A stretch of 64,000 nucleotides of DNA from a virus. The DNA lies in IMG/VR virus record IMGVR_UViG_3300045988_110853, positions 68,077 to 132,076 of that record; one strand, given 5' to 3'. The notes under the pieces are model-generated. The model saw nothing but the letters and a program-made list of their open reading frames with translations, did no database searches and was not told the DNA's origin. The position numbers were made by a program, and so were the translations under genes. Position 1 is the first letter of the stretch; each line of letters opens with the position of its first letter. Below, piece by piece: positions 1 through 64,000 of this stretch.

Positions 1-30
1 GTGTTTTTTTCAAAATTTTTGCGGTCTTTC

Positions 31-174
31 TCAATATACGAAAAATAAGAAATTAAGCAAAATTAGCACAGGAATAGCGTAGACGATATTAAAAGAGTCC
101 CACCCGAGACTTTCACAGGCGTAAGCAAAAATAAAGCCAAAAACGAGGCCGAAAATGCCGATTAAAATAATCAT
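31..174 (-). CDS. small membrane protein (about 47 aa, two hydrophobic helices)
   Basis: Start ATG overlaps the TGA stop of the upstream gene (ATGA coupling). An AGAGGA Shine-Dalgarno sits 6 nt upstream. The coordinates are trimmed from the track ORF 31..216. Confidence 0.4.
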   Translation of the reverse strand: MIILIGIFGLVFGFIFAYACESLGWDSFNIVYAIPVLILLNFLFFVY

Positions 175-434
175 TCTAAATCCTCTATATGACCATAGTG
201 TTCGTTGATATGCCATTCAAGATAGGCATTAGTCGCAATCTGAATTTCCCTATCCAGCCAATCATAAAACTCTTCGGGGTCGCAGGTCGCGCGTTCATCA
301 ATAATATCAATAAGAGAAACGCGATGAGCGAGAAATTCCGAAATATCAAGAGAATCCATAGAAGAAAGAAGTTCTTCCACACATTCTCCGCGAGTAGGGA
401 ACTTTTCAGTAGAAAAATCGTGAGTGTAATACAT
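171..434 (-). CDS. hypothetical early protein (87 aa)
   Basis: Intact ORF with an AAAGGGGA ribosome-binding site 7 nt upstream. A promoter (TAGACA-N17-TATACT) lies at 466-494. The stop codon is TGA. Confidence 0.6.
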   Translation of the reverse strand: MYYTHDFSTEKFPTRGECVEELLSSMDSLDISEFLAHRVSLIDIIDERATCDPEEFYDWLDREIQIATNAYLEWHINEHYGHIEDLE

Positions 435-465
435 TGTTTATATCCCCTTTCTTTACTGTAAACAT

Positions 466-494
466 AGTATAGCAGATTATTACATTTTTGTCTA
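466..494 (-). promoter_or_regulatory. sigma-A-type promoter TAGACA-N17-TATACT
   Basis: The hexamers were read directly. It lies upstream of gene 171-434. Confidence 0.5.
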
Positions 495-552
495 TTGGTA
501 AAATACACAAATTTAGGAAAATAATTAGTTGTATTTTTAGCTAAATTTCCTA

Positions 553-581
553 TTGACAAATTGCTGGGACGGTGGTATAAT
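553..581 (+). promoter_or_regulatory. plus-strand consensus promoter TTGACA-N17-TATAAT, convergent with the early genes
   Basis: Read directly. It is followed by a GC hairpin (589-617) and then terminator 661-696. Confidence 0.5.
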
Positions 582-591
582 GGAAATTCCG

Positions 592-700
592 GCCGTGGCA
601 GGCGCAAACGGCCGGCCATTTTATCACACTATTGGATTTTTGTCAATAGGTAAAATGACTAAAAAAATGAGGTGAATTTTCACCTCATTTTTATTTGTGA
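592..700 (+). ncRNA. candidate antisense small RNA of about 105 nt (promoter 553-581, GC hairpin, terminator)
   Basis: A promoter, a structured GC stem-loop and a rho-independent terminator lie on the plus strand with no plus-strand ORF. Confidence 0.25.
661..696. terminator. hairpin GAGGTGA-attttc-ACCTC flanked by an A-run and a T-run (bidirectional terminator)
   Basis: Read directly. Confidence 0.6.
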
Positions 701-870
701 TAACTGGTAGTGATGGTTTTGAAAATCTGATAAATGCTTTCATCTTCCAGTAGCTTCTGGATAAAAGCATCAGCTTCTTCCTCGGAATCAAAACTAACCC
801 GATTGTCATAATACTGATCCCAAGGATTCTTACCGCTGTATTCGACACTGAATGTCTTTTCAATTTCCAT
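691..870 (-). CDS. hypothetical acidic protein (59 aa; MEIEKTFSVEYSGKNPWDQYYDNR...)
   Basis: Hand-translated; it falls below the ORF-track length cut-off. A GAGGGGAG ribosome-binding site precedes it and the stop is TAA. The overlapping track ORF 624..863 looks non-protein-like and runs across a terminator. Confidence 0.5.
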   Translation of the reverse strand: MEIEKTFSVEYSGKNPWDQYYDNRVSFDSEEEADAFIQKLLEDESIYQIFKTITTSYHK

Positions 871-872
871 TT

Positions 873-1064
873 TTAGTTCTCCCCTCTCATTGACCGCTCA
901 TAATTCTCAATCATGCAACGAACCATCATACCGCCGACGGAATAAGAAGGGGCAGGCTTGCCATTCACATAGTCCTTGATGATGATTTTTTCATCTTCGT
1001 TTAACTGGTTAATGCCCTCTTTGATAGCGTTAATGAGTTCCCAATTGTAAGAAGTTTCAAGCAT
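873..1064 (-). CDS. hypothetical protein (63 aa)
   Basis: Start assigned at MLETSYN with an AAAGGAAAGGA ribosome-binding site. The promoter TTGACA-N17-TATAAT at 1095-1123 is embedded in a hairpin. Confidence 0.55.
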   Translation of the reverse strand: MLETSYNWELINAIKEGINQLNEDEKIIIKDYVNGKPAPSYSVGGMMVRCMIENYERSMRGEN

Positions 1065-1094
1065 TTTTATCAATTCCTTTCCTTTGATGGTTTT

Positions 1095-1123
1095 ATTATA
1101 GCACAAGGGGCTTATTTTGTCAA
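1095..1123 (-). promoter_or_regulatory. consensus promoter TTGACA-N17-TATAAT embedded in hairpin 1101-1134
   Basis: The -35 lies in the hairpin loop and the -10 immediately 3' of the stem. Confidence 0.6.
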
Positions 1124-1142
1124 GCCCCTTGTGCTATTTTTT

Positions 1143-1595
1143 TTAGCGCTCAGATACGATACTCAGATAGCGGTTAATCATATCCATTTCGCAACCCATG
1201 TCCCGCCAATCGCAAACCACATACCCAATGAGTTCGCCGTCTGTGGTAATCGGATAAACGCCGTAAGTGCTATTATAAGCAAATGGCTTTCTTTCATCTT
1301 CCCAATCAATAGGAGTGTAGGCCGGGAAGTTTTCCATACCCCGCAGTTTCACGGTAGTGTCATAGATTGCAATAGGACGCAGACCGGAATTTGATGCCAT
1401 TGTAATAGCGGTTCGCATAGCATCTTCGCTCAGCGAGCCAAGCACCGAATACCTCTTGAAGCAAACGCAGTCGTTATCTTCAATGAAGATTTCCAGCGGG
1501 TCGCCCTCGCGGATTTTCAGAGTGCGCCGAATCTCTTTCGGGATAACCACACGTCCAAGGTCATCAATTCTGCGAACAATACCAGTAGCTTTCAT
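1143..1595 (-). CDS. AbrB/SpoVT-family (swapped-hairpin, MazE-fold) DNA-binding regulator with an extra C-terminal domain of about 100 aa
   Basis: The N-terminus MKATGIVRRIDDLGRVVIPKEIRRTLKIREGDPLEIF closely resembles the Bacillus AbrB/SpoVT N-domain (MKSTGIVRKVDELGRVVIPIELRRTL...). The gene has its own promoter at 1626-1654 and an AAAGGGG ribosome-binding site. Confidence 0.75.
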   Translation of the reverse strand: MKATGIVRRIDDLGRVVIPKEIRRTLKIREGDPLEIFIEDNDCVCFKRYSVLGSLSEDAMRTAITMASNSGLRPIAIYDTTVKLRGMENFPAYTPIDWEDERKPFAYNSTYGVYPITTDGELIGYVVCDWRDMGCEMDMINRYLSIVSER

Positions 1596-1625
1596 TTTAA
1601 TTTTCCCCTTTCATTTGATACATTA

Positions 1626-1654
1626 AGTATAGCAGAACAAAAGACTTTTGTCAA
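1626..1654 (-). promoter_or_regulatory. promoter TTGACA-N17-TATACT for the AbrB-like gene
   Basis: Read directly. Confidence 0.6.
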
Positions 1655-1659
1655 GCCTT

Positions 1660-2133
1660 TTATTCAAGATTTTTGCTTTCCGCGACAAAATATTTTGCTT
1701 CATACTGATTTGCGATAGCCTTGACTTTTGCGCTTTCCTTTTGGGTCGCGCAGTAAAAATTGAAAAGCGTATGTTTATCGCTCAATTCAATGTAAGAGTG
1801 TGGGACGTCATGTAAATCAAAATCAATGGTATTAGTGTATTTTGTCGGGACAGTCAGCTCGACTTTCCAAAGTTTATCCTTGCGCGCCTTTTCCTCAATC
1901 CACTTGACAAGGTAAACGCCCACGAAATTACAAACGGCAGTAATAGCCATTTTCAACCAAATAGGCATACCGTCCGCGGAAGTCAGCACAATTACATAGG
2001 AATAAAAACCGTATGTAATAGCATTGATGAAAGATGCGCTAAACTTTCCGCCCTTGACAGTCAAAATGCTTTTGATAGTTGACAGAATCACATTCACCGC
2101 CGTGCAAAGCGCGAACAGAAGAATTGTATTCAT
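1660..2133 (-). CDS. membrane protein (N-terminal TM helices plus a soluble C-terminus), 157 aa
   Basis: Intact ORF with hydrophobic N-terminal segments. The stop is TAA. Its start overlaps the stop of the next gene (ATGA). Confidence 0.55.
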   Translation of the reverse strand: MNTILLFALCTAVNVILSTIKSILTVKGGKFSASFINAITYGFYSYVIVLTSADGMPIWLKMAITAVCNFVGVYLVKWIEEKARKDKLWKVELTVPTKYTNTIDFDLHDVPHSYIELSDKHTLFNFYCATQKESAKVKAIANQYEAKYFVAESKNLE

Positions 2134-2369
2134 TCAATCACCTCAATATCGCAGTAAATACAGTCGGTAATATCGACGTATTCTTCAAAACTCATTCGCT
2201 TATCATCGCGGTGTGTAAAGTCAATGTAAGCATTTTCACCGTGGAGATTGTTTTCTTCATTGTAGGCGTGAGTGGCGTAGTCAAAAGCCTTGATAGCATC
2301 GGCTTCATTATAGACTACAATTTCCTTGACTTCGGGAGCATCATACCAAATAGTATATTTCTTTTTCAT
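2130..2369 (-). CDS. hypothetical protein (79 aa)
   Basis: Start at MKKKYTIWYD with an AAAGGAAAGGG ribosome-binding site. The track start is upstream at a GTG. The stop is TGA. Confidence 0.55.
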   Translation of the reverse strand: MKKKYTIWYDAPEVKEIVVYNEADAIKAFDYATHAYNEENNLHGENAYIDFTHRDDKRMSFEEYVDITDCIYCDIEVIE

Positions 2370-2442
2370 TATTATCACCCTTTCCTTTTTCTATTATAAT
2401 AATATCATATTATAATAGAAATGTCAATAGAGAGTTTTTAAT

Positions 2443-2601
2443 TTACTCTTTTAATTTTTCTAATAGGTCATCAGCACATTCATAGCTGATGCTCCGGCGG
2501 TCGCACTCGTTGGACAAAGGACAACAAGCGCAGTCATTAAAGGTTTCCGTCCAAGAGCGCAACCAGTCAATCAGGCGTAGAGTATCAACTTCTTCATACA
2601 T
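2443..2601 (-). CDS. cysteine-rich small protein (52 aa; ...CACCPLSNECDRR...)
   Basis: Hand-translated. An AAAGGAG ribosome-binding site lies 8 nt upstream. It overlaps the stop of the upstream gene and ends in TAA. Confidence 0.45.
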   Translation of the reverse strand: MYEEVDTLRLIDWLRSWTETFNDCACCPLSNECDRRSISYECADDLLEKLKE

Positions 2602-2938
2602 TGTTTTCAGTCTCCTTTACTCGGACAAAAAAGACCTTGTTATAGATTTTTGTTGCTTTAAGGTCAATCCAAAAATACACATTTCCGCATACTCGATAGA
2701 TTTTACAAGTTTCTCCGCTAACCTTTTTGACTTCCTCAAACTTCTCGGGCGTAGTAGGGTGGAAAATTGTCAGTTTGAGAAACATCGAATAGAAAGTTAA
2801 AGGAACGAACCCGATAATAATAGCAATCCACGCGAGAATGTCAGTTAAGGTATTTCTCCATTCACACCATTCATCAGTAATTGTAGCGAACGCAATACCC
2901 ACACAAAACGCGAGAATCAACCAATACCAAGCTACCAT
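2594..2938 (-). CDS. membrane protein (114 aa)
   Basis: Intact ORF with hydrophobic N-terminal helices and an AAAGGGGGGGA ribosome-binding site. Confidence 0.55.
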   Translation of the reverse strand: MVAWYWLILAFCVGIAFATITDEWCEWRNTLTDILAWIAIIIGFVPLTFYSMFLKLTIFHPTTPEKFEEVKKVSGETCKIYRVCGNVYFWIDLKATKIYNKVFFVRVKETENNV

Positions 2939-2989
2939 TGTTTTATCCCCCCTTTATTTGATGTATACATTTTACCAGATTATGGGAAT

Positions 2990-3166
2990 TTTGTCTATTG
3001 GCAGAATAGCCAAAAATCCGCTCGAAAATTTGTTGAATCTACATCTTGACAAAAACTCGGCGCGCCACAGTCGTTCGCGCGCCGGCCATTTTATCACATT
3101 TAAGGAACTTTGTCAATAGTGAAATTAAACAAAAAAAATCTCCCAAATTTGGGAGATTTTTCATTT
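2990..3166. repeat. intergenic cassette copy B (stem CGGCGCGCC..GGCGCGCCG, covariant with copy A)
   Basis: The stem-loop lies at 3050-3078 and is followed by ggccattttatcac as in copy A. Confidence 0.6.
3131..3166. terminator. hairpin TCTCCCAAATTTGGGAGA with flanking A/T runs
   Basis: Read directly. Confidence 0.6.
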
Positions 3167-3332
3167 AATTTTCTACTGCTTCAAGGTCGGCGAGAATGGG
3201 GATAAGCTTATCCTCAATGAGCGAAACGCGGTTAATCATTTCTTGGTCGGGGGTAGGAAGCTTCTGAATCCCATAACGCGCCATCATACAGACCTTTTCG
3301 ACAACTTCGCTAAGCTTTTCCTTATTTTCCAT
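3165..3332 (-). CDS. hypothetical protein (55 aa)
   Basis: Start at MENKEKL with a TAAGGAGA ribosome-binding site. The stop is TAA and a terminator follows at 3131-3166. Confidence 0.5.
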   Translation of the reverse strand: MENKEKLSEVVEKVCMMARYGIQKLPTPDQEMINRVSLIEDKLIPILADLEAVEN

Positions 3333-3441
3333 TTTTCTATTCTCCTTAAAATAAATTTTTTGGAAAGGGTGGCAGTTGATAGGCTCAACTGCCAAAGCCA
3401 TAGGAAAGGGGGAGAGAAACGCGAACAAATGTTCGGTTTTA

Positions 3442-3681
3442 TCAGGGAATAATCAGTTCCGCATCGTAGACAGGCCGAACCATACAGGGCGCGCCAAAGC
3501 AGTCGAGATTGTAAGTGTCCAAATTGAGAGCGTTCCATTCTTCTGCGCCGGTATTTTCATCAACCACTGACGCAGTTTTGATGTAATAGACGTTTCCGGA
3601 AGCGGGGTCTTGAAAAATCATACCTTCGGGGAGGTCTTCAAATGCAACCATTTTGTTGCTATGCTTAACAGTAATTTTCAT
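3442..3681 (-). CDS. hypothetical protein (79 aa)
   Basis: An AAGGAG ribosome-binding site lies 8 nt upstream of the ATG (MKITVK...). The stop is TGA. Confidence 0.55.
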   Translation of the reverse strand: MKITVKHSNKMVAFEDLPEGMIFQDPASGNVYYIKTASVVDENTGAEEWNALNLDTYNLDCFGAPCMVRPVYDAELIIP

Positions 3682-3686
3682 TTCAT

Positions 3687-4040
3687 TCACTCCTTATTAT
3701 AAAAGCGGTAAGCCCATTCAACGATTTCGTGGCTTGTAGTAGTCCATTCCTTTTTGGGGCTGTCAAACTTTTCCGCGTATTTTTTGACGTAGTCGTTGTA
3801 TTCCATGCGTGCGGTATCGTATGCTCCAATAGCTACAAGCAAGGACTGTTTTGCTTTTTCAGCATCAGAGACGGCTTTCTTGCGGTCTGCGCCCTCGGGG
3901 TAAAGGTCGATTACGCCTAAACGAGTAATGACTTGTGTTGTTTTTTCATACACGCGGTCGCGCTCTTCCCAAACCTCATAGAGCAGTTCGTCCGCGCGAT
4001 TCTCATAGGGATTGAATGGCTTTTTCTTCTTACCGAACAT
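3687..4040 (-). CDS. hypothetical protein (117 aa, MFGKKKKPFNPYENRADELLYEVWEERDRV...)
   Basis: The C-terminal 117 aa of the track ORF 3687..4328 are protein-like. The upstream part runs through intergenic sequence and the stop of the next gene. Confidence 0.5.
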   Translation of the reverse strand: MFGKKKKPFNPYENRADELLYEVWEERDRVYEKTTQVITRLGVIDLYPEGADRKKAVSDAEKAKQSLLVAIGAYDTARMEYNDYVKKYAEKFDSPKKEWTTTSHEIVEWAYRFYNKE

Positions 4041-4368
4041 TTTTCTTTTTCTCCTTTTCTTTCTTGTTCCAAATTCTGTCGAAGAACGCATTTGCGAGAA
4101 CACGCTTGTAAAGGTTATCAGGCATAGGGCGTTCGCCGTGCTTATTTCTCCAAATCGCGGTGATTTTATCAATATCCGCGATATAGGCGGTAATGAGTGT
4201 GCCGTCCGTAGCACTACGAACAAGAAGAACGCCTGTTGTAGTGATAGTGTAGAGGACATCTTCCTCAACGCTGTCGATATATGGCTCACCAATACCGATA
4301 TTGTCATAGATGAAGAACAAGCGGTCAATGCGGTCTTGCGTGGCGTGTTTTGACATTCTGATAAGCAT
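4030..4368 (-). CDS. hypothetical protein (112 aa)
   Basis: Start at MLIRMSK with an AGAAAGAGG ribosome-binding site. A promoter lies at 4406-4434. Confidence 0.55.
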   Translation of the reverse strand: MLIRMSKHATQDRIDRLFFIYDNIGIGEPYIDSVEEDVLYTITTTGVLLVRSATDGTLITAYIADIDKITAIWRNKHGERPMPDNLYKRVLANAFFDRIWNKKEKEKKKNVR

Positions 4369-4405
4369 TTGATTTACCTCTTTCTTTCTCTCTTGGATTG
4401 ATTGT

Positions 4406-4434
4406 ATTATACCATATAGGGAGGGGCTTGTCAA
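4406..4434 (-). promoter_or_regulatory. promoter TTGACA-N17-TATAAT within hairpin GGGAGGGGCTTGTCAAGCCCCT
   Basis: Read directly. Confidence 0.6.
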
Positions 4435-4440
4435 GCCCCT

Positions 4441-4590
4441 TTAATACAATTGTTCCCCATCGTGGTAGCGCTCATATTCCGCTTCAAGGAAGTCGAGAAT
4501 AGTTTCAAAGTCGTCTGCGTCCGCGGGGTCTGCAAAGGTCTTTTCAAGAACTTCGTTAGTGTGTCTATTGTAAACTCGAACCATATCCAT
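4441..4590 (-). CDS. hypothetical acidic protein (49 aa, MDMVRVYNRHTNEVLEKTFADPADADDFETILDFLEAEYERYHDGEQLY)
   Basis: Hand-translated with an AGAAAGAGGTAAG ribosome-binding site. The stop is TAA. Confidence 0.45.
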   Translation of the reverse strand: MDMVRVYNRHTNEVLEKTFADPADADDFETILDFLEAEYERYHDGEQLY

Positions 4591-4659
4591 TTTACTTACC
4601 TCTTTCTTGATTGTATATGTATTATATCATGCGAAAGGGCTTTTGTCAAGCCCTTTTTA

Positions 4660-4866
4660 TCAGAAATGATAATTTCTGATGATGACGTCGAACTTGGGAG
4701 CATATACGGTTTTCCACTGTTCTTCAAGGGTCTTATCATTCGTGCGATATGCTTCCCACGAGACTGCGCCATAGGCGTTGTGCTTGAAAAGCTCGGCATC
4801 ACTGGGCATTTGCTCGGCATAGAGAAGCTGGGTCTTGATAAAAGAATGAATGTTGTAGTTAGTCAT
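4660..4866 (-). CDS. hypothetical protein (68 aa)
   Basis: Start at MTNYNIHS. It has a conserved leader with a GAGGT ribosome-binding site. A promoter TAGACA-N17-TATACT lies at 4906-4934. Confidence 0.5.
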   Translation of the reverse strand: MTNYNIHSFIKTQLLYAEQMPSDAELFKHNAYGAVSWEAYRTNDKTLEEQWKTVYAPKFDVIIRNYHF

Positions 4867-4905
4867 TTTATTTACCTCATCTTTCTGTTCCCTTGGAACA
4901 ATTAT

Positions 4906-4934
4906 AGTATAGCAAATGCTTAGGCATTTGTCTA
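4906..4934 (-). promoter_or_regulatory. promoter TAGACA-N17-TATACT
   Basis: It lies upstream of the conserved leader of gene 4660-4866. Confidence 0.5.
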
Positions 4935-4944
4935 TTGACGGATC

Positions 4945-4974
4945 GCACAAAATTGGGAAAAATAATTTGTGCAA
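4945..4974. promoter_or_regulatory. inverted repeat GCACAAAATT-N9-AATTTGTGCAA (operator-like)
   Basis: Read directly. Confidence 0.4.
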
Positions 4975-4992
4975 ATTTTCGCAACTTTTTGC

Positions 4993-5021
4993 TTGACAAA
5001 TTGCTGGCCCTGTGATATACT
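4993..5021 (+). promoter_or_regulatory. plus-strand promoter TTGACA-N17-TATACT, convergent with the early genes
   Basis: Same architecture as 553-581. A GC hairpin lies at 5029-5055 and a terminator at 5109-5140. Confidence 0.5.
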
Positions 5022-5029
5022 GAAAATTC

Positions 5030-5140
5030 CGGCCGCAGCGTGCGTTGGCGGCCGGCCGAATTATACCACATTGAGATGGTTTTGTCAATAGTCAAATGAA
5101 ACAAAAATTTCAGGCGAGATTTGGTTATCTCGCCTGAAAA
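5030..5140 (+). ncRNA. candidate antisense small RNA of about 105 nt, a paralogue of the 592-700 element
   Basis: Same promoter/hairpin/terminator arrangement as at 592-700. Confidence 0.25.
5109..5140. terminator. hairpin CAGGCGAGAT..ATCTCGCCTG plus AAAA
   Basis: Read directly. Confidence 0.6.
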
Positions 5141-5347
5141 TTATTCGTCCCAAATAGCTCCCGCAATCCAAAAGTATTCATAGCGGAGTTTTGACTGAAT
5201 CGCAAATAAAGAATCTGCGATTTCTCCACCAATTTCCCGGTCATCTGCGACTGAAAGTGTTTGGCTTTCTCGCGCGATTCTTTGCGCCAGCTTTTCAAGG
5301 GCTTCCGCCTGTTCTTTCAAAGCCTGCGGAATAGTTTTTTCATTCAT
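5141..5347 (-). CDS. hypothetical protein (68 aa)
   Basis: Start at MNEKTIP with a GGAAAGGGG ribosome-binding site. The stop is TAA. Confidence 0.5.
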   Translation of the reverse strand: MNEKTIPQALKEQAEALEKLAQRIARESQTLSVADDREIGGEIADSLFAIQSKLRYEYFWIAGAIWDE

Positions 5348-5349
5348 AA

Positions 5350-5694
5350 TCAATTCCCCTTTCCGAAATTAGAAGTTAATTCTAATGTATGTCCGCACTC
5401 GTCGCAATACCAATAGTAATAAACCGTGCCGTATTTACCATGAGAAGCATTTACAAATTTCATTTCATTTCCGCAGATAGAACAATAGCCATCATTCCAC
5501 GCTTTTTTGTCGGCATTATGTTCTGCGATTATCGCGCCCGTCATACCATAGCCAAGAGCGCACGAAATGAGAATACCGACTAACAATCTCACTATTGGGT
5601 GGTGTTTATCCAGATTACACCAGCAGATAAGGCAAACAAATAGTGCCATAATTGCACTAAGGATTCCACCAATAATTAAGAATTCTGCGCTCAT
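5350..5694 (-). CDS. membrane protein with a C-terminal CxxC...CxxC zinc ribbon (114 aa)
   Basis: Start at MSAEFLIIGG with a GGAAAGGGGAAATAAAAATG ribosome-binding site. The sequence contains ...YCSICGNEM...YCDECGH.... Confidence 0.55.
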   Translation of the reverse strand: MSAEFLIIGGILSAIMALFVCLICWCNLDKHHPIVRLLVGILISCALGYGMTGAIIAEHNADKKAWNDGYCSICGNEMKFVNASHGKYGTVYYYWYCDECGHTLELTSNFGKGN

Positions 5695-5696
5695 TT

Positions 5697-5768
5697 TTAT
5701 TTCCCCTTTCCGCATTTAACGCATTGAGCGTGTGTTCCGCACTTTCCATCGCAATAAGGACATTCCAT
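5697..5768 (-). CDS. possible 23-aa zinc-ribbon microprotein (MECPYCDGKCGTHAQCVKCGKGK)
   Basis: Hand-translated with an AAAGGAAAGGGG ribosome-binding site. A promoter lies at 5799-5827. Its stop overlaps the ribosome-binding site of the next gene. Confidence 0.3.
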   Translation of the reverse strand: MECPYCDGKCGTHAQCVKCGKGK

Positions 5769-5798
5769 TGATTTATTCCCCTTTCCTTTGATACATTA

Positions 5799-5827
5799 AG
5801 TATAGCAGAAAAGGGGCTATTTGTCAA
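5799..5827 (-). promoter_or_regulatory. promoter TTGACA-N17-TATACT within a hairpin
   Basis: Read directly. Confidence 0.55.
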
Positions 5828-5846
5828 GCCCCTTTTCTCATTTTTT

Positions 5847-6209
5847 TTATTTTTCTTTTCTGATGGAATAGTAGGCTCTATTCCCTTTCTGCGTGCGGGT
5901 CAACTTTCTGTCAATCCAACAAAGATAACCGCAATACCACGAAATAGTGGAGCAGGAATATTCTTTGCCAGTTTCACGGTAAAGAATAAACTGAATCTCA
6001 GTAGGACGCAGGGGCTTTTCTGCCTTTGAGAGAACATCGAGCATCATGTTTTTCATCATGGTGTTGCGGATTTCCTGTTTCAGCTTCTGCGCTTCCTTGG
6101 CTTCCTGATACTGTAAGCAAGCCCTCTCCGCGTGAATTTTGTCAATCCCCTCGAAAGTGCCATTGTCAAGAAATTTCTTCAAAAGACTATAAGTTTCACC
6201 GTTAATCAT
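5847..6209 (-). CDS. hypothetical protein, possibly a winged-helix DNA-binding regulator (120 aa)
   Basis: Intact ORF with an AAAGGGGAAC ribosome-binding site. A promoter lies at 6241-6269. The C-terminus ...KGNRAYYSI... resembles a wHTH wing. The call is tentative. Confidence 0.5.
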   Translation of the reverse strand: MINGETYSLLKKFLDNGTFEGIDKIHAERACLQYQEAKEAQKLKQEIRNTMMKNMMLDVLSKAEKPLRPTEIQFILYRETGKEYSCSTISWYCGYLCWIDRKLTRTQKGNRAYYSIRKEK

Positions 6210-6240
6210 TTTGTGTTCCCCTTTCTTTTACTATACTTGT

Positions 6241-6269
6241 ATTATATCATCTACTTCTGGATTTGTCAA
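6241..6269 (-). promoter_or_regulatory. promoter TTGACA-N17-TATAAT
   Basis: Read directly. Confidence 0.6.
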
Positions 6270-6309
6270 GGGCTTTTTGGAAAAAGAGGGAAAAATTTTC
6301 CCTCTTTAT

Positions 6310-6582
6310 TTATCCCCAAAAAACCGAAAGAACGCCGTCAATGTAGCTGGTTTTATAACCATAATTCTGCATGATAGTTTTGCAAGCCTGCTTGACGCCC
6401 TTTTCCTTTAATGAAGCAAGAGAACATTCATAAAGTGTTTCTCCCGTTCCTGCCACTCGCTCAATTTCTGGCATGATGTGGTCTTCGATGAACGCCCGCG
6501 CAAGGGCATTATTTTTAGCTTGAATTTCTTTGCGGACTTCTTCGGCTTTGCGCGTCATTTCATAAGCGTATTTAATTTCCAT
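6310..6582 (-). CDS. hypothetical protein (90 aa)
   Basis: Intact ORF with an AAAGGGAG ribosome-binding site. A promoter lies at 6613-6641. Confidence 0.55.
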   Translation of the reverse strand: MEIKYAYEMTRKAEEVRKEIQAKNNALARAFIEDHIMPEIERVAGTGETLYECSLASLKEKGVKQACKTIMQNYGYKTSYIDGVLSVFWG

Positions 6583-6612
6583 TTTGTTTTCTCCCTTTCT
6601 CTTGATGCTTTT

Positions 6613-6641
6613 ATTATAGCATATAGGGCTTGTTTTGTCAA
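6613..6641 (-). promoter_or_regulatory. promoter TTGACA-N17-TATAAT embedded in hairpin 6617-6650
   Basis: Read directly. Confidence 0.6.
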
Positions 6642-6659
6642 GCCCTATATGCTATTTTT

Positions 6660-6968
6660 TTAGCAGTAGGCGAGATTCCCGCGCGCCCAGCCATATACGC
6701 TGATTTGATTGCACGCTTTGCCAATTTCGAGCGCCTGCTTCTTGGTCTGGACTCTCTTGGACTTGTCGATATAGTAGATGCCATTCGCGAACCAAACACC
6801 GCAGTTTCCGCCATATTCCTTGACCGCGTTAATGGCTTCGCGTGCGGTCTTACATTCCACGCCATCGGTAGCAACCTGCCAGCCGGACTTGTAATTGACT
6901 TTCTTGCCATATTTAAGGGTCAGACCGTCGTTTTCAACGAGCTTACGAATGGAACGAATGTTAATCAT
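6660..6968 (-). CDS. hypothetical phage protein (102 aa)
   Basis: Intact ORF with a GGAAAGGGAAAAC ribosome-binding site. The stop is TAA. The antisense track ORF 6630..7016 is rejected. Confidence 0.55.
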   Translation of the reverse strand: MINIRSIRKLVENDGLTLKYGKKVNYKSGWQVATDGVECKTAREAINAVKEYGGNCGVWFANGIYYIDKSKRVQTKKQALEIGKACNQISVYGWARGNLAYC

Positions 6969-7059
6969 AATGTTTTCCCTTTCCGGTTTGTTTGGGTTTT
7001 CCTTCCCTTACTGTGATTATAGTATAGCACCGATTCGGGATTTTGTCTATTGGCAGAAT

Positions 7060-7089
7060 ACACAAACTTTCACCATAAAAATTGTGCAA
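7060..7089. promoter_or_regulatory. inverted repeat ACACAAA-N14-ATTGTGCAA (operator-like)
   Basis: Read directly. Confidence 0.35.
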
Positions 7090-7165
7090 ATGGTCTATTG
7101 ACAGCAAATTCCGGCCGCGCCTGGCGTGCACGGCCGGCCGAATGAATATGCAAAATGGAGCGTAT

Positions 7166-7208
7166 AAAAATTCAGCGGATTTTTATGCAATCCGCTGAAT
7201 TTTCATTT
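7166..7208. terminator. hairpin ATTCAGCGGAT..ATCCGCTGAAT with flanking A/T runs
   Basis: Read directly. Confidence 0.6.
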
Positions 7209-7215
7209 CAAATTT

Positions 7216-7455
7216 TTAACCATCAACATAAATGATAAGAATATCGCCCTTAGCTTTCAAACCAGTGACAGGCAATCCCAGCACCCATTCTTCACTTGCA
7301 CCCAAAAAATTGCCATTCAAAGTCATATGACCCTTGCGGTCTTTGAGATAACGGCCATCAGTGTTTTCATTTATCACTTCGACGCCGTTCCCCTCATAGA
7401 ACATCAACGCACCTTTTACCGTGCCAATCACATTTTTAACCATGCTTAAAGTCAT
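7216..7455 (-). CDS. hypothetical protein (79 aa)
   Basis: Start at MTLSMVKN. Its leader of about 45 nt is identical to that of gene 4660-4866. A promoter TTGACT-N17-TATACT lies at 7486-7514. Confidence 0.5.
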   Translation of the reverse strand: MTLSMVKNVIGTVKGALMFYEGNGVEVINENTDGRYLKDRKGHMTLNGNFLGASEEWVLGLPVTGLKAKGDILIIYVDG

Positions 7456-7485
7456 TTTGTTTACCTCATCTTTCTGTTCCCCTTG

Positions 7486-7514
7486 GAACAATTATAGTAT
7501 AGCATAGGGTATAG
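7486..7514 (-). promoter_or_regulatory. promoter TTGACT-N17-TATACT
   Basis: Read directly. Confidence 0.55.
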
Positions 7515-7532
7515 CAAAAGTCAATAGTCAAA

Positions 7533-7575
7533 ATGGTAAAAAGAATCGGCAGGATTTTGTGTATCCTGCCGATTC
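7533..7575. terminator. hairpin GAATCGGCAGGAT..ATCCTGCCGATTC plus TTTT
   Basis: Read directly. Confidence 0.6.
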
Positions 7576-7577
7576 TT

Positions 7578-7772
7578 TTAGTCTTCCCAACTCTCGATGA
7601 CTTCGCCGGTCATAGCGTCGATAATGTCAACCGAAAGAACATTATCTGCGTCGGCGAACTTCTGACCGAGGGCGTATGCGTTTTCCTGTCCCGCGACAGA
7701 CACTTCATAGCGATAGCGGTTGTTATCACCAGCCTTGTAGTTGTAGTAGTTAACAGAAACGATAAATAACAT
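7578..7772 (-). CDS. hypothetical protein (64 aa)
   Basis: An AAAGGGGAAC ribosome-binding site precedes it. A promoter lies at 7803-7830. The stop is TAA. Confidence 0.5.
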   Translation of the reverse strand: MLFIVSVNYYNYKAGDNNRYRYEVSVAGQENAYALGQKFADADNVLSVDIIDAMTGEVIESWED

Positions 7773-7802
7773 TTTTTTGTTCCCCTTTCTTTTTATACTC
7801 TT

Positions 7803-7830
7803 ATTATAGCACGGTTTTAGGATTTGTCAA
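7803..7830 (-). promoter_or_regulatory. promoter TTGACA-N16-TATAAT
   Basis: Read directly. Confidence 0.55.
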
Positions 7831-7854
7831 TAGTTTTTTTGAAAAAAGTTTGAA

Positions 7855-7892
7855 AAAAAATAAGGGCGTTTCCGCCCTTATTTTTCATAAAC
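7855..7892. terminator. hairpin AAGGGCG-TTTC-CGCCCTT with flanking A/T runs
   Basis: Read directly. Confidence 0.6.
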
Positions 7893-8135
7893 GATAATGT
7901 TGTTGCCTAACTTTTCAACGCGAGAATCTTCACAAAAGTGATAGGTAAAATCCGCGTAAAGATGTTTGAGAAATTCGCGTCTCCATTCGCGGGACTTCGG
8001 CTCTAATTCAAAAAGAATGTAAAGCGTTTCCTCTAATCGGTCGAGAAAGTTTTCAGTGTCCGCGATGTTGAACTTGCCCGCGAGCTTTGGCGTGGGGTTA
8101 TAAGCGCTAATAGTGAGAATGTTGTAAGTTGTCAT
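7878..8135 (-). CDS. hypothetical protein (85 aa)
   Basis: An AAAGGAGA ribosome-binding site precedes it. A promoter lies at 8166-8194. Confidence 0.5.
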   Translation of the reverse strand: MTTYNILTISAYNPTPKLAGKFNIADTENFLDRLEETLYILFELEPKSREWRREFLKHLYADFTYHFCEDSRVEKLGNNIIVYEK

Positions 8136-8165
8136 GGAAAAATCTCCTTTTCATTTGATGTTTTT

Positions 8166-8194
8166 ATTATACACGATAGTATGGAACTTGTCAA
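8166..8194 (-). promoter_or_regulatory. promoter TTGACA-N17-TATAAT
   Basis: Read directly. Confidence 0.6.
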
Positions 8195-8199
8195 TACTT

Positions 8200-8240
8200 A
8201 AAATAGAAAAAAGAGAAGTTTTTTCAACTTCTCTTTTTCA
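8200..8240. terminator. hairpin AGAGAAGTT..AACTTCTCT plus TTTT
   Basis: Read directly. Confidence 0.55.
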
Positions 8241-8328
8241 GCTTCTTTTCTGCCCATTCAATCAGCGCGCCCGCGGTGATTGTGCCAACGTAAATGAAAA
8301 GTAAAACTAAACCATCATGCAAACTCAT
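8224..8328 (-). CDS. possible 34-aa membrane microprotein (MSLHDGLVLLFIYVGTITAGALIEWAEKKLKKRS)
   Basis: A GGAGG ribosome-binding site lies 9 nt upstream. It has a single hydrophobic helix. A terminator follows. Confidence 0.35.
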   Translation of the reverse strand: MSLHDGLVLLFIYVGTITAGALIEWAEKKLKKRS

Positions 8329-8329
8329 T

Positions 8330-8458
8330 TTAATATTCCTCCACATACTCTGTAAAGACAAGCTCCCAGTCCGGGCCGAGATCCGGAGTTTTGCAGTATA
8401 ATGACTGTCGAATGTCATGCTCATTAGTGATTTTGTTGATAAACTCGAATTCATACAT
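8330..8458 (-). CDS. hypothetical small protein (42 aa, MYEFEFINKITNEHDIRQSLYCKTPDLGPDWELVFTEYVEEY)
   Basis: Hand-translated with a GAAAAGGAG ribosome-binding site. A promoter lies at 8490-8518. The track ORF 8224..8454 in another frame is probably an artefact. Confidence 0.4.
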   Translation of the reverse strand: MYEFEFINKITNEHDIRQSLYCKTPDLGPDWELVFTEYVEEY

Positions 8459-8489
8459 TGTTGTTATCTCCTTTTCTTATTGTATCTAC

Positions 8490-8518
8490 ATTATAGCAGA
8501 CAACAGGGCATTTGTCAA
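8490..8518 (-). promoter_or_regulatory. promoter TTGACA-N17-TATAAT
   Basis: Read directly. Confidence 0.6.
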
Positions 8519-8524
8519 TACCAT

Positions 8525-8562
8525 TTATAAAAAAATGTACGAGGTTTAATCCTCGTACATTT
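8525..8562. terminator. hairpin TGTACGAGG..CCTCGTACA with flanking A/T runs
   Basis: Read directly. Confidence 0.55.
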
Positions 8563-8842
8563 CCATTAACGATTTGATTTTTTCAATCGCATTTTCAATT
8601 TCTTCTACATAGTCTGCTTGTTCTTCGCTTGCGCGCATTGCCTGTTCATATGCGTCATAGATGGCTTCGCACTGTTCACGGGTATATTCTTCTTCTGGTG
8701 CGTGCTCCATGGCGACGACTGCCGCCCACGCGAGCGTTTCCGCGTCATCGAGGTTATCAGCCTTTTCCGTGGCAGTGGTAAGTTCGTGTTCGAGGCGCGT
8801 TTTTTCGAGCGAGAGGGTCTTGAGAAATTCGGTATTAGTCAT
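8546..8842 (-). CDS. acidic hypothetical protein (98 aa)
   Basis: An AAAAGGAGA ribosome-binding site precedes it. A promoter lies at 8875-8902 and a terminator at about 8520-8560. Confidence 0.55.
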   Translation of the reverse strand: MTNTEFLKTLSLEKTRLEHELTTATEKADNLDDAETLAWAAVVAMEHAPEEEYTREQCEAIYDAYEQAMRASEEQADYVEEIENAIEKIKSLMEMYED

Positions 8843-8874
8843 TGTGGTGTATCTCCTTTTCTTTTGATACCTCT

Positions 8875-8902
8875 ATTATAGCACTTCTGGACTGAATGTC
8901 AA
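8875..8902 (-). promoter_or_regulatory. promoter TTGACA-N16-TATAAT
   Basis: Read directly. Confidence 0.55.
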
Positions 8903-9180
8903 TAGGTTTTTGAAAAAAATATTTATTCATCAGGGCTGTATAAATATTCATGTATAAATATTCATTTTCGGGTGCATAAAGGCGACTGGCATAATGCACA
9001 AATTCGTTTGAAAATTTTTGTGCAACTTGCCTATTGCAAAACTCGGCGCGCTGCGGCCCACAGCGCGCCGGCCAAATGTATATGTATGATTATTCATGTA
9101 TATTCATTGCATATTCATTGTATATTTATTCATACATAATATGCAAAAATAGAGAGAGACTTAATAAGCCTCTCTCCACA
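8893..9180. repeat. intergenic cassette copy E, with flanking TATTCAT heptamer repeats
   Basis: The stem-loop lies at 9044-9073. Seven TATTCAT copies lie at 8925-8970 and 9090-9135. Confidence 0.6.
8996..9025. promoter_or_regulatory. inverted repeat GCACAAA-N14-TTTGTGCAA (operator-like)
   Basis: Read directly. Confidence 0.4.
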
Positions 9181-9526
9181 CCTTGATTATTTCATCATCT
9201 GCTATATCATCTGTGTCATTGTCGTTTATCCACAAAAGCAGAAAATCATTATCGTCAATGGTCATATTCTCAACTTCCCATTGGTTGCCGCGTTCGTCCA
9301 GTAGCGTGATAGTGTTACCATTTCGGGAAGCGACCTCTGCGCCGATAAAGCGTATGCTTCCTCTCTCTGTGCCAGCGCCACACCATTCATCTAATGCGGT
9401 GAGGTCGTAGGACTGCGGCGCTTCCTCGCAGGCTTCCGCGGTTGCGTGGTCATGGAATGAGCCGAAGAAAGACACGGAGAGAATGATGGCAATGACCATG
9501 GTGATGATTTTGGAAATGTTTTTCAT
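9161..9526 (-). CDS. secreted or membrane-anchored protein (121 aa; N-terminal signal/TM, acidic C-terminus)
   Basis: Intact ORF with an AGAAAGAGG ribosome-binding site. It has a hydrophobic N-terminus. Confidence 0.55.
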   Translation of the reverse strand: MKNISKIITMVIAIILSVSFFGSFHDHATAEACEEAPQSYDLTALDEWCGAGTERGSIRFIGAEVASRNGNTITLLDERGNQWEVENMTIDDNDFLLLWINDNDTDDIADDEIIKVWREAY

Positions 9527-9548
9527 TTTGTTTTACCTCTTTCTTACT

Positions 9549-9692
9549 TTATAGGTTAGTAGCGATAGTGACAACAGCAATAAGCATGAGCGTGCTTGAG
9601 ATAGCTTTACCTATGCTCTTGCTATCTATGGCATAGACAAAATTATATGCGCTTATAGCGGTAAGCACAATAATAGCGGCAATGATAGACAT
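9549..9692 (-). CDS. possible 47-aa membrane protein
   Basis: Hand-translated with an AGAGGGGAG ribosome-binding site. The sequence is two hydrophobic segments. Confidence 0.35.
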   Translation of the reverse strand: MSIIAAIIVLTAISAYNFVYAIDSKSIGKAISSTLMLIAVVTIATNL

Positions 9693-9722
9693 GGCATATG
9701 CTCCCCTCTTTGAGCGAGTGGG

Positions 9723-10196
9723 TTAAACCCACTCGCTGAATAACTCACTGATGAAGTCATCGTGTACGTCATCAGGCAGTTGATCGATGGTGCACTCATA
9801 GGTGCTTACCACGGTAAGCGATGAGCCATTCTCAAGGTTCTCGCGCTCAAACTTATCACGCTCGCCAGACGAGAGGAAAAATGCGGTATAATCGTAAGTG
9901 TCTTCTCCATCATTGATGGAATAGTCCACCACCTTAAAGCGTGTTTTGTTCCAGAGGTTCGCTATGATGGACAAATCCATGGCCAGCTCTTCCTCGCGGC
10001 GGACAGCTTCGAGAGACGCCTTATACTTGCGCCATGCGGCTACCGTAAAGTCTCTTATGCCGCACCCAATAAGACAATGGTATTCCTCTAAGTCTTTGAT
10101 AACCAGTTTACGTCCCTCGCGCACCATATCCCAAGCATCTTCCGCCATTGCGTTGATGGTGACAGCATCATATTTATGCAAGCCCTGAATTTTCAT
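9723..10196 (-). CDS. hypothetical protein (157 aa)
   Basis: Intact ORF with a GGGAAGGG ribosome-binding site. A hairpin at 9712-9735 overlaps the stop. Confidence 0.55.
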   Translation of the reverse strand: MKIQGLHKYDAVTINAMAEDAWDMVREGRKLVIKDLEEYHCLIGCGIRDFTVAAWRKYKASLEAVRREEELAMDLSIIANLWNKTRFKVVDYSINDGEDTYDYTAFFLSSGERDKFERENLENGSSLTVVSTYECTIDQLPDDVHDDFISELFSEWV

Positions 10197-10277
10197 TGTG
10201 TAGCCCTTCCCGCGCTTTTTGCGCTATCGTGTTATATGTAGGTATGTTCCCCCTGTGGGGAGTGAGGGCTTGCGCCC

Positions 10278-10571
10278 TCACTTTGCAATCTTTGCGGTAA
10301 CGGAAGCCGCACGCGGCGCGCCGACTTTCTTGTACTTATCAAAGCACTCGGCATAGAGTTTCGGCGCCTTGTTGCGGAACATCACCGTGTCGAGCGTTTC
10401 AGTAGCCTTGCCGCCCTTGCCAACAATAACAGTAAACTTATTGTAAGTAAAGGTAACGCTTTCGCCGTTAGCTTCCTCGCGGGCTTCTGCCTTGAGTAAT
10501 TCTAATTGTTCCTTGAGCACGTCTATCTGCGCGGAAAGCTCACACATCTTTTTAATTTTGTTGTTCGTCAT
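10278..10571 (-). CDS. hypothetical protein with an N-terminal coiled coil (97 aa)
   Basis: Start at MTNNKIKK with an AAGAGGA ribosome-binding site. The stop is TGA. A hairpin at 10261-10282 overlaps the stop. Confidence 0.55.
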   Translation of the reverse strand: MTNNKIKKMCELSAQIDVLKEQLELLKAEAREEANGESVTFTYNKFTVIVGKGGKATETLDTVMFRNKAPKLYAECFDKYKKVGAPRAASVTAKIAK

Positions 10572-10666
10572 TTTGTAAATCCTCTTTTCATGTATTTTGC
10601 TGTTCGGTGTTCCGCCGTTCAGCATGGTTACATGGTAGCAGATTCAGCCACGGGATACAATTGACG

Positions 10667-10712
10667 GATTGCACAAAGATTTGTTTTGTACGGGGCGGGC
10701 TTTTGTGCAATC
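10667..10712. promoter_or_regulatory. perfect 11-bp inverted repeat GATTGCACAAA-N24-TTTGTGCAATC (candidate operator) at the early/late junction
   Basis: Read directly. Related half-sites GCACAAA/TTTGTGCAA also lie at 4945-4974, 7060-7089, 8996-9025 and 503-538. Confidence 0.45.
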
Positions 10713-10999
10713 TACCGCCGGGCGGCACCCTTGCATCATACCTTTGCATTTTTATTCACTCAAAAATGAATAAAACCTGCATGGGGCGGGGTGTATTTCG
10801 GGAAAAATAAATTTTTATTTATTATTTTTTCTTTTGCCTGGTCAAAACACAATCTAAATCAATTTTCAATTTCAAATTACGGATTAAAACAATAATCTTA
10901 AATTACGATTTTTTCTTTCTGCCCCTTTTAGGCTTCTCTCTCCACATAAGGGTATATAATCCAGAAGTAGCAGAATAAGTAGCTTTCTGCTGATACTTT

Positions 11000-11395
11000 T
11001 TAGCAACTGCCTTCAATGGACTGAGTGGTTTCCGCATTTAATTTTTCCTCCATATATTCGATTAATTTATCTTTATATTTACAACTATCAATATATTTAT
11101 TAATAGTATCTATATCATATTTTTCCATTAAATGCTCTAATACATATTTGTATTTGTTTAACTGATATTCTTCCTGTTCTTTTTTAGTGCTTAATTGAGC
11201 CTTTTCCGCGTCTGATAAAGGTCTGTAAGTAATTGTTCTTGATCCATTATCCTTTTTCTCAATACGTATTGTTTTAAACAATTTCCAATCTCTTACAAAA
11301 GGATCTTTATCTCTTGTTGCATTAAAATATTCTTGTTCTAATCTAAATATTACCGCATCTATCCCTCTTACTTCAAAAGGCTGGTTCCGCTCCAT
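11000..11395 (-). CDS. hypothetical protein (131 aa), in the AT-rich region
   Basis: Start at MERNQPF with a GGGAGGA ribosome-binding site. The stop is TAA. Confidence 0.5.
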   Translation of the reverse strand: MERNQPFEVRGIDAVIFRLEQEYFNATRDKDPFVRDWKLFKTIRIEKKDNGSRTITYRPLSDAEKAQLSTKKEQEEYQLNKYKYVLEHLMEKYDIDTINKYIDSCKYKDKLIEYMEEKLNAETTQSIEGSC

Positions 11396-11765
11396 CTTCA
11401 ATATCCTCCCATTCAAATGTTCCATCATCTAATTCATATACAAACGCTTGCTTATAAAATGATGAAACAATTCCATCATTTGTAATTCCTTTTGGGCTAT
11501 TTTTCGCATCATGGAAACAATTATAAACAATTAATCCTTGCGTTTCATATCGCGAAAAATCTACTGCTCTTCCCTCAAAATCATAATTATAAAATATATT
11601 TAACAATAGCATACATTCATATTGCGCGATCGGCCATTTATTTAATTCTTTCTATTGATTTTCCATTTTCTAATATAGCACCCAGAAAGCTTTTCTATAT
11701 AACCATAAAAAAAGGAGCGATGCTACTAACGCACAACTCAATATTACAATAAAAACAATTTTCAT
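11373..11765 (-). CDS. hypothetical secreted/membrane protein (130 aa) containing 2 in-frame TAG sense codons
   Basis: The track ORF 11373..11612 extends in frame through two TAG codons to an ATG at 11765. That ATG is preceded by AAAAGGAG. The sequence starts MKIVFIVILSCALVASLLF.... The stop is TGA. Confidence 0.5.
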
Positions 11766-11907
11766 AAATACTCCTTTTCTTTTTTTTCTTATAATAATGA
11801 TAAAATAAAAAAAATAAAATGTCAAGTTGTGGCGCGTGCTTGGGCGAAAGTTATTTGTTTTATTAAAAAAATTTTTAAATATAAAAAGAAAAATTTTTAA
11901 ATGAAAC

Positions 11908-11936
11908 TTGACAGAAAAAATTTTTTCAAGTATAAT
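11908..11936 (+). promoter_or_regulatory. consensus promoter TTGACA-N17-TATAAT at the head of the plus-strand late/structural operon
   Basis: Read directly. A GGAGGT ribosome-binding site and ATG 11961 follow. Confidence 0.6.
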
Positions 11937-11960
11937 ATAAATATAGACTGGAGGTAAAAA

Positions 11961-13016
11961 ATGATAAAACTTGATTATTCTTTACAAACTCCAGAAGAAA
12001 GAAATCAATTAGTCGAACAAATTTTGGCTGATAATCCAGATCCGCCTGAGAAATATTTAGAAATTTTAGCAGACTATTTGGTTCTTTGTATGGAGAAACA
12101 AGAAAAAAAGGAGAAAAAATTATTAACTGATAACCGTATGGCAACAGTTAATAAACGTGAAACTTCTTTTGAAGGTCTTGTTTCCCAACTTGAAAATGGC
12201 GAAGATGGAATTTATAATTTAATTACAGATAATAGAAATACAATATTTCAACCACATATTACAATTACAAAAAAAGATTTAGAAGAAATACCAAGTTTAA
12301 ATTAGTTAAGAGAAGCCATTAATGTTTGGGAGGCTAAATTAAAAGTAACAGAAGGCAAGGATGCTTTTGTTATTAAAAAGGCTCTTATTGAAATGCGTAA
12401 AGATTAGTATGTTATGAAAAATGCTTATCGTCGTCCAATAGTGCCTACAAAATTAACCAGATCAAAGTCTTATATTCCATTAGATGATAAAACATTTATT
12501 TTTGATGATGATGGTTTTCCCATTCCCGATGGAATTAGTTTATTAAGACCTGAAATATGTTCTGCGGTTTTATGTAATTATTCCCGATTAAAGCAAGATA
12601 GTTGGGGCGAATATGATAAAGATTTATGGTATTTAATGGAGGATTTTGATAAGCTTTGTGATAAAGCCTTAGCTAATTATCCTCTTTATGATAGAATCGT
12701 TGAATATAAAATTGATGGTTTACAAAATATTGACATTCAAGAGAAAATACAAATGGAATTTGGTATTAAACATAGTCTTGAATATATTTCAAGTTTATGG
12801 CGTAATAAAATTCCAAAATTAATTGCTTCGACTGCGGAAGATGAATATTTAGATAATTATTATTTAAATGTTGAAAAAGGTAAATATAAAAAATGTAGTC
12901 GTTGTGGTAAAATAAAATTAGCTCATAATAAATATTTTAGTAAAAATAAAACAAGTAAAGATGGCTTTTATAGTATTTGTAAAAGTTGTCGAAATTCTAA
13001 GGCCAAAAAATCTTAA
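11961..13016 (+). CDS. hypothetical protein with a C-terminal CxxC...CxxC zinc ribbon (351 aa; 2 in-frame TAG)
   Basis: It follows a consensus promoter at 11908-11936 and a GGAGGT ribosome-binding site. Track ORFs 11961..12305 and 12414..13016 lie in the same frame and are joined by TAG codons. The real stop is TAA. Confidence 0.6.
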
Positions 13017-13065
13017 TATTGTCCTTTTGTTTATAATAAATAGTTGAAAGGAGAATATTTTATTT

Positions 13066-14253
13066 ATGGCTGAAACATATTATTGCGAAAAATGTAATCG
13101 TACAATGAATGGCACGGAATTCTATTCATCTAATAATTTAGAAAAATATCCTAATGATGGTAAATTTCCTGTGTGCAAAAAATGTATGACAATGCACGTC
13201 GATAATTGGAATCCAGATACTTATTTATGGATTTTACAAGAAGCGGATGTTCCTTATGTTCCAGATGAATGGAATAAATTAATGGAAAAATATGGGCGCG
13301 ATCCGCAGTCTATGACCGGTATGACGATTCTTGGACGTTATTTGTCAAAAATGAAACTCAAATAGTTTAAAGATTATCGCTGGAAAGATACAGAATTTTT
13401 ATAGTAGATGGCAAATAATAAATTAGAGCAAACTATGAAACGTCAAGGATACGATGCTCAATAGATTGCAACTGCTATTGAAAAAAGTTCTATTACTATT
13501 CCAGAAGGGGAACTAAAAGAGCCGGTTTATGCTCCACCGCCTAATGCCCCTACGGAAGATTATTTCGCACAATAGAGTGGTGAAGTGGAACAAGAGTTAG
13601 ACTTAACTGATGAAGACCGCACTTATTTAAGGCTTAAATGGGGTAAAACTTATAAACCTGAAGAATGGGTTAAGCTTGAACAATTGTATGAAGAAATGAT
13701 GGCTTCTTATGATATTCAAGGTGCCGGACATAAAGATACGCTAAAACTAATATGTAAGACATCTTTAAAGGCAAATCAATTGATCGATATTGGTGATATT
13801 GAAGGTTTCCAAAAGATGAGCAAAGTATACGATAGCTTGATGAAGTCTGGTAAATTTACCGCTGCTCAAAACAAAGCAGAATCAGGTGAATTTGTTGATT
13901 CAATTGGCGAATTAATTGAATTATGTGAAAAAGAAGGATATATTGAAAGATATTATGTTGAATAGCCACATGATAAAGTGGATTTAACTATTCAAGATAT
14001 GCAACGTTATACTCGCACTCTTATTGAAGATGAAACTAATATTAGCACAATGGTAGAAAAGGCTTTACGCGAAAATGCTAAAGAAGATGAAGAGAAAGCA
14101 AAGAACGCGGAAAGTGATATCGTTGATGATGCTGATTTAAGTATTGAAGAACTTGAAAAAACTATTAAAGATAGTGATTACGCGGATTTTGAGGATTTTA
14201 AAGAATAGGAATCCGCGCAAGATAATGAGTTCTTATAGAGTTTGGATAAGTAA
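13066..14253 (+). CDS. hypothetical protein with an N-terminal zinc ribbon (395 aa; 7 in-frame TAG, two adjacent). It may be the terminase small subunit, judged only by its position upstream of the large terminase.
   Basis: A GAAAGGAGA ribosome-binding site precedes it. Track ORFs 13066, 13585 and 13978 share one frame and are joined by TAG. It ends in a TAA that overlaps the ATG of the large terminase (TAATG). Confidence 0.55.
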
Positions 14254-15992
14254 TGGCATTACAAGATTTATTATAGTTAAGTGATAGTCGCAGAAAAATA
14301 GGTCTATCACCTGAACGAGTAGAAGCGGTGATGCCTACTATCCGCAAATACGTTGCCTTTTGGAGAGAATATCCTGATTTATTTGTAGATTTTATGGTGC
14401 GAGGAAGACGCACTGAAATAAAAGATGGAGAATTTAATTTTTATTTTTATTAGAGAGTATTTCTCCGTTCTGTTATGCGTTATTAGTATGTTTACGCGGT
14501 TTTCCCTCGTGCTTATTCTAAATCATTTTTGTCTGTTATGGCATTAATGATTAGATGTATTTTATATCCTGGTGCGCATTTGTTCGTTACTTCTGGAGGT
14601 AAAGAGCAAGGTGCTAGTATTCTTCATGATAAAGTTCAAGAAATATGTGAACTTATTCCAAGCTTTAATCGAGAAATTGATTGGAGCCGAGGAAAAACTC
14701 TTGAAGGAAAAGATAAAGTTAGATATGTATTTAAAAATGGTTCAGTTTTGGATAACCTCGCAGCTCGTGAAAGCACTCGTGGTCAGCGTCGTCATGGTGG
14801 ATTAATGGAAGAGTGTGTTGGTATTGATGATGCCATTCTTCGTGAAGTTATTATTCCTGTTATGGCAATTTCTCGTAGAGCTAAAGATGGCACTACCAAT
14901 GAACAAGAGCCATTAAATAAATCACAAATCTATATTACTACTGCTGGTTATAAGGGTACGTTCCCTTATGATAGACTTATTGGTTTCTTAGTTCGTATGG
15001 TGACTTAGCCCGATCGTTGTATGGTATTAGGCGGAACATGGCGAACTCCTGTTGCGGTAGGATTACAAAGTAAAACATTTATTACTGACCAAAAGAATGA
15101 AGGAACTTATAATGAAGCTTCATTCGAACGTGAATATGAATCTAAATGGTCAGGAACTGTTGAAGATGCTTTCTTTAATGGAGAGCATTTTGATAGAAAT
15201 AGAAAATTATTATAGCCTGAGTATGAAGCTTCTGGACGTGCAGGCGCGCAAGCTTATTATGTACTTTCTGTAGATGTAGGTCGTAAAGGATGCGATTCAG
15301 TAGTTTGTGTATTTAAAGTAACACCACAAGCACAAGGCCCAGCTATTAAATCATTAGTAAATATGTATACTATGTCAGATGATCATTTTGAAGATTAGGC
15401 TATTAAATTAAAGAAATTATTTTATAAATATAAAGCTAAAACTTTGGTTATAGATGGTAATGGTTTAGGTATTGGACTTTTAGATTATATGGTAAAATCT
15501 CAAAATGATGAAGATGGTGAATTTTTACCTGATTTTGGTGTTGAGAATGATGATGATGGATACTATAAAAAATATCGCACACCAAATACTCAATTTGATG
15601 CTATGTATGTTATTAAAGCAAATGCTCCAATAAATACTGAATGTCATGCTAATGCTCAGACTCAATTACAAGCGGGTAAGGTAAAATTCTTAATAGATGA
15701 GAGAACGGCTAAAGAAAAATTATTAGCTACTCAAAAAGGTTCAAAAATGACTCCTGAACAAAGGGCAGATTATTTAAAACCATTTACTTTAACCTCCATA
15801 TTAAAAGAAGAAATGATGAATTTACGCGAAGAAAATGAAGGTATTAATATTATCTTAAAATAGGCAAATCGCGGAATTCGTAAAGATAAATTTTCGGCTT
15901 TTGAATATGGATTATATTATTTAAAACTTGAAGAAGATAAAAAGAAAAAACGTAAAAAGTTTAATGCGGCTGATTGGTGCTTTTTAAATTAA
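14253..15992 (+). CDS. terL: terminase large subunit (579 aa; 7 in-frame TAG)
   Basis: Track ORFs 14529, 15021 and 15444 share one frame. A P-loop-like motif VFPRAYSKS is present. An ATPase segment reads IYITTAGYKG...VLGGTWRTP. A nuclease segment reads LSVDVGRKGCDSVVCV...LVIDGNGLGIGLLDYM. The gene ends in TAA at 15990-15992. Confidence 0.85.
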
Positions 15993-16004
15993 GGAGGGTG
16001 GAAA

Positions 16005-16361
16005 ATGCGTGCTTCAAGAGGAGAAATTAAAATTGAAGAAATCTTAGAAGAAGCAGGACTACCTTTTAAAATGGAATATATTTTTCCAGATTTAAAAAGC
16101 CCAAGCGGGCGTCCACTTCGTTTTGATTTTGTTATATTTGATGATGATGGAAAAATTGATTTCATTATTGAGTATTAGGGAAAATAGCATTATGAAGCCA
16201 GTTCTAAATTTGGCGGAAAACGCGGTTTATACCAGTAGCAATATAATGATAATCAAAAAAGACGTTTTTGCGCTTTACATGATTTTAGATTAATAGAGAT
16301 TCCATATACCGACGAAAACCTTATTTCTTATGATTATATAATGAAATTAGCAGGTTATTAA
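16005..16361 (+). CDS. DUF559/Vsr-like (restriction-endonuclease-fold) nuclease, 118 aa, 4 in-frame TAG. A homing-endonuclease-like insert between the terminase and portal genes.
   Basis: A GGAGGGTGG ribosome-binding site precedes it. The motif LRFDFVIFDDDGKIDFIIEYQGKQHY resembles the DUF559 pattern ...DF.....VE.DG..H. It ends in TAA. Confidence 0.5.
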
Positions 16362-16374
16362 AGGAGGTGGAACT

Positions 16375-18024
16375 TTGGATACGCAAGATCGTAATGATTA
16401 GATTCATGCTAAAGGTTTTGATATTTATAATAGTCGTTATGAATATAATTATAATGACACTATGGATTATGCCAATAGAAAAATAAAAGTTGGCACAAAA
16501 ACTTTAGATGATGCTATTTTAAAACTTGGTGATTATAGTAAGATTAGATACCCAGGTCAAACTCGTATTATCACGAAACCTGATGTGCTTCGCGCACTCG
16601 CGGAAAGAGATTTAAATGCTTTGCGATACATTTCTAATTTTTATTATGATATAAGTGGTGTATATCAACGAGTTTGTAATTATGTTGCTTTTTTATACCG
16701 CTATGATTGGTATATTGCAGCCGAAACTTATGATGATAATGTAAAAGAAGAAAAAGTTTTAAAAGATTTTTATAGAATGTTGAATTATTTTGATAATAGT
16801 TATATTAAAAAGATTTGCGGAGATATTGCTTTACAAGTCGTTAAAAATGGATGCTATTATGGATATATAGTTCCTTCAGAGAAAAATCTAATTTTACAAG
16901 AATTGCCAGTTAGATATTGTAGAACACGTTATAGTGTAAATAATACCCCAGTTGTCGAATTTGATATGCGATTTTTTGATACTTTTAGAGATATGAATTA
17001 CCGCTTAAAGGTATTAAAATTATTCCCAGAAGAATTTGCTAAAGGTTATGTTTTATATAAGCAAGGAAAACTTGCTTTAGAAGAAGCGGTTGGATGCTAG
17101 CATACTGGTAGTTGGTATGTTCTTGAGCCAGAAAATTGTATTAAATTTAATATTAATAATAGTGATGTTCCTATTTTTGTAAATTCTATTCCTACTATTA
17201 TGGATTTAGATGCAGCGCAAGATCTTGACCGCAAGAAACAAATGTAGAAGTTGCTTAAAATTTTAGTCCAAAAGCTCCCAATGGATAAAAATGGCGATTT
17301 GATATTTGATGTTGATGAAGCCAGAGATATCCATAATAATGCCGTTTAGATGTTATAGAGGGCTATTGGAGTAGATGTTTTAACTACATTTACTGATGTA
17401 GATTCTATTGATATGTCTGATAAGAATACTACTACAACGACAGATGATTTAGCTAAAGTTGAACGTAGTGTTTATAATTCATTAGGTATTTCATAGAATT
17501 TATTTAATACTGATGGTAATATGGCTTTAGAAAAATCAGTATTAAATGATGAATCTACAATAAGAAGTTTAATTTTATAGTTTAATATATTCTTTAATAG
17601 AATTATTGAAAAAAAGAGTAGTAATAAGAAATATAATTTTAGATTTTATTTATTAGAAACTACTCAAAATAATTATCAAACACTTTCTAAAATGTATAAA
17701 GAACAAGCGCAAATGGGACAATCAAAACTATTGTCTTAGATTGCTCTTGGACATTCATAGAGTTTTATTCTTAATGCAGCTCATTTTGAAAATGAGATTT
17801 TACATTTAAGTGAAATTATGATTCCTCCTCTTATGAGTTCTACTATGGGTAGTGAAGATATTTTGGGTTTAAAAGGTTCATCATCTAATAATAAAACTCA
17901 AAATAATTCAGGAAGTTCAGGTTCTGGAACTGCTAAAGCTTCTAATGGCGAGGCAGGACGTCCGGAGAAACCTGATGATTAGAAAAGTGAAAAAACTATT
18001 CAAAATAAAGAAGCAATGAAATAA
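16375..18024 (+). CDS. portal protein (549 aa; about 15 in-frame TAG)
   Basis: A TTG start lies 7 nt after AGGAGGTGG. The track ORF 16462..17100 and downstream fragments share one frame. The call rests on position after terL and on size. It ends in TAA. Confidence 0.6.
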
Positions 18025-18033
18025 GGAGGATTT

Positions 18034-19620
18034 ATGAAACATACAAGTATTAAATTAAATACACCTTGTGAGTTTATAAATATAACTCCTGTAAATCCTT
18101 TAATTTCTAAATGCCAAATTAAGGTTTGTTATGTAGATGATAAACCTAATCGTAACAAAAGCGTAATTACTAAAGATGTAGCGACTGAGATGGCTAATAG
18201 CCTTCCTGGCAGTCCTATTGTTGGCTTTTTTAATGAGAATGCTGAAGATTTTGAAGAACATAATAGGATAATTGAATTATCTAATGGCGAATTTAGAATG
18301 AGAGATAATACTCGCCCTTATGGTTTTGTTGATCTTGGAGCTAAAGTTTGGTTTTAGAAATTTTTGGATGATGGTGTTGCCGAACGTGAGTATTTAATGA
18401 CTGAAGGTTATTTGTGGACTGGTTAGTATCCTGAATGTAAACGTGTAGTTGATAAAGGGAATAATCATTCTATGGAGCTTGATGAAAAAACATTAAATGC
18501 TACGTGGGCAAAAGATAGTAATGGAAAGCCTTAGTTTTTTATTATAAATAAGGCAATTATTTCTAAACTTTGTATTTTGGGAGAAGAAAATGAACCTTGT
18601 TTCGAAGGCTCCCAAATCAATGTGAATTTTTCATTCGATGATGGTTTTAAGAACACTTTGTTCTCCATGATGAATGAACTTAAAGAATTTATGAAAGAAG
18701 GAGGACCCAAAGTGTTTACACAATATGCTGTTGAAATTGGCGATAGTTTGTGGAATTCTCTCTGGTCTTATGTTGAGACTAAATATCCTGGCGAGCCTAG
18801 TAGTTATTGTTCTATTTATCGCATTGAAGGCGTTTATGAAGATGCTGGACAAAAGTTTGCTATTCTTCAAAATAGACAAGACCAAAAATATTATCGCATG
18901 GACTTTTCTCTTACCGATGTAGAAGGCTTTGTTCCTTCTGATGCTTTAACTGAAGTAACTAAGTCTTATACTCCGGCAGCAGAGCCTCAGTTTGCTCTTG
19001 TTGATGTTGAAGCTTTTGAGACTGATTATGCTTCAAAGAAAAAGGCTGAGGAAGAGGACAAAAATAATAAATCTAATGGCCAAAACCCTGATAATAAATC
19101 AGAGGGCAATGATAATAAAAAGAACCCTGATAATGGGGAACCCTCTAATAAGTCTGATAAAGGCGACAATGGCGAGAATGATGATGATAAAAAGAAAAAG
19201 AAAAATTATTCTCTTGAGGACGTTGTTGAATATACTGAACTTAAAGCTCAGTATGATGAATTACAGACTAAATTCGCGGCTCTTGAAACTGAAAATAATA
19301 GCTTGAAAGAGCAAATTGCTCCACTTGCTGAATTTAAAAATGCCGCTGAGAAGAAAGATAAAGAAGATATGATTGCTAAATTCTATATGCTTTCTGATGA
19401 AGATAAGGCTGATGTTGTTGAAAATATTGATAAATATTCTCTTGATGATATTGAAGCTAAATTATCTGTTATTTGTGTTCGCAACAAGGTGAGTTTCGAC
19501 CTTGACGAAAATAATAAGCCCAATGGTGCTACTACTTTTAATTTGAACGATAATGGTTCAGAAGATGATGATATGCCCGCTTGGGTGAAGGCGGCTTTTG
19601 CTACCGCCAACAAAAATTAA
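18034..19620 (+). CDS. putative scaffolding protein with an N-terminal domain, a low-complexity K/D/N-rich linker and a C-terminal coiled coil (528 aa; 3 TAG)
   Basis: A TAAGGAGG ribosome-binding site precedes it. Track ORFs 18034 and 18577 share one frame. The coiled coil reads LEDVVEYTELKAQYDELQTKFAALETENNSLKEQI.... It sits between the portal and capsid genes. Confidence 0.5.
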
Positions 19621-19637
19621 TAAGGAGGACATACTAA

Positions 19638-20555
19638 ATGTTTAAAGACTTTTTGAATAAGAATCTTCCTATTAAGTCTCAGGCAAAGTATGTTGAGTTT
19701 GGTTACGGTCAGGTCGAGCCTAATCACCTTTCCGCACAAAGAAATGCTCAAATCTATGCTCAACTTCCTGCCAATAAAGACATTGAGATTCTTGAAAACG
19801 GTCAGTTTGTAAAGTATGACTATGCTGCTAATGGTAATGGTATTGGCGAAGTCAACTTCACTGGCGAAGGTGAATGGATGCTCGTTTATAACGAAATTAA
19901 GCTTTATCGTGATCATTATGATGGCAGTAAGCAGTGGGATTGCGAATTTGCTATGATTAAAGATGACTATCAGGCTCGTGTTTATAGCCCTTATGATTGG
20001 GAGCATACCGAGGTTGAATATGGTGGTCGTTTCTGGAACGGCGTTGATGAAAAGGGTCAAACCTATAAGTTAATCAATCAGACCGTTTCCGCAGATCAGG
20101 GTTTAAAGACTGTTACTATTGCTGGTCGTGTTTATGATGTTGATGAAACCGGCAAATTTACTTATGATGGTAATGAATATACTCTTGATAGTAATCATCA
20201 GGTTGCTAATGTTCCTGTAAAGTATTACTATGATAAGCTTCTTACTGATGTTCCTGATATGTATGAAATGAATTGGACTAATGATCCATATCATAAGTTA
20301 GGTATTTATCATGAGAAGTTCATGGAATCTGGCACTTCTATGGTTCCTCGTGTATTTAAGACCATGATTGGTGATCTTTATACTACTAATATGATTAATG
20401 AAGAGACTCTTGCTGTTGGAGATAAGCTTTCTCCTTCTGCTGCTACAAAGGGTATTCTTAGCAAAACTGGTGACGATTCAATGACCTGGTAGGTTGTTAA
20501 AGTTTATACTATGCCTGATGGTCAAAAGGGCGTCAAGGTAATGCGTATTAAGTAA
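19638..20555 (+). CDS. hypothetical head-module protein (305 aa; 1 TAG near the C-terminus)
   Basis: A TAAGGAGG ribosome-binding site precedes it. It ends in TAA at 20553-20555. Confidence 0.6.
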
Positions 20556-20572
20556 GAAAGGAGAAAAGGATA

Positions 20573-21679
20573 ATGTTAGATAAAAATAATTTAATTGCTC
20601 TTATGAAGCAAGTTGCTAAGGCTGATCCTTCTGCTCCTGTTGCTTATAGTTATGAGGGAAAAAATCTTAGTTATGAAGCCTTAAATGAAACTCTTCGTAA
20701 TGAAATGAATGAGTTAGCTGGTACTTATGCTCTTTATCGTGAAAATAAGAATCTTATTTTCTCTATGATTGAGCAGACTCTTGATGAGGTTCTTCCTAAG
20801 AAAGTTATTCAGCAATATGATCAGTTTGCTGAGGTTAAGACTTTCGCTCAGGGTGATAAGCCTATTTTCCGTCGTCCTCTTAATAATCGTGCTCGTGCTA
20901 AGTAGTTTGTAACTCGCGTTGGTCTTGCTGGTATTTATGAAGTCTTCAAGCTCGGACCTAAAGAGAATGAAGCCTTCGAGGTACGTACTAGCGCTATCGG
21001 CGGAGCTGCTCAGATTGGCTTCGAAGAGTTCCTTGATGGTCGTGTTGATTTCGGTGAAGTAACCAAGATCATCATGGATGGTATGGATGAACTTATTTAT
21101 AAAGAAGTCGCTGCTGCTCTTAGATCTTCTATCAATCAGCTTCCTCCTGCTAACCGCGTTGCGGCTGCCGGATTTGATGAAGCTGCTATGGATCGTTTGA
21201 TTACCATTGCTTCTGCTTATGGTACTCCTACTATTTATTGTACTTATGAGTTCGCTGTTAAGATGATTCCTCATGAGGCTTGGAGATATACTGAAGCTAT
21301 GAAGAATGAGCTTTGGAATAATGGTCGTCTTGCTACCTATAAGGGCACTAAGGTTATTATTCTTGAGCAGGGCTTTGAAGATGAAACCAATACTCGTAAG
21401 GTTATTGATCCTGGTTATGCTTGGGTTATTCCTACGGGCGCTGATGGTAAGCCTGTAAAGATTGCTTTCGAAGGTGGCACTATTGTTGACGAGTTCAATA
21501 ATTATGATCGTTCTCGTGAGATTCAGGTTTACAAGAAGGTTGGCGTAGTTTGTATGCTTGCTAACAACATCTGTGCTTATGTTGATACTTCACTTCTTGG
21601 TCAGATGTATACTTGGAATTATGATGGAGTCACTGGTAAGGTTATCACTTATGATGGCCGTCTTGATGGCACTGTTTAA
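20573..21679 (+). CDS. major capsid protein, presumed HK97 fold (368 aa; only 1 TAG)
   Basis: An AAAGGAGAAAAGG ribosome-binding site precedes it. Track ORFs 20573 and 21074 share one frame. The call rests on size and position. A strong terminator hairpin follows at 21695-21745. Confidence 0.6.
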
Positions 21680-21694
21680 TTTAATATAAATTAT

Positions 21695-21745
21695 TCCATG
21701 GGGAGAAGGGATTAAACTCCCTCTCCCCATATTTTTGTTTTATGA
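21695..21745 (+). terminator. strong hairpin GGGGAGAAGGGA..TCCCTCTCCCC plus a T-run after the capsid gene
   Basis: Read directly. Confidence 0.7.
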
Positions 21746-21765
21746 GTAAAAGGAGAAATTGAATA

Positions 21766-22359
21766 ATGATTAATAATGAAGATATTTATAATGTAAAAAA
21801 TAGAAGCACTAGTGTAGTTGTTTATACTATTCCTGATACTAATTTGCGCCGTGAATTTGCGCCCGGTGAGACTAAGCGCATTCCATTTGGTGAATTAGAG
21901 AAGTTGACTTATCAAGCGGGTGGCCGCGAATTGATTGCTAATTTTTTACAGATTTTAGAGCCAGAAGTAACTCATACTCTTAACGTTCATACTGAACCTG
22001 AATATAATATGTCAGAGCAGCAAGTTGCTGATTTAATTCTTAATGGCTCATTAGATGCTTTTTTAGACGCTCTTGATTTTGCTCCTATTGGAATTATTGA
22101 TTTAATCAAGAATTTGTCTGTTAGCCTTCCTATTACTGATATTAATAAGCGTAGAGCTTTGAAGGAAAAAACTGGGTTTGATGTTGATAAAGCTATTGCT
22201 AATGATATCGCTAGTAAAGAAGAAGATACTATTGTAGAGAAAGAACCTGCGGCTAAGCGTCGTGTAGTAAGAGAAGAACCTGTTACTCAAGGTCGTCGCA
22301 CAAGCGGTTCTGGATATAAAGTAATTAATAAAACCGAGGAAACTTCCTCCAAGAAATAA
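21766..22359 (+). CDS. hypothetical head protein (197 aa; no TAG)
   Basis: An AAAGGAGA ribosome-binding site precedes it. It is an intact ORF ending in TAA. Confidence 0.6.
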   Translation: MINNEDIYNVKNRSTSVVVYTIPDTNLRREFAPGETKRIPFGELEKLTYQAGGRELIANFLQILEPEVTHTLNVHTEPEYNMSEQQVADLILNGSLDAFLDALDFAPIGIIDLIKNLSVSLPITDINKRRALKEKTGFDVDKAIANDIASKEEDTIVEKEPAAKRRVVREEPVTQGRRTSGSGYKVINKTEETSSKK

Positions 22360-22378
22360 TTTATAGGAGGGCGATTAA

Positions 22379-22951
22379 GTGGGAACATTATTCTCAACTG
22401 TTTATAATCGCTTTCTTAACAAGGTTACTGATGATATGTATCTGGAGTTAACTCCCGAAGATACTTTAAGAGATTTATAGAATCTTATAATAGATGCTAT
22501 CCCTGGATTTGAATTTCCACGAAAAAATCTTTTAGATTATAATTTAGATGTTGCTACTATTAATGAATCTGATGCTACGCCTGATGATTTCATTGTAGGA
22601 ACAGTATGGGGAGAGCTTCCAGAACCGGGTGAAGAACCTCAAGTTTTAGTTGATAGATCCAGTTTTAATTGTGATCTAACTGAAGAAGAAATTAATATTC
22701 TAGCTATTTTAATGATGTGTGGTTGGACGCAAAGACAAGTCACTTCAATTGAGAACACTCGAATGAAATATAGTGGCTCTGATTTTAAATTTACTTCTTA
22801 GGCAAATCATTTATCTAAATTATTAAATTTACTAGGTGAATGCCAAAGATAGTCTCACCATATGTAGCGTTTATATAAACGTAGACGCTTAAATGACAAA
22901 GGTGAGTATGAATCTAATTGGGATGTATTTAAAAGTCGGTATGATTACTAA
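22379..22951 (+). CDS. putative head-tail connector/adaptor protein (190 aa; 4 TAG)
   Basis: A GTG start lies 8 nt after GGAGGG. It ends in TAA. The call rests on position only. Confidence 0.45.
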
Positions 22952-23249
22952 ATATAATTTTGATATTCCAGTAGAAAGTATAAAGGTCAATTGTTTGCGC
23001 TTAACCAACCAATTATGGAAATTAATTCCAATGCGCGAAAACAATGAAGATTGGCATAAATAGTTAGAAACTGTTATAAATGAAATTGTGGGGTTTAGTG
23101 TGATTTTTAGCGCTGAACCCCTTTATTTATAGCTATTAAACAAACTTGAGGGATTATAGAATCAAGATACTGATTTTAATTTTTATCGTAAGACTGTTTT
23201 TGAAACAATTAGTCTTTTATAGGAGATAAATTATGGCATCAGGGTTTGA
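22941..23249 (+). CDS. hypothetical small structural protein (102 aa; 4 TAG)
   Basis: The ATG overlaps the end of the previous gene. A frame of 103 codons free of TAA and TGA in AT-rich DNA is unlikely by chance. It ends in TGA and overlaps the next start. Confidence 0.4.
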
Positions 23250-24297
23250 TTATAGTAGTAAGCAACCTTTTAGATTACAACAAGGTCGCTTGGGAATTTA
23301 TGATAAACCACCCTTTGAAGGTAGCCCTGTTGAAGGCGTTAATTATACAGCGGTTCGGCTCGGTCAAATGGGCGGAAACCGCCAACAAGAACGTATGATT
23401 TTGTCTAAGCGTAGAAGTTTAGATAGAGCAGTATGGAATTCATACCAAGCCGCGGAAATTATTAAATAGGATGCGGAATATAAAAAACCTATTAGATGTT
23501 TGATTAATCCTAATAAATTAAAATAGGATTATGATGATAAGATTTTGTCTGTTGGAAATGAATATTAGTTTAAGCCAGGAGATATTTTTGAATGGTGTGG
23601 AACTAATACTTATTGGATTTGTTATCTTTAGGATTTGACTGAATTAGCTTATTTTAGAGGAGATATTAGAAAATGCTCTTATAAAATAAATTGGGTAGAT
23701 GAGGGAGAGAAAAAGTCTACTTATGCAGCAATTCGCGGTCCTGTAGAAACGAAAATTAATTATATTCAAAAACATGAAATTAGCGTAGATAATCCTAATT
23801 ATTCATTAAATATTTTATTGCCTAAAAATAAAGATACTTTAAGTTATTTTAGACGTTATACTAAATTCTATTTAGATAGTTAGGATGAGGGAGACAATTT
23901 AATTTGTTGGCGCGTTGAAGCTGTAGATTCCATAAGTATGCCTGGTATTTTAGAAGTCAATGCGACTGAATATTATATTAATGAGTAGGAAGATAATTTA
24001 GATGATAAGACTGTTGGTTCTTTAATTGCGGAACCGATTGATCCAAATCCTACAACAACTGATATTATAGGGGAAACGTTTATTTTTCCAAAGAAAACTT
24101 ATACTTATTATTTTGATGGTGAAGTTGTTTTAGAATGGAAAATAAAAAATAATAAAAAGTTGCCGGTTTCTTTAAAAATTATTAAAGAAGCAAAAAAACC
24201 AACAGTCGAAATAAGTTGGACTTCTGGATATAGTGGATAGTTCGATTTACTATATGGAGATTATAAAAAAACGATAATTGTTCAATCATTGTTTTAA
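23233..24297 (+). CDS. hypothetical structural protein (354 aa; 7 TAG)
   Basis: A TAGGAGATAAATT ribosome-binding site precedes it. Track ORFs 23233 and 23635 share one frame. It ends in TAA. Confidence 0.55.
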
Positions 24298-24312
24298 GGA
24301 GAAAAAGGTGTT

Positions 24313-24894
24313 ATGAAGATTGATGGAGTAAAAATTCCTAAATCCAGTTTCTTATCTATGGAAAAGGATTTAGAAATTGTCGTAAATCATTTATGTAAAA
24401 ATGAAAGATTAAAACGTTTATTGTATTATACTACCCCAGATGCTATAGACAAGCCAAATCTGGATGATGAACAAATGATTTAGTTATTTAAGAAAAATAT
24501 TAAATTAATTCCTAAATTATACGTTGATGGTAGTGTTTTAAATTATGTCGTAATTAGTTTTGATAATTTTATTCCTAATGATACAAATCCAGAATTTAGA
24601 GATAATATTATTGAATTCGATATAGTTTGTCATTATGATTAGTGGCATTTAAAAGATTATTAGTTACGTCCTTATCGCATTGCTGCGGAAATAGATAGTA
24701 TGATAGATAAAACACATTTAACAGGTATTGGAAAATTAGAATTTCTTGGTGGTAACCAAATTATTTTAACTGATGAATACGCTGGTTTATGTCTTATGTA
24801 TACTGCTATTCATGGAGAAGAAGATAAGAAATTTATGCCAAATCCCAATGATGAAGAAAGATTTTTAAAAGACTTTTAGGATAGAACTAAATAA
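24313..24894 (+). CDS. hypothetical neck/tail-completion protein (193 aa; 4 TAG)
   Basis: An AAGGAGAAAAAGG ribosome-binding site precedes it. Its TAA overlaps the next ATG (TAATG). Confidence 0.5.
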
Positions 24895-25619
24895 TGGATT
24901 TACGTTTAGGCTTAATGTGCGGAATTGATTTACCAATACCAGAACTTTAGGCTACAATTCATTAGCCAAAGATAAAAGAGATTGCTTTTGTTGGTGAAAA
25001 AGATTTCTTCCTTGGGGTTCAATGTCTTTGTATTGATAAAAATATAATAGCCAATTAGGGCGAAAGTCTTTTAGTTAATACGAATAATTTTTAGATATTT
25101 ATGACAATGATGAAAGAAAAAGAGATGGCTGAAAAAAAAGATTCAGTTATAAATGTTTTTTCTCTTATATTTCCAAAATATAAAACTTTATTTACTCCAA
25201 GATCTATCATTTTACAAAGTGATACTTAGATAATGATTGATGATTCAAATTTTGAAATTCTTTAGGAATATTTAAAGGAAATATTTTGTTTTAAATCTTC
25301 TGTGTCTCAAGAACTGGGTTTTAACCCTGCTAATGATACTGCTAAAAAAATTGCAGATAAATTAATGAGAGGTAGATAGAGAGTTGCTGAATTAAATGGT
25401 TCAGCTAATGTTAGTATATTTAGTTAGTATCTTTCAATGCTTACTGTAGGTTTAGATTCAATGTCTCTACAGGATTTAATGGATTTAACAATGTTCCAAC
25501 TTTTTGACCTTGTTGAAAGATATTAGCTTTATATTAATTGGGATATTGATATTCGGTCAAGGCTAGCGGGCGGAAAACCTGATGGCAAACCGGAGAACTG
25601 GATGAAAAATATCCATTAA
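24894..25619 (+). CDS. hypothetical protein (241 aa; 9 TAG)
   Basis: Start is coupled to the upstream stop. It ends in TAA at 25617-25619. It is very TAG-rich. Confidence 0.45.
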
Positions 25620-25643
25620 ATTTATTAAGGAGGAAAATAACCT

Positions 25644-26642
25644 ATGAAATTTGGTGTTCGCGAAATTTGCGATGTCGTTTTAAAGGCTAAGGCAACTCAG
25701 AAGGTTGGTAATAAAATCTTCTATAGAAATGAGCCAGTTATTTATTTCGACACTTTGAAAACTTCCAGTATGGAAGGCGCTGCTACCACTGTATATGCAC
25801 AGGGAGGACGCGGTAATGCTCGTTTAGTAGCCTGGGAAGGTGAGCGTACTGTTACCTTTACAATGGAAGATGCTCTTATTTCTCCAGAAGGTTTCATGAT
25901 TCTTTCTGGTGCTGGTCTTGTTGAAGCAAGTGCTACTAGTACTATTAAACAGCATGTTACTGAAACTGTAGATAAATCACAAATTGATAGTACAACTACT
26001 GAAGGACAAGTTACTATTCGTGTTTCTAAAAAGCCCTATCTTCCAACAGACGAACAAGAGAATTTTGCTTATGTTATGTTTGTCAAAGATGGCGAAATTA
26101 TCACTGAGCCTTTTATTCCTGTCCATGAGGAGTTAACTGCTAAGAAAGATACTAACGGTAATGAATATTTTGAATTAACTCTTAAAACTCCACATGATGA
26201 TTATATTGCTGGCACAGGTAATTATACTTTTAATGAAAAGAATGGCCTTCCAGCAGCCGCGGCATATGATAGCGCTATTGTTGATTATTATACTGAAAAG
26301 GCTAGTGGCGCTCAACAGATTGAGATTACTGCTGATAAATTCGGTGGTAACTATTATCTTGAAGCCTCTACTTTATTCCGTGATCAAAATGGTGTTGATA
26401 TGCCTGCTGAATTTATTATTCCTAACTGCAAGATTCAGTCTAACTTCACCTTTACAATGGCTTCTTCTGGTGATCCTTCTACTTTCACCTTTACTATGGA
26501 TGCTTTCCCTGACTATACTCGTTTTGACCACAGTAAGAAAGTTCTTGCTGCAATTCAAATTATTGAGGAAGGCGGAGCTAGTGACCTCCATCGTACTATG
26601 ACTGCTCACGACGAGGCTCACAATGCTTCTTTCACTGACTGA
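25644..26642 (+). CDS. major tail (tube) protein (332 aa; no TAG)
   Basis: A TTAAGGAGG ribosome-binding site precedes it. It is an intact ORF ending in TGA. The call rests on position upstream of the chaperone-like gene and the tape measure. A terminator follows at 26826-26866. Confidence 0.55.
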   Translation: MKFGVREICDVVLKAKATQKVGNKIFYRNEPVIYFDTLKTSSMEGAATTVYAQGGRGNARLVAWEGERTVTFTMEDALISPEGFMILSGAGLVEASATSTIKQHVTETVDKSQIDSTTTEGQVTIRVSKKPYLPTDEQENFAYVMFVKDGEIITEPFIPVHEELTAKKDTNGNEYFELTLKTPHDDYIAGTGNYTFNEKNGLPAAAAYDSAIVDYYTEKASGAQQIEITADKFGGNYYLEASTLFRDQNGVDMPAEFIIPNCKIQSNFTFTMASSGDPSTFTFTMDAFPDYTRFDHSKKVLAAIQIIEEGGASDLHRTMTAHDEAHNASFTD

Positions 26643-26816
26643 TGATTATTAAAGGTAAACGTTGGAACATCCAAAAGAAAACTGAGGAAGTAAAAAACAA
26701 CAATACCAAGAAAGAGAAAAAAGCTGTTAAATCTATCAAGGTTCCTGAAGAACCTGTGATTTCTGAAGAAGAAATTGATGAGGTCAGCAAATTCTTTAAT
26801 TTAGATAAAGAATAAT
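26643..26816 (+). CDS. possible small lysine-rich ORF (57 aa) just after the tail-protein stop
   Basis: An ATG abuts the TGA of the upstream gene. There is no ribosome-binding site. It could be a frameshift extension or a small gene. Confidence 0.2.
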
Positions 26817-26825
26817 TTTATGGGA

Positions 26826-26866
26826 GAGAATAGAAATATTCTCTCCCATTTTTTTTATTTAGAGAG
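26826..26866 (+). terminator. hairpin GGGAGAGAATA..TATTCTCTCCC plus a T-run after the major tail protein
   Basis: Read directly. Confidence 0.7.
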
Positions 26867-26880
26867 AAAGGAGAGATAAT

Positions 26881-27987
26881 ATGAATTCATTATAGAGAAG
26901 TATTAAGGCCAGTCCAAGAGAAATGAATACAGAAGATTTTTTAAAGAAATCTTATGAATTTACAAAAAGAAGTATGAGTTAGAAATTAAGAGCAAGAGAT
27001 ACTTCTGAAAAACAAGCTAAAAAATTAGAAGAATTCTTTCAAAGTATTCAAAATAGATAGCTTGGAAATCCTATCGAAAATATCCAAATGAGTGAATTAT
27101 TAGATGCTTTAGAATAGATTAATCCTTAGCTTTTTAATTCAATGAAATATTTATTTACTACGCCAGATAACTATGGAGATTCTAATGATGCGCATGGTAA
27201 ATATTTTGAAGGAGTTATTGCGGAAGCGGTTGCCACTGCGGAGAATTATTTTGCTGGTAATAAAACTATGACTATAAGTGGAAGTAGTAAAAAGGCTGGA
27301 ACCGCTTCTGTTAACCTTATAGATTTAGCAAAGAATTTAGATGAAGATACAAAAAGTCTAATGAATGATATTTATTAGAAAACTGCCCAAGAAATGAAAA
27401 AAGATAGTGAAGCTGCATCTTCTACAATAAAAGGAGTTTCTGGCAAAGCGGATATTATAGGAATTTAGTAGAATTATACAATATAGAAAACTAGTCATTT
27501 AGAATTAGATGAAGAAATTTATGATGCTTTATTAAATGCTACTTTTACTGCGAAAAATTATATGTCTAACACTTAGATTGAATTAGGATCTACTAATCCT
27601 TTTCGTGTTTTTATGACTATGATTCCTCTTGGAGGAGCTACAAGTAAAATTTAGAGATATTACCGTATGTTGGCTTGTAAATAGAAGCACTTTCCTGATA
27701 AGCATCCTGATGCACCAAAGTATTTTTATAGATTAAGAGCTATTTATGAATTAACTGGTGGAAAATCTAATTATACTAATACTGTATTAAATAAGCTAAT
27801 AGGTGGAAATTATACTAAATTTTTAGTTTTAAATTTATAGGGATATATAAGAGTTATTCCTACTTAGAGTGTCATAAAAGAGCTTATTGACAATATTGAT
27901 GATGATTAGTTTAATAAAGATATAGATTGGCAAAAGGCTTTATATGGACGTATTAGGATTAATCAAAATAAGTTTAGTGAAATTTAA
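26881..27987 (+). CDS. hypothetical protein (368 aa; about 17 in-frame TAG, the highest density in the window)
   Basis: A GAGAAAGGAGAG ribosome-binding site precedes it. The track ORF 27142..27378 is an internal fragment. It ends in TAA at 27985-27987. Confidence 0.5.
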
Positions 27988-27989
27988 AA

Positions 27990-28018
27990 TTGACTAAATA
28001 GAAAATTTTTTGTATAAT
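27990..28018 (+). promoter_or_regulatory. internal promoter TTGACT-N17-TATAAT upstream of the chaperone-like gene
   Basis: Read directly. Confidence 0.5.
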
Positions 28019-28045
28019 ATAATAAAGAGTAAAAGGAGGCTAATT

Positions 28046-28579
28046 ATGGCTAAAATTTCATATACTAAATTAGGAATTGGCAAGGAAGAATTGAATAAAG
28101 TTCAGACTGTAGAATATAATGATCAAACCATTGAAGTAAAGCAATATCTTCCAGTTGCAGAAAAGAGTGAATTAATTACTCGTGTATTAAATAATTCTGT
28201 AGATGAAGATAATGGATATTATAATCTTTTAAAGATGGATATGCATCTTGCACTTGAGATTGTTTATGCTTATAGCAATATTAATTTTACAGAAAAGCAA
28301 AAAGAGGATTCAGCGAAGCTTTATGATATGCTTAATGCTTCAAAGGTGCTTAATCTTATTATTGGTCTTATTCCAGAGGGGGAGTTTTATTATTTAAATA
28401 AGACTGTCCATGAAATGGCTAATAATATTGTGGCTTATCGCAATTCCGCGATGGGAATTATGGAGCGCATTACTACTGATTATAGCAATTTAAATTTTGA
28501 TGCTAGCACAATTCAGAAAGAGCTTGCCGATCCTAATAATATGACTTTATTGAAAGATATTCTCACTAAATTGGGCTAA
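28046..28579 (+). CDS. putative tail assembly chaperone (177 aa; no TAG)
   Basis: Its own promoter TTGACT-N17-TATAAT lies at 27990-28018 with an AAAGGAGG ribosome-binding site. The track start at 28010 is probably too far upstream. A terminator follows at 28621-28665. Confidence 0.45.
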   Translation: MAKISYTKLGIGKEELNKVQTVEYNDQTIEVKQYLPVAEKSELITRVLNNSVDEDNGYYNLLKMDMHLALEIVYAYSNINFTEKQKEDSAKLYDMLNASKVLNLIIGLIPEGEFYYLNKTVHEMANNIVAYRNSAMGIMERITTDYSNLNFDASTIQKELADPNNMTLLKDILTKLG

Positions 28580-28620
28580 TTAAATTATTTAATTTAATTA
28601 ATTTTTTAAAGTCATTAGAG

Positions 28621-28665
28621 TAATGGGGATAAGAGTATTTTATTACTCTTATCCCCTTTTTATTT
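28621..28665 (+). terminator. hairpin GGGGATAAGAGTA..TACTCTTATCCCC plus a T-run
   Basis: Read directly. Confidence 0.65.
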
Positions 28666-28708
28666 TTATTTTGCAAAGTAAAAATTAAGAGAGAAAGGAG
28701 ATTTTTTG

Positions 28709-31700
28709 ATGGCTAAACAATTAAATAGTTATCAAGTTAATTTACAATTTAATGCAAATACTACATAGGCGAAAACGCAATTGCAAGATTTGCAAACGAC
28801 CCTTGATGCTATTATAAAGGAATCTGTGGCGGGAGTCTCTAAAGGAGATTTTAATTTAACTAAAAGATTAAACGAAGCGCAGATAGCGGCATCAAAACTA
28901 CAAACCATTTTAGCTCAAACTACTAATGTAGAAACGGGAAAAATGGATTTAACAAGATTTTCTCAATCTTTAAAATAGAGTAATTTAGATTTAAAAAAGA
29001 TATAGAATAGTTTACTTGAGCTTGGGCCTTCTGGACAAAAAGCTTTTATGTCTTTAGCTCAATCTATTGTTGAAGCTGATGTTCCATTAAAAAGAACAAA
29101 TTTATTAGTTTCTGAATTATGGACAACTTTAAAGAATACAGCTCGTTGGTAGATTTCTTCTAGTGCATTACATGCATTTATGGGTACTATTCAATCTGCT
29201 TATGGATATGCCAAAGATTTAAATGAATCTTTAAATGATATTCGTATTGTTACTGGACACAATATTGAATATATGGATAAATTTGCTGAAAGAGCAAATA
29301 AAGCGGCGAAAGCGTTAAATGCTACTACATTAGATTACACTAATGCTTCTTTAATTTATTATCAATAGGGTTTAAGTGATGAAGAAGTAGAAAAAAGAAC
29401 AGATATTACTGTTAAAATGGCTAATGTCATTAAACAAAATGCTGATATTGTTTCTGATCAATTGACTGCGATTTGGAATAATTTCTATGATGGCTCTGAC
29501 TCTCTAGAACATTATGCTGATGCGATGGTGCGCTTAGGTGCAGATACCGCGTCTAGCTCTGATGAAATTGCTGGCGGTCTTGAAAAATTTGCGGCAGTTG
29601 CTAATACAATTGGTTTAAGCTTTGATAATGCAGCAGCTGCATTGGCTACTATTACTGCTACAACTCGTCAAAGTGAAGATGTAGTAGGTACTTCTTTAAA
29701 GACTATTTTTGCTCGTATTCAAGGTTTAAAATTAGGCGAGACTTTAGAAGATGGCACTACTTTAAATCAGTACTCACAAGCTCTTGCAGCTGTTGGAGTT
29801 AATATTAAAGACTCCAATGGACAATTAAAGGATATGGATATCATTCTTGATGATTTGGGGCACAAATGGTCAACAATTAGTAAAGATCAACAGGTAGCTT
29901 TAGCTCAGCAAGTAGCTGGTATCCGTTAGTACAACCAATTAATTGCTTTAATGGATAATTTTGATTTTTATCAAGAAAATATTCAAAGAGCAAAAGAAGC
30001 AGATGGTTCTTTACAAGAACAAGCTGATATTTATGCTGAAAGCTGGGAAGCTGCTCGTGATCGTGTGCGTGCAGCAGCCGAAAGCATTTATGATGATTTA
30101 GTTGATGATAAATTCTTTATTAGTTTATCTGATGCAATTGCTGGAGCTTTAGACGCTATTGATAAATTAATTGATTCTATAGGAGGTCTCCCAGGAGTAA
30201 TTGCCGCTCTTGGAATGATATTTACTAAAGTGTTTAAAGTTCAAATGGGCGAGGGCGTTAATAATTTAGTTTTTGGCCTTTAGTCTTTAGTTGGACTTAC
30301 AAAAAAGAGTGCAGTTTCTCTTAAACAAGAAGCTTATAATCGAGCTTCTAATATGGCTTTTGATACTGGTACTGAAGTTGGAGATAGATAGGGAGAATCA
30401 TTAAAATAGACTTTAGACTTAAAGAAAAGAATATATGATATATCTGAAAATATTACAAAAGAGGAAAAGCAATAGCTTGAAGGGTTAATTGAAATTAATC
30501 GAGCTTATAATGAACAGGCTATAAAAGCAGCTCAAAAAAAAGATTAGGCTAGTGAGAATCTTCAAAATACTCGCATGGATCTTAGAGCGCGCATAAGAAG
30601 AAATTCTGCCACTGGAGAAGTAGAGAAAAATTTAAATACTTTTGGAAATGTTCAATAGCAAATGAGTGGAATTATTAAAACTGGTTTGCGAGGAAGTAAA
30701 GCTTTAGACGGACTTAATAAAGCATTAAAAGAAGGAAGTCCATTAGGAAAAGCTTTTGAGGGTAGAATGAATACAATTCAGTAGGCTTTAATTAAAGTAG
30801 ATAGATCTGAAGCAGCTGAATCTATTGGAAATTTTGTTAAAGAGTTAAAGGACGGAACTATAACAGTAGATTAGTTCTTGAAAAAAGTAAATAATGTTGT
30901 CACTAAAGAAAATTTAATGGCTGATGCTACATTTAAAGCAGCAACTGTTCTTGAGGATGACTTTGGTAAAAAAGTTAAAATTAACGGTGAGGATTGTCAA
31001 AAGCTTGCTGAAGATATGACTGAAGTTATTGTAACAACAGATAAATTAAATACTACTAATAAGCAAGTTGCTGGGTCTTATGAAAAAATAAAAGCTGCAA
31101 TTGAAAATTATAAAAATGCTACTGGAGATTTAGGGTAGAAATTAATTTCTATGGTTAATGGTTTTTCTTCATTGGCTATGGGATTGGCTTCCATTAAGAG
31201 TATTTTTGATACTTTATCTGATGAAGATATGTCATTCTTTGATAAGCTTTTGTCAGTTAGTATGTCTTTAGGCATGGGTATTTCTATGACCGTTTCTGGT
31301 TTATCTACTATGGCTAAAGCTTATAAAGAATTGGCAGAAGCTAAAATTTTAGATAATATAAAGACTTCGCTTAATACGGCTATTACAGAGATTAATAATG
31401 TGGTAAAAGCTTAGGCAGCCGCCAGAACAGGAGCTCAAACAGAAGCTACCGGTAGATAGGTATTGGCTGAAAGCAAACTTACAAAAAATATAATATTGTA
31501 GAATGCCGCTTGGTTAGTCCGTAATAAACAGATGTCCGCAACAGCAGCTCTTGGATTAAGTTTAGCTGGTACTATATTAGTTGTAGTTGCAGCTGCAGCA
31601 GCTTTAGTACTTATATCTAAAGCAGTTTATAATTCCATTCATAAAGAAGAAATAGCAGCTGAAGCAGCAGCTAAAGCGGCTTCAGATCTTGGTAATGCTT

Positions 31701-34700
31701 ATGATGAGTGTCGTGAAAAGTATCAGCAAATGATTGATGAGTTTAATGAATACAAAGATGCCATAGATGCTTTGGATAATTTAACTAAAGGAACTCAAGA
31801 ATATCGTGATGCTTTAGAGGAAGCTAATCAAAAGGCTTTAGAATTAATCCAAAATAATCCTGATAAATTTAATAAAGATGATTATTATTGGGATGATAAT
31901 AAATTAGTTATTAAAGATACAGCTATGTCTCGTGTAGCTGAAACCAGTAGACAAGAGACTGTAGATTTATAGGCTACTTCTGCTATGGCTAATGCCAATA
32001 ATGCTCAAGCATAGGCAAATTTATAGAAAAAAAATCTTGTCGATACTGTCACTGGTTCTTTACGCAACACAACTGGCATAGATAAAACTATTGACGCTTA
32101 TTTAAATAGTGATAGAGTTGCTGTTGATAAGGAAGACTTAAAAGATATCCTTAATCTTGATAATGGTATAGACGATAAGGCTTTAATTAATGTCCTTTGG
32201 CGCAATATTGATGCTTTAAATGAGTTAAGAAATACCATGGATGGGGTTGAAACCTCTTTTGATCTTGCTAGTAAAACCGCAGCAAGAGCGCAATGGTCTG
32301 GTTCTGGTAAAGAAAATACTAAAGCTGGAAAAATGGCGCTTGAAGGTGGCGGAAGATTATATAATAATCTTTATGCTGAGGGAGAAAATACTGTTAAAGG
32401 TTATTCATTAGACACTAATTGGGCTGCCTATGAAAAAATGAATAATTTGAATTCTCTAAAAGGATATAAACGTTCTATTAAAAGCGATAAAGTTGAATAT
32501 AGTTATTATGATGAGAATGGTGAAAAGATAACTTAGGAAATCAGTAAAGAAGCTATTCAAATCGCGGCCGCAACCCAATATGCTAATGATAGGATTGGAG
32601 AAGCTTTAGATAGTTTATATCAAAATATTGCTAAAGCTAACAAAGATGGTCTTGATAGCGTAGGGAAATATTTATCAACAGAAAATTTTGATAATATGAC
32701 AAAAGGCGAGCTTAAACAATTTTAGGGATTAACTGATGATTAGTTAAGGGAATATGGAATTGATAAACAAGCTATCGAAGAAGCTAAAAAAGTTGTATTT
32801 GATGAAATTGATGGTCTTAATGAAGCTATGAGTGATTAGATCACGGTTGGAGTAAATAAGACTTTAAAAGAAAATATTTAGAATTTCGGCTCTGAAGGTA
32901 AAGATGCCTATATTAGTGCTATCAATCAAATTGGTGAATCTATTGATTGGAATGCTTTATCACCAGAATCTTAGGCTGAGGCTTGGAATAAGATTTCTAA
33001 TATTAATTGGTTTGATTTCGATGCTCAACGCCAAGCTGAAAACTTAATTAAAGAAATGGGCGGAGATGTTTCTACTCTTGGAGATAACTGGGATAAAGCT
33101 TTTAGTTAGATGCGTAAAGCTGGAGATGTTGTTCCAGTATTAACTGATATTAAAGAGCGTCTTGATAAAATAGATAGTATTACTAAAGACATGAAAATCG
33201 GTAAGATTTTAGAAAAAGAAGATTATGATACTTTAGTAAATTATAATAGTGAATTGGCAAGATATTTTACTATTTTATCTGATGGATCTGCTGTTTTTGT
33301 AGGTGATCCTCTCGATTTCCAGTAGATGATTAAATCCACTAAGCAAGATGAATTAAGTAGAACTATAAATGGATATCAAAATGCTATTGATTAGTATTAT
33401 GCGGGAGCTGAAGAACTTAAAAAAGCGGGTGGATTAGATTAGATTCGAGAAGTTGGTTCTGAAAATGTTAATAGCCAATTAGCATTTTTAAAGACTTAGA
33501 ACTACGATGAAACATAGATTTCTGATTGGATTGGTAAGCTTGCTAATTCTAGAGGATAGGATATTGATACTTTAAAAGCTATTGCTGAAGCAGTTAATGA
33601 AGTTGGTGATTCTTTCTTATCTAGCAAAGATAGTATAGAACAATATACAGCAAGTAGTCAATAGGCTATGAATGAATTGGCAATGACCACCGAAACTGCT
33701 CAAGAAGCAGAAGAAATGCTTAAAAATGGTAGTATCAATGAAATGGCTTATAATATGAGTGCCATGCAGCGTATGTCTGGTGAAAAATGGGAAAATTTAG
33801 ATTCATCTGAAGTAAATAAATATGCAGATTCTTTAATGAAGACAGCTAAAAGTTCTAAACTATTAAGTGATGAACTTGTAAATAATAAAGAGGCCGCTGA
33901 AGATGTAGCTCTTTATACTATAAAAATGAATAATGGCGTAGAGAAATTGAAAAATGGTTTTAGTGGATGGGCTGATATATTAAAGAAATCTGATTCTGCT
34001 TCACAGGAATATTATGATGCAATGATTGATATTAAAGATGCCATGTCTGATGTACTTGGGGTTTCAGAAGAATTTTTAACTGATGAGTTTATTACTAAAA
34101 ATTTAACTGATATAGGTAAGGCGGCAGAAGGTGACGCTGATGCTATAGATCGTTTGGCAGCCGCGGCAAGTAAAGATATTCTTTTAAATGTTGATTTTGT
34201 TTAGGATAATAAGCAATTACAAGATGTTTTATTATCAATGCATGATAAATTAGCGGCAGAAATTCCAGATATAAAAATTGGTACAACTTTTGAAGGTCAA
34301 GATGATTTAGTTAGATAGGCTCAAAATATTATCGGCACAGCGAAAATGACCGCCGAATAGGCAAATGCTTATTTTAGTGCCATGGGCTTTGAAACTAAAT
34401 TTAAAGTTGAACCTCAAGAAGTTGAATAGAGAACTCCAATAGTACATACTAGATAGTCAATAGTTGACGCGGGATTTAAAGACGGAGTTCCTTATTGGGA
34501 AACAACAACAGAAACTTGGAATGACGGATATAGTATTCAAAAAGGTTATGTTGATGCTATTGCTATGGCGACCTCTCCTGATGGAACGAAAACTCCGATT
34601 ATTGAAAGTATGACTAGTAAGCCTACTGGAATTATGAATAATAGTTCAAAGACTAATAGAGGTACTACAGGCTCAAGCAAAGGTGGAGGAAGTAAAAATA

Positions 34701-37627
34701 AACCAACCAAGGGAGACCTAACTAAAAAAAGCGATGTTGTTGATCGGTATAAAGAAATTACTGATAATATCAATGATACTACTCGTGCTTTAGACAAAGC
34801 TAATAAATCGGTAGATAGGCTTTGGGGTAAAGCTCATCTTGATGCAATGGCTAAAAGCAATAAGTTAACTTTAAAAGAAGTTGATTTATTAAAACAAAAG
34901 CAAAAAGAAGCTTAGGCTTATTTAAAAACAGATAAAGCTACTTTATAGCAAGCTGCGAAAAAAGCTGGAATTACTTTCACATTTGATGAAGATGGTGATA
35001 TTTCTAATTATACTGATTAGATGACTAAACTTTATAATTAGCTCATAGCTGCTTAGAATAAAGCAAATTCTTTTTCCACAAAAGATGCTCAAGATGCTTA
35101 TAAAGAAGCAACTTTAGACCCGATTCAAGAGAAAATCAATGAGTTGAAAGATGCTATTAAGCAATATGAAGATACAAGAGATTTAGTCGAAGAATTAACT
35201 GATGATATTCAAGATAAAATAAACGAATGGCAAGATAGAAATTATCAAATGCTTACTTATGAAGTTGAAATAAAAGTTCAATTAGATGAAAATGACACTA
35301 AAAAATTAGAATATTATTTCGATAAATTAAGTGATAATATTTATAAAGCTGCTGAAGCTCTTGGATATTTACAAGGTCAATTTGATCCAGTAATTAGTCA
35401 GTTAGGAACTTATGAAAATTTCTATGGCTAGTTAAATAGCGCTTATTCTAATGGAGAAATTTCTCAAGAAAATTATATTGAAGGCTTGTAGGATGTGTAT
35501 GACAGTACATTAGATAATTTAAATGCTTTGTAGGATTTAGATAAAGAAATGCTTGAATACTATGGTAATACTATAGATTTGGCAAATGATGAATTGTCTA
35601 AATATACAGATCATATGGAACATTTAACCAGTGTATTAGATCATTATCGCTCTATTATTACTTTGTTAGGTAAGGATAAAGATTATGATAAAGTCTTATC
35701 AGTTCTAAATGGAACTGCTTAGACTAAGAAAAATAACTTTGATGTTTCTAAACAATGGTATGAGAGTTTGAAACGTGAACGTGATGCTGCGGCCGCGGCC
35801 TTAGCCAATTCGACCGATGAAGCGGAACGTGAAGTGCTTCAAAAGAATTACGATGCTATATTAGCCGCGTTCGATGAAGCGGAAGAGGATATGCTCTCTA
35901 AAGCAGAAGAATATGGCGAAGCATTAAAAGAAATTCTTACTACGAAGATGGAACAAGCTGCTGATGAAATGAATAAGCAATTAAGCACCACTAAAGTAAG
36001 TATTAATGGTAATAATTTTAATATTTCTGGTTGGGATGCTTTAAATGATGCTTTAGATAGAATGTCTTCTTATCAAGATGAATATTTAACAAAAACTAAT
36101 CAGATTTATGAAATGAATAAACTACTTAATAATGTTAATTAGGCTATTGATAAGACAAATAATCAAGCAGCTAAAAATAGATACCAGCAATTTACCAAAG
36201 AAATTGAATAGTTAAGAGATAAAGATAAATTAAGTCAATTAGAATTAGAAATTGCTTAGGCTAAATATAAAGTGCTTGAAGCACAGATCGCATTAGAAGA
36301 AGCTCAAAATGCGAAATCTACTGTTAGATTACAACGCGATAATGAAGGTAATTTTGGTTATGTATATACCGCAGACCAAGAGAAAGTAAATGACGCACAA
36401 TAGGCTTTGGCAGACGCGGAAAATGACTTGTATAATATTCGTCTTAATGCGACAAATAAATACGGCCAGCAAAAACTCCAATATGAGAAAGAGCTGGCTG
36501 AAAAGCTCGCGGAACTTGATTAGAAGGCCGCGGAAGATGCAGTTTACCGCGAGACTACGTATCAGCAAGAGCGCGCTTTGGTAATTCAACAATATACTGA
36601 TTTGATTACTACTGCTGGAAATCTTTATGCGAAAGCACAAGAGGAAGATAGTAGAGTAGTTCAAGACGCTTGGGTAAATTCTTTTGATATCATTAAAGAT
36701 AATAGTAATAGTTGGAAAGATACTATTACTGAAAATACTAATATTATTAATGACACATTTAAAGAATGGCAAGATAGTATGGATGAAATCACTAAGATTG
36801 TTGGTGATGATTTAAAAGATACTCAATAGAAAGTTAAAGATGTCACCGATGAAAGTGATAAACTTTATCAAGAAGTATCTAATAAAGTTATTCCTGCTCT
36901 TGAAAGTGAATTAAGTTCTGTTCGTAGTGCAACTGAAGCCTGGGCGCAACATCGTCAGTAGTTGCTTGATACTATTAGAGCTTATGAAGAGCTTTTAGAT
37001 GCCATTCAAGCAACATTACGTGCTTAGAGCGGATTTGGTAATAGCGGTTCTAGCGGTGGAGATACTGACTGGGCGGCGATGATGGGTACTGTAGCTTATG
37101 GTTCCGCTCAATATAATCAGTATAAGAGAAACCGCGAGGAAAAAATTGCTAATGGTGGTAGTATTAATGAAGATACTACGGCTCGAGTTGATGCGTATTA
37201 TAAATTGTTAAGTGAAGGAAAAATCTCTGGTAGACTTCCTAACGGTAAGTATAGTTTTACTCAACTTACTGATTAGGAGTGGAGAGATTTAGTCGGATTT
37301 AGAAGTGGCGGTTATACCGGCACTTGGAACGATGATGGCAAGTTAGCTTTCTTACATCAGAAAGAATTAGTTCTTAATGCTGATGATACTGAAAATATGT
37401 TAGCTTCTATTCAATTAGTTAGATAGATTGCCAAACAATTAGATTTCAATAGTCAACAAATTTCTACTCTTTCATCTTCTGGATTTACTGTTAGTTCTCA
37501 AGATGGAACATTAGAATAGAATGTTAAAATTGAAGCTAGCTTCCCGAACGCAACTGATAGATATGAAATTCAAGAAGCATTTAATACATTAGTTAATGTA
37601 GCTTCTCAATATGCCAATAGAAAATAA
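28709..37627 (+). CDS. tail tape measure protein, about 2972 aa, with about 95 in-frame TAG codons
   Basis: A GAGAAAGGAG ribosome-binding site precedes it. Fifteen track ORFs (28781, 29180, 29417, ... 37079) all lie in frame 2, and a codon-by-codon walk found no TAA or TGA in frame. A TP901-family tape-measure core sits at about 29417-29929 (...DEIAGGLEKFAAVANTIGLSFDNAAAALATITATTRQSEDVVGTSLKTIFARIQG...). A TM segment reads MSATAALGLSLAGTILVVVAAAAALVLI. A GGSSGG-rich C-terminus follows. It ends in TAA. Confidence 0.8.
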
Positions 37628-37631
37628 AATT

Positions 37632-37672
37632 AAGGGTGAGGTCGCGGACTTCACCCTTTTTCTTTTTGGGTA
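37632..37672 (+). terminator. hairpin GGGTGAGGTCGCGGACTTCACCC plus a T-run after the tape measure gene
   Basis: Read directly. Confidence 0.7.
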
Positions 37673-37740
37673 ATTATATTGAATAAAATTAATTAATTTT
37701 TTAGAAAATTATAGAGTAATGAGTAAAAGGAGGGATTATT

Positions 37741-40700
37741 TTGGCTGATAACGCACTAAATATTCAAGAAAGTTTATGTCAAGCAATGAGTATTATTGCT
37801 AATTCAAGTGTTGATAAAGTTAAATTTGATAGCACTATTGAATGTACTATTATTGATGCGACTGATAAACTTATTGGTAAGTATAAGGTTAAAAATGAAT
37901 CTTATGCGGAATTTTATGCTTATTCCCAAATAACCACTTATAACAAAGATGATAAAGTGTATGTATAGATCCCAAAAGGAGACTATAATAGCACTAAATT
38001 TATTGTTGGTAAAAAGACTGATAAAAATGAAGATAAGCCATATAATTTTGTTAATCCTTTTAATACTTTTATTGATTTAACTGGAAACTTTTTTGTTGCT
38101 AAAGATAATAACAAAGAAGTTTGGAGTATTTTAGCCAATGGTAGTGAAAAAGAAATTGAGATTACCCCAAAAGGCGGAATTACTTTTACTGATGAATAGC
38201 AAGGATTTACGCGGTTGGGCCTGCGCGCTGATTTTCGCGCCTGGCTTGAAACGCTCGGCGTAGTCAGTGGTAATTATGGATTAAAATTAAATATATATGG
38301 TATAAAAGATGATACCGCAGATAATATTAAAAAGATAGAAGCAAGTATCAAAAATAATGGAGAAGTTCCTTTGATAGCATCTATTGATTTAGATACTAAT
38401 GATATGTATGGTAATCCTTATAATTTTGAAGGATATTATTCTCAAGAAATTGTCATTGATACAAGCGCGGTAGCAAAAATATACAATATAAAAATATACC
38501 TTTATCAAAAAGGTAATTTTAAAGATAGTAATAATGATTTAATTAGCTATACTAATGATTTTAATATGTCAGTCCCGCCTAATAATATTTTTGTAAAAGA
38601 TATATATATGGGATTAGGTATTTCTGCCGATGAAATTGAAAATGAATATGTAAGATTATATTCATTAGATGGAAGTACCTATGTAATTGATGATAAAGGT
38701 TAGATTGATTCTAAAACCATTAGACTAAAATGGGTTCATTTTGATGAAGATGGTAATAGAGTCCAAATAACCGAGCATAAAAAAGAGGACACATTTGAAG
38801 TTCGTTGGTATATGTATGAATTTGGGGCACCTTCCGCTGATGACTATTCTGGTGTCTATTGGACTGCGATTGAAGATAATAAAAATAATTTCTTTTATTA
38901 GCTAAAACCGCGTTCTAATAAAAATCAAGAACAAGTTAAAGTAATTATTTTATATAATGGAAAAGTTTATAGAAGTAATATAATTACTTTTAATAATGAG
39001 AAACAAGTTCCTAATGATGCAACCATTGATAGCTTAAATGCTTTATCTATTTATTGTGAAGATTAGACTAATGGTAATTATTTAATTTATAATTAGGCTA
39101 ATTATTTAATGAATAGATCAGATGGTAAGATTAGTCGTAAATTAACTTTACATTTTGATTCTAAGACTTATGCTATTACTAATGGTATAATTGGTAAGAA
39201 TCAAAATGGAGAAAGTAAATTAGTTGAGGCATAGAGAGTAATTTGGTAGATTCCTATTAAAAATACTATGCTTAATTTTGGCGTTAAAGATGATGGAACT
39301 GATGCTACTTATAAAGAAGTTGTAATTGATTTAACTAATGAAAATGTTAATGTGTCTCCTGGAGAGTTTTCTTTAGATTATACTATTAATACTTTTTATA
39401 GTGCTAATAAATCTAATAATACTGTAATTGCCAAAGTGGAAAAAGATGGTATCGTTTATACTGCTATCAAGGATTTTACTTTTGGATAGGCAGGAACCAA
39501 TGGCACTGATTGTACTTTGGTAATTGATATGGTTGCCCATGAAAACTTAAATAATAAAGTATTTACTGCTATTAGAAGTGGTGTGAGAGATAAGTATATT
39601 TTTAAGGCTTAGTTATATGATAATGAAGGCAAAGAAGTTACTAATTTTAATAACTGTAAATGGGCCTGGAAATTCATGGATGGTTCAACGGTTAATAGTG
39701 TTAGTTTAAATAATGAAAATGAATAGAGTTGTAAGTTAAGTGTTAATACTACAAATTCTATAATGAATAATTTAATTATTTTATAGGTGACACTATCTGG
39801 TTGGGGAGATTATGATTTAACCGCTTATTATCCAGTTCCTATTATGACTTTAGATAACGCTTATATAAATGGCCCAACTGAAGTAATTTATTTAAGTAAT
39901 GGCGAACCTGTATTTTCTAAAGAGCCTTATAAATTATTTGAAAATGGTAAAGTAGATAATAATGCGACTTGGAGTATTTATCCTACTGGATCTACAGATA
40001 AATTTATTGGTTAGATTAAATATAATGAAAAGAAAAAAGAATATAGATTAAGTCCTATGAATTTTTATGTTGATGGTGTAAGTACTTATGGAGTTCAAGG
40101 AAAATAGAGTGATAATGTAGTTTGGAGCCAACCTATTTTAGTTATTTAGAATAAATATCCATCAGCAATGGTAAATAAATGGGATGGATAGTTAAATATA
40201 GACGATAGTAATAATTTTATTGGTGTTGCTTAGATTGCGGCTGGTAAAAAAGAAAATAATAATACATTTACTGGCGTTTTAATGGGGTCTTTTGGTGATG
40301 GTAATGCCGATAGCAGTCTTAGTAAAAACACTGGGGTTTATGGCTATTATCAAGGTAAGTAGGTTTATGCTTTAAAAGATGATGGAACCGCAACATTTGG
40401 TAAATCTGGAAATGGTTAGATTGAAATTAAAGGCGATTCTGGAAAAATAAAATCTGCTGGTTATGATAATGGCAATGGTCTTTTAATTGATTTATTGAAT
40501 AATAAAATAGATGGAATAAAAAATGATAATAGTGTATTTTAGTTAAGTTAGAGCGAACCTTTTTTAAAAATAAATACCCCCGTGGAAAATAGTAATTAGA
40601 CACCAACTACTTTATTAAGTGTTGGAGCTAGCACTTATTATTTATAGTCAAAAAATTATAATGCTTCCACTAATACTGGCACTTATTTTAATTTGAACAC

Positions 40701-41190
40701 AGGAAATATTACAACAAATAATATTACTGTAAATAGTGGAACATTTAAAGATGATATTATTATTAATTATAATGGTGTAGCTGGGTCTACTTGGACCTAT
40801 GGCAATTAGAGTTTAAATTATATATTGAATAAGATTGGAAGTACGGCAGCTGAAGCTAGTAAAGCTGCTAAGGAAGCTAAAGATCTTACTGAAGCATCTG
40901 TAGGATGGATTGACAGAATAGATCAAGCTTAGGGTAGAGCTGATGAAGCTATTAGTGGACTATCATATGTTGGTGAAGTTCTTAATTATAAAAGAGAAAC
41001 TGGAAATGTCTATTTGCATTATTGGGGGCAAACGGGCTACGGATAGCCTCGAGTATATTTAGACGGCACTATCGCGGGTTTATCCGCTGGAAGAAGTGCT
41101 TTAAATGTGTCTGATACATCTGTTTATTTACAGGGAGAAGTAAAAATAATTGGTTCATTAACAGTTAATGGAAAAGAAATTACTGGTTAA
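37741..41190 (+). CDS. distal-tail-like protein with a long C-terminal fibre-like extension (about 1149 aa; about 35 TAG)
   Basis: A TTG start follows AAAGGAGGG. Track ORFs 37741, 38215, 39268 and 39787 share frame 1. It ends in TAA. The C-terminus has a beta-rich fibre-like sequence with a coiled segment. Confidence 0.55.
38196..38275 (+). other. GC-rich island of 80 nt (about 60% GC) inside an otherwise about 30% GC gene
   Basis: The sequence is CAAGGATTTACGCGGTTGGGCCTGCGCGCTGATTTTCGCGCCTGGCTTGAAACGCTCGGCGTAGTCAGTGG. It contains a GCGCG..CGCGC hairpin. It resembles the GC-rich hairpins of the early-region cassettes. Confidence 0.5.
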
Positions 41191-41207
41191 AAAGGAGAAA
41201 AAGGAAA

Positions 41208-41384
41208 ATGAATGAAAGAGATATTAATTTCTTAAAGGTTTTATATAATACTCTTTCTTTGGTAACAACCAAAGGAGAAGACACTATTCTTATGGGAGAG
41301 TGCTTAAAACAATTAAGAGATTTTACGAATAGATTGGTAGATCTTCAAGAGGAGAAGAATAACGAAAATAATTAGGAGGGATAA
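41208..41384 (+). CDS. small protein (58 aa; 1 TAG that lies inside the next gene's Shine-Dalgarno)
   Basis: An AAAAGGAGAAAAAGG ribosome-binding site precedes it. It ends in TAA just before the next ATG. Confidence 0.4.
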
Positions 41385-41385
41385 A

Positions 41386-44274
41386 ATGGTTAATAAATTA
41401 TATCCACCTATTATACCTGGAACTTTACCAGCATTTGTTGGTTAGGAAATTACCATTCCATTTCAAATGAATCGTGCGGTTAGTATGGTAGAGGTTTCAG
41501 GATTGTGTTATATAATTAAAACAGTATCAAGCAATGTTGTAATTGCTTAGGGAACAACCGCGGATTTTAGTCCAAGCAAAGTCCGCGGTTGCTTGGAACA
41601 AGGTTTTATTACTTTCAATATAAATCTTAAATCAATTACTAATAATGGAAAACCCATTCAATATAAATTGAATCCAGGTTAGTCTTATAAAATTCAATTA
41701 GCATATATTAATACTAGTGGAGTGGTTGGATATTATTCTACAGTTGGTATTGCTAAATGTACAACTAAACCAGCAGTTTATATAAAAGGTTTTGAAGATA
41801 ATTTAGTAGGAATAAACAAAACAGATTTTATTGGAGTATATAGTCAAAAAGAAAAAAATGATGATATTACTGAAAAAGTTTATTCATATAGATTTAAAGT
41901 ATATGATGAAAATGGTAATATTTTTGCTGATAGCGGGGAGCAATTACATAACTCAATTAATGATACAGAATTAAATGAAAGCTATGATAGTTTTGAATTA
42001 AATAAAGAATTACAAAAAAATAAAAATTATTTTATTCAATATTCTATAACCACTATTAATAACTATGAAGCAGAAAGTATTCGTTATCAAATTATTAATA
42101 GAGAAACTATTAATCCAGAATTACAAGCAACTCTTTCTGCGATTATGGATGAAAATAATGGATATGTAAAAATTAATTTAAATGGAATCCGTGATAAAAA
42201 GACAGGATTAGAGATTCCCGCGACAGGAGCTTTTGCTTTATTAAGAGCCAGTAGTGAAGATGATTTTAATACTTGGAACACGGTATTAAAATTTAAATTA
42301 GTTGGCGAAACTCCATCAAGAGAATTATATAGAGATTTTACTGTCGAGCATGGATTTAGTTATCAATACGCAGTTCAGCAATATAGTGATGAAACCGCGG
42401 TCCGCAGTAATAAAATCTTTTCTAATACTGTATATAGTATTTTTGAAGATAGTTTCTTATACAGTAATGGATAGTTATTAAAAATAAGATTTAATCCAAA
42501 AGTAAGTAGTTTTAAAATTAATACTCTTGAAAGTAAAACTGATACTATTGGAAGTCAATATCCTTATATTTTTAGGAATGGGAATACTTATTATCACGAA
42601 TTCCCGGTAAGTGGTTTAATTTCTTATCTTATGGATGAAGACCACTTATTTATGGATAAATTAGGTGATGATGAAATTAAGGATTTTACATCAACTGATT
42701 TAACTGATTATAATATCAATATAGAACGTCAATTTAAAACTAAAGCTTTAGAATTTTTGACTGATGGAGAACCTAAGTTATTTAAGTCTCCAACCGAAGG
42801 AAACTTTATTGTGCGTTTATTAAATGTAAGTTTGAGTCCAGAAGATAAATTAGGTCGTATGCTTCATACATTTAGCGGAACCGCTTATGAAATTGATAAA
42901 GTTAGCTTTGATAATCTTACTACTTATGGATTTATTGATGCAGACCCACCCGAAAGCGAAATTCTTAAATGGGATAGCATTTCTTTTGATGGATGGTATA
43001 AAATTAATGGGTATATTGATGATGTAAATACCTATATTGATAATTTAAAAGATGAAAATTTAACTTAGGCAGAAATTAATAAATTACAAGCAAATAAACA
43101 AACTTGTTTAGATAATTTATTACAAACATTAAGTTTTTATCCTATGTTTGAATTGCTTTATGACGGAAATCATTATAGTTTATAGACCAAAGATATTTTA
43201 GCTAATTCTCCTGCGATAACGATTCGATTTGAAGGCTTTGCTCCTGGAGATAAATTCAGTATTGATGGAGAAGAAATCGTTATTGGTATTACGGGTGCTT
43301 ACTTAATAGATCATGTTGCTCCAATTTATAGCGTTAAAGTAATTGAATTATCTGATGCGGGTTTACAACAAGGAACTATTGTGTATTCTTATTATGGTAA
43401 ACAAGCAAGTAAGTTTGATACTATTAATGACATTCAAGTAGCGGATTTGCCTTTAGAACAATACTATGGAACTGAAGGCAATATTTTAAATCTTTATAAT
43501 GATGATTTTAAATACAAAGTAACATAGATTTATTTCTTGCGTTTTACTAAACGTGATGTATAGAAATTATATACAAGTAATAAAGTTAATTTTTATACTA
43601 CTCCCGGCGGAGCAATTAGCGAAGAAGGAGAAAAAGATCATTCTGTAGAAATTAAACGTGCGGATTTTGATCCTACTTTAATTTATCATATTTATTTGGT
43701 AAGTCAAACTAAAGAACAAGATTACTATATTGATGGATATACTAAGAAAGAAATTTATGATTCTGGTGTATTAGTTAGTGAAAAGAATTGGGCTTGTAAT
43801 ATTAGAATAAATGAAGATGATAAACAAATTATTGGTATTGATTAGAAGAATGAATATTAGATTAAAGACTTAAGTGATATTACTTCTATTGAAATCGATC
43901 CAGGTGTTTTATGCGAATTATCAGTCCAACGTCAAGAAGTAGTTTATTCTTTTGAAAATGATAATCAAACTACTTATAGAATTTTTAATGGTTAGAATTA
44001 TATTACAACCACAATTTATCAATTAAAGCAAAATTGGTTAAGAGCTAAGAAGGCCTTAAAAGATTTTAAAGAATTAGAACAAGATAAAAGTAATCCTGAT
44101 TTCACTAAAGATGATCCATTCTATAATGTAAATTAGAATAATATTTAGACTTGTGTAAAAAATTATAATAATAAAGTAGCAGAATTACAAAAGACAGTTG
44201 ATGAAACATATACTTTATTTATTGATACTTTAAGAAAGGCGGCAGAGGATTATGAAGACTCAAAGACAATATGA
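41386..44274 (+). CDS. tail-tip or baseplate structural protein (962 aa; about 17 TAG)
   Basis: A TAGGAGGGATAAA ribosome-binding site precedes it. Track ORFs 41722 and 42631 share one frame. It ends in TGA. The call rests on position after the Dit-like gene. Confidence 0.55.
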
Positions 44275-46558
44275 TACCGACTTTCTTAAAAAATTAGATG
44301 AATTCAAACATAAAGTAGTTTATGCTCGTATTGAACTATTAACATTTGATGAATTGCCAATAGAGAGCATAGAGGGCAAGATAACCGGCGGATCGATTAA
44401 TATTGATGGGACATCTGCGGTCCGTCGGTCTTGTTCCCTTACTATGATGACTAATGAGAAATTATATAGACAATATTCTTGGGGTTTAAATTCTAAATTT
44501 AGTTTGGCTATTGGATTGGAAAATAAGATTGATAGTAAATATCCAGATATTATTTGGTTTAATCAAGGTATTTATTTAATTACTTCTTTTAATACTTCTC
44601 AAAGTGCTAGCTCATATAGTATATCTATTCAAGGTAAAGATAAAATGTGCTTACTGAATGGAGATTTGGGGGGAGATTTACCTGCTTCTATAGATTTTGG
44701 GTAGGAAGAAGTAATTACCTATACTTATAATAAACAAGATAATATAACCAAAGATAACTACATAAAAGGTAAATATTGCTATATTGTCAATAGTGAGGAA
44801 GAAGCTAAGAAACATAATGTTTATTATATTTCTACTTAGAATAAACAAACTACTTATTATGTTTTAGATGAAGAAGAATTTAGTAATAGAGAATATTATT
44901 TAAGAGAAAGTTATTTAAATTTAATTCAAATTCCTATTTAGACTATTATTAAAAAACTTCTTACAGTTTATGGCAAAGAAAAAGAAAGTAATATAGTTAT
45001 TAATGATTTAGATCAATATGGTTATGAATTATTGGCTAATAAATGTGATGAAACTATGTATTTCTTTAAAGACACGCAAACTAATAGAATAATTAATGCT
45101 TCAATAGGGACATTACCAGATTTATTAGATGTAAATAATGTAAAAATAACTGATACAAGCAATATTAAATTTGATAATTTAGATAGTAATAAACTATTGG
45201 ATGATGCTCCTGAGCCAACTAAAGTAAGATTAGTAAACAATGGGACTATTTATACTATTGTAAGTCGAACAACTAATGAAACAGTTGGTTATCGTATTTG
45301 TGATTTGGTTTACGCTGGAGATCTTATCACCAGTGTTGGTGAAAATGTGGCTAGCGTGTTAGACAAAATTAAAAATATGTTAAGTTGTTTTGAATATTAT
45401 TATGATATAGATGGTAGATTTATTTTCCAAAGAAAGAAATTTTATGAATATTAGTCTTGGACTAGTATAGTAAATAATTCTAACGGAGATAGTTATATTG
45501 AGCCTGCGGTTTATTCTTCATCTTCAATTTATTCGTTTAGAGACGGATAGACAATTATTTCTTTTAATAATACTCCACAAATTGCCAATTTAAGAAATGA
45601 TTTTTCTATTTGGGGATAGAGAGAAAGTGCGAGTGGGGCCGAAATTCCTATTCATCTAAGATACGCGATAGACCAAAAACCTATTTAGTATACTACGATT
45701 ATTGTAAATGATAATGATATAAATAGATATAAATCTACGATGTATAATAATAATATTTTTGATACTATGAATCCGCAATTAGAACAAAAAACTTATAAAA
45801 ATAAATGGTATTAGAGTGAAAATGAACCGGGGGTTATTTATTGCGACTGGCGTGAAGTTTTATATCGTATGGCCGTAGATTATTATCAATATAATTACGC
45901 AGATGATTTTGCCAGTAAAGTTGCGGCCGCGAATCCTAACCTTTATCCTTCTGGAATAACCGGTTATGAGACTTATTATGTAGATTTATTCTCCTTTTGG
46001 AGAGACATTTATGATTATGATAAGTTAGATTTCAAGGAAGAAGTAAAAAATAATCCTGAGAATTTAAATTTCTGGTTTGATTTTATTGGGGAAGAAAATG
46101 CGGATATTGCTAAATATTCAGTCCAATTAATTGGAGATAGAACAAAAGCAATTAATGATACTAATGTAAAAGTTATATGTTATAGAGATACACCCGATGT
46201 ATTATTTATGACATAGACTGATTATGATTCTATTATTTAGAATAACTATCCAACAGAAAGTGGATATATTTGGATTAATATTCCTTCTGGATATGATAAT
46301 TATTTTAAAATTAGTTCTAAGAGTAAAAGTGCGGTTGATGAGATTGAGGATTTGCTTTATACGACCGCTTACTGCGCGGAGAGCGTTTCAATTTCTACTA
46401 TTCCAGTTTATTATTTAGAGCCTAATAATAGAATTTATATTGAAGATAAAAGAAGTGGCGTTGAAGGAGAATATTTAGTTAATAAAATAACTATTCCATT
46501 AACTTATAATGGTTCAATGTCTATTAGTGCCACCAAAGCGATATCAAGAGTATATTAA
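44252..46558 (+). CDS. baseplate or minor structural protein (768 aa; about 14 TAG)
   Basis: Track ORFs 44252, 45032, 45869 and 46352 share frame 2. It ends in TAA. Confidence 0.55.
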
Positions 46559-46571
46559 GGAGGACCACTAA

Positions 46572-46916
46572 ATGGCAAGAAAGATAAGACAAATTCGTTA
46601 TTATGGTGAAGGTCTTAATTCTAAGAACTATCCAAGTGATGTTAATATGAGTAAATTAATTACAGGAACCGCATTTAAAAATAATAATCAAAATGTATTA
46701 ATTACTCAATTAGGTATTTAGACTTTGCCAGGAACGAAATTTTATTTAAATGATAGCACTAATGCTATTATTGTTGGAAATACTGGTATTTATGAATTAG
46801 ACTTAGAAGGTATTTCTACTATTAATTTGATTAAATTTGATAGAAGCTCTATGAATTTGATTAATCAAAATCAAGAAGCATATCTTATTATAGATTATTT
46901 ATTTGAGGAGGGTTGA
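46572..46916 (+). CDS. small structural protein (114 aa; 1 TAG)
   Basis: A TAAGGAGG ribosome-binding site precedes it. It ends in TGA. Confidence 0.5.
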
Positions 46917-46918
46917 TA

Positions 46919-49189
46919 ATGGGTTTTTATGGTAATATAACTAATACTTCAAAAACAACCTTTACTTTTGATAAAATTTACAGTAATAGACTTCAAATGG
47001 ATAATAGTTGTACGAGTGATGGTATATTTTTAGGACGCTATGTTTTAGTTGAATATGGTCTTCCTGCCACTCAATATTTAGTAGGATATCTTGATAATAA
47101 AATTATGTATGATGATCCTTCTGATAGAAGTGATTCTCATATTATTTTATGTGAAAATGGAAAATTAGTAAAAGTTAAAAGAAGTAATCAATGGTACTTA
47201 TATGTAGGAAATGTAACCGCGAGTGGGACTAAAGAGTGGAAATATCTTACTAGAATTACTAATGACAGAGTTGATGATGAATAGTATAATTTAAATTATC
47301 AAATAGATTATCCTGTTTATGGCCGTGGCTATGACTCTACCGTTTGGATAAAACAATATATCAATAATCAAGAGACTTATGTTTAGATTGCTGAATTAAA
47401 TACTGTTGTTCCTAATTTCTCAATTTATCCACTACTTCCTCAAGATCCCTATGTCGCAGTTGATGATAATAGTATCGTATATTAGCCAGGTAAATATTAT
47501 TATTATGATGAAACTGATAGTCATTATAAATTAGATAATAATGATATTAAAACTGAGGGGCGCGTTTATTATTTAGAAAGTGAACTTGGACCTGCGATAA
47601 CCACAGATCAAAGTAGCACAAATTTACTTTATAAATTAAGAGTTCCTACTAATTTCCAACTTGATTTAGACGATAATAATATTTATTATAATAAAGAAGG
47701 ATTTAGTAAGACAAAGCATTTTCGTGATGATAAAACAGAAAATACTATTAATTATAAATTAAGTTAGTCAGGATATAGATTTTATTATAATGTAGAATAG
47801 GATAATGTTGTTGGTGAGCCGATCGAAGATGGCTACGACCGCAAATCTCTTGTTGTAAAGCTTCCTGCTCTTGGTAATGCGGTATGTGATACCTATGATT
47901 TACTTTACGGCCAAAACCGCAATGATTCTGCCACTAATTTTGATAGAACTAACATCAAGGGTGCTTTAAATACTCTTAATAGAAAAATGAGTTTAGATAA
48001 GTTAGATACTAATAAGCTTATTTATTTTTCCACTGAAACAGATAGCGATATTGATGATAATTATATGAAATCTGCGACTATTGAAGGAGATAATTTAATT
48101 TCCGTAGATGCTGACATTGAGAAGAATAGTGGAGTTATTAAAGTTACTCATAATAATTTAGATGTGAATAAAGCATCAAAAACTTATGGCAAAGACGTGG
48201 ATTTTGGTACTTTTGGCTCTTCTATAAAATTACCTAAATTATCTACTGATAGAGCAGGTCATATTGTAAAAGAAGAAACATTTTCAGTTAGTATTCCAAA
48301 AGGTTCTTATACTAATACTAAAGAAGGTAATGTTTTTACTTCTTTAAGTTTCATTGATACTACTGGAGCTTTAAGTAGCGAGAAATCTTATTTAGGAACT
48401 TTAGCATTAGGTGAAGGGTATACTATTAATAATAAATTAAATACTATTACTAAGGATACAACTCTTAATGATAGTATTAATAAATTAATTAATAATAGCG
48501 ACAGTAAATATAATACTTTATTGGGTCAACCTAATAATAGTTTTGGTAAAGATACTATCCCGACTCTTTATGGATTAAGATAGGGGATTAATGCTGATAG
48601 GGATAGTATTGGCAATTTAAGTGATAAGATTGATGTATTGAACGGAACTGTATCTACAACCAATTCAGTTGCTTATAACATTAAGTAGGCTATTGATAAA
48701 TTAGATAAAACTGATAATAAAGTAGATAAACAATTTGTTACGGCGGTAGAAGAAAAAGATGGTTTAATAACTGTTTCAAGAAGCGCTTTACAAGAAAATG
48801 ATTTACCTATTACTTTTGATGGAACTTATAGTAGTAGTAATAAAGTTGCTACTATGAGTAGTTTAAATACTTTAAAAACTAACCTTTTAGGTGGTTATAC
48901 TGGTACATTAGCTGATATAAATACTTTAGCAAGTGGCAAATTAAATGAAAGCGCGGTGCGCGGTCTTACATATAATGCGACTTCTGGAGATAATGGAGCT
49001 AAAACAGTAGCAGGAATGTTTGATTTAATTGTAGTTTTACAAAATAAAAATGCGGAATTGAGTAAAACTATTAAAGCATTATAGGATAAAGATATAGAAT
49101 TAAATGATTTAATTACTGGGTTAAGAACTGATGTTGATGCTTTAAAGAATAATTCAAACAATACTAACACTCCGTCTGAAACAACTTAA
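46919..49189 (+). CDS. tail fibre protein (756 aa; about 13 TAG)
   Basis: A GAGGAGGG ribosome-binding site lies 6 nt upstream. Track ORFs 46913, 47987 and 48854 share one frame. It ends in TAA. A terminator lies at 49204-49236. Confidence 0.55.
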
Positions 49190-49203
49190 TTTAAATAAAG
49201 GGT

Positions 49204-49236
49204 TTGGTCTTAATAGGCCAAACCCTTTTAGTATTG
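49204..49236 (+). terminator. hairpin GGGTTTGGTCTTAATAGGCCAAACCC plus TTTT
   Basis: Read directly. Confidence 0.65.
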
Positions 49237-49277
49237 ATTAAAAAGATTTTATAAATAATAGAAAGGAGTCGATTATC

Positions 49278-49859
49278 TTGCCTAATACATTAAATAAATA
49301 TGTAAAATTTGTCAGAGGTTCTAAAACTGCTTTTGAAAGTTTAGGAACAAAAAGAGACAATGATACTTTATATTTTATTTATGAGGAAAATGATTCTTCT
49401 GGAGAACTTTATTTAGGTAGTCGTCTAATTTGCGGTGGAATTAGTTCCGCGGGTAAGTTAAGCGATTTGAGTGATATTGTTCTCAATGAAGTTAAAACAA
49501 ATCAAGTTTTAATTTATGATGAAGAACAGAAAAAATGGGTTAATTAGGGTTTAGAAAATAATGAAACTTTAATTAATTCTATTGTTGAAAAATTATCTAC
49601 GGAAGAAAATTTAGCTAAGTTAGCTCCTGTTTTTAAGGGTATAGTTCCAGGCTTAGTCCCAGTTTCTTTACACGAAACTAAAGGGAAACATATTCTTACT
49701 GATGCTGGTACATGGATCGATATGCCAGTAGGAACATTAACTTAGGGAGATATGGAAACAATCAATATAGCTAATAAATATTTAGTAGATAAAGGTCCTG
49801 ATAATTTGGTAACTCGTGTTGAAGCAGTCGAACAAACTGTTTCTTGGGCTGATATTTAA
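49278..49859 (+). CDS. fibre-associated protein (193 aa; 2 TAG)
   Basis: A TTG start lies 9 nt after AAAGGAG. It ends in TAA. Confidence 0.45.
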
Positions 49860-49873
49860 AGGAGTGAAAAAGA

Positions 49874-51520
49874 TTGAACGTTAAGTTTTTAAAAGGCTCT
49901 CAAGCCGAATTTGAAAATGTGGCAGGTAGATATAAACCTGGTGCGTTTTATTTAGTAATTAATGATAATAAGTCTGCGGATGATTATAAAAAACCAAGTC
50001 GTCTTTATTATGGTGTAGATGAAAATAATTGCGTTCCTGTAAATTAGGGCATTAATGTAGTTGATACTACAGCAGGTTTACCTCAAAGTTTTAACCAAAA
50101 TACAGCAGGCGAATTTTATTATGTAAAAGATAAAAATATTTTATGTATTAATAATGGTAAAGGCTGGATTCAAACAAATACTGATACTGTTTTGGATACT
50201 GATAAAAAGAATAGTAATGTGTCAGTAAATATTAGTCCCAATAATGCCAATGGAGCTTCTATAACTAATACTATTGCTGATAGTAGTGGTAACGTTATTA
50301 CTGAGACTTATGATATTATTGGTAGTGATTATATTCAAGTTGAAGTAATTCCTGCAACTAATGATAAAGGTGTAGACACTATTAAACTTAGTTTAACAGG
50401 AGTTAATTATCAATTAAGCTCTTCTTTAAGTAAAAAAACTTTAAATGTTAATTTAAAAAATGCCGATACTGATGCTGGTAATTTTAATATTATCGCCGGT
50501 AGTAATGTTAATATTGCCGAAAGCTCTGCGGGCAATTATACTTTAAGTGTCGATAAAGCAGTTAATGATATTAACGTAATTAATCATGCTACTGGTACTG
50601 GTTTTACTGCTTCTATTAGTGGTCCTGGTGTCGAAGGAGCTGGTAATAGTACAACTTTATCTGCTGATATTGATCCAGAAATTGCTTTAGAAGGCAAGGA
50701 TGGCAGTTATAAATTTAAAGATGGTGTTTTAACTCTTCCTGTTTATAGTAAACAAGATATTGATAATCAGCTTAGAACTATTAACGCTATGATATTCCGT
50801 GGCGGATTCCAGGTTAAAGATGGAGCCATTATTTATGATAGCGCTGATATTACTGAAATTGCTGAAGGGAATACCTTTATTTATACTGGCGCTGAAGACA
50901 CTCTTTGGAACGGTCATTACTTACGTCCTGGAGATTTAATTATCGCTTCTGGCAAAGAAGTTGATGGTGTTATTACTGGTACTATTACTTGGACTTATGT
51001 TCCTTCTGCTGATGATCCTGTTACTGAGGTCGAAGGAGCTGATGATAATAGTAATGCTGGATTTATTATTAAGCTTGGTCCTACTAAAGAACTTTTAAAT
51101 TATGTTCTTAAAGGTGAAGAAGGTATTGAGTTAGAAGTAAAAGCTCAAACTGGTTCAGTAGTGAAAGAAATTACTATTAAACATAGTAATACTTTAACTG
51201 TAAATACTCCAGTCCTTCAAGATTATGCCGATGAGTAGACTATTGTTATTAATGAACCAACTGAAATTGATGCTCAAGGCCATGTAATTAAATCTACTAA
51301 AAAAACATTTACTGTAAAGAATACTCACCAAGAAATTGCCAACGCAGATTATACAGTAAATGGTACTGATACTTTAATTCCTAATCTTAAAGTTGCTGGT
51401 GCTGATCTTGAAGGTAAACCACTTGTTTTCGCCAGTGATAGCTTAAAGGTTAATGTTTCAGCGGCGACCGCAGCTGATGATGCTAAAGTTAGTTTTGAGT
51501 TAGAGTGGGGAACATTCTAA
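49874..51520 (+). CDS. tail fibre or receptor-binding protein (548 aa; 2 TAG)
   Basis: A TTG start follows AAAGGAG. The track ORF 50192..51238 shares the frame. It ends in TAA. A terminator lies at 51566-51615. Confidence 0.5.
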
Positions 51521-51565
51521 GGGCAATACTATTTAATAATAAATATAATTTTTTCTATTTTATAT

Positions 51566-51615
51566 AGAAGAATGTTTTTTATGGGGAAAGATGAAATATT
51601 CTTTCCCCATATTTT
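51566..51615 (+). terminator. hairpin ATGGGGAAAGA..TCTTTCCCCAT plus a T-run
   Basis: Read directly. Confidence 0.65.
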
Positions 51616-51639
51616 TTTTAGGATAGAAAGGAGTAAATT

Positions 51640-54600
51640 ATGTCTAAGATACATTTTCGTCCTGTATAGGGTCCAGAAGAAAAGATAAAAGCATATCCAC
51701 AAACTGATGGATATTTTTATGTGGCGACAGATACCGGACGAGTTTATTTAGATACAGCGACTGAAAATAAAATACCAATAGGCTCAAGTGGCGTTTAGGT
51801 AATTTATGGAACTGAAAAAGAAGTCGGGATTGATTATGATGCGGATGAGAACCCAATCGGATATTCAATTCGTTTATCTAATTTATCAAGTTCTAATCCT
51901 CATATAAATGATTTAATTTTAAATAGCGATGGAGCATTTTATCGTATTAAAGGATTTAAATTAAATGATGATAAAGAAGAAGTCGCAAGTTGTGAAAAAC
52001 TATTAGCGGGCGGTGGAAGCCAAGATCAAGAAGTTAAAGTAAATGGTACTGTGTCTTTAACTTTAGACGGACCTACTGATGTGCTTAATGGCGAATCAGT
52101 AAGTGTAACCGCTCTTGTAAAATGTAGAACAATAAATGGAGAACCAGTTCTTGATTCTGTCGAAGGTACTTTAACTATTAGATAGAAAAAGAGCGATGGT
52201 TCTTGGGAAGATATTTATAGTGAAGCAAAAACCTATCAACATAATAAGCCAATTACTACTGATATTTCTGCTTATTTAAGAAATTCTTCTACACATGAAA
52301 TTGAGTTTATCGTTAGTAAAAATAGTGATCCTACTAATAACCATTTTTCTACTACTAAAAAGACTCAATTTGTAACAACTCATGAATTAACTCTTCAATG
52401 GCAAGAAAGTAAATTTAATAATAATTTGCCTTTTGATAATAGCCAAATTAATGTTTCTTGGCTAATGTCTAATAAAGTAAATAGTGCTATCGAAATTTAT
52501 TTTGATAATTATTTAATTTTAAATAGAGAATATAGTAGCACTAGTACTAGAGATGAAGATAGTTTTGCTATAACAAAAAATACTGTTATTATAGATACTA
52601 ATAATGATTCTACAATAACATTAGCAAATTATTTTCTTCATGGAGAACATACTATTAAAGCTAAACTTTATTTAGTTAATGGTGGCGAGAAAGGAAATGG
52701 AACTGATTTCATTGAAAAAGAAATTGTTATTTTAGATAGAAGCAGTAAAACTCCTTTAATTTGGACTGGTGATTTTAAAACAGAATATTATACCTATGAA
52801 ACTATTAGGATTCCTTTTAGAGTATATGACCCTAATGTAACGATTGCTAAAGTTAATTTGTATAAAAATGGTGTTTTATTAAGTACTCGTGAAGTTACTA
52901 ATTAGAATGAATGGCAATATTGGGAAATTACTAATCTTTCTGTTAATGATAGTTCTTATTATACAATTAAAGTAGGAACTGAACCATATGATTATTCTCG
53001 TAATTTTACTTTTATTATTAAAATTGATCCATTAAGAAATATGGAATTAGCTAGAAATAATGAAACAGATTTAAAAGTTAATTTTGTTGCTACTGGACGT
53101 TCTAATTCTGAAAGTAAACTAAGTCGTGAAACATTAGAAATTAAAGGAAAATATGCAGAATTTAAAAATTTTAATTGGTATAATAATGGTTGGATTTTTG
53201 ATGATAATAATACTACTTGTTTAAGGGTTAGTAATGGTGCTGAAGTCTCCATTCCTATTGGACAATTATCTTTTGATAATAGTTCTTCTACTCCTACACA
53301 TAGTATTGAAATTCAATTTAAAATTAGAAATCCACAAAATTATTCTAAGGTAATTACTAAATATACTCGTTATAAATCGAGCGATGAATCAGAGATTAAA
53401 AATTGGGTTGATGATGATGCCTGGAATGAATTTTAGAAACAAACTATTTATGTTAATTATGATGAATTTTTAACTAAAAAATATTTATTAGAGCATCCTG
53501 AAGCTCCAAGGTATGATGATTTAACTTATAATGGTTTATCACAAGTATTTAATTTAAATAATCTTGTTTGCGCTTATGGATCTCTAACAGAACCTTTAGG
53601 CATTTATTTTAGTCCACAAGATGCTACATTTACAGCAAATGGAGCTGATGAAACTGTGTCTGTGGATTTTGTTGAAGATGAAATGTTATATTTATCATTT
53701 GTTTATACGAATGCTAAAAGTGGACAAATAGGTGGAGATTCTAAATTATTAGAAATTTTCTTAAATGGAGTTTTAACTAGTGTCGCTCGTCGTGCTTCTG
53801 ATGCTTCTTCATGGACTATAAACTCTGATTCAATTAAATTTATGTCTAATGCTTGTGATATTGATATTTATAGTATTAGAGTCTATGATGTTAGTTTAAC
53901 TATTCCTGATGTGGTGTAGAATTATGCTTTTGATAAGAAAGATATTAACCAATGGGATTAGAAAGACTTATACGAATATAATACTGATTTAAATGATTAT
54001 TTGTTCTCTTACCGTAAAATGCTTGATTATAACATAGATCACAACGACAAACCTTTAATGCCTTATATTATTTTAAAAACAACTTAGAATAATAGTGAAA
54101 ATACAAATAATAGATTGCCTTATAGTAAAAGCGTAGAACCCCAAAAAGGAACTATGGAATTTGTAAATGTTCCATTAGATACTGCTTATGCAAAAGGCGA
54201 GCTTGATAAAATAGTTGAAAAAGAAGGATGGAAGCCTGTTATAGATAGTGATACCAATGAAATAAAATATACTGCGGTATAGAATTATTATTTACATCAT
54301 TGTCCTAGTTTTATAACTCTTTTTGATAAAGCAACTTTTTAGGTTCAGGGCACTTCTTCTCGAAATTATCCAAGACGTAATTATAAAGCTAAATGTAAAG
54401 AAGCTATGTTTATGAATAGAGGACCTTTTGAATCTATTTATAAAGAGGAAGAAGCCAATGATAATTTAAATACAAAAAGTAAAAGTTATCTTGAATTTTT
54501 CTATATGGACAATAATACTGTTGGTACTACTAAATTTACTTTAAAGATTGATTTTATGGAATCTTCTGGAGATTATAATAGAGGATTTGCTAATTTAGTT

Positions 54601-57600
54601 AATGAAACTTATTCTAAGCATCCGATAGAAGATTATCAAGATTCTTTTGATAAATATAACTTATATGGAGATGTTAATGATTATAGGACTTCTGTAAAAG
54701 GATATCCTGTTTTAGCATTCCATTGGCCCTCTACTAATGATAATGAATATAGTGAAAAAGATATTATTTATATCGGAAAATATAATATGTTGTTAGATAA
54801 AGGCTCTGATGAGTGTTATGGATTTAAGCCTAATAAAAAAATATTATAGAATTAGATTGAAGGGACTCCAAAAGTAAGAGATATTGTTGAGTGCTGGGAA
54901 TTTTAGAATAACTCAAGAACATACTGCTCTTTCCGTGATCCTTGGAATAGATATAAATTATCTTTTAGACCTCCATTAATGGATGATATTAATTCAGCAG
55001 GTTATTTGACTTCTGGTGGGGCTCCAATGGTTGCTGATTCTTTTGAAGTTAGATATAATTCTAATGATGATTTAATCGGTGATGTATTATTTAAATGTAC
55101 TTCTGCTGAAGCTACTGATGCTGATAAAATAATTAAATATACTGATGGTATAAATAATACTGTTCCTAGTAGATTAAAATCAGAAATAATTGTTGATGAA
55201 ACTACGGGAACTAAACATAAATAGTGGACTATTACAAATCCAGGCCAAGAACCTGTTATATTTGATATAAAGAAAAGAAAGACTTCTCGTGAGTTATTGT
55301 TAGCTTTAATGTCAAATTGGGAAGATGCTGTTAGTTGGGTTTGGAGTACTTGTTTAGATTGCAGTATCGATTTTGATGGAACTTTATATGAAATTCCATC
55401 AATGGGAAAATATGAAGAAATAGATTTAGCTTAGGCTAAATATGAAGTAAATAAATATTATATATTTGATAAAACTGATGAAAATGGCAATGACACTTAT
55501 AAAATTGCCACTGAAGGATTTAACTCAGAGGAAAAATATTATATTTATAATAATGATAGTAAAGCTTATAGTATAATTAAATTAACTGATGATGATAATA
55601 AGATTTATTAGATTAATAAATATTATATTTTATAGGACACAAATAATAAAATATATGTTTTAGACTCAGAAAAATTTAATCCATATATAACTTATTATTC
55701 TTTTATTGAAGATGAAAATTAGATTGATGATAAATGGTTATTATCTGCCCCAGTAACCTATAATTCAATTACTTATACTAAAGATAGCAAAGAATATCGT
55801 CAAGCAAAGTTTAAAAATGAATTAAGTAATTATTTTAATATTGAATATTTAGCAACTTATTTCTTAATGACTGAAATTTTTGAATGTTATGACTCTCGTG
55901 GTAAGAATGCAATGTTTGCTTCTTGGGGTCCACAGAAAGGAAATATTGAAAAATCTACGGGAATTTAGCATTATATTTGGTATCCTATTTTCTATGATAT
56001 TGACACTCAATTAGGTATTAATAACACTGGTATTCCATCATTTGAATATTACGTTGATGCTACCAAAGAAGGAAGTTATTCTACTAATGATAGTGTATTA
56101 TGGAATAATTTTTATACTTTCTTTGAAAGTAAAATTATTGATAAATATAAATAGTTAATGGGTCAAACAAATGAATCTTATAGTCCAAGTAAAGTTCAAC
56201 AAATTTTCAAAAGAGGAGAAAAAATTACTTCTAAAAAGAATGACATTGTTGATAAATGGTATAAAACTGATCCGAGTTTATTCCCAGGAAGCTATGTTGT
56301 ATAGGGCGAACGTCCTATCATTGCTTTAAATTTGGATGAAGAATACAAATATATTATTCCAACCAATTCAAAAGCTTTAGAAGCTCAAGGCGGAATTTTT
56401 GGCCGAATCAACGAAACAGGTCAATATGTTAGAGAAACTGATTAGTATTTTTACGCTTTATAGGGCGACCGCAATCTTTATCGTTCTCAATTCTTAACTA
56501 ATCGTCTTAATTATATTGACTCTTGGTTAACTCTTGATGAATATTCTGCTGATGGAGGCAGTAATAAAGTTAGAAGCCGTATTTCTGCTAATAATCCAGA
56601 TACTACTTCTGATAAATGGGTTGAAGGAGCTACTGAAGGGTCTGGATTAATCAATTCTCAATATTGGAAAGATAATGTTGAGTTTGGGACTAAAAATCAT
56701 ATGTTTGATGGTGAATATTGGATTAATATAGAACCAGCACGTAGAGCTTATGTTACTGTTGGAACAGATACATCTAATTTCCAATCTTAGAAGTATGATG
56801 GTTTAATTCCTGTTAGATTTGAAGCTCCTGACTTAAAAAGGGGCATTATGTCTAGCCCCAATTATCGTGAATAGTTGTATTATATTTATGGTTTAGAGTA
56901 GATGAAATCTCTTGGAGATTTAAGTAAGTTATATTTTTAGGAATTTTCTTTAAATGGTAAAGCAAGTAAATTAGTTGATTTATTATTAGGATATGATGGA
57001 CTCTCAGAAGAAGGAGAAACATATCATAATAATAAAGTTAATAATTGGAGTTTTCCAAGTGAGGGAATGCCATTATTAAAAGAAATGAATCTCTGTGGAA
57101 TTCAATTTACAAATCCAATGTCTTTAGATTTAAGCAAAAGTGAAAAATTAGAAAACTTTAGAGATACTGATTCAAATATTTCTAAAGTCCAATTTGCTGA
57201 AGGTGTTGCTTTAAATACTTTATATTTAACTGATTATACAAATTATTTAAGTTTAATTGAAGCAAATCTTTTAACTAAATTAATTACTAGTTATGTTCGT
57301 CCAACTCTTAATACCCTTACTAATCGTCTCGAAGTCGCAGAAGAAAATAAAGGATTATACATTAAAGGTTTAACTGATACTAATGATAATTCCATTAAAA
57401 CGAATATAAAAACTTTTGATATTCGTGGGGGTAATTTAGATTATTACTCTTATGAGTTACTAAGACGTTATTACATTGGGTGTGAAAATAGTAAATTAAC
57501 TGGATGTGGAGTTAATTTAACTAATGTTTAGTGGAGTCCTTATAGACTATTAAATGATGATAAAGTTGAATTAGATAGTGTTAATATTGAGTATTATAAA

Positions 57601-59346
57601 GATAACGGGCATTTTCAATTAGAAAAAATTAACCCAGAAGATGTAAGTAAAATTACTCCAAGCGAAATAAAAAATAATTTAATTTATTATTATGATAATA
57701 GTGTAAATGGATATGATAATATTCACAATAAAGTTATTGATTATACTTTATTACGTAGTTTATATGATAAAGCTCCTGTTTGTTTTAAAGGTATTAATTA
57801 GATTTATCCTAATATAACTGGTATTATTTATATTGAAAATACTCAAGAGATAGAAGAACACGTAATTCAAGAAGAACTATAGAGTATTTATCCTAATTTA
57901 ACTATTTTTGTAAAAAATGTTAAGAAAGAGTATTCTGCTAAGTTTGTCCTTGAGCAAGAAGACGCAAATGGAGTATTAACTCAAGAAATTTTAAAAACTT
58001 AGAAATTACCTTTATTAAGCACCAAGTTCTTTGATAATCCTACTGATTCTTCAAGTGAAACTTATATCTCTTTTGGTAGTTTACAAGAAAAAATGCCAAC
58101 CTATAACTTTAAAGGTTGGGAAGACGATACTGGTGAATTAGTAATTACAGTTGGAAAAGATGTAAATGAAAAAGATGCTGTTTTAAAAGACAATTGGGGT
58201 TCTTTATCCTTACAATCTAATAAAATAGATTATATTTTTAAAGCAAGATTTGAGCGTAAGTCTTATACAATTACTTTTGTTAATGGCGACCGCGTTATTA
58301 ATGATTCAACTGTAAAGAAAGTATTTAATTATGGCGAAAGAATTACAGTTCCAGAGGAATTTTATTACTTTAATAATACAGAAGTAACAGATTTACCAAA
58401 CGGAGAGGATTCTTTAGAATGGACTTGGAGATAGACAGGATGGGCTGATAAAGAAGGAGTTAAAATTGATTTAACAAGATAGTTAGCTTATGCTGACCGC
58501 GAATTCTATGCTGTTGGAGAACCAGTTAGTGTTTATGATAATATCTTAGTTAATGATTCCACTCATAAATATTATGATATTATAAATTCTGATGGAGAAT
58601 TATCATTTGTAATGACTGATTTAGCTAAGAATTTAAAGGGTAAAATTACTTTACCTACAACTTATAATGGTTAGCCAATTACAAGAATTAGATATAGTCA
58701 AGTTAATCCATCCGCTTCTGTGGGTATCCAAGTAAATCCTAATATTACAGCAGTATTTTTTGCTCCAAAAGACAGTAATAAAATTTCTGTAATAGATGAT
58801 TATGCTTTTACTTTAGATAGTGGATTGGAATATTTTTAGTTTAGTGACTGTTTAAAGAAAATTGGTATTAAGGCATTTTATCAATGTCCTTTAAGTCGTA
58901 ATAATATAATTCCTTATTCTTCTTCTACGGAAGGTTTAACTTTTGGAGCTCAAGCGTTCTATCAAAGTAAGATGGGCTCTTATTCTCCTTATAATTTAAT
59001 TATAGAGGGATGTAAAGATGGTATTCTTAACTTTGATGTAAATGCATTCTCTGGTTAGACAATTTTAAATATGTCTGGTAATTAGTTTAAGGGCTATACT
59101 GGTGCTATTCAAGTATAGATTGGTACTAATAAACATCCAATTAAATAGATTACAGCAGATAGTTCTGGACATGTTTTCACTCCTCGTTAGACTGGCATGC
59201 CTACTGTCGCTAATGGATATACAGGTCGTTTTAGATATTATTATGTTGCTAGTTATGGTGAAAGTGTTAAGAATACTTTACATAGAATTTATGAAGCAAT
59301 GATATCTAATAGAGCAAACTTTGAAGAAGAACCTATTGTAAAGTGA
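51640..59346 (+). CDS. giant multidomain virion protein of about 2568 aa (about 70 TAG). It contains a BspA-type leucine-rich-repeat region and a segment resembling the CotH-kinase fold.
   Basis: An AAAGGAG ribosome-binding site precedes it. Seven track ORFs (52426 ... 58093) all lie in frame 1. The stretch 55201-57120 was verified codon by codon. BspA-like LRR segments read ...LEYFQFSDCLKKIGIKAFYQCPLS.... LRR segments also lie at about 57.0-57.5 kb. A CotH-like segment reads ...GKNAMFASWGPQKGN...HYIWYPIFYDIDTQLGINNTG. It ends in TGA. Confidence 0.6.
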
Positions 59347-59355
59347 GGATAAAAT

Positions 59356-59556
59356 ATGGAAAAAGAAATTGTTTATAGATATATGGGTTCTAATGGCATT
59401 ATTGAATCTTCTATATAGTTAGCAGGAGTGCCTGCGACTAAATTATATAGATTAATTACGGATTATAATAAAAAATTAACGAGAGATGGAAAAGAATTCT
59501 TTTCCATCTCTCCTTTAGTTCCCGAAGATGAATTAGAAGAATGGCATGAGGTTTAA
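59356..59556 (+). CDS. small protein (66 aa; 1 TAG)
   Basis: A GTGAGGATAAAAT ribosome-binding site precedes it. It ends in TAA. A terminator follows at 59583-59635. Confidence 0.4.
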
Positions 59557-59582
59557 ATAGGCCAGAATACATTGATTTAAAT

Positions 59583-59635
59583 ATAAAAAAAATTAGGTTA
59601 AATAGGAAAAGAAACTATTTAACCTAATTTTTTTA
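59583..59635 (+). terminator. hairpin ATTAGGTTAAATAG..CTATTTAACCTAAT plus a T-run
   Basis: Read directly. Confidence 0.6.
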
Positions 59636-59652
59636 GAAAGGAAGAGATAGAT

Positions 59653-61335
59653 TTGATAGTTAAAAATGATAGTGTTATCGAACAAGCTAAATGGGAAGAG
59701 CTTCAAAAGAAAATCAATACTTTAGCTAAAGATAACTCAATAAAAAACGTTAATGGAAAAATCGTTGAAATAAAATCTATTGAAGACTATTATAGTAATA
59801 TCACTGGTATCGTTCAAATGAAGAAATTAGATCCATCTGTTCTTCGTATACCTTTAGATGAACCTATTATAAATATAAATGCTGATACTCGTCAAATTGA
59901 ATTAACTAAAGAATTTGGAAAAACGCAATTACTTACTGTTGAAAACGATCATTTGGCAGAAACAATTTATTTTCAAATTGATAGATATTTTGATTTACAA
60001 GATTTAGCGGCTGATGATATTAAAATTTATATTCAGTATTATTTAAACGATCAAGTTCAAGGTTATTCTGAAGCTATTTGTCCTGATATTGGAACTGCTG
60101 GAAAATTGATTTTTGGATGGCAAATTAGTGATGAAGTGACTAGTGAATCTGGTACTTTATAGTTTTCTATTATTTTCTTTAAAAAGAATCCAAAAGATAA
60201 TAATAATTTAATGTATGTATTTAATACATTACCAGCGCAAATGGTTATTAATAAAACTTTAGACATTGATGAAGATTTAATCACTGCTTAGCCTGTTGAT
60301 TATTTAACTGGTTATTTAGAAAGCCTAATTGATTCAAAGAAATCTGCTGGTTTTGGTGTCCCTGATAATGTTGCTTTCTTGGCAAGTATTTTAAATGATA
60401 AATCTGTTTATTTGACAGGGGATAAATTATATGCTTTAGCCTATAATGATACTTTAAATAATCCAGATAATACTACTATTGAGTATAAATGGATTTGTAA
60501 TTATAGAGGAACTAATACTGAATTAAAAAGCGGTATTGGCTATGAATATAAGAAAATTATTGAAGATAATAGTATTTTTAGTGGAGATATGGTTTATAAT
60601 GAAAAATTAACTTATTTCACTAAAAATGGAGATTCTTATATTAATAGTAGTAGTGATATTAATCTTGAAAACTACACTGCCAAGAAGAATGATCTCTATC
60701 TAAAAGTTCAGTATTGCGAAGTTGATGGATGTGGAAGCTATAGCGTCACCGCATTCGGCGCAACCGCCAATCAAGTAAGCAAAGAAGTTAAATGGACTGG
60801 ATTGGCTATTTCTGTTGAAGGAATTAGTGAAGATTTTAGAATTGTTCTTGATCCTTCTCCTGATAATGGATGCTATTATGGTTCTTCTAATACTATTACT
60901 GCTGTTGGATAGAATGATAAAGGCGTCCAGTGTACTTATCTTTGGAAAAAGAATGGTTCTGATTTTAGTACTGATAAAACTGTAACTTTAACTGAAGAAG
61001 ATAATTACACTTTATCAGTTCATGGTTATAAAAATAAAGATAGTATCGATTATCCTACAATTAGTTTCACTAATTATTTTGACCCAACTAATTTAGTTCC
61101 TATCATTGATAAAAAAGTTAAAATTGAGAATGGAAAATATATTGTTACAGTTACTAATACTAGTGAATTAGGCAATGGTATTTATGAATATCAATGGAAA
61201 AATGCGTAGGGTGCTACTTTAAAGACAACTTCTGATAATTCAACAGAAGTAGATGAAAATATTACTCAAGGAGCTGTAATTATCCAGAAGGGTGAAAGAA
61301 AATCGCAACCAGGAACCTTTAAGATTGAGGGGTAA
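59653..61335 (+). CDS. structural protein, fibre or baseplate, with Ig-like repeats (560 aa; 4 TAG)
   Basis: A TTG start follows GAAAGGAAG. Track ORFs 59653 and 60379 share one frame. It ends in TAA. Confidence 0.5.
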
Positions 61336-61340
61336 GATAA

Positions 61341-61961
61341 ATGATAACTAATCCAACTGATTATTATAGTGTTTTACATCAAATACAAGATGAAAATTTT
61401 CCAGTTAAATATCCCGCTCTTCCCGCCCCAGAAGATGAGAAGTTGGTTTAGATAGATTTAAATTCAAGAACTATTAGTAATGAAAATAATTATATCACAG
61501 TTGAAGGCGATCACGCTGCTGAAATTATTTATTTTGAAATAGATAGATATTTTGATACTATGGATTTAACTAATATGATGTGTATTATTTAGTATATTAA
61601 TGCTGATAATGAAAAACGCATTTATCCAGTCCCATATTATGATACTTTAACTCATAAAGATAAAATTATTTTTCCTTGGGTTTTAAATTATAGTGCTACT
61701 AAGAAATCTGGCACTTTGAATTATATGATAACTTTTTATAAAATAGAAAAAGATTCTAATAATTTATTATATAATTTAAATACGTTACCAGCAAGCCTTT
61801 AGGTTTATTCTAAACTTAATTTAGATTCTATTGTAAAAGAAGAAGATTATTATGTAATTGATGATAGTCAAGTAGTACAACAAATTTGGGAGCGTTTAGC
61901 GCGTTTAGAAGGATTTGTTGGTGGTAATGGGTTGGATGTTTATTGGATTGTTCTCGAATAA
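61341..61961 (+). CDS. paralogue of the N-terminal domain of the upstream gene (206 aa; 3 TAG)
   Basis: It shares the motif GDHAAEIIYFEIDRYFD with NDHLAETIYFQIDRYFD of the upstream gene. It ends in TAA. A terminator lies at 61975-62005. Confidence 0.45.
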
Positions 61962-61974
61962 ATAAACCAAATGG

Positions 61975-62005
61975 TATAGAATTATTAATTTAATTCTATA
62001 CCATT
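61975..62005 (+). terminator. hairpin GGTATAGAATTA..TAATTCTATACC
   Basis: Read directly. Confidence 0.5.
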
Positions 62006-62034
62006 AATTTATAGAAAGGAGTTATTGAAGATCG

Positions 62035-63006
62035 ATGGCTCTATTTAAAATTTTAAAAGGTGATTCAGATAGATTAGTCACCTATGATGCGAAAGCGGTT
62101 AATGGGAAAATACCTTTTCCATCTTTAGATTCTGGAAAAACTTTATTTACAACAGTAGAAAGCACTCCTATTACAGAGGGTTACGCTTATTTTACAGAAG
62201 ATACTCATAAATTTTATATTGATACTGCGGATAAAAGATTAAATTTATATACCGACCATGCGGATTATGCTACTTATGATGAAAATGGTCGTAATTTAGC
62301 AGAATTGTCAGAAGTATCTTATGAAAATATTGATGATACTGGAGGGCAAATTGGAGTAATAAATATTAATGGTATTGAATATCCTGTTACTTGTCCTGCT
62401 GATATTGCTGGAAAAACTATAAATAAATATACTTTTGATGTTAGCGCAGATTAGACAGTTTTTAATATTCCTTTTAATTTTAGTGATAGTAGTACACTTA
62501 CTCTTTATTATAATGGCATTATGATTTAGGAAACAGAAAATTATACTATAAATGGTAATACTATTACTTTAAATGGTTGGAAAGGTGAGTAGGGAGATTT
62601 TCTAACCGTAATGGGTATTGAAGGAGCAGCGGGAGTTAATGTTGATGAAGATATTGTTCGTATCCAAACTGAATTAAATAAAGCTTTAGAAAAAATTAAT
62701 TCTTCTACCGAAAATTTAATTTACAAAAATAAATCTAATATATTAACTAAAGATGGTAAAATTACTATGGATAGTACTTATATCCCAACGCAGGACATGG
62801 ATTTAGTAACTAAAAAATACGTTGACAATGCCACTCCTCCTACAGTTGGAACTACTACTGATTATTCTATTTATATTGGATCAACACAGCCTGCTTCTGG
62901 CACCGCGCCTTTAATATGGATAGATACAACTGCTAAAACTGGCACTTTTAAATATAGAACTTCTACCACAGGCACTTGGACACCTGTTCCCGTGGCTTGG
63001 ATTTAA
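62035..63006 (+). CDS. tail fibre or structural protein (323 aa; 3 TAG)
   Basis: An AAAGGAG ribosome-binding site precedes it. Track ORFs 62035 and 62611 share one frame. It ends in TAA. Confidence 0.5.
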
Positions 63007-63040
63007 TATAAATTTATTGTAAGAAAAAGGAGATAATATT

Positions 63041-63451
63041 ATGGATCAAAATTTGATTAATCAATTATTTCAAGTATGTTTGATTCCTATGCTTGGCGCT
63101 TTAACTACTTTTATAGTTATTTGGATTAAAGCAAAAAGTGCGGAATTACAAAAGAAAACTGATAATGACATCTTAAATAAATACGTTTAGATGGCTACTG
63201 ATACAATTACCAACTGTGTTATTGCCACTAATCAAACTTATGTAAATTCTCTTAAAGAGCAAGGTAAATTTGATGAAGCCGCACAAAAAGAAGCCTTTTA
63301 GAAAACTTATCAAGCAGTATTACTTATTTTAAGTGATGATGCTAAAGAATATTTAAATAATGCTTTTGGTGATTTGAATAAATATTTACAAGAAAAGATT
63401 GAATCTACAGTAAATAATTATCGTACTCCAAGTGATGATTTAAAACAATAA
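63041..63451 (+). CDS. putative holin (136 aa; one N-terminal TM helix and a charged C-terminus; 2 TAG)
   Basis: An AAAAAGGAGA ribosome-binding site precedes it. The sequence starts MDQNLINQLFQVCLIPMLGALTTFIVIWIKAK.... It is the last gene of the late operon and ends in TAA. Confidence 0.35.
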
Positions 63452-63461
63452 AAATAAGGGA

Positions 63462-63490
63462 GACATTCTTAATTGAATGTCTCCCTTATT
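63462..63490. terminator. bidirectional hairpin AAGGGAGACATTC..GAATGTCTCCCTT plus a T-run between convergent genes
   Basis: Read directly. Confidence 0.65.
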
Positions 63491-63494
63491 TTTT

Positions 63495-64000
63495 TTATCT
63501 AAATGGATTTTTCCATCGTCGATTAATTTCTTCATATCCTTTTTTAGGAAAATATAAAACTTCACCATTTTTAAAAGTTAAATTATCTTTATTCATTATT
63601 TTAATTTGATTTAAATTAATAATTAAGCTCGGTGGAATAAATACAAAATCTGGATGATAAACTAAAGTCCCTATATAATTTTCAAAAGAAGTTTTTAGAG
63701 TTTTACTATTTAAAACTTCATCTTCTAAATGACAACATAAGTTTCGTTTTTGAATATCAGCATATAAAACTTTATTTAAATCAATTTTTATTTCTCCTTC
63801 TGGAGTATCTAAATATTTATATTCACGTCTTTTTTCTTCTCTAACTTCATGTAAAATAGAAAAAATTTTTTCTTCACTAACCGGTTTCTTGACAAAATTA
63901 AATGCCTTTACTTCATAAGAAGCTACTCCATAGCTTGTTTGAGAGGAAACAAAAATTATTTTTCCAATATACCCGCTTGTCCTTAAAAGATGAGCTATTT
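63495..64000 (-). CDS. LytTR-family (AgrA/ComE-like) response regulator, C-terminal part; the gene continues past the window edge
   Basis: The receiver-domain end reads ...KIIFVSSQTSYGVASYEVKAFNFVKKPV. The LytTR-like DNA-binding domain reads ...IKIDLNKVLYADIQKRNLCCHLEDEVL...DFVFIPPSLIINLNQI.... It is convergent with the holin-like gene, and a hairpin at 63462-63490 lies between them. Confidence 0.55.
   Translation of the reverse strand, partial: IAHLLRTSGYIGKIIFVSSQTSYGVASYEVKAFNFVKKPVSEEKIFSILHEVREEKRREYKYLDTPEGEIKIDLNKVLYADIQKRNLCCHLEDEVLNSKTLKTSFENYIGTLVYHPDFVFIPPSLIINLNQIKIMNKDNLTFKNGEVLYFPKKGYEEINRRWKNPFR

What the first reader, a model, noticed from the sequence alone, without database searches (positions are those of the whole stretch)
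1..11960. Standard-code, GC-rich early module joined to a TAG-recoded, AT-rich late module
The first 10.6 kb is about 48% GC and consists of about 31 tiny minus-strand genes that all stop at TAA or TGA. The remaining 52 kb is about 30% GC and contains the TAG-recoded genes. Both parts use the same consensus TTGACA-N17-TATAAT promoters and GGAGG-type ribosome-binding sites. They are therefore probably one replicon in which the early (host-takeover) genes are readable by the unmodified host translation system. The late genes would need the recoded state. The composition step of 18% GC at about 10.6-10.9 kb is unusually sharp for one genome. It could equally mark a mosaic junction or a recently acquired early cassette.
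Basis: partly seen in the sequence, partly recalled or inferred. Interest (0 to 1): 0.8.

Follow-up and report, generated by a model that had tools for sequence, protein, structure and literature searches.

The report
Two codon dialects in one phage
This is one real gut phage genome in which a fast-changing block of small early genes is written in ordinary, host-readable code with G/C-rich codons. The conserved rest of the genome reads the stop codon TAG as glutamine and uses very A/T-rich codons. The code split is already known, but its tight link to codon composition has not been described.

Summary
GC is 41.5% for 1-10,800 (not 48%) and 30.7% for the rest. The change point is near 10,800.

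The step is almost entirely a third-codon-position effect: GC3 is 0.49 against 0.18, while GC2 is equal.

TAG is a sense codon in the AT-rich part. ORF coverage rises from 51% to 97% when TAG is read through, and TAG alternates with CAA/CAG (Gln) in relatives. The roughly 30 to 37 small minus-strand genes never use TAG.

This is not a chimera. The same junction occurs in more than 40 independent contigs of a roughly 195-kb siphovirus family distantly related to phAss-1.

The GC-rich block is an island of about 18.5 kb. It is hypervariable and carries about 20 consensus sigma-A promoters. Its edge at about 10.85 kb is also the homology breakpoint among near-identical relatives.

The code and GC boundary lies inside the leftward unit, not at the strand switch.

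A polarised substitution analysis suggests that A/T at third positions is actively favoured in the late genes.

The early/late code split is already published. The GC3 coupling is a new variant. Interest is moderate.

The parts
1..10850 (-). The part within the window of a hypervariable, GC3-rich, TAG-free early-gene array. It holds about 30 ribosome-binding-site-supported small ORFs of 23-157 aa. The island continues about 7.7 kb beyond the left edge of the window in relatives.
   Evidence: GC is 0.415 and GC3 is 0.49. All stops are TAA or TGA. Similarity to genomes whose backbone is 96-98% identical is mosaic, at 77-93%. The far end of the island was seen in L087 and L138. The proteins are mostly ORFans in Pfam and PHROGs.
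1095..8902 (-). A series of about 20 consensus or near-consensus sigma-A promoters (TTGACA-N17-TGnTATAAT), each 20-30 nt upstream of a ribosome-binding site and ATG. Perfect sites are at 1095-1123, 4406-4434, 4621-4649, 5060-5088, 6241-6269, 6613-6641, 7803-7830, 8166-8194, 8490-8518 and 8875-8902.
   Evidence: There are 12 perfect matches in the window against 0.07 expected. Their context is shown. Family-wide density is 1.49 per kb in early arrays against 0.06 per kb in late modules. Several sit inside terminator-like hairpins.
1143..1595 (-). Early gene with an AbrB/MazE-type N-terminal domain (antitoxin-like). It is one of only four of the 20 early-block proteins scanned that matched any family.
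   Evidence: Pfam PF04014, E 3e-10. PHROG 4681 'antitoxin', E 3e-19.
6660..6968 (-). Conserved 102-aa early protein of unknown function.
   Evidence: It has 4,575 homologues with no Pfam domain and no informative name, all from metagenome and other assembly sources, on contigs of up to 195 kb.
10750..10900 (.). The junction. The GC change point, the code boundary and the homology breakpoint between variable array and conserved backbone all fall here.
   Evidence: The change point is at 10,800. Backbone alignments of 96-98% identity start at window position 10,845-10,901 in 12 of 18 close relatives.
10903..11428 (-). AT-rich minus-strand backbone genes (10,903-11,037 and 11,000-11,428), conserved at backbone identity.
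   Evidence: GC is 0.30-0.40 and GC3 is 0.27-0.38. They lie within the 96-98% identity block.
11373..11765 (-). First leftward gene. It encodes a 130-aa protein with an N-terminal hydrophobic (membrane-type) segment, is AT-rich, and has two in-frame TAG codons.
   Evidence: Translation is. It is a single conserved ORF in relatives, where the TAG positions alternate with Gln codons.
11797..11936 (.). Divergent promoter region. The leftward promoter is TTGACA-17-TATCAT (11825-11797, minus strand). The rightward promoter is a perfect TTGACA-17-TATAAT (11908-11936, plus strand).
   Evidence: The rightward promoter is conserved in 40 of 44 distinct relatives.
11961..13016 (+). First rightward gene (351 aa, two in-frame TAGs, C-terminal CxxC...CxxC motif). 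PHROG 5767 is labelled 'sigma factor', but that function could not be verified.
   Evidence: PHROG E 9e-55. It carries 1-8 TAGs in all recoded relatives and none in 13 standard-code loci. There was no support from Pfam, NCBIfam, PDB sequence search or fold search.
13066..63451 (+). Conserved, AT3-rich, TAG-to-Gln recoded structural module. It includes terminase large subunit (14253-15992), portal (16462-18024), a major-capsid-like gene (20573-21679), a 2,972-aa tape-measure-like gene (28709-37627) and tail genes.
   Evidence: GC3 is 0.18. Gln-type codons are CAA 383, CAG 65 and TAG 248. Relatives were found by tblastn.
579..9074 (-). Five copies of a GC-rich 5' hairpin element (579-621, 3052-3088, 5019-5061, 7101-7143, 9038-9074). 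Each follows an early promoter with no ORF start. Two copies face a convergent perfect promoter on the + strand (553-581 and 4993-5021).
   Evidence: Repeat families D10 and D12. Predicted hairpins are -17 to -26 kcal/mol. There is no Rfam match.

Best explanation
**What it is.** The window covers the junction between two gene compartments of a single phage genome. The phage is a siphovirus of about 195 kb from gut Bacillota, distantly related to phAss-1.

**Compartment A.** This is window 1-10,850, part of an island of about 18.5 kb. It is a hyperplastic array of small genes.
- Nearly every gene has its own consensus sigma-A promoter and a strong ribosome-binding site.
- The genes contain no TAG at all, so they give the same proteins before and after a code switch.
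- They use mid-GC codons.
- They turn over quickly by recombination.
- They are most likely the immediate-early host-takeover and anti-defence set, transcribed by host RNA polymerase and translated by the host's own tRNAs. This step is inferred.

**Compartment B.** This is the conserved backbone from 10,850 onward. It includes the first leftward genes and the whole structural module.
- It reads TAG as glutamine through a phage tRNA with anticodon CUA. The sense reading is shown; the tRNA was found in close relatives.
- It uses extremely A/T-rich third codon positions.

**What the GC step is.** The step is the visible edge between these two codon regimes. It is not an assembly artefact and not a fresh acquisition.

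**Most likely cause (inferred).** The split is probably maintained by selection tied to when and how each class is translated. Early genes must work with the host tRNA pool. Late genes are tuned to the infected-cell pool, which includes the phage's own tRNA array with the suppressor and several tRNAs that read A-ending codons.

**Possible gating (inferred).** The two genes beside the divergent sigma-A promoters both contain TAGs. They can therefore be transcribed early but completed only once suppression is available.
For: **One replicon**
- The junction and GC step are present in dozens of independent contigs.

**Code**
- ORF coverage rises from 51% to 97% when TAG is sense.
- TAG aligns with Gln and alternates with CAA/CAG among relatives.
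- tRNA-CUA is present in contigs whose backbone is 96-97% identical.

**TAG-free early genes**
- None of about 30 stops in the window is TAG.
- Family-wide stop counts are TAA 308, TGA 139 and TAG 16.

**Codon regime**
- GC3 is 0.49 against 0.18, with GC2 at 0.337 against 0.330.
- A 2-kb TAG-rich cassette with GC3 of 0.17-0.18 sits between two TAG-free blocks.
- phAss-1 shows the same coupling: TAG-containing genes have GC3 of 0.42 against 0.57 for TAG-free genes, with rho -0.49 and p 1e-7.

**Promoters**
-.

**Hypervariability**
-.
- The pos2/pos3 singleton rate ratio is 0.33 in early genes against 0.17 in late genes.

**Selection rather than regional mutation bias**
- Outgroup-polarised singletons give an equilibrium GC of about 0.38-0.44 in both compartments, while late GC3 is 0.16-0.19.
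- The singletons look like real substitutions. Ts/Tv is 3.0 (early) and 9.3 (late), and they are enriched at third positions.
- In late genes, AT-increasing third-position variants segregate at higher frequency than GC-increasing ones. Mean derived allele frequency is 0.45 against 0.30, p 4e-8.
Against: - Timing of expression is not measured.
- The host is unknown, because MAG bins carrying this phage are taxonomically scattered. Adaptation to host tRNAs therefore cannot be tested.
- Only part of the phage tRNA set was recovered, and only from relatives.
- The five TAG-poor late genes, which include the capsid-like gene and are presumably highly expressed, prefer T-ending codons. They do not use the early genes' C/G-ending set, so early codon usage is not simply 'optimal' usage.
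- Within the late module, TAG density does not correlate with GC3 (rho -0.06).
- The frequency-spectrum test uses about 18 metagenome-assembled genomes, one outgroup and parsimony. The opposite trend seen in early genes could be inflated by mis-polarisation.
- Standard-code relatives also show a smaller early/late GC3 gap, so recoding is not required for the split.
- The dinucleotide signature of the island differs from the backbone. Delta* is 92-179 against 35-101 within the backbone. Continuous gene import would also produce this.
Confidence: 0.6

Rival explanations
1. Accessory-pool explanation. The early array is a shared, recombining gene pool that circulates among many related phages, including standard-code lineages with higher GC. 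Its composition reflects that pool's history. The backbone's extreme AT3 is a separate, older property. No selection on codon usage tied to expression time is needed.
For: - Mosaic structure, and divergence 3-5 times higher than the backbone.
- The homology breakpoint coincides with the GC step.
- The dinucleotide signature is distinct.
- Early arrays have GC3 of 0.32-0.61 (0.44 or higher in 26 of 30 relatives), whatever the backbone GC3.
- One early protein family has 4,575 members.
Against: - It does not explain why late third positions sit far below the equilibrium implied by their own substitution spectrum.
- It does not explain why AT-increasing variants reach higher frequency there.
- TAG stops are nearly absent from the pool (16 of 463), which implies adaptation to the recoded context.
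- It does not explain the 2-kb AT-rich, TAG-rich cassette embedded between TAG-free blocks.
Confidence: 0.2
2. Recently acquired cassette. A GC-richer block was captured from a host chromosome or another mobile element and has not yet ameliorated.
For: - The composition step is sharp.
- CpG and other dinucleotide signatures differ.
- The junction coincides with a recombination boundary.
Against: - The GC step is present across the family, down to about 71% identity of the neighbouring gene, with unrelated gene content.
- For the two early proteins searched, no homologue carried a source name or Pfam domain placing it in a bacterial chromosome; the hits come from metagenome and other assembly sources, on contigs of up to 192-195 kb.
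- There is no integrase, tRNA target or flanking direct repeat at the edges.
- None of about 30 stops is TAG.
- Array composition (0.40-0.50) is close to its own equilibrium GC of about 0.38-0.42, so it is not decaying fast.
Confidence: 0.06
3. Non-equilibrium drift. The whole genome now mutates towards about 40-44% GC, for example after a host shift. The fast-evolving array has already arrived there and the slow backbone lags behind.
For: - The singleton-derived equilibrium GC is similar in both compartments.
- The array evolves faster.
Against: - Recoded relatives whose backbones are only 70-79% identical, so that synonymous sites are largely saturated, all keep late GC3 at 0.15-0.27.
- phAss-1 tail genes are also at 0.20-0.26. 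Low GC3 is therefore a long-term steady state.
- The frequency asymmetry in late genes points to a fixation bias rather than only a changed mutational input.
Confidence: 0.1
4. Chimeric assembly of two unrelated genomes.
For: Only the abrupt change in GC, strand and code.
Against: - The same junction appears in more than 40 distinct contigs from many samples and assemblers, including NCBI MAG contigs.
- The AT-rich backbone continues about 1 kb into the leftward unit.
- The island is flanked on both sides by the same AT-rich, TAG-recoded genome.
Confidence: 0.01

Closest known systems
Stop-codon-recoded (code 15, TAG to Gln) phages with a 'dual-coded' early block (Ivanova 2014; Yutin 2021; Borges et al., bioRxiv 10.1101/2021.08.26.457843; Pfennig et al. 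Mgcod, bioRxiv 10.1101/2022.06.29.495998)
   Same: - In-frame TAG is concentrated in structural and late genes.
- A block lacks TAG both as sense and as stop codon.
- A suppressor tRNA-CUA is encoded by the phage lineage.
- The host is predicted to use the standard code.
   Different: - The code boundary is not at the strand switch.
- No suppressor tRNA sits at the 5' end of the recoded block. It lies about 30-40 kb away, among TAG-containing minus-strand genes.
- The TAG-free block is a small hypervariable island of ORFan genes, not the replication/transcription module.
- The code partition coincides with a 0.3 difference in GC3. Term searches of these two preprints (for 'GC content', 'GC skew', 'composition' and similar) found no mention of it.
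phAss-1 / proposed Phassvirus group (Babkin et al. 2023, PMC10607447; GenBank OQ749652)
   Same: - Large gut siphoviruses with a giant tape-measure gene.
- TAG-to-Gln recoding of virion genes, tRNA-CUA genes and a large tRNA set.
- The capsid-like protein is 50% identical.
- My re-analysis shows the same coupling of GC3 and TAG density in phAss-1.
   Different: - It is a different genus-level lineage with no nucleotide similarity.
- The genome is about 195 kb against 136 kb, and overall GC is lower.
- In phAss-1 the early array, tRNA array and middle genes form one long leftward unit.
- The paper does not report the compositional split.
Host-takeover or hyperplastic early regions of virulent phages (SPO1 host-takeover module; T4-type hyperplastic regions with promoter-early stem-loop cassettes). 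Recalled from my own knowledge.
   Same: - Arrays of very small ORFan genes, each with its own strong host-type promoter.
- Promoter and hairpin cassettes repeated between genes.
- Modular shuffling among close relatives.
   Different: - No sequence homology was tested or found.
- Those systems are not associated with a code change or, to my knowledge, with a large GC3 offset from the rest of the genome.

Membership tests
Code-15 (TAG to Gln) recoded phage | In-frame TAG in conserved phage genes at positions that are Gln in homologues. Genes are fragmented under code 11 and restored when TAG is sense. | tested here: met
   ORF coverage rises from 51% to 97%. TAG aligns mostly with Q and alternates with CAA/CAG in relatives. 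Terminase, portal and capsid-like proteins are recovered only after TAG is read as Q.
Code-15 (TAG to Gln) recoded phage | Phage-encoded suppressor tRNA with anticodon CUA. | tested here: met
   It is not in the window or within 10-18 kb of it. It is present in four contigs of the same clade (backbone 96-97% identical), inside a tRNA array.
Dual-coded early block (Mgcod sense) | A block whose genes translate identically under code 11 and code 15, with no TAG as sense or stop. | tested here: met
   No TAG stops or in-frame TAGs in about 30 ribosome-binding-site-supported ORFs. Family-wide, 3.5% of called stops are TAG.
Dual-coded early block (Mgcod sense) | The code switch coincides with the switch of protein-coding strand, and the suppressor tRNA lies at the 5' end of the recoded strand block. 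| tested here: not met
   The minus-strand gene 11373-11765 has two sense TAGs. Minus-strand genes around the tRNA array carry TAGs. There is no tRNA at 11.6-12.0 kb.
Proposed Phassvirus genus / phAss-1 group | Nucleotide similarity and synteny with phAss-1 (genus level). Membership of the wider monophyletic group is judged by signature proteins. | tested here: not met
   There is no megablast match. The capsid-like protein is 50% identical to phAss-1 and about 40% identical to Enterococcus phages EF1, EF5, H1 and the VRE9 series. This fits the wider group only, and no phylogeny was built.
Phage sigma factor (label of PHROG 5767) for gene 11961-13016 | Recognisable sigma-70 regions 2 and 4, by sequence profile or by fold. 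| tested here: inconclusive
   The PHROG hit has E 9e-55. There were no hits in Pfam, NCBIfam or PDB sequences. The AlphaFold model has pLDDT 65, and no Foldseek PDB match has E below 0.2.
Horizontally acquired genomic island | Integrase, tRNA target or direct-repeat borders. Homologues in a donor genome of matching composition. Patchy presence among relatives. | tested here: not met
   No border features were found. For the two proteins searched, no hit could be placed in a bacterial donor genome: none had a source name or Pfam domain, and the longest contigs were the size of this phage's genome. A GC3-rich array is present at this position in most relatives.
Multi-promoter early / host-takeover array | Many strong host-type promoters, each preceding small genes. 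Expression immediately after infection. | tested here: inconclusive
   The promoter architecture is met. Timing cannot be tested with these tools.

The most novel reading that the evidence does not exclude
Late genes of this phage family may be written in a private codon dialect: TAG for Gln plus A/T-ending codons such as TTA, AGA, ATA, GGA, GTA and CAA. Selection would actively maintain this dialect. It would be decoded efficiently only after the phage's own tRNA array is expressed. That array includes the suppressor CUA and tRNAs that read A-ending codons, such as Ile-UAU and Val-UAC here and Leu-UAA and Gly-UCC in a more distant relative. Under this reading, codon composition is a second, graded translational lock on late genes, layered on the all-or-none TAG lock. 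The early array is held at host-like codon usage by the opposite pressure.
Probability: 0.3. Interest if true: 0.7.

Novelty: new variant of a known kind. Interest (0 to 1): 0.45.

Why it matters
Stop-codon recoding in phages is currently explained as a timer or lock on late and lysis genes. If the recoded genes are also held by selection at an extreme codon composition, the unit of regulation would be the whole decoding regime, meaning the tRNA pool, and not a single codon. Here that composition tracks TAG use down to 2-kb cassettes and recurs in a published relative. That idea is testable with synonymous recoding and tRNA supply experiments.

The result also matters for annotation and binning.
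- Mixed-composition phage genomes like this one are split or mis-binned. Several copies sit in MAGs labelled Mollicutes, Treponema or Bacteroidales.
- Tools that segment by code assume that the code switch follows the strand switch, which fails here.

The hypervariable, promoter-dense early island is also a concentrated source of candidate host-takeover and anti-defence genes.

Tried and rejected
- **Nucleotide search.** Megablast of both parts against 50,697 GenBank phages gave no match.
- **RNA families.** Rfam at gathering thresholds over the whole window gave no match.
- **tRNAs near the window.** ARAGORN on the window, and on relatives' DNA up to 10-18 kb either side, found none. The suppressor was only found by a pattern scan derived from phAss-1 suppressor tRNAs.
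- **Early proteins.** Pfam and PHROGs on 20 early-block proteins gave only an AbrB/MazE domain and three PHROGs of unknown function.
- **'Sigma factor' label of 11961-13016.** I tried to verify it with Pfam, NCBIfam, PDB sequence search and AlphaFold plus Foldseek. Nothing supported it, so the mechanism does not rely on it.
- **Host identification.** The terminase search across 185,579 species genomes hit MAGs of scattered taxonomy (Acutalibacteraceae, Lachnospiraceae, Mollicutes, Treponema, Bacteroidales and others). These are mis-binned phage contigs and give no host call.
- **Late-promoter motif.** The candidate TAGAGTAATG has only two exact copies, which is not above chance.
- **'Early genes are simply codon-optimised'.** Rejected, because the TAG-poor late genes (which include the capsid-like gene and are presumably highly expressed) prefer a different, T-ending set.
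- **Gene-by-gene link inside the late module.** GC3 and TAG density do not correlate there (rho -0.06).
- **First unpolarised singleton count.** It was misleading because singletons on the outgroup branch were included. It was redone with an explicit outgroup.
- **Apparent coding gap at 49.2-50.8 kb.** It is explained by TTG start codons and is not a feature.

Full report

GC is 0.415 for 1-10,800 and 0.307 for the rest. The maximum-likelihood change point is at 10,800. In 200-bp windows GC falls from 0.485 at 10,600 to 0.28 at 10,800, and z is 22. The mean step is 11 points, not 18.

On the + strand right of 11,961, ORFs of at least 100 aa cover 51% under code 11 and 97% when TAG is sense. 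The longest ORF grows to 2,982 codons stop to stop, a 2,972-aa protein from its first ATG. No such gain comes from freeing TGA. Individual genes carry up to 60 in-frame TAGs.

Left of about 10,850 there are roughly 30 ribosome-binding-site-supported minus-strand ORFs of 23-157 aa, or 37 with weaker candidates. All end in TAA or TGA. Shine-Dalgarno cores precede 27 of 30 early genes and 22 of 29 late genes.

**2. What kind of step is it?**

The step is a codon-usage step. GC1, GC2 and GC3 are 0.487, 0.337 and 0.491 in early genes and 0.416, 0.330 and 0.184 in late genes. Intergenic GC is 0.34 against 0.29.

Gln-type codons are CAA 15, CAG 32 and TAG 0 in early genes, and CAA 383, CAG 65 and TAG 248 in late genes.

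Three codon regimes can be told apart:
- Early genes use a balanced set rich in C/G endings.
- Most late genes use TTA, AGA, ATA, GGA, CAA and AAA heavily.
- Five TAG-poor late genes, which include the capsid-like gene and are probably highly expressed, strongly prefer T-ending codons in four-fold families.

**3. What phage is it?**

PHROGs identify the terminase large subunit, the portal and a virion structural protein. The capsid-like protein is 50% identical to that of phAss-1 (OQ749652). It is about 40% identical to Enterococcus phages EF1, EF5, H1 and the VRE9 series. There is no nucleotide-level match to deposited phages.

phAss-1 is a published code-15 gut siphovirus with 36 tRNAs, three of them tRNA-CUA (PMC10607447). 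Its authors propose a host in the order Eubacteriales of the class Clostridia.

**4. One replicon, not a chimera.**

A search with the gene next to the junction found 475 relatives in IMG/VR, and 80 loci were fetched. Contigs reach 190-201 kb.

The upstream block is GC-richer than the downstream block in most of them, from 99% down to about 71% identity of that gene. NCBI MAG contigs also carry the phage, and one of them, at 99% terminase identity, aligns across the junction into the early array.

Walking outward in close relatives gave the following picture:
- The GC-rich block ends about 7.7 kb left of the window. It is therefore an island of about 18.5 kb.
- It is followed by a convergent 2-kb cassette with GC3 of 0.17-0.18. 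One 207-aa ORF in that cassette has six TAGs.
- Beyond that lies another minus-strand, TAG-free block with GC3 of 0.30-0.51.
- Right of the window the DNA stays AT-rich.

**5. The junction is a homology breakpoint.**

In 12 of 18 genomes whose backbone is 96-98% identical to the window, that high-identity alignment starts at window position 10,845-10,901. Left of it, similarity is patchy at 77-93%, with insertions and replacements. Relatives whose backbones are 70-79% identical share essentially no nucleotide similarity in the array.

Even so, their arrays are also GC3-rich, at 0.44-0.61 in 26 of 30 relatives analysed. They also avoid TAG stops: TAA 308, TGA 139 and TAG 16. So the property is conserved while the genes are not.

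Two early proteins were searched. One has only 11 close homologues. The other has 4,575. No hit had a source name or Pfam domain that would place it in a bacterial chromosome, and their longest contigs were 181-195 kb.

**6. Strand does not define the code.**

The minus-strand genes at 10,903-11,765 belong to the AT-rich conserved backbone. Gene 11373-11765 is a single conserved ORF with two in-frame TAGs. In relatives these positions alternate between TAG and Gln codons.

The first rightward gene (11961-13016) has two TAGs here. It has 1-8 TAGs in every recoded relative and none in 13 standard-code loci.

Minus-strand genes around the tRNA array also contain TAGs. Low GC3 therefore goes with TAG use more closely than strand does.

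phAss-1 behaves the same way. Early-array genes have GC3 of 0.6-0.8 and almost no TAGs. Tail genes have GC3 of 0.20-0.26 and up to 110 TAGs. Overall rho is -0.49 with p 1e-7.

Standard-code relatives show a smaller early/late gap.

**7. Promoters.**

There are 12 perfect TTGACA-N16-18-TATAAT sites against 0.07 expected. Ten face leftward within 1-8,902, one is antisense at 553, and one at 11,908 precedes the first rightward gene. With one mismatch allowed there are about 20 in the array.

Across the family the density is 1.49 per kb in arrays and 0.06 per kb in late modules. The promoter before the first rightward gene is present in 40 of 44 distinct loci.

Both genes flanking the divergent promoters contain TAGs. 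They could therefore be transcribed by host polymerase early yet completed only after suppression begins. This is an inference.

The 'sigma factor' label of 11961-13016 rests on one PHROG name and could not be confirmed.

**8. Recoding machinery.**

A pattern built from phAss-1 suppressor tRNAs hit four contigs of this clade. ARAGORN run on three of them finds a 90-nt tRNA-CUA with a long variable arm. It lies inside a dispersed minus-strand tRNA array containing Tyr, Val-UAC, Ile-GAU, Ile-UAU, His, Leu-AAG, Leu-UAG, Ser, Phe, Asp and Asn. The array lies roughly 30-40 kb beyond the island.

**9. Why two compositions?**

I aligned 17-19 close genomes and polarised variants with a lineage about 92% identical.

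Singletons look like real substitutions. Ts/Tv is 3.0 in early genes and 9.3 in late genes, and they are enriched at third positions. They imply an equilibrium GC of about 0.38-0.44 in both compartments.
- The array sits near that value, at 0.40-0.50.
- Late third positions, at 0.16-0.19, sit far below it.

In late genes the ratio of GC-increasing to AT-increasing third-position variants falls with derived frequency, through 4.0, 2.95, 2.89 and 1.22. Mean derived frequency is 0.30 against 0.45, with p 4e-8.

Early genes show the opposite trend. That result could be inflated by mis-polarisation.

This argues against a region-specific mutation bias and against an un-ameliorated recent import. 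It favours a fixation bias towards A/T endings in late genes. Because low late GC3 persists across deeply diverged recoded relatives, a transient non-equilibrium state is unlikely.

The cause of that bias is not shown. Tuning to the phage-supplemented tRNA pool is my preferred reading.

The island's dinucleotide signature differs from the backbone's. Both the codon-regime reading and the accessory-pool reading are compatible with this.

**10. Comparison with what is known.**

Code-15 phages with TAG-free ('dual-coded') early blocks and recoded late blocks are established. Recoding in this wider phage group is published.

My searches did not find any report of an intragenomic GC3 partition that tracks the code. 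Borges et al. link low genome-wide GC to the origin of recoding. This case shows the same association inside single genomes.

**Verdict.** This is a genuine and well-supported feature. It is a new variant of a known kind and of moderate interest.

Noticed in passing
window 579-621, 3052-3088, 5019-5061, 7101-7143, 9038-9074 (minus strand); + strand promoters at 553-581 and 4993-5021: Five copies of a GC-rich hairpin (GGCCGGCC...GGCCGG, -17 to -26 kcal/mol) sit at the very 5' end of transcripts from early promoters that are followed by no ribosome-binding site or ORF. Each is about 100 nt upstream of a second promoter (TAGACA-N17-TGCTATACT) and its gene. Two copies face a convergent perfect promoter, which would make a short antisense RNA. 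They could be 5' stabilisers or small regulatory RNAs. There is no Rfam match.
   Followed up: partly
window 1098-1137, 5807-5838, 6616-6655: Several early promoters are embedded in a hairpin that carries TTGACA in or beside its loop and is followed by a T-run on the opposite strand. These terminator/promoter cassettes are repeated between genes (repeat families D3 and D6). They could act as recombination points for shuffling of the array, reminiscent of T4 promoter-early stem-loop elements.
   Followed up: partly
L087 19,700-20,261 / L138 9,400-10,000 (relative contig 118370, about 10 kb left of the window start): Six-frame translations upstream of the TAG-rich 207-aa gene show repeated peptide strings. 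This implies direct DNA repeats (iteron-like) next to a possible replication-initiator-like gene, so it is a candidate replication origin. Its only Pfam hit is weak (DUF6945, E 0.009).
   Followed up: no
window 28,596-28,630 and 37,690-37,725: A shared motif of about 35 nt (TTAATTAATTTTTTA...TAGAGTAATG) precedes the 2,972-aa tape-measure-like gene and the following 1,134-aa gene. It is a possible late promoter, but there are only two copies and the core is not enriched above chance.
   Followed up: partly
window 37,7xx, 49,27x, 59,6xx: Several late genes appear to start with TTG after a strong ribosome-binding site. With ATG-only calling this leaves apparent gaps, for example 49.2-50.8 kb. That stretch actually encodes two tail-fibre-like proteins, each beginning xVKFxxGS.
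   Followed up: partly
window 63,46x-64,000 (minus strand, runs off the right end): A convergent minus-strand gene has a LytTR-type DNA-binding domain (Pfam E 2.5e-4, just below the curated cutoff). It marks the end of the 51.5-kb rightward structural block.
   Followed up: partly
L096-L117 (NCBI MAG records): Contigs of this phage family are binned into MAGs labelled Mollicutes, Tenericutes, Treponema, Bacteroidales, Muribaculaceae, Gastranaerophilales and others. One 'uncultured Mollicutes' MAG holds a 163,874-bp contig with 99% terminase identity, so some low-GC 'bacterial' bins may be largely phage.
   Followed up: no
IMGVR_UViG_3300032167_000002 (402,311 bp; L048, L055, L177): One contig carries two copies of the junction gene about 204 kb apart, at 73% and 74% identity to the window. 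It is either a concatenation of two related genomes or an assembly join of two strains.
   Followed up: no
relatives L029, L061-L062, L065-L066, L068-L072 against the rest: The family mixes standard-code, partly recoded (for example L032, L047, L055) and heavily recoded lineages at the same locus. This gives a natural series for studying how recoding spreads through a genome.
   Followed up: partly

What the first reader, a model, noticed from the sequence alone, without database searches (positions are those of the whole stretch)
486..9180. Five copies of an intergenic cassette whose GC stem-loop shows compensatory changes
Cassettes A to E each contain an operator-like inverted repeat, a TTGACA hexamer and a GC-rich stem-loop. 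The stem-loops lie at 589-617, 3050-3078, 5029-5055, 7111-7140 and 9044-9073. A conserved GGCC-(A/T)-rich -10-like tail (attttatcac or aattatacc) follows the stem, then tttgtcaatag, then a rho-independent terminator. The stem sequence alternates between CCGGCCG/CGGCCGG (A, C, D) and CGGCGCGC/GCGCGCCG (B, E). The loops differ. Covariation that preserves pairing argues for a selected DNA or RNA structure. On the minus strand the stem-loop sits at the predicted +1 of a promoter, where it would be a 5'-terminal mRNA hairpin. In copies A and C a plus-strand consensus promoter fires into the same hairpin and terminator, giving a roughly 105-nt antisense RNA. Face-to-face promoters flanking a conserved hairpin is an unusual arrangement. 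It could implement transcriptional interference or antisense control of early operons.
Basis: seen in the sequence. Interest (0 to 1): 0.75.

Follow-up and report, generated by a model that had tools for sequence, protein, structure and literature searches.

The report
Conserved GC hairpin at phage early-module boundaries
The five GC-rich stem-loops are real copies of a conserved, strand-specific 27-base hairpin that marks the start of each ~2-kb early-gene module in a family of stop-codon-recoded gut phages; it most likely belongs to promoter/terminator cassettes like those known in T4-type phages, but its exact job is not established.

Summary
Five all-GC hairpins, each spanning exactly 27 nt, lie at 589-615, 3058-3084, 5029-5055, 7111-7137 and 9044-9070. 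They are the only such elements in 64 kb, and all are on the minus (early-gene) strand. The window is a large siphovirus-like phage of a Clostridia-type host whose late genes read TAG as a sense codon.

A covariance model finds 239 more copies in related viral and MAG contigs. Copies are always co-oriented within a locus and sit about 2 kb apart. Three stem positions covary, the loop is semi-conserved (ACG..YG), and the flanks are GG and A-R-T-T-T. G·T wobbles favour the gene-sense strand.

The hairpin sits after the previous module's terminator and before an operator-like inverted repeat and a second promoter. A consensus sigma-A promoter (P1) often ends 2-4 nt upstream. A convergent promoter (Pas) often ends 7-8 nt downstream. 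The two -10 boxes are 36-38 nt apart. However, 39% of copies, including D and E here, have neither promoter.

My best reading is a PeSL-like boundary cassette: a read-through attenuator plus 5'-terminal hairpin, with optional promoter interference. The mechanism is inferred, not shown.

The parts
589..615 (-). GC hairpin A (8-bp stem, 11-nt loop)
   Evidence: CM hit 579-625(-), E 2e-13
3058..3084 (-). GC hairpin B (8-bp stem, 11-nt loop)
   Evidence: CM hit 3048-3094(-), E 1e-11
5029..5055 (-). GC hairpin C (8-bp stem, 11-nt loop)
   Evidence: CM hit 5019-5065(-), E 6e-15
7111..7137 (-). GC hairpin D (7 bp, or 10 pairs if one U·G is allowed)
   Evidence: CM hit 7101-7147(-), E 2e-10
9044..9070 (-). 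GC hairpin E (10-bp stem, 7-nt loop)
   Evidence: CM hit 9034-9080(-), E 1e-10
618..646 (-). P1 of cassette A: TTGACA-17-TGnTAAAAT, ending 2 nt before the hairpin
   Evidence: 11/12, TG present
3088..3116 (-). P1 of cassette B: TTGACA-17-TGnTAAAAT
   Evidence: 11/12, TG present
5060..5088 (-). P1 of cassette C: TTGACA-17-TGnTATAAT
   Evidence: 12/12, TG present
553..581 (+). Pas of cassette A: convergent consensus promoter; its -10 ends 7 nt from the hairpin
   Evidence: 12/12, TG present
4993..5021 (+). Pas of cassette C: convergent promoter TTGACA-17-TATACT
   Evidence: 11/12, TG present
3046..3051 (+). TTGACA next to hairpin B with no -10 (looks like a Pas remnant)
   Evidence: recurrent in relatives
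7098..7103 (+). TTGACA next to hairpin D with no -10
9034..9039 (+). TTGCAA next to hairpin E with no -10
503..534 (.). Operator-like inverted repeat of cassette A (ATACACAA..N..TTGTAT)
   Evidence: fixed position relative to the hairpin in relatives
3005..3038 (.). Operator-like inverted repeat of cassette B (degenerate)
4944..4974 (.). Operator-like inverted repeat of cassette C (CGCACAAAA-N-TTTGTGCAA)
   Evidence: (I5)
7058..7089 (.). Operator-like inverted repeat of cassette D
8994..9025 (.). Operator-like inverted repeat of cassette E (ATGCACAAA-N-TTTGTGCAA)
   Evidence: (I5)
466..494 (-). P2 of cassette A: TAGACA-17-TATACT, upstream of gene 171-434
   Evidence: 10/12, TG present
2969..2997 (-). 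P2 of cassette B: TAGACA-17-TAAAAT, upstream of gene 2594-2938
4906..4934 (-). P2 of cassette C: TAGACA-17-TATACT, upstream of gene 4660-4866
7021..7049 (-). P2 of cassette D: TAGACA-17-TATACT, upstream of gene 6660-6968
8875..8902 (-). Promoter of cassette E: TTGACA-16-TATAAT, upstream of gene 8546-8842
   Evidence: 12/12
663..692 (.). Bidirectional terminator ending the module upstream of cassette A; predicted 3' end of the Pas-A RNA
3133..3162 (.). Bidirectional terminator upstream of cassette B
5108..5139 (.). Bidirectional terminator upstream of cassette C; predicted 3' end of the Pas-C RNA
7164..7206 (.). Terminator-like hairpin upstream of cassette D
   Evidence: I22
9149..9179 (-). Terminator upstream of cassette E

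Best explanation
Each cassette is the upstream boundary of a ~2-kb early-gene module (operon) in a TAG-recoded, Clostridia-type siphophage. Its invariant core is a 27-nt GC hairpin that forms on the gene-sense strand. The hairpin lies just after the previous module's terminator and just before an operator-like inverted repeat and a second promoter (P2).

I read it as a composite terminator/promoter cassette, functionally like the PeSL motifs of T4-type phages. Three functions are proposed:
1. In RNA that reads through from the upstream module, the hairpin plus its short U-run attenuates or pauses transcription. This insulates the operator-controlled P2.
2. When a strong sigma-A promoter (P1) is nested against the hairpin, its -10 ends 2-4 nt upstream. 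P1 transcripts then start inside the 5' arm, escape the full hairpin, and keep a short base-paired 5' end that would protect the mRNA.
3. When the convergent promoter Pas is present, it starts at the other foot of the hairpin. It would make an antisense RNA of about 110 nt with a 5'-terminal hairpin. Its polymerase cannot co-occupy the DNA with one at P1, because the -10 boxes are 36-38 bp apart, so the two promoters interfere.

Shown: the anatomy, conservation, strand bias, covariation and spacing rules. Inferred: every RNA end, attenuation, stabilisation and interference.
For: The element is real and structure-selected:
- There are five copies only, all on the minus strand.
- The model finds 239 hits at E<=1e-3 in 685 kb of related AT-rich loci.
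- In the model-independent test, 20 of 24 matches were fully complementary against 1 in 8 expected.
- 98.8-99.2% of cells are paired, and 118 and 172 cells show a change on both sides. No shuffle of 500 reached these values, and slid controls pair only 28-47%.

It is strand- and transcription-linked:
- All 43 loci with two or more copies have them on one strand. Median spacing is 2074 nt.
- Orientation matches the coding strand in 72 cases against 3; another 80 were ambiguous.
- Copies are confined to the early region in the window and in the complete phAss-1 genome.
- G·T outnumbers A·C at stem positions 7-8 by 8 to 1 in the sense orientation. phAss-1 adds a further G3·T25.

It occupies a boundary position:
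- The order is terminator, then hairpin, then inverted repeat at a fixed offset, then P2, then gene. This holds in the window and in distant relatives that lack P1 and Pas.
- Mosaic junctions fall on the 5' side of the hairpin. Several pairs have the downstream flank 95-98% identical and the upstream flank about 60%; none show the reverse.
- In the distant relative L015 the hairpins have 10-bp stems, 7-nt loops and U4-5 tails, so they look like proper terminators. One of them follows a gene with no other U-tract terminator.

Promoter nesting follows strict rules:
- The P1 -10 ends 2-4 nt from the stem in 65 of 65 cases. The Pas -10 ends 6-9 nt away in 47 of 47, mostly 7-8.
- Predicted P1 and Pas RNAs mostly start with 0-3 unpaired nt ahead of a stable hairpin.
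- The gap between convergent -10 boxes is 36-38 nt, even when the hairpin is only 25 nt long.

There is a precedent. PeSLs are strong sigma-70-like early promoters combined with a GC-rich stem-loop that overlaps the promoter. The stem-loop terminates upstream transcription, and the motifs occur among small ORFan early genes (PMC2839356).
Against: - The five window hairpins score as poor intrinsic terminators. Loops are 11-13 nt in four of them, a conserved A-R separates stem from only 3-5 U, and a d'Aubenton-Carafa-type discriminant (formula recalled from memory) is negative for all five, from -12 to -39. The tool's own scan flags only D.
- A canonical terminator already lies about 25-80 nt upstream, so any terminator role would be redundant.
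- A plain terminator does not need several conserved features. These are the semi-conserved loop (A11 C12 G13 .. Y16 G17), the invariant C1, G3, C6 and G7, the unpaired GG and A-R flanks, and the fixed 27-nt length.
- The 5'-cap role cannot apply to the 39% of copies that have no abutting promoter.
- Compensatory changes in a DNA palindrome can arise by template switching during replication, without selection on RNA.
- No transcript ends are known for any member.
Confidence: 0.4

Rival explanations
1. The hairpin's main function is as a 5'-terminal mRNA stabiliser. It would exist to cap whichever transcript starts at it, from P1, Pas or weaker promoters, protecting the RNA from 5'-dependent RNases. 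Copies without a promoter would be relics.
For: - Promoter-to-hairpin spacing is tight on both sides.
- With a start at the 6th nt after the -10, 62 of 65 P1 RNAs begin with G and 52 of 65 have no unpaired 5' nt. Pas RNAs have 0-3 unpaired nt before a hairpin with mean MFE of -18 kcal/mol.
- D and E have a CATATT-like hexamer 7 nt upstream of the hairpin, which would place a start at the conserved GG.
Against: - 53 of 136 distinct copies have neither promoter, yet keep perfect, covarying stems across relatives.
- P1 RNA would carry only a truncated stem.
- The wobble bias disfavours the Pas-strand hairpin.
- The conserved loop and flanks are not explained.
Confidence: 0.2
2. The hairpin is a protein-recognised RNA element. 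It could be a nut-like loading site for a processive antiterminator or other polymerase modifier that lets transcription cross the many intra-module hairpins. Alternatively it could be a processing site, since A-R/UUU resembles RN|WUU-type endonuclease sites.
For: - The loop is semi-conserved (ACG..YG), the purine flanks are invariant and unpaired, and the geometry is fixed while the stem sequence is free to covary.
- There is one copy at the head of each module.
- The sense-strand bias fits an RNA element.
Against: - P1 starts inside the 5' arm, so the main local promoter would not make the full element.
- No candidate RNA-binding protein was found. Early proteins are orphans except for one AbrB/MazE domain.
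- There is no boxA-like partner and no Rfam match.
Confidence: 0.15
3. The element acts at the DNA level. Options are a single-strand hairpin or cruciform used for module exchange (like PeSL recombination or integron attC), a supercoiling-sensitive structure between the promoters, or a double-stranded palindromic operator for a dimeric protein. In the operator case the arms would be kept identical by template-switch correction.
For: - The total length is fixed at 27 nt while the stem/loop split varies, and the invariant positions are symmetric: C1, G3, C6, G7 mirror C21, G22, C25, G27.
- Mosaic junctions lie at the 5' edge.
- Orthologous cassettes with 97-98% identical flanks carry differently compensated stems with the same loop.
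- AT-rich flanks would favour extrusion.
- PeSL recombination is a precedent.
Against: - Symmetry at positions a protein does not constrain is not expected for a double-stranded operator.
- Loops of 7-13 nt extrude poorly as cruciforms.
- The G·T over A·C bias indicates one strand.
- No recombinase or HUH nuclease was seen in the window's early region.
- The elements are absent from the other 55 kb of the window and from most of phAss-1, which argues against a general replication role.
Confidence: 0.15
4. The hairpins are a selfish or host-derived repetitive palindrome (REP- or MITE-like) with no function for the phage.
For: They are multi-copy intergenic GC palindromes. In A, a 27-nt inverted repeat (81% complementary) flanks the hairpin (I4).
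Against: - Copies within one genome differ in stem sequence rather than being near-identical.
- The flanking inverted repeat is just two convergent promoters with unrelated spacers.
- Matches in bacterial assemblies are AT-rich gut MAG contigs with the same phage cassette context, not chromosomal REP arrays. Most of these contigs are short, and a few are 55-164 kb.
- There is no GTAG motif and no RAYT-like or transposase gene.
- Strand and position are strictly conserved.
Confidence: 0.05

Closest known systems
PeSL (promoter-early stem-loop) composite promoter/terminator cassettes of T4-type phages (Arbiol et al. 2010, PMC2839356; Comeau et al. 2014, PMC4122927)
   Same: - Both have strong host-sigma early promoters fused to a GC-rich stem-loop that overlaps the promoter.
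- Both are repeated in intergenic regions among small ORFan early genes.
- In PeSLs the stem-loop is proposed, and was tested, to stop transcription coming from upstream.
- PeSLs serve as points of modular exchange. Here, junctions lie at the 5' edge of the hairpin.
- The window's 'simple' units, which have a hairpin with the -35 in its loop, resemble PeSLs even more closely.
   Different: - The phage lineage and host type are unrelated (siphovirus-like, sigma-A, Clostridia-type).
- The GC hairpin lies after the -10, at the start site, rather than between or over the promoter boxes.
- It has a fixed 27-nt geometry, a semi-conserved loop, covarying stems and conserved GG/A-R flanks.
- It is often paired with a convergent promoter at a fixed 36-38 nt.
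- It is always followed by an operator-like repeat and a second promoter.
- It persists without any promoter.
- It scores poorly as a terminator.
Face-to-face developmental-switch promoters of P2/186-type coliphages (pR-pL of 186; cf. PMC5001618, PMC7498355)
   Same: Both have convergent promoters close enough for transcriptional interference, with a regulator site adjacent.
   Different: Those phages have one switch per genome, tens of bp apart, in temperate phages, and with no hairpin. Here there are five or more copies per early region, starts about 24 bp apart, and a GC hairpin in the overlap. (The comparison rests partly on my own knowledge of P2 and 186.)
5'-terminal stabiliser stem-loops (E. 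coli ompA; B. subtilis aprE and ermC leaders; from my own knowledge)
   Same: Both place a stable hairpin within a few nt of the RNA 5' end. This is predicted for P1 and Pas transcripts.
   Different: The known examples are single-gene leaders. They are not a repeated, covarying family with a conserved loop, and 39% of copies here have no promoter.
Lambda-type nut/boxB antitermination hairpins
   Same: Both are a small hairpin just downstream of early promoters, at the head of transcription units that contain terminators.
   Different: boxB has a 5-bp stem, a GNRA-like pentaloop and a boxA partner, and it is fully transcribed. Here the stem is 7-10 bp of GC, the loop is 7-13 nt, there is no boxA, and the local promoter starts inside the stem.

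Membership tests
PeSL composite promoter/terminator cassette | Strong host-sigma (sigma-70-like) early promoter in the motif | tested here: met
   P1 in A, B and C scores 11-12 of 12 with TG. It is present in 65 of 136 relatives but absent in D and E.
PeSL composite promoter/terminator cassette | Stable GC-rich stem-loop overlapping or adjacent to the promoter | tested here: met
   Hairpins of -17 to -26 kcal/mol begin 2-4 nt after the -10.
PeSL composite promoter/terminator cassette | Intergenic, repeated among small non-essential or ORFan early genes | tested here: met
   The early genes encode 30-160 aa proteins, and nearly all lack family matches.
PeSL composite promoter/terminator cassette | The stem-loop is an effective terminator of upstream transcription | tested here: inconclusive
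   The sense-strand T-run is universal, and L015 copies look like terminators. The window copies, however, have a negative discriminant score. This needs an experiment.
PeSL composite promoter/terminator cassette | Mediates recombination or modular shuffling | tested here: inconclusive
   Junctions lie on the 5' side of the hairpin in several orthologous pairs. No excision products can be tested.
PeSL composite promoter/terminator cassette | Found in T4-like myoviruses (sequence family) | tested here: not met
   The terminase, portal and tape-measure proteins relate to large Firmicutes siphoviruses and phAss-1. The resemblance is analogy, not homology.
Canonical intrinsic terminator | GC-rich stem, short loop (3-8 nt), U-rich tract directly after the stem | tested here: not met
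   Loops are 11-13 nt in A-D. The tail is A-R-U3-5. Only D passes the scan, and only by counting a G·T pair. The scores are negative.
5'-terminal stabiliser hairpin | Hairpin within about 0-4 unpaired nt of the transcript 5' end | tested here: inconclusive
   This is predicted for P1 and Pas RNAs but rests on assumed start sites. D, E and 39% of relatives have no promoter.
REP/RAYT or MITE-type host repeat | Many near-identical copies in a bacterial chromosome with a conserved 5' tetranucleotide and a cognate transposase | tested here: not met
   The bacterial-genome scan returned phage-like AT-rich MAG contigs with the same cassette context, plus unpaired chance matches in GC-rich genomes. 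Stems differ between copies.
Any Rfam family | Match to a curated covariance model | tested here: not met
   No hit at gathering thresholds in 64 kb. At E<=5, no match centres on a GC hairpin; one weak hit (RF02631, E 4.4) spans cassette C.
N4-type hairpin promoter for a virion RNA polymerase | 5-7 bp stem, 3-nt loop on the template strand, plus a phage single-subunit virion RNA polymerase | tested here: not met
   Loops are 7-13 nt, the wobble bias points to the non-template (sense) strand, and host-type consensus promoters precede nearly every early gene. Whether such a polymerase is encoded outside the window was not tested.

The most novel reading that the evidence does not exclude
The 27-nt GC hairpin, with its ACG..YG loop and GG/A-R flanks, may be the recognition site of a dedicated phage or host factor. 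That factor would organise early transcription module by module. Candidate roles are a new nut-like antitermination or polymerase-loading signal, or a structure-specific recombination site (attC-like) that lets early-gene modules be swapped between TAG-recoded Clostridia phages. Under this reading the P1/Pas convergent pair is a hairpin-centred switch.
Probability: 0.2. Interest if true: 0.8.

Novelty: new variant of a known kind. Interest (0 to 1): 0.58.

Why it matters
Stop-codon-recoded gut phages are uncultured, and nothing is known about their early transcription. This element gives them a recognisable, countable punctuation mark, with about 240 copies found here. It delimits early-gene modules and is tied by strict spacing rules to host-type promoters, a convergent promoter and an operator.

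It provides three things:
- a covariance model for annotating early regions and module boundaries in metagenomic phages;
- a compact, testable cassette (about 200 bp) for studying terminator/promoter nesting and promoter interference in Firmicutes;
- a possible handle on how ORFan early genes are shuffled.

If a specific factor reads the conserved loop, this would be a new regulatory system.

Tried and rejected
- **Known phage DNA.** Megablast of 1-10000 against 50,697 phage records gave no match. A distant blastn of cassette A gave only a weak hit to phAss-1.
- **Rfam.** There was nothing at gathering thresholds. At E<=5 the hits fall on terminators or AT-rich stretches; one (E 4.4) spans cassette C.
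- **crAss-like phage with virion RNA polymerase.** I suspected this from the TAG recoding and the giant ORFs. I rejected it because the terminase, portal, structural proteins and tape-measure place the phage with large Firmicutes siphoviruses and phAss-1.
- **Host REP element.** Rejected.
- **Replication-wide priming signal.** The ~2-kb spacing suggested Okazaki priming. I rejected this because the elements are confined to the early region in the window and in the complete phAss-1 genome.
- **Paralogous first genes of modules.** None were found.
- **A conserved hairpin-binding protein near cassettes.** Clustering of ORFs near cassettes gave only orphans, an AbrB-like protein, a membrane protein, a probable exonuclease and possible winged-helix proteins. 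The top 'cluster' was an artefact of ORFs reading through the cassette.
- **Clean mosaic junctions with strict thresholds.** None were found. With relaxed thresholds, junctions appear only on the 5' side.
- **Cultured relative with the element.** Enterococcus phage VRE9_4 has only one weak, short look-alike (CM E=0.07).
- **Promoter spanning an extruded hairpin** (-35 on one side, -10 on the other). The spacings do not fit.

Full report
**Context**

The window is part of a large tailed phage. From about 11.9 kb to 63 kb the plus strand has long ORFs only if TAG is read as a sense codon: 22 ORFs of 200 aa or more, against 11 with the standard code. These ORFs include a sigma-factor-like protein, the large terminase, the portal, a structural protein and a 2981-aa tape-measure-like protein.

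The terminase is closest to an uncultured human-gut phage fragment (60% identity). Next come large Firmicutes siphoviruses at 44-47%: Enterococcus Schiekvirus-type phages, Geobacillus virus E3 and phAss-1, a member of the 'Caudoviricetes code 15 clade'. The phAss-1 paper predicts Eubacteriales hosts and does not mention promoters, hairpins or repeats (PMC10607447).

The finding lies in the opposite arm, 1-11.9 kb. This arm has minus-strand genes, standard code and 40% GC, against about 30% in the late arm. It holds about 30 small, almost entirely orphan genes. Nearly every gene is preceded by a near-consensus sigma-A-type promoter, cTATTGACAaa-17-TGnTAtAAT.

**The observation**

Five all-GC hairpins are present, each spanning exactly 27 nt: 589-615, 3058-3084, 5029-5055, 7111-7137 and 9044-9070.

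GCCGGCC occurs nowhere else in the 64 kb. There are 8 matches against 0.73 expected, and no shuffle of 100 reached 8. A covariance model built from relatives finds exactly these five, all on the minus strand.

On the gene-sense (minus) strand the layout is:
1. the terminator of the previous module;
2. in A, B and C only, promoter P1 (TTGACA-17-TGnTAAAAT or TATAAT);
3. GG, then the hairpin, then A-R-T-T-T;
4. in A and C only, the reverse of a plus-strand consensus promoter, Pas;
5. an inverted repeat of the type TTGCACAA-N15-TTTGTGCA;
6. promoter P2 (CAATAGACA-17-TATACT);
7. the first gene of the next module.

D and E have no P1. B, D and E keep only a TTGACA or TTGCAA hexamer next to the hairpin on the plus strand. 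This looks like a deletion of the Pas spacer and -10 between two AATTT repeats.

**Relatives**

Exact-pattern scans for the two stem types recovered many AT-rich IMG/VR contigs, many of them 100-197 kb long. A degenerate scan of bacterial assemblies returned gut MAG contigs labelled Eubacteriales, Acutalibacteraceae, Lachnospiraceae, Gemmiger and others. Most are short and a few are 55-164 kb. All carry the same cassette context, so they are probably mis-binned phage contigs.

Around the seeds lie many further hairpins with different stems. The model finds 239 hits at E<=1e-3 in 685 kb. In all 43 loci with two or more copies, the copies share one strand, and the median spacing is 2074 nt. Orientation follows the coding strand in 72 cases against 3, with 80 ambiguous.

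In the complete phAss-1 genome only two copies exist. Both are in the minus-strand early arm near 129 and 133 kb.

**Anatomy of the element (sense strand)**

The consensus is wwTGG - C1 S G S S C6 G7 nnn A11 C12 G13 nn Y16 G17 nnn C21 G22 S S C S G27 - A R T T T.
- Positions 1, 3, 6 and 7 and their partners are essentially invariant.
- Pairs 2/26, 4/24 and 5/23 switch between C-G, G-C and sometimes T-A. Pair 8/20 varies widely.
- The total length is 27 nt in most copies, with 25 and 23 nt as minor classes. The stem/loop split ranges from 7/13 to 10/7.

**Covariation**

On 81 distinct sequences, 98.8% of cells pair and 118 cells show a change on both sides, against 36.5 in shuffles. No shuffle of 500 reached this. 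Slid controls pair only 29-47%. The 150-hit alignment gives similar figures.

Those sets were chosen or aligned using the stem, so I also ran a test that is blind to pairing. A pattern with S at the three variable positions on each arm gave 24 distinct matches in AT-rich context. Twenty of these had all three pairs complementary, where 1 in 8 is expected. In GC-rich genomes the figure was 7 of 54.

Orthologous cassettes with 97-98% identical downstream flanks and identical loops carry stems that differ by two compensated double changes.

One caveat applies. DNA palindromes can be kept symmetric by template switching, so covariation alone does not prove that an RNA is selected.

**Which strand**

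At stem positions 7-8, G·T or T·G occurs 8 times and A·C once in the sense orientation. Internal wobbles flanked by Watson-Crick pairs number 7 against 1. phAss-1 adds a G3·T25. The T-run is always on the sense side. This favours a hairpin on the gene-sense strand, in RNA or in the non-template or lagging-template DNA. It disfavours the Pas (antisense) RNA as the selected form.

**Relation to promoters**

Of 136 distinct copies with context:
- 65 have P1, always with the -10 ending 2-4 nt before the stem;
- 47 have Pas, with the -10 ending 6-9 nt (mostly 7-8) from the other foot;
- 29 have both, and 53 have neither.

Convergent -10 hexamers are 36-38 nt apart in 56 distinct pairs, even when the hairpin is 25 nt long. 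The two predicted start sites are therefore about 24 bp apart, and two polymerases could not bind at once.

With standard start-site rules, P1 RNA begins inside the 5' arm. It starts with G in 62 of 65 cases if the start is the 6th nt after the -10. It still folds into a shorter hairpin with no unpaired 5' nucleotide in most cases. Pas RNA begins 0-3 nt before the full complementary hairpin.

In A and C, Pas would run to the bidirectional terminator of the upstream module, giving RNAs of about 108-118 nt.

**What stays when the promoters are absent**

In distant relatives such as L015, and in many MAG contigs, the order is gene, terminator, (T)TTTGG, hairpin, T-run, inverted repeat, promoter, gene. 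The inverted repeat sits at a fixed offset: about 13-22 nt after the hairpin without Pas, and about 45-60 nt after it with Pas. Where orthologous cassettes differ, the break is on the 5' side of the hairpin and never on the 3' side. The hairpin therefore belongs to the downstream module as its upstream edge.

**Mechanism**

The nearest described system is the PeSL of T4-type phages. These are strong sigma-70-like early promoters fused to GC-rich stem-loops, placed between or over the promoter boxes. They terminate upstream transcription and serve as recombination points among ORFan early genes (PMC2839356; PMC4122927).

The window's ordinary early units match that description. They have a long hairpin whose loop carries the next -35, although their T-runs lie on the plus strand.

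I propose that the GC-hairpin cassette is a more elaborate variant with three roles:
- an attenuator or insulator ahead of an operator-controlled promoter;
- a nested P1 that starts within the 5' arm, so that it evades the hairpin yet keeps a paired 5' end;
- optionally, a convergent Pas that interferes with P1 and yields a short antisense RNA.

Several facts weigh against a simple terminator:
- loops of 11-13 nt;
- the conserved A-R before only 3-5 U;
- negative discriminant scores for all five window copies (the formula is from memory and the energies are modern, so this is rough);
- a canonical terminator already present upstream.

No model explains the conserved loop, the GG/A-R flanks or the fixed length. 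These features keep alive the idea that a protein reads the element as RNA or as single-stranded DNA.

**Rivals**

I weigh four rivals: a pure 5'-stabiliser, a nut-like or processing RNA site, a DNA-level element, and a selfish repeat. They are detailed in their own section. The replication-priming idea is rejected because the elements are restricted to the early arm.

**Verdict**

The finding is real, non-random and widely conserved. As far as Rfam, the phage databases and the phAss-1 paper show, it has not been described. Its kind, the composite promoter/stem-loop cassette of phage early regions, is known. Its specific architecture and hairpin family are new. All functional statements are inferences that need transcript-end mapping and mutational tests.

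Noticed in passing
window 11958-63006 (+): The late genes are readable only if TAG is a sense codon. This gives 22 long ORFs with up to 60 in-frame TAGs each, while the early arm uses the standard code. No tRNA gene lies in the window, so any suppressor tRNA must be encoded elsewhere, as in phAss-1.
   Followed up: partly
window 11958-13016 (+), promoter 11908-11936: A sigma-factor-like protein (phrog_5767, E 9e-55) is the first gene of the plus-strand arm. It sits behind a 12/12 host-type promoter and diverges from the early arm, so it is probably the switch to late transcription.
   Followed up: partly
window 1098-1137, 5807-5838, 6616-6655 and similar: The ordinary early intergenic units are long hairpins whose loop carries the -35 TTGACA of the next gene's promoter. 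Their T-run is on the plus strand, so they would terminate antisense rather than sense transcription. They resemble PeSLs.
   Followed up: partly
window 8940-8975 and 9085-9135: Cassette E is flanked by short iterons: ATGAATATRCA about every 11 bp (3-5 copies) on one side and TATAAATATTCAT twice on the other. Relatives have more copies. D has gCATATTCATTcGG directly 5' of its hairpin. This may be a replication origin or a regulator-binding array.
   Followed up: no
window 1143-1595 (-): This is the only early protein with a family match. It has an AbrB/MazE (SpoVT-AbrB) DNA-binding domain (Pfam E 3e-10) and is conserved in 21 related loci.
   Followed up: partly
window 5847-6209 (-); L130 6736-7329: By eye, the C-terminal half looks like a winged-helix DNA-binding domain. 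An unrelated, similar-looking protein is conserved in 43 related loci. Both are candidates for the factor that binds the TTGCACAA..TTTGTGCAA repeat.
   Followed up: no
L084 ~10509 vs L060 ~10908 vs L167 ~2870: These orthologous cassettes have 97-98% identical downstream flanks and the same loop (gtggaacgt) but different, fully compensated stems. The stem appears to evolve faster than its surroundings.
   Followed up: partly
L194 25853-25890 (Enterococcus phage VRE9_4, ~115.85 kb): A cultured relative has a single short look-alike, ttttGG-CCGGCCG-cgca-CGGCCGG-AA, at the edge of its small-gene arm (CM E=0.07). It could serve as an experimental entry point.
   Followed up: partly
L189 ~29230-29330 (phAss-1 ~129.2-129.3 kb): Just upstream of the phAss-1 cassette there is a sequence ending ...GGTTCGACTCCCGTACACTCCACCA. 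It looks like an unannotated tRNA 3' half or a tRNA-like element.
   Followed up: no
window 10600-10920; L107 (reverse strand), about 100-330 nt upstream of its sixth hairpin: There are AT-rich non-coding stretches with direct repeats (…tctgaaattgaaaattgattt…). In L107 these repeats precede an extra cassette that the window lacks upstream of the orthologue of gene 9161-9526.
   Followed up: no

What the first reader, a model, noticed from the sequence alone, without database searches (positions are those of the whole stretch)
1095..1134. Promoters built into terminator hairpins
In at least five places a perfect stem-loop carries the -35 hexamer in its loop and the -10 hexamer immediately 3' of the stem on the coding strand. 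The sites are 1101-1134, 4418-4444, 5805-5830, 6617-6650 and 10261-10282 (terminator only). The stem-loop on the opposite strand is followed by a T-run. One compact element may therefore terminate plus-strand read-through and antisense transcription while launching the next minus-strand gene. Hairpin extrusion could also occlude the promoter, giving each early gene a supercoiling-sensitive or temperature-sensitive switch.
Basis: inference. Interest (0 to 1): 0.55.

Follow-up and report, generated by a model that had tools for sequence, protein, structure and literature searches.

The report
Phage promoters nested inside terminator hairpins
In the early-gene block of an uncultivated gut phage, several very strong promoters sit inside conserved hairpins that look like terminators for the opposite strand; this compact promoter/terminator cassette is real and widespread, but it resembles cassettes already described in T4-like phages and in bacteria.

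Summary
Window 1-10.7 kb is the early arm of a roughly 190 kb TAG-recoded Bacillota phage. It carries about 30 small minus-strand genes and about 20 near-consensus sigma-A promoters. In six promoters (P1123, P1654, P4434, P4649, P5827, P6641) a GGGGC..GCCCC-cored hairpin encloses the -35. Five have perfect stems of 8-17 bp, against 0.24 expected by chance.

The hairpins are selected. The same geometry occurs in 15-17% of promoters in about 20 related phage contigs, with compensatory changes. The core motif with a -10 recurs in over 100 unrelated viral contigs and in cultured Enterococcus phages.

In this family the U-tract lies on the strand opposite the genes. Three window sites score as strong plus-strand terminators and none as a clear sense terminator. 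Almost half of family hairpins score as terminators in neither direction.

The cassettes are also recombination points. Gene g4441 was lost twice, by crossovers within the -10 or the ribosome-binding site.

The closest known elements are PeSLs of T4-like phages and bacterial "promoter-coupled terminators". The supercoiling or temperature switch is not. I rate this a new member of a known kind, of moderate interest.

The parts
1095..1123 (-). Promoter P1123 (TTGACA-N17-TGcTATAAT, 12/12). It drives genes 873-1064 and 691-870.
1098..1137 (.). Hairpin enclosing the -35 of P1123. It has a 16 bp perfect stem and an 8-nt loop, and its last 3 nt overlap the -10.
   Evidence: RNA dG -29 kcal/mol on both strands, z -7.7 and -9.5. 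DNA dG -18.5.
1138..1144 (+). T7 run after the hairpin on the plus strand. It reads as an A-run plus the TAA stop of gene 1143-1595 on the gene strand.
   Evidence: Plus-strand terminator score d=+45 against -19 on the minus strand.
1626..1654 (-). Promoter P1654 (11/12). It drives the AbrB/MazE-like gene 1143-1595.
1635..1665 (-). Degenerate hairpin around the -35 of P1654. It is held together by G.U pairs, so it folds only as minus-strand RNA.
   Evidence: dG -16.9 (z -4.4) on the minus strand against -4.6 (z +0.4) on the plus strand. Orthologues vary through G:T states.
4406..4434 (-). Promoter P4434 (12/12). It drives genes 4030-4368, 3687-4040, 3442-3681 and 3165-3332.
4422..4440 (.). Short hairpin AGGGGCTT-GTC-AAGCCCCT (plus strand) around the -35 of P4434.
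   Evidence: dG about -10 to -15, z only -1.2 to -1.7. d=-8 on the plus strand and -35 on the minus strand.
4621..4649 (-). Promoter P4649 (12/12). It drives gene 4441-4590.
4633..4657 (.). Hairpin AAAGGGCTT-loop-AAGCCCTTT around the -35 of P4649.
   Evidence: dG -15.7, z -3.3 and -4.3. d=-2 on the plus strand and -20 on the minus strand.
5799..5827 (-). Promoter P5827 (11/12). It drives genes 5697-5768, 5350-5694 and 5141-5347.
5807..5848 (.). Hairpin 5807-5838 (12 bp stem, 8-nt loop) plus CA and T8 at 5841-5848 on the plus strand. The 3' arm TTTTCT gives a weak U-tract on the gene strand as well.
   Evidence: dG -20 and -22, z -5.2 and -7.3. d=+51 on the plus strand and +2 on the minus strand.
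6613..6641 (-). Promoter P6641 (12/12). It drives gene 6310-6582.
6616..6661 (.). Hairpin 6616-6655 (17 bp stem, 6-nt loop, last 3 nt overlapping the -10) plus T6 at 6656-6661 on the plus strand.
   Evidence: dG -28 and -31.5, z -7.6 and -10.6. d=+37 on the plus strand and -23 on the minus strand. Compensatory changes against P1123 and orthologues.
10261..10282 (.). Hairpin without a promoter. It overlaps the TGA stop of gene 10278-10571.
   Evidence: dG -22 and -27. d=+2 on the plus strand and -26 on the minus strand. No promoter in the scans.
553..581 (+). Conserved antisense promoter (12/12, with TG). It is a source of plus-strand transcription inside the early block.
   Evidence: Conserved in L001, L004 and L009. 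Its first plus-strand terminator is 663-692, about 80 nt downstream.
4993..5021 (+). Second antisense promoter (11/12, with TG). The next strong plus-strand terminator downstream is the P5827 hairpin.

Best explanation
These are composite promoter/terminator cassettes in the early, hyperplastic arm of a large TAG-recoded Bacillota phage.

**Anatomy.** Each cassette runs from the stop codon of one small gene to the start codon of the next. In order it holds an A-tract, a GC-cored hairpin whose loop is the -35 hexamer, an extended -10, and a conserved 30-nt leader with a strong ribosome-binding site.

**Promoter role.** Host sigma-A RNA polymerase starts the next gene at the promoter.

**Terminator role.** The hairpin's U-tract is encoded on the opposite strand. 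The element is therefore predicted to stop polymerases travelling antisense through the early genes. Such polymerases could come from the conserved internal plus-strand promoters, from spurious starts, or from late read-through. This shields the upstream gene. Sense polymerases coming from the upstream gene mostly read through, so the cassette acts as an internal promoter inside a longer transcription unit.

**Recombination role.** The repeated cassettes also serve as homologous recombination sites that add, remove and swap small early genes.

**Shown here:** the sequence anatomy, selection for the pairing, the strand asymmetry of the U-tract, and recombination junctions inside the cassettes.

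**Inferred:** actual initiation, actual termination, and the source of the antisense polymerases.
For: **The promoters look real.**
- About 20 minus-strand promoters score 10-12 of 12 with a TG extension. They lie upstream of a ribosome-binding site and ATG.
- In a collection-wide scan the -35 to -10 spacing was left free over 7-23 nt. It was exactly 17 nt in 102 of 116 hits.

**The hairpins are non-random and precisely placed.**
- The window has 5 of 24 promoters with a stem of at least 7 bp, against 0.24 expected.
- In relatives, 16.6% of 549 promoters have such a stem, against 2.2% of random positions.
- Hairpin centres fall into discrete classes: on the -35, 30-40 nt upstream, or 40-45 nt downstream. 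Almost none lie between.

**The pairing is selected.**
- Seven of 16 pairs show changes on both sides. That is 26 cells, against 8.6 +/- 2.4 in shuffles (0 of 500 shuffles reach it). 81% of cells are paired, against 32-51% when the partner column is slid.

**The U-tract is on the antisense strand.**
- Among 61 family hairpins, 69% have at least 6 of 9 A just 5' of the GC core. Only 10% have at least 6 of 9 T just 3' of it.
- The A-tract profile is locked to the base of the stem, not to the -35.
- Terminator scores in the window: +45, +51 and +37 on the plus strand. On the minus strand they are -19, +2 and -23.
- Across 57 family hairpins: 22 antisense-only, 9 both directions, 0 sense-only.

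**Antisense promoters exist and are conserved**.

**Recombination occurs inside the cassettes.**
- g4441 is missing in L004, L005 and L018 with the crossover at the -10. It is missing in L010 with the crossover at the ribosome-binding site.
- The block [hairpin-promoter + g873/g691 + terminator] is present or absent among relatives.
- Gene content is mosaic across relatives.
Against: - 26 of 57 family hairpins, including the window's P4434 and P4649, score as terminators in neither direction.
- Transcripts from the conserved antisense promoters usually meet a separate bidirectional terminator after about 80 nt. The need for further plus-strand terminators is therefore not demonstrated.
- The P1654 hairpin folds only as sense RNA. 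G:T mismatches, which form wobble pairs in sense RNA, are shared by several orthologues, whereas A:C mismatches are singletons.
- Perfect stems of 16-17 bp are longer than a terminator needs.
- The upstream A-tract could also act as a promoter UP element.
- The terminator score was calibrated on E. coli.
- No RNA end data were available.
Confidence: 0.55

Rival explanations
1. The hairpin works on the sense transcript. It would form at the 3' end of the upstream cistron in read-through mRNA and act in one of three ways. It could be an attenuator helped by RNA polymerase sitting on the very strong overlapping promoter, as in PeSLs and promoter-coupled terminators. It could be a barrier to 3' exonucleases. 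Or it could be an RNase III-type processing site that separates early messages.
For: - Every early intergenic region has exactly one hairpin, either separate or embedded.
- The P1654 hairpin is kept only in minus-strand RNA, through G.U pairs.
- About half of the embedded hairpins have no U-tract on either side.
- In other phages, including cultured Enterococcus Saphexavirus, the same GGGCTTGACA..AAGCCC hairpin is followed by a T-tract in the promoter spacer. That makes it a sense terminator with d=+15.5.
- In bacteria, a polymerase bound at the coupled promoter raises termination at the overlapping terminator.
- The PeSL stem-loop terminated transcription in a lacZ assay.
Against: - In this family no embedded hairpin scores as a sense-only terminator. 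The 3' flank is T-rich in only 10%.
- The A-tract locked to the stem base has no role in this model.
- The G:T against A:C counts are small: 14 against 9 cells, and about 7 against 6 independent events by my own grouping of orthologues. The wider set gives 3 against 1.
Confidence: 0.22
2. The hairpin has no transcriptional role of its own. It would persist because it is part of a repeated cassette that spreads by recombination. The inverted repeat might itself promote exchange, as proposed for PeSL mini-circles.
For: - The cassettes are paralogous repeats of 50-90 nt.
- Recombination junctions fall inside them.
- Gene content is mosaic among relatives.
- In RB49 the crossover mapped to the loop of the PeSL stem-loop.
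Against: - Compensatory changes in the outer stem, and different outer stems in unrelated contigs, show selection for pairing rather than simple inheritance.
- The observed crossovers lie at the -10 and at the ribosome-binding site, not in the hairpin.
Confidence: 0.1
3. The inverted repeat would extrude as a cruciform in supercoiled DNA and hide the -35 and part of the -10. That would make early promoters sensitive to supercoiling or temperature.
For: The two longest repeats are perfect 16-17 bp stems with 6-8 nt spacers and reach into the -10. As DNA they fold at about -18 kcal/mol. Such stems are longer than terminators need.
Against: - Orthologues of the same promoters have 11-13 bp stems. 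Many family members have only 5-9 bp, too short to extrude.
- Conserved G:T mismatches weaken the DNA hairpin.
- The stem-locked A-tract is unexplained.
- In the bacterial analogue the coupling did not depend on supercoiling.
Confidence: 0.05
4. The palindrome is an operator for a dimeric regulator, for example the phage AbrB/MazE-like protein or a shut-off factor. The regulator would bind over the -35.
For: The conserved core GGGGCTT / AAGCCCC flanks the -35. An AbrB/MazE-like regulator gene lies in the block. Terminator palindromes can double as transcription-factor sites, as with LexA at yobI/ruvA.
Against: - The spacing between half-sites varies from 3 to 9 nt, and up to 16 nt with mismatches.
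- The outer stems differ in sequence yet stay complementary.
- The same core occurs in many unrelated viral contigs from different environments.
Confidence: 0.05

Closest known systems
PeSLs (promoter-early stem-loops) of T4-like phages (Arbiol et al. 2010, PMC2839356; Comeau et al. 2014, PMC4122927)
   Same: - A near-consensus sigma-70-type early promoter combined with a G(n)-loop-C(n) or A3-4G3-loop-C3T3-4 stem-loop.
- The stem-loop can overlap the -35 or -10 box.
- An AT-rich tract lies upstream.
[quoted passage not shown]
- The cassettes cluster in hyperplastic regions of small orphan genes.
- Gene indels and swaps between close relatives have crossovers inside the cassettes (searches compared).
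   Different: - The host phage is a Bacillota phage with SPbeta/Enterococcus-type terminase and TAG recoding, not a T4-like myovirus.
- The stem-loop position here is almost always centred on the -35. PeSLs have five positional subclasses.
- The predicted terminator direction here is antisense or bidirectional. The PeSL stem-loop was proposed, and in one case tested, as a terminator for upstream sense transcription.
- Mini-circles could not be tested.
Promoter-coupled terminators of bacteria (Fletcher et al., bioRxiv 2026, 10.64898/2026.08.19.745784)
   Same: - The terminator stem-loop coincides with the -35 hexamer of the next promoter.
- The element lies between tandem genes and saves intergenic space.
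- DNA elements serve two purposes. The class was also found in B. subtilis.
- The sense form, with the T-tract in the spacer just upstream of the -10, occurs in many viral contigs carrying the same core motif and in Enterococcus Saphexavirus phages.
   Different: In the window and its relatives the spacer holds the 3' arm of a longer stem instead of a T-tract. The U-tract is on the other strand. The defining same-strand pairing of a termination site about 10 bp upstream of a start site is therefore not predicted here.
Bidirectional intrinsic terminators (established knowledge, for example Ju et al. 2019; also mentioned)
   Same: A GC-rich hairpin flanked by an A-tract and a T-tract. P5827 and 9 of 57 family elements score in both directions. 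The separate intergenic hairpins of this block are mostly bidirectional.
   Different: Classical bidirectional terminators lie between convergent genes. These lie between tandem genes and contain a promoter.
Morons of lambdoid phages (promoter + gene + terminator units; discussed in PMC2839356)
   Same: The block [hairpin-promoter + g691 (+ g873) + terminator] is present or absent as a unit among relatives.
   Different: Morons are thought to insert by illegitimate recombination, without conserved flanks. Here the junctions lie in repeated cassettes.
Hairpin promoters of phage N4 virion RNA polymerase (established knowledge)
   Same: A hairpin lies at an early phage promoter, and extrusion is a conceivable mechanism.
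   Different: The promoters here are textbook sigma-A -35/-10 promoters. The hairpin encloses the -35 rather than forming the recognition element. The giant proteins in the window are a tape measure protein and a tail protein, not a polymerase.

Membership tests
PeSL-type composite promoter/stem-loop cassette | Strong sigma-70-type early promoter (TTGACA-N17-TATAAT or close) | tested here: met
   Matches of 11-12 of 12 with a TG extension at all six sites. Hexamers are invariant in the alignment of orthologues.
PeSL-type composite promoter/stem-loop cassette | Stable G-rich/C-rich stem-loop adjacent to or overlapping the promoter boxes | tested here: met
   GGGGC..GCCCC cores. dG -15 to -31 kcal/mol, with z down to -10.6. 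The geometry is centred on the -35.
PeSL-type composite promoter/stem-loop cassette | [quoted passage not shown] | tested here: met
   Repeat families D1, D3 and D6 of 49-90 nt. Stop codon, A-run, hairpin, -10, leader and ATG seen in order. A-tract profile.
PeSL-type composite promoter/stem-loop cassette | Concentrated in a hyperplastic region of small, mostly orphan genes | tested here: met
   31 genes of 22-157 aa, of which only one of the ten scanned has a Pfam match above the curated cut-off. Presence/absence among relatives is mosaic. All GGCTTGACA sites lie in 1-10.7 kb.
PeSL-type composite promoter/stem-loop cassette | Gene indels or replacements between close relatives with crossovers inside the cassettes | tested here: met
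   g4441 was lost with the junction at the -10 (L004, L005, L018) or at the ribosome-binding site (L010). Cassette indel downstream of the AbrB-like gene.
PeSL-type composite promoter/stem-loop cassette | The stem-loop terminates or attenuates transcription arriving from upstream on the same strand | tested here: not met
   Tested in silico only. Minus-strand terminator scores are -19, -35, -20, +2 and -23. Zero of 57 family elements are sense-only. An experiment is needed.
PeSL-type composite promoter/stem-loop cassette | Formation of encapsidated mini-circles by recombination between neighbouring cassettes | not testable with these tools
   Needs inverse PCR on phage DNA.
PeSL-type composite promoter/stem-loop cassette | Carried by T4-like myoviruses. 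This is the only lineage in which PeSLs were described. | tested here: not met
   The terminase and portal are related to Enterococcus, Geobacillus and SPbeta-like phages.
Promoter-coupled terminator (Fletcher et al. 2026) | The terminator stem-loop coincides with or abuts the -35 of a downstream same-strand promoter between tandem genes | tested here: met
Promoter-coupled terminator (Fletcher et al. 2026) | [quoted passage not shown] | tested here: not met
   The 3' flank is T-rich in only 10% of family elements. Within the window only P5827 comes close, with TTTTCTGC. The feature is met in other viral contigs and in Saphexavirus. RNA ends are not testable here.
Intrinsic terminator acting on the plus (antisense) strand | GC-rich hairpin followed immediately by a U-tract, with a positive d'Aubenton-Carafa score | tested here: met
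   Met for 1098-1137 (+45), 5807-5838 (+51, with the U-tract offset by 2 nt) and 6616-6655 (+37). Borderline for 4633-4657 (-2), 4422-4440 (-8) and 10261-10282 (+2).
Intrinsic terminator acting on the plus (antisense) strand | RNA 3' ends at the U-tract in vivo or in vitro | not testable with these tools
   No transcriptome for this uncultivated phage.
N4-type hairpin promoter | Promoter recognised as an extruded hairpin by a phage virion RNA polymerase rather than by host sigma factor | tested here: not met
   The -35 and -10 are consensus sigma-A elements with 17-nt spacing. The giant ORFs in the window are a tape measure protein (PF10145) and a tail protein. The rest of the genome was not examined.

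The most novel reading that the evidence does not exclude
Antisense-facing promoter-embedded terminators may be a distinct, conserved insulator class in Bacillota phages. They would work together with the conserved face-to-face promoter and GC-hairpin modules (window 440-700, 4885-5145 and three further copies). Those modules would fire antisense RNAs across early operons, and each RNA would be stopped exactly at the operon's own promoter. This would give a built-in device for early-gene shut-off and insulation. The unusually long stems that reach into the -10 would add structure-dependent control of the promoter.
Probability: 0.12. Interest if true: 0.6.

Novelty: new member of a known kind. 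Interest (0 to 1): 0.36.

Why it matters
Composite promoter/terminator cassettes were known from T4-like phages of Gram-negative bacteria, and very recently from bacterial chromosomes. This finding shows they also organise the early, gene-shuffling arm of uncultivated stop-codon-recoded Bacillota phages.

One specific design, GGGC-TTGACA-..-GCCC followed by TGnTATAAT, recurs in over a hundred viral contigs and in cultured Enterococcus phages.

Three practical consequences follow:
- It gives ready-made, very compact insulated expression parts for Gram-positive synthetic biology.
- It explains how small early genes are exchanged between related phages.
- It points to a cultured system (Saphexavirus) where the sense and antisense forms could be tested.

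It does not reveal a new principle.

Tried and rejected
- **Megablast of the early block against GenBank phages:** no match.
- **Rfam on the whole window:** no family reached its gathering score.
- **tRNA search for a suppressor tRNA:** none in the window.
- **G:U against A:C asymmetry, to decide which strand's RNA folds:** 14 against 9 cells in the family. By my own grouping of orthologues that is about 7 against 6 independent events. The wider set gives 3 against 1. Too few to decide.
- **Are the embedded hairpins the first terminators met by the conserved antisense promoters?** Only 12 of 68 are. Most antisense transcripts should stop about 80 nt downstream at a separate bidirectional terminator.
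- **N4-like virion polymerase idea:** the giant late ORFs are a tape measure protein and a tail protein.
- **Operator hypothesis:** rejected because half-site spacing varies and the outer stems covary.
- **UP-element-only reading of the A-run:** weakened because the A-tract tracks the base of the stem, not the -35. A dual role remains possible.
- **Transcriptome papers on Kayvirus and Pseudomonas phages:** neither describes this architecture.

Full report
**What the window is**

Positions 1-10.7 kb have 41% G+C. They carry about 31 small genes (22-157 aa) on the minus strand, all readable in the standard code. They end in TAA (21 genes) or TGA (10 genes), never TAG.

From about 12 kb onward the DNA has about 30% G+C and is coded on the plus strand. 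Long ORFs appear only if TAG is read through. Fourteen ORFs contain 216 in-frame TAG codons, and the longest ORF is 2981 aa.

These ORFs include a large terminase, a portal and a tape measure protein. The terminase is 47% identical to those of Enterococcus phages VRE9_4, H1 and EF1, and 46% to Geobacillus E3. It is more distantly related to SPbeta-like phages. An AbrB/MazE-type regulator is encoded at 1143-1595 on the minus strand.

The window is therefore the junction between the early and late arms of an uncultivated, TAG-recoded Bacillota phage. Relatives in IMG/VR are contigs of 100-197 kb.

**Checking the observation**

The promoter scan finds about 20 minus-strand sites of the form TTGACA-N17-TGnTATAAT in the early block. 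They score 10-12 of 12, and twelve are perfect. Each lies 25-35 nt upstream of a strong ribosome-binding site and an ATG.

| Site | Stem | Plus-strand tail | Promoter |
|---|---|---|---|
| 1098-1137 | 16 bp | T7 | P1123 |
| 4422-4440 | 8 bp | weak | P4434 |
| 5807-5838 | 12 bp | CA + T8 | P5827 |
| 6616-6655 | 17 bp | T6 | P6641 |
| 10261-10282 | 9 bp | TTTGCAATCTTTG | none |

In all of them the TT of the -35 pairs with AA of the spacer, and GAC(A..) forms the loop. The 3' arm ends between 10 nt before the -10 and 3 nt into it.

Five of 24 promoters have a perfect stem of at least 7 bp around the -35. When promoter flanks are shuffled the expectation is 0.24, and the maximum in 2000 shuffles is 3. 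All six exact GGCTTGACA sites in the 64 kb window are these promoters.

**Is the hairpin selected?**

The AbrB-like protein retrieved about 20 related phage loci. In them, 16.6% of 549 consensus promoters have a perfect stem of at least 7 bp around the -35. Only 2.2% of random positions do.

Hairpins near promoters fall into three sharp classes:
- centred on the -35 ("class A"),
- 30-40 nt upstream, as separate terminators ("class B"),
- 40-45 nt downstream, as GC-rich hairpins at the 5' end of the transcript.

Orthologous and paralogous class A elements keep the hexamers invariant while their outer stems change in a compensatory way. Examples are CACAAGGGGC/GCCCCTTGTG against CATATAGGGC/GCCCTATATG, ATATAGGGC against ATAGAGGGC, and GGGGCTT against GGGACTT.

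On a gapless alignment of 22 sequences, 7 of 16 pairs show changes on both sides. That is 26 cells, against 8.6 +/- 2.4 in shuffles, and no shuffle in 500 reached it. 81% of cells are paired, against 32-51% when the partner column is slid.

**How widespread is it?**

The pattern allowed a -35 to -10 spacing of 7-23 nt. The spacing was exactly 17 nt in 102 of 116 distinct contexts. This is an internal control showing that these are real promoters.

Outer stems differ between contigs yet remain complementary.

The same element occurs 3-5 times per genome in cultured Enterococcus Saphexavirus phages. One example is caaaGGGGCTTGACAAAAGCCCttttttgtgTTATAAT, upstream of an HmuI-like endonuclease gene in ON113173.

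**Which way does it terminate?**

In the window family the flank just 5' of the GC core is A-rich: 69% of 61 elements have at least 6 of 9 A there. The 3' flank is T-rich in only 10%. The A-tract is locked to the base of the stem, whatever the stem length, rather than to the -35.

I applied the d'Aubenton-Carafa discriminant, where a positive score means terminator-like.

| Element | Plus strand | Gene (minus) strand |
|---|---|---|
| P1123 | +45 | -19 |
| P5827 | +51 | +2 |
| P6641 | +37 | -23 |
| P4649 | -2 | -20 |
| P4434 | -8 | -35 |
| 10261-10282 | +2 | -26 |

Across 57 distinct family elements, 22 are antisense-only, 9 score in both directions, none is sense-only and 26 score in neither.

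The separate class B hairpins behave differently. 67% have a T-rich 3' flank on the gene strand and 39% have both flanks. Their window scores are +10 to +43 on the minus strand, and about half are also positive on the plus strand.

In other phages with the same core motif, the T-tract lies in the promoter spacer, which makes a sense terminator. This holds for 20 of 187 elements and for the Saphexavirus example, with d=+15.5.

**Sources of antisense transcription**

Two strong plus-strand promoters lie inside the block, at 553-581 (12/12) and 4993-5021 (11/12). The first is conserved in relatives.

In the family, most transcripts from such promoters should end about 80 nt downstream at a class B bidirectional terminator. 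Class A elements are the first strong plus-strand terminator for only 12 of 68 antisense promoters. For P4993, the next strong plus-strand terminator is the P5827 hairpin.

The need for the class A plus-strand terminators is therefore plausible but not demonstrated.

**Signals pointing to the sense strand**

The P1654 element folds only as minus-strand RNA: -16.9 kcal/mol (z -4.4), against -4.6 (z +0.4) on the plus strand. Its orthologues vary through four different G:T states. G:T mismatches are shared among orthologues, while A:C mismatches are singletons.

The counts are too small to decide. Almost half of the embedded hairpins lack a U-tract on either side. A role in the sense mRNA, as attenuator, 3' stabiliser or processing site, therefore remains a serious rival.

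**Recombination at the cassettes**

Gene content in the early arm is mosaic among close relatives.
- L001 lacks the whole block [A-run, P1123 hairpin-promoter, g873, g691, terminator]. L004 and L009 have it without g873.
- g4441 lies between the hairpin promoters P4649 and P4434. It is missing in L004, L005 and L018 with a chimeric promoter whose junction is at the -10. It is missing in L010 with the junction at the ribosome-binding site.

These are independent homologous exchanges between repeated cassettes.

**Comparison with what is known**

PeSLs of T4-like phages are sigma-70-type early promoters combined with G(n)-loop-C(n) stem-loops. The stem-loops can overlap the -35 or -10. PeSLs span from stop codon to start codon, cluster in hyperplastic regions and mediate modular shuffling. 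Every sequence-level feature is met here. Three things differ: the phage lineage, the nearly fixed position of the stem on the -35, and the predicted direction of termination.

A 2026 preprint describes "promoter-coupled terminators" in bacteria, including B. subtilis. In these the stem-loop coincides with the -35 and the T-tract sits just upstream of the -10. Promoter-bound polymerase enhances termination through proximity, not supercoiling. The sense-type elements in other viral contigs match that description. The window's elements do not carry the same-strand T-tract.

**Verdict**

The composite promoter/terminator reading is supported in silico. The specific twist is that the terminator faces the antisense strand in three of the five sites and is weak in two.

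The hairpin-extrusion switch is unsupported. Orthologues have short stems, G:T mismatches are conserved, and the A-tract is locked to the stem.

This is a new member of a known kind. It may be the first description of this class in Bacillota phages, since I found no paper describing it there. Interest is moderate.

Noticed in passing
window 440-700, 2945-3170, 4885-5145, 7000-7215, 8985-9185: Five paralogous regulatory modules lie in the early block. On the gene strand each reads, in order: a bidirectional terminator; a promoter CTATTGACAA-N16-TGnTAtAAT; an invariant GGCCGGC at or near +1 that opens a 7-10 bp all-GC hairpin with a U-rich tail; an inverted TTGTCAATAG; and a second promoter, TAGACA-N17-TATACT.

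In modules 1 and 3 the inverted TTGTCAATAG is the -35 of a full antisense promoter facing the first one. GCCGGCC occurs at only these five sites, giving 8 matches against 0.73 expected. The stems covary in relatives. The modules may be a promoter-proximal attenuator, an antitermination site or a face-to-face promoter switch. A plus-strand RNA of about 100 nt (588 to about 697) is predicted.
   Followed up: partly
window 1-10700 versus 12000-64000: There is a sharp split in composition and genetic code. The early block has 41% G+C and is compatible with the standard code. Its genes stop with TAA (21) or TGA (10), never TAG. The late arm has about 30% G+C, with 216 in-frame TAG codons in 14 ORFs. 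No suppressor tRNA lies in the window.
   Followed up: partly
window 4350-4710; L004:7009, L005:8740, L010:7366, L018:7009: Gene g4441 was lost at least twice by recombination between neighbouring promoter cassettes. The junctions lie at the -10 hexamer or at the ribosome-binding site.
   Followed up: yes
L199 (ON113173.1 12396-12433) and about 89 Enterococcus phage records: Cultured Saphexavirus phages carry the same GGGGCTTGACAAAAGCCC hairpin-promoter 3-5 times per genome. Here the T-tract lies in the promoter spacer, giving the sense-terminator form. This is a tractable system for experiments.
   Followed up: partly
window 8930-9140: Clusters of short direct repeats (TGTATAAATATTCATGTATA and variants, ATTCAT units) flank GC-hairpin module 5. 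They look like iterons, so this may be a replication origin or a protein-binding array.
   Followed up: no
window 10600-11950: This is the boundary between the two arms. It holds G-rich motifs (GGGGCGGG at about 10700 and 10790), a very AT-rich stretch, two low-GC minus-strand ORFs (11000-11428 and 11373-11612), and divergent consensus promoters at 11825 (minus strand) and 11908 (plus strand).
   Followed up: no
window 1143-1595 (-): The early gene with an AbrB/MazE (SpoVT-type) DNA-binding domain at its N-terminus is the most conserved early gene among relatives, at 80-89% identity. It may be the regulator of the CTATTGACAA-type promoters.
   Followed up: no
window 51637-59346 (+): A 2569-aa late protein has a weak BspA-type leucine-rich-repeat match near its C-terminus. 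It is probably a host-recognition tail protein.
   Followed up: no

Follow-up and report, generated by a model that had tools for sequence, protein, structure and literature searches.

What is a small protein with an AbrB/SpoVT/MazE-type DNA-binding domain doing in a gut phage: does it copy a host developmental regulator, control the phage's own genes or act as an antitoxin? We address this question for one gene in a 64,000-nucleotide stretch, hereafter the window, of the IMG/VR virus record IMGVR_UViG_3300045988_110853 (positions 68,077 to 132,076 of that record). A sequence-only reading had described a phage-encoded AbrB/SpoVT-family regulator with an added C-terminal domain, and it had placed the gene exactly: the CDS lies on the minus strand, starts with an ATG at 1595..1593, stops with a TAA at 1145..1143, contains no in-frame TAG and encodes 150 aa (Table 1). 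Judged by its sequence and a predicted structure, the protein has the two-domain SpoVT architecture and is a whole but compact SpoVT homologue.

Table 1. Features of the compact SpoVT homologue and of its gene, with positions in the window.
Feature	Position	Strand	Basis
Compact SpoVT homologue CDS, 150 aa	1143..1595	-	ORF list
Residues 1-50, AbrB/SpoVT swapped-hairpin DNA-binding and dimerisation domain	1446..1595	-	PF04014, TIGR02851, PDB 2ro5
Residues 56-150, compact GAF-like domain, ~30 residues shorter than its homologue, the C-terminal domain of SpoVT	1146..1430	-	
Deletion 1 in phage GAF domain: ~5 residues, after strand beta2			MAFFT
Deletion 2 in phage GAF domain: 3 residues, helix following beta2 region			MAFFT
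Deletion 3 in phage GAF domain: ~17 residues, between beta3 and beta4			MAFFT
Deletion 4 in phage GAF domain: ~8-10 residues, before last helix			MAFFT
Own sigma-A-type promoter (predicted), TTGACA-17 nt-TG-n-TATACT	1626..1654 (read 1654..1626)	-	promoter scan and sequence reading
RBS AAAGGGG, 9 nt upstream of ATG	1605..1611	-	sequence reading
16-bp GC-rich hairpin	1098..1137	.	terminator and promoter scans, sequence reading

The AbrB/SpoVT/MazE fold proposed for the N-terminus is borne out, and more strongly than had been claimed. We obtained a significant Pfam match to PF04014 (E 3.3e-10, 40.2 bits vs a gathering cut-off of 24.7) and an NCBIfam match to the AbrB family TIGR01439 (44.4 bits vs 28.3), both above the curated cut-offs for this superfamily. 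Among solved structures the top match is B. subtilis SpoVT (2w1t, E 3.5e-22), with the SpoVT N-domain structure 2ro5 at E 1.6e-20 and weaker matches to AbrB (E 6.8e-13) and Abh (E 3.1e-9). Because SpoVT is matched better than AbrB or Abh, we assign the domain to the SpoVT type and not merely to the AbrB-like proteins; of the earlier phrase "transition-state or sporulation regulator", the sporulation regulator SpoVT therefore stands and AbrB does not. The similarity is close: B. subtilis SpoVT shares 36 of residues 1-37 (K27/R is the sole change), and over residues 1-40 the mean identity to 54 chromosomal SpoVT proteins is 87%, which matches the identity found among the viral copies themselves (84%). 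The SpoVT equivalog model TIGR02851 (spore_V_T) aligns to residues 2-68 alone, giving 100.6 bits vs a cut-off of 235.9. Across the phage family no substitution is seen at R8, R9, R15 or R23, and conservation of R24 is at least 90%; R8, R15, R23 and R24 are the DNA-contact arginines of the AbrB looped hinge. Such strong conservation of the domain could come from structural constraint on the swapped hairpin and not from common targets. In an AlphaFold2 monomer model the N-domain has a pLDDT of ~70, as expected for an obligate swapped dimer. We also considered a cysteine cluster (C43, C45, C128 and C135) as a metal or redox site and rejected it, the cysteines being conserved in close relatives and lost in distant compact members.

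The C-domains of SpoVT proteins are only 20-30% identical to one another, vs ~95% similarity among the N-domains (PMC5061766), and because of this far greater divergence we tested the phage protein's C-terminal part on its own. A phmmer search with residues 56-150 against 1.84 billion representative proteins returned 13 clusters, in which the carriers of the whole domain are 146-151 aa long and share the same architecture; the search recovered the phage family alone, and chromosomal-length SpoVT was absent from its results. Seen in isolation, such an outcome might suggest a novel domain. Since a single-sequence search missed chromosomal SpoVT, profile and fold comparisons were needed to establish homology. 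We built C-only profiles from 16 phage proteins and from the 54 chromosomal SpoVT proteins, the latter taken from a scan of species-representative bacterial genomes, cutting both sets after the K(K/R)YS motif. Aligned with hhalign, the two profiles match with a probability of 94.8% (E 5e-8, 83 aligned columns). We used 16 family members to build an AlphaFold2 model, whose mean pLDDT is 83.9, and the structure prediction that had been proposed for the C-terminal part yields a folded GAF-like domain with values of 88-96 in blocks of ten residues. When the model was compared with the PDB by Foldseek, the top match was full-length SpoVT (2w1t_A, E 4.8e-11, 173 columns, TM 0.64), and dozens of GAF domains came next. 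The GAF likeness is visible at the profile-profile and fold level only: Pfam at E up to 1 gives no family besides PF04014 and hence no GAF profile match. From the hhalign match, the AlphaFold2 model and the Foldseek match to SpoVT, we conclude that the C-terminal part is the ancestral SpoVT GAF-like domain reduced in size, and not an addition. The earlier description of roughly 100 unrelated, added residues thus gives way to the hhalign and Foldseek matches and to the residue-by-residue mapping that follows.

A MAFFT alignment of the phage and chromosomal proteins was used to map where the domain has been shortened. Four deletions (Table 1) together explain the ~30-residue difference between the 150-aa phage protein and chromosomal SpoVT of 175-185 aa, and most of the lost residues fall in the connections between strands beta2 and beta4. 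In canonical GAF domains these connections cover the ligand pocket. Because the deletions sit there, the trimming may have reduced or changed ligand sensing while the oligomerisation core was kept. The retained parts are the first and last helices, the core sheet, the AIYD strand and the VYPIxxDGExxGY hairpin. Pairing the phage protein with SpoVT, AIYD stands against LI(S/C)DRD and VYPIxxDGExIGYVV against (A/G)PIxxxGDxIGxVV, and the final helix is likewise shared. The overall plan is that of Bacillota SpoVT (B. subtilis, 2w1t/2w1r; TIGR02851): a swapped-hairpin N-domain, a K(K/R)YSxxGxL linker and a GAF-like C-domain. For SpoVT itself no ligand has been identified (PMC5061766, PMC11237016).

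We encountered the compact form in phage and metagenome contigs only. An identical protein (P0001) is encoded on the 196,188-bp human-gut metagenome contig ERZ918917 k127_108033, near relatives lie on contigs of 185-197 kb, and metagenomic members number in the thousands with their length conserved. Relatives are encoded by 415 viral stretches in IMG/VR, and the viral proteins fall into length classes of 91-106 aa (the N-domain with a short helical tail only; 26 of the 68 proteins parsed), 133-157 aa and, in a few cases, 173-180 aa. The class with the compact GAF domain, 133-157 aa, comprises 34 distinct viral sequences whose identity to our query goes down to ~38%. Every one of the 54 chromosomal SpoVT proteins parsed is 175-185 aa long, a full size that the 150-aa phage protein does not reach. 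Among 185,579 species-representative genomes nothing is closer than ~45% identity over a full-length match; the best such matches (~36-45%) are ordinary SpoVT proteins of Clostridia, Paenibacillus and Alicyclobacillus. GenBank phages contain no near-identical DNA. In a comparison with a relative in locus L083 (dS ~0.8-1.0), the N-domain has a dN/dS of 0.02 and the C-domain one of 0.26, and by this estimate both domains are under purifying selection and the open reading frame is real.

Two other viral records carry SpoVT-like genes in different arrangements. The 108-kb record IMGVR_UViG_3300045988_122222 has two divergent compact genes ~4.7 kb apart (L110 and L117), with 55% and 45% identity to the query. 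The sole full-length match in a phage database, GenBank MT837014.1 ('Bacteriophage sp.', human faeces; L001), encodes a normal SpoVT of 182 aa; behind it, a 352-aa ORF has a sequence that, by its appearance, resembles a metallophosphoesterase or SbcD-type nuclease. This unverified 10-kb record may be bacterial rather than phage DNA.

The window itself reads as part of a ~196 kb human-gut phage with TAG-recoded late genes. Under the standard code its longest stop-to-stop frame is 396 aa; once TAG is treated as a sense codon, the plus strand from ~12 kb (11958..63451) contains ORFs as long as 2,981 and 2,568 aa, in which as many as 60 TAGs lie in frame. If Gln is placed at these codons, the translated arm matches families of the terminase large subunit, the portal and a virion structural protein, which supports the presumed phage origin of the DNA. 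We found no tRNA, suppressor or other, in the window. Early genes in the standard code combined with recoded late genes are a phenomenon already described (bioRxiv 10.1101/2021.08.26.457843). The left arm (1 to ~12 kb, minus strand) is a string of small genes that stop with TAA (19) or TGA (8) only, and its GC content is ~0.40, vs ~0.30 for the right arm. Every one of the window's 12 perfect TTGACA-N16-18-TATAAT promoters, where 0.07 would be expected, is located there, and 10 of them share the minus strand with the genes. The SpoVT homologue is served by its own promoter, predicted to agree with the consensus at 11 of 12 positions and to have an extended -10 element. Altogether, this consensus-like promoter, the promoter-rich left arm and the TAA/TGA stops there, set against the TAG-recoded late arm, support the view that the gene is an early gene read by the host vegetative RNA polymerase, and the early-type module that had been suggested agrees with them. 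Unlike spoVT at its chromosomal locus under a sigma-G promoter, this copy is phage-encoded behind a predicted early promoter of the sigma-A consensus.

The first gene of the late arm (11961..13016, plus strand; 351 aa, 2 in-frame TAGs) matches PHROG 5767, 'sigma factor', at E 9e-55, and its product has a C-terminal zinc-ribbon or HNH-like segment. We considered this product as a sigma-F/G-like partner of the SpoVT homologue; it has no Pfam sigma-70 domain, and the idea found no support.

Several of the early promoters are associated with hairpins. The one behind the SpoVT homologue begins 5 nt past the stop codon, and its loop and 3′ arm contain a perfect promoter (1123..1095, minus strand) for the gene that comes next. 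Because the T-run lies on the plus strand side, termination of the SpoVT transcript at this hairpin is uncertain. Early promoters with the -35 TTGACA in a GC-rich hairpin loop are found at 1098..1137, 5807..5838, 6616..6655, ~4434 and ~4649; their stems vary in sequence between copies while complementarity is kept, and an A-run upstream on the gene strand forms a T-run on the opposite strand. These structures may be terminators of antisense transcription combined with promoters. In a second arrangement, three consensus sigma-A promoters (at about 585..646, 3055..3116 and 5027..5088, minus strand) lead not into an RBS and an ORF but into a conserved GC-rich hairpin, GGCCGGC(C)G...CGGCCGG AATTT, situated where transcription is predicted to begin. 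A second promoter-like site (TAGACA-17-TATACT or TAAAAT) lies ~100 nt downstream of each such hairpin, and a fourth copy of the hairpin type is present at 7137..7111. The units that start with this hairpin may be short phage RNAs or leader structures; an Rfam scan of the window returned zero families.

Directly downstream of the SpoVT homologue, a 63-aa protein (873..1064, minus strand; promoter 1123..1095) contains the motif (SVGGMMVRCMIENYE) by which alpha/beta-type small acid-soluble spore proteins bind DNA through their C-terminus. Each of the 10 members of its family matches the Pfam SASP family PF00269 at E <=0.01 (best 2.8e-6), and the copy in the window scores 21.6 bits vs a cut-off of 22, over profile positions 42-59 only. 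Chromosomal sspA and sspB are genes that SpoVT activates; in C. difficile sspA/sspB expression and the formation of heat-resistant spores require SpoVT (PMC3789822). We nevertheless rejected a functional tie between the two phage genes: the motif match is real, but they are adjacent in 1 of 85 viral or metagenomic loci, this contig only. On the upstream side, a gene at 1660..2133 (minus strand) encodes a 157-aa protein with a hydrophobic N-terminal half and a weak match to NF003194 (PRK04164.1-5, 'hypothetical protein'; E 1.3e-4, far below the cut-off). It does not adjoin the SpoVT homologue in other phages.

Sporulation regulators, including spoVT (K04769) and a truncated spo0A, have been reported in the human-gut virome (Schwartz et al. 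2023, mBio; PMC10294663). The same study reported that spoVT homologues are over-represented in phages that infect spore-formers and that Spo0A copies in phages are without the sensor (receiver) domain (PMC10294663). Our protein resembles those spo0A copies in that the signal-sensing part is reduced, but its GAF domain is trimmed and not removed. That report gives spoVT at the KEGG level only, without domain analysis, promoter context or length comparison. With short phage AbrB-like proteins (PHROG 4681; the 'AbrB family transcriptional regulator' of Paenibacillus and Bacillus phages) our protein has the N-domain in common; unlike it, those proteins are ~87-106 aa long and end in a short helical tail, lacking a GAF-like domain. 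By structure, the top viral match in BFVD is A0A8S5PY96 (Foldseek E 1.2e-5, 29% identity), a 137-aa predicted protein from the gut-virome phage Siphoviridae sp. ct2vX3 that is distant in sequence and named 'Stage V sporulation protein T' by similarity. Its existence means that short viral SpoVT forms have already been deposited and named, and because spoVT homologues in gut phages are already published, the advance made here is incremental. In the literature that we searched, we found no description of a ~30-residue GAF reduction in viral vs chromosomal copies, of its mapping to the connections of the fold or of an early sigma-A promoter context. The compact-domain pattern of viral SpoVT thus appears to be undescribed.

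What could such a protein do? We think that its most likely role is that of an early, mistimed SpoVT mimic acting at host SpoVT/AbrB-type sites, a tentative proposal to which we give slightly less than even confidence. Host RNA polymerase would make the compact SpoVT immediately upon infection, and its timing and compartment would be wrong relative to those of host spoVT, which is sigma-G dependent and forespore specific. Having the same DNA-binding surface, it would occupy host SpoVT/AbrB-type sites or, as an alternative step, it would form mixed oligomers with host SpoVT-family proteins. Either route would lead to mis-regulation of the forespore (sigma-F/sigma-G) programme, and the most plausible outcome would be that spore maturation is blocked or diverted and the infected cell remains productive. 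The trimmed GAF domain would probably be chiefly an oligomerisation module whose response to ligands is weakened or changed. For gene activation SpoVT depends on sigma-G, which vegetative cells lack. Because activation has this requirement, only repressor or competitor activities would act early on. When made under sigma-G in the forespore, SpoVT acts as a repressor of at least 27 sigma-G transcription units and as an activator of others, the GAF domain being required for the modulation of its DNA binding (PMC3174212). The protein assembles as a dimer of dimers (PMC11237016), and no consensus binding site exists for it (PMC5061766).

The main rival to a SpoVT mimic is that a SpoVT gene acquired far in the past now regulates the phage's own transcription, repressing or timing early and middle promoters, its own included, and has no role in host sporulation. 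The same N-domain is common in phages with other C-termini, as in the 26 of 68 viral proteins of 91-106 aa, PHROG 4681 is an 87-position family of such short proteins, the gene is early and autonomous, and a compact form that is old and diverse in phages (~38% identity) would fit a core phage function. However, when the upstream regions of four relatives were aligned, they shared promoter hexamers alone and no operator-like motif; the N-domain has not drifted from host SpoVT as it might after retargeting, and the position and neighbours of the gene vary between phages. We therefore regard regulation of the phage's own genes as somewhat unlikely. Quite improbable, in our view, is a dominant-negative poison that, in place of binding DNA alone, works mainly by co-assembling through its N-domain or GAF helices with host SpoVT/AbrB-type proteins and inactivating their tetramers. 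The dimerisation domain is near-identical to that of host SpoVT, the first and last GAF helices are retained, and heteromers of AbrB-family paralogues are documented (PMC3025583); yet host SpoVT is absent until late forespore development while the phage gene is early, and the invariant arginines argue for DNA binding having been kept.

A further proposal of the sequence-only reading, that the protein is a MazE/AbrB-type antitoxin or an anti-defence protein neutralising a host or phage toxin, draws on names: its Pfam family is called MazE_antitoxin and PHROG 4681 is annotated 'antitoxin'. Scans of the neighbouring genes with Pfam, PHROGs, NCBIfam and PADLOC found no toxin, PADLOC matched neither the SpoVT homologue nor its neighbours, and in the four relatives compared the genes up- and downstream differ, with no conserved partner and none that is toxin-like. 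The best matches are to SpoVT and not to MazE, NCBIfam's antitoxin models fall far short of their cut-offs (19.6 vs 65 and 18.9 vs 55.9 bits), and the modelled C-terminus is a well-folded GAF-like domain and not a disordered toxin-binding tail. Because there is no toxin partner, no PADLOC match and no antitoxin model above its cut-off, this proposal is already weakly refuted and must be considered very improbable. Finally, the gene is shorter than its host counterpart and its product is well below the TIGR02851 cut-off (100.6 vs 235.9 bits), as might be seen in a decaying or neutral passenger taken from a host and without function. Purifying selection on both domains, a length conserved over thousands of metagenomic copies and many phage lineages, and the confident, compact model of the shortened domain refute this possibility, to which we assign almost no probability.

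An early SpoVT mimic, our preferred reading, also invites a broader conjecture, though one that is distinctly unlikely to hold as a whole. Gut phages of spore-forming Clostridia may have evolved a distinct class of sensor-stripped SpoVT, in which the GAF domain has been cut to a ligand-independent oligomerisation core that would be constitutively active or would poison host SpoVT tetramers, and whose early expression by sigma-A would derail forespore maturation. Together with the receiver-less phage Spo0A, this would amount to a general rule of signal-blind developmental regulators.

Sporulation is a refuge from phage and a key transmission trait of gut Clostridia, and the forespore programme has SpoVT as its chief accessory regulator. 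The compact SpoVT is thus a small and easily synthesised candidate for the reprogramming of late sporulation by gut phages. As a natural 'minimal' GAF variant it shows which sensor parts of SpoVT are dispensable, and it could help in identifying a ligand or ruling one out. The compact SpoVT agrees with the published view that sporulation regulators, spoVT among them, are carried by gut phages (PMC10294663), and it extends a pattern in which phage copies of such regulators have reduced sensor parts.
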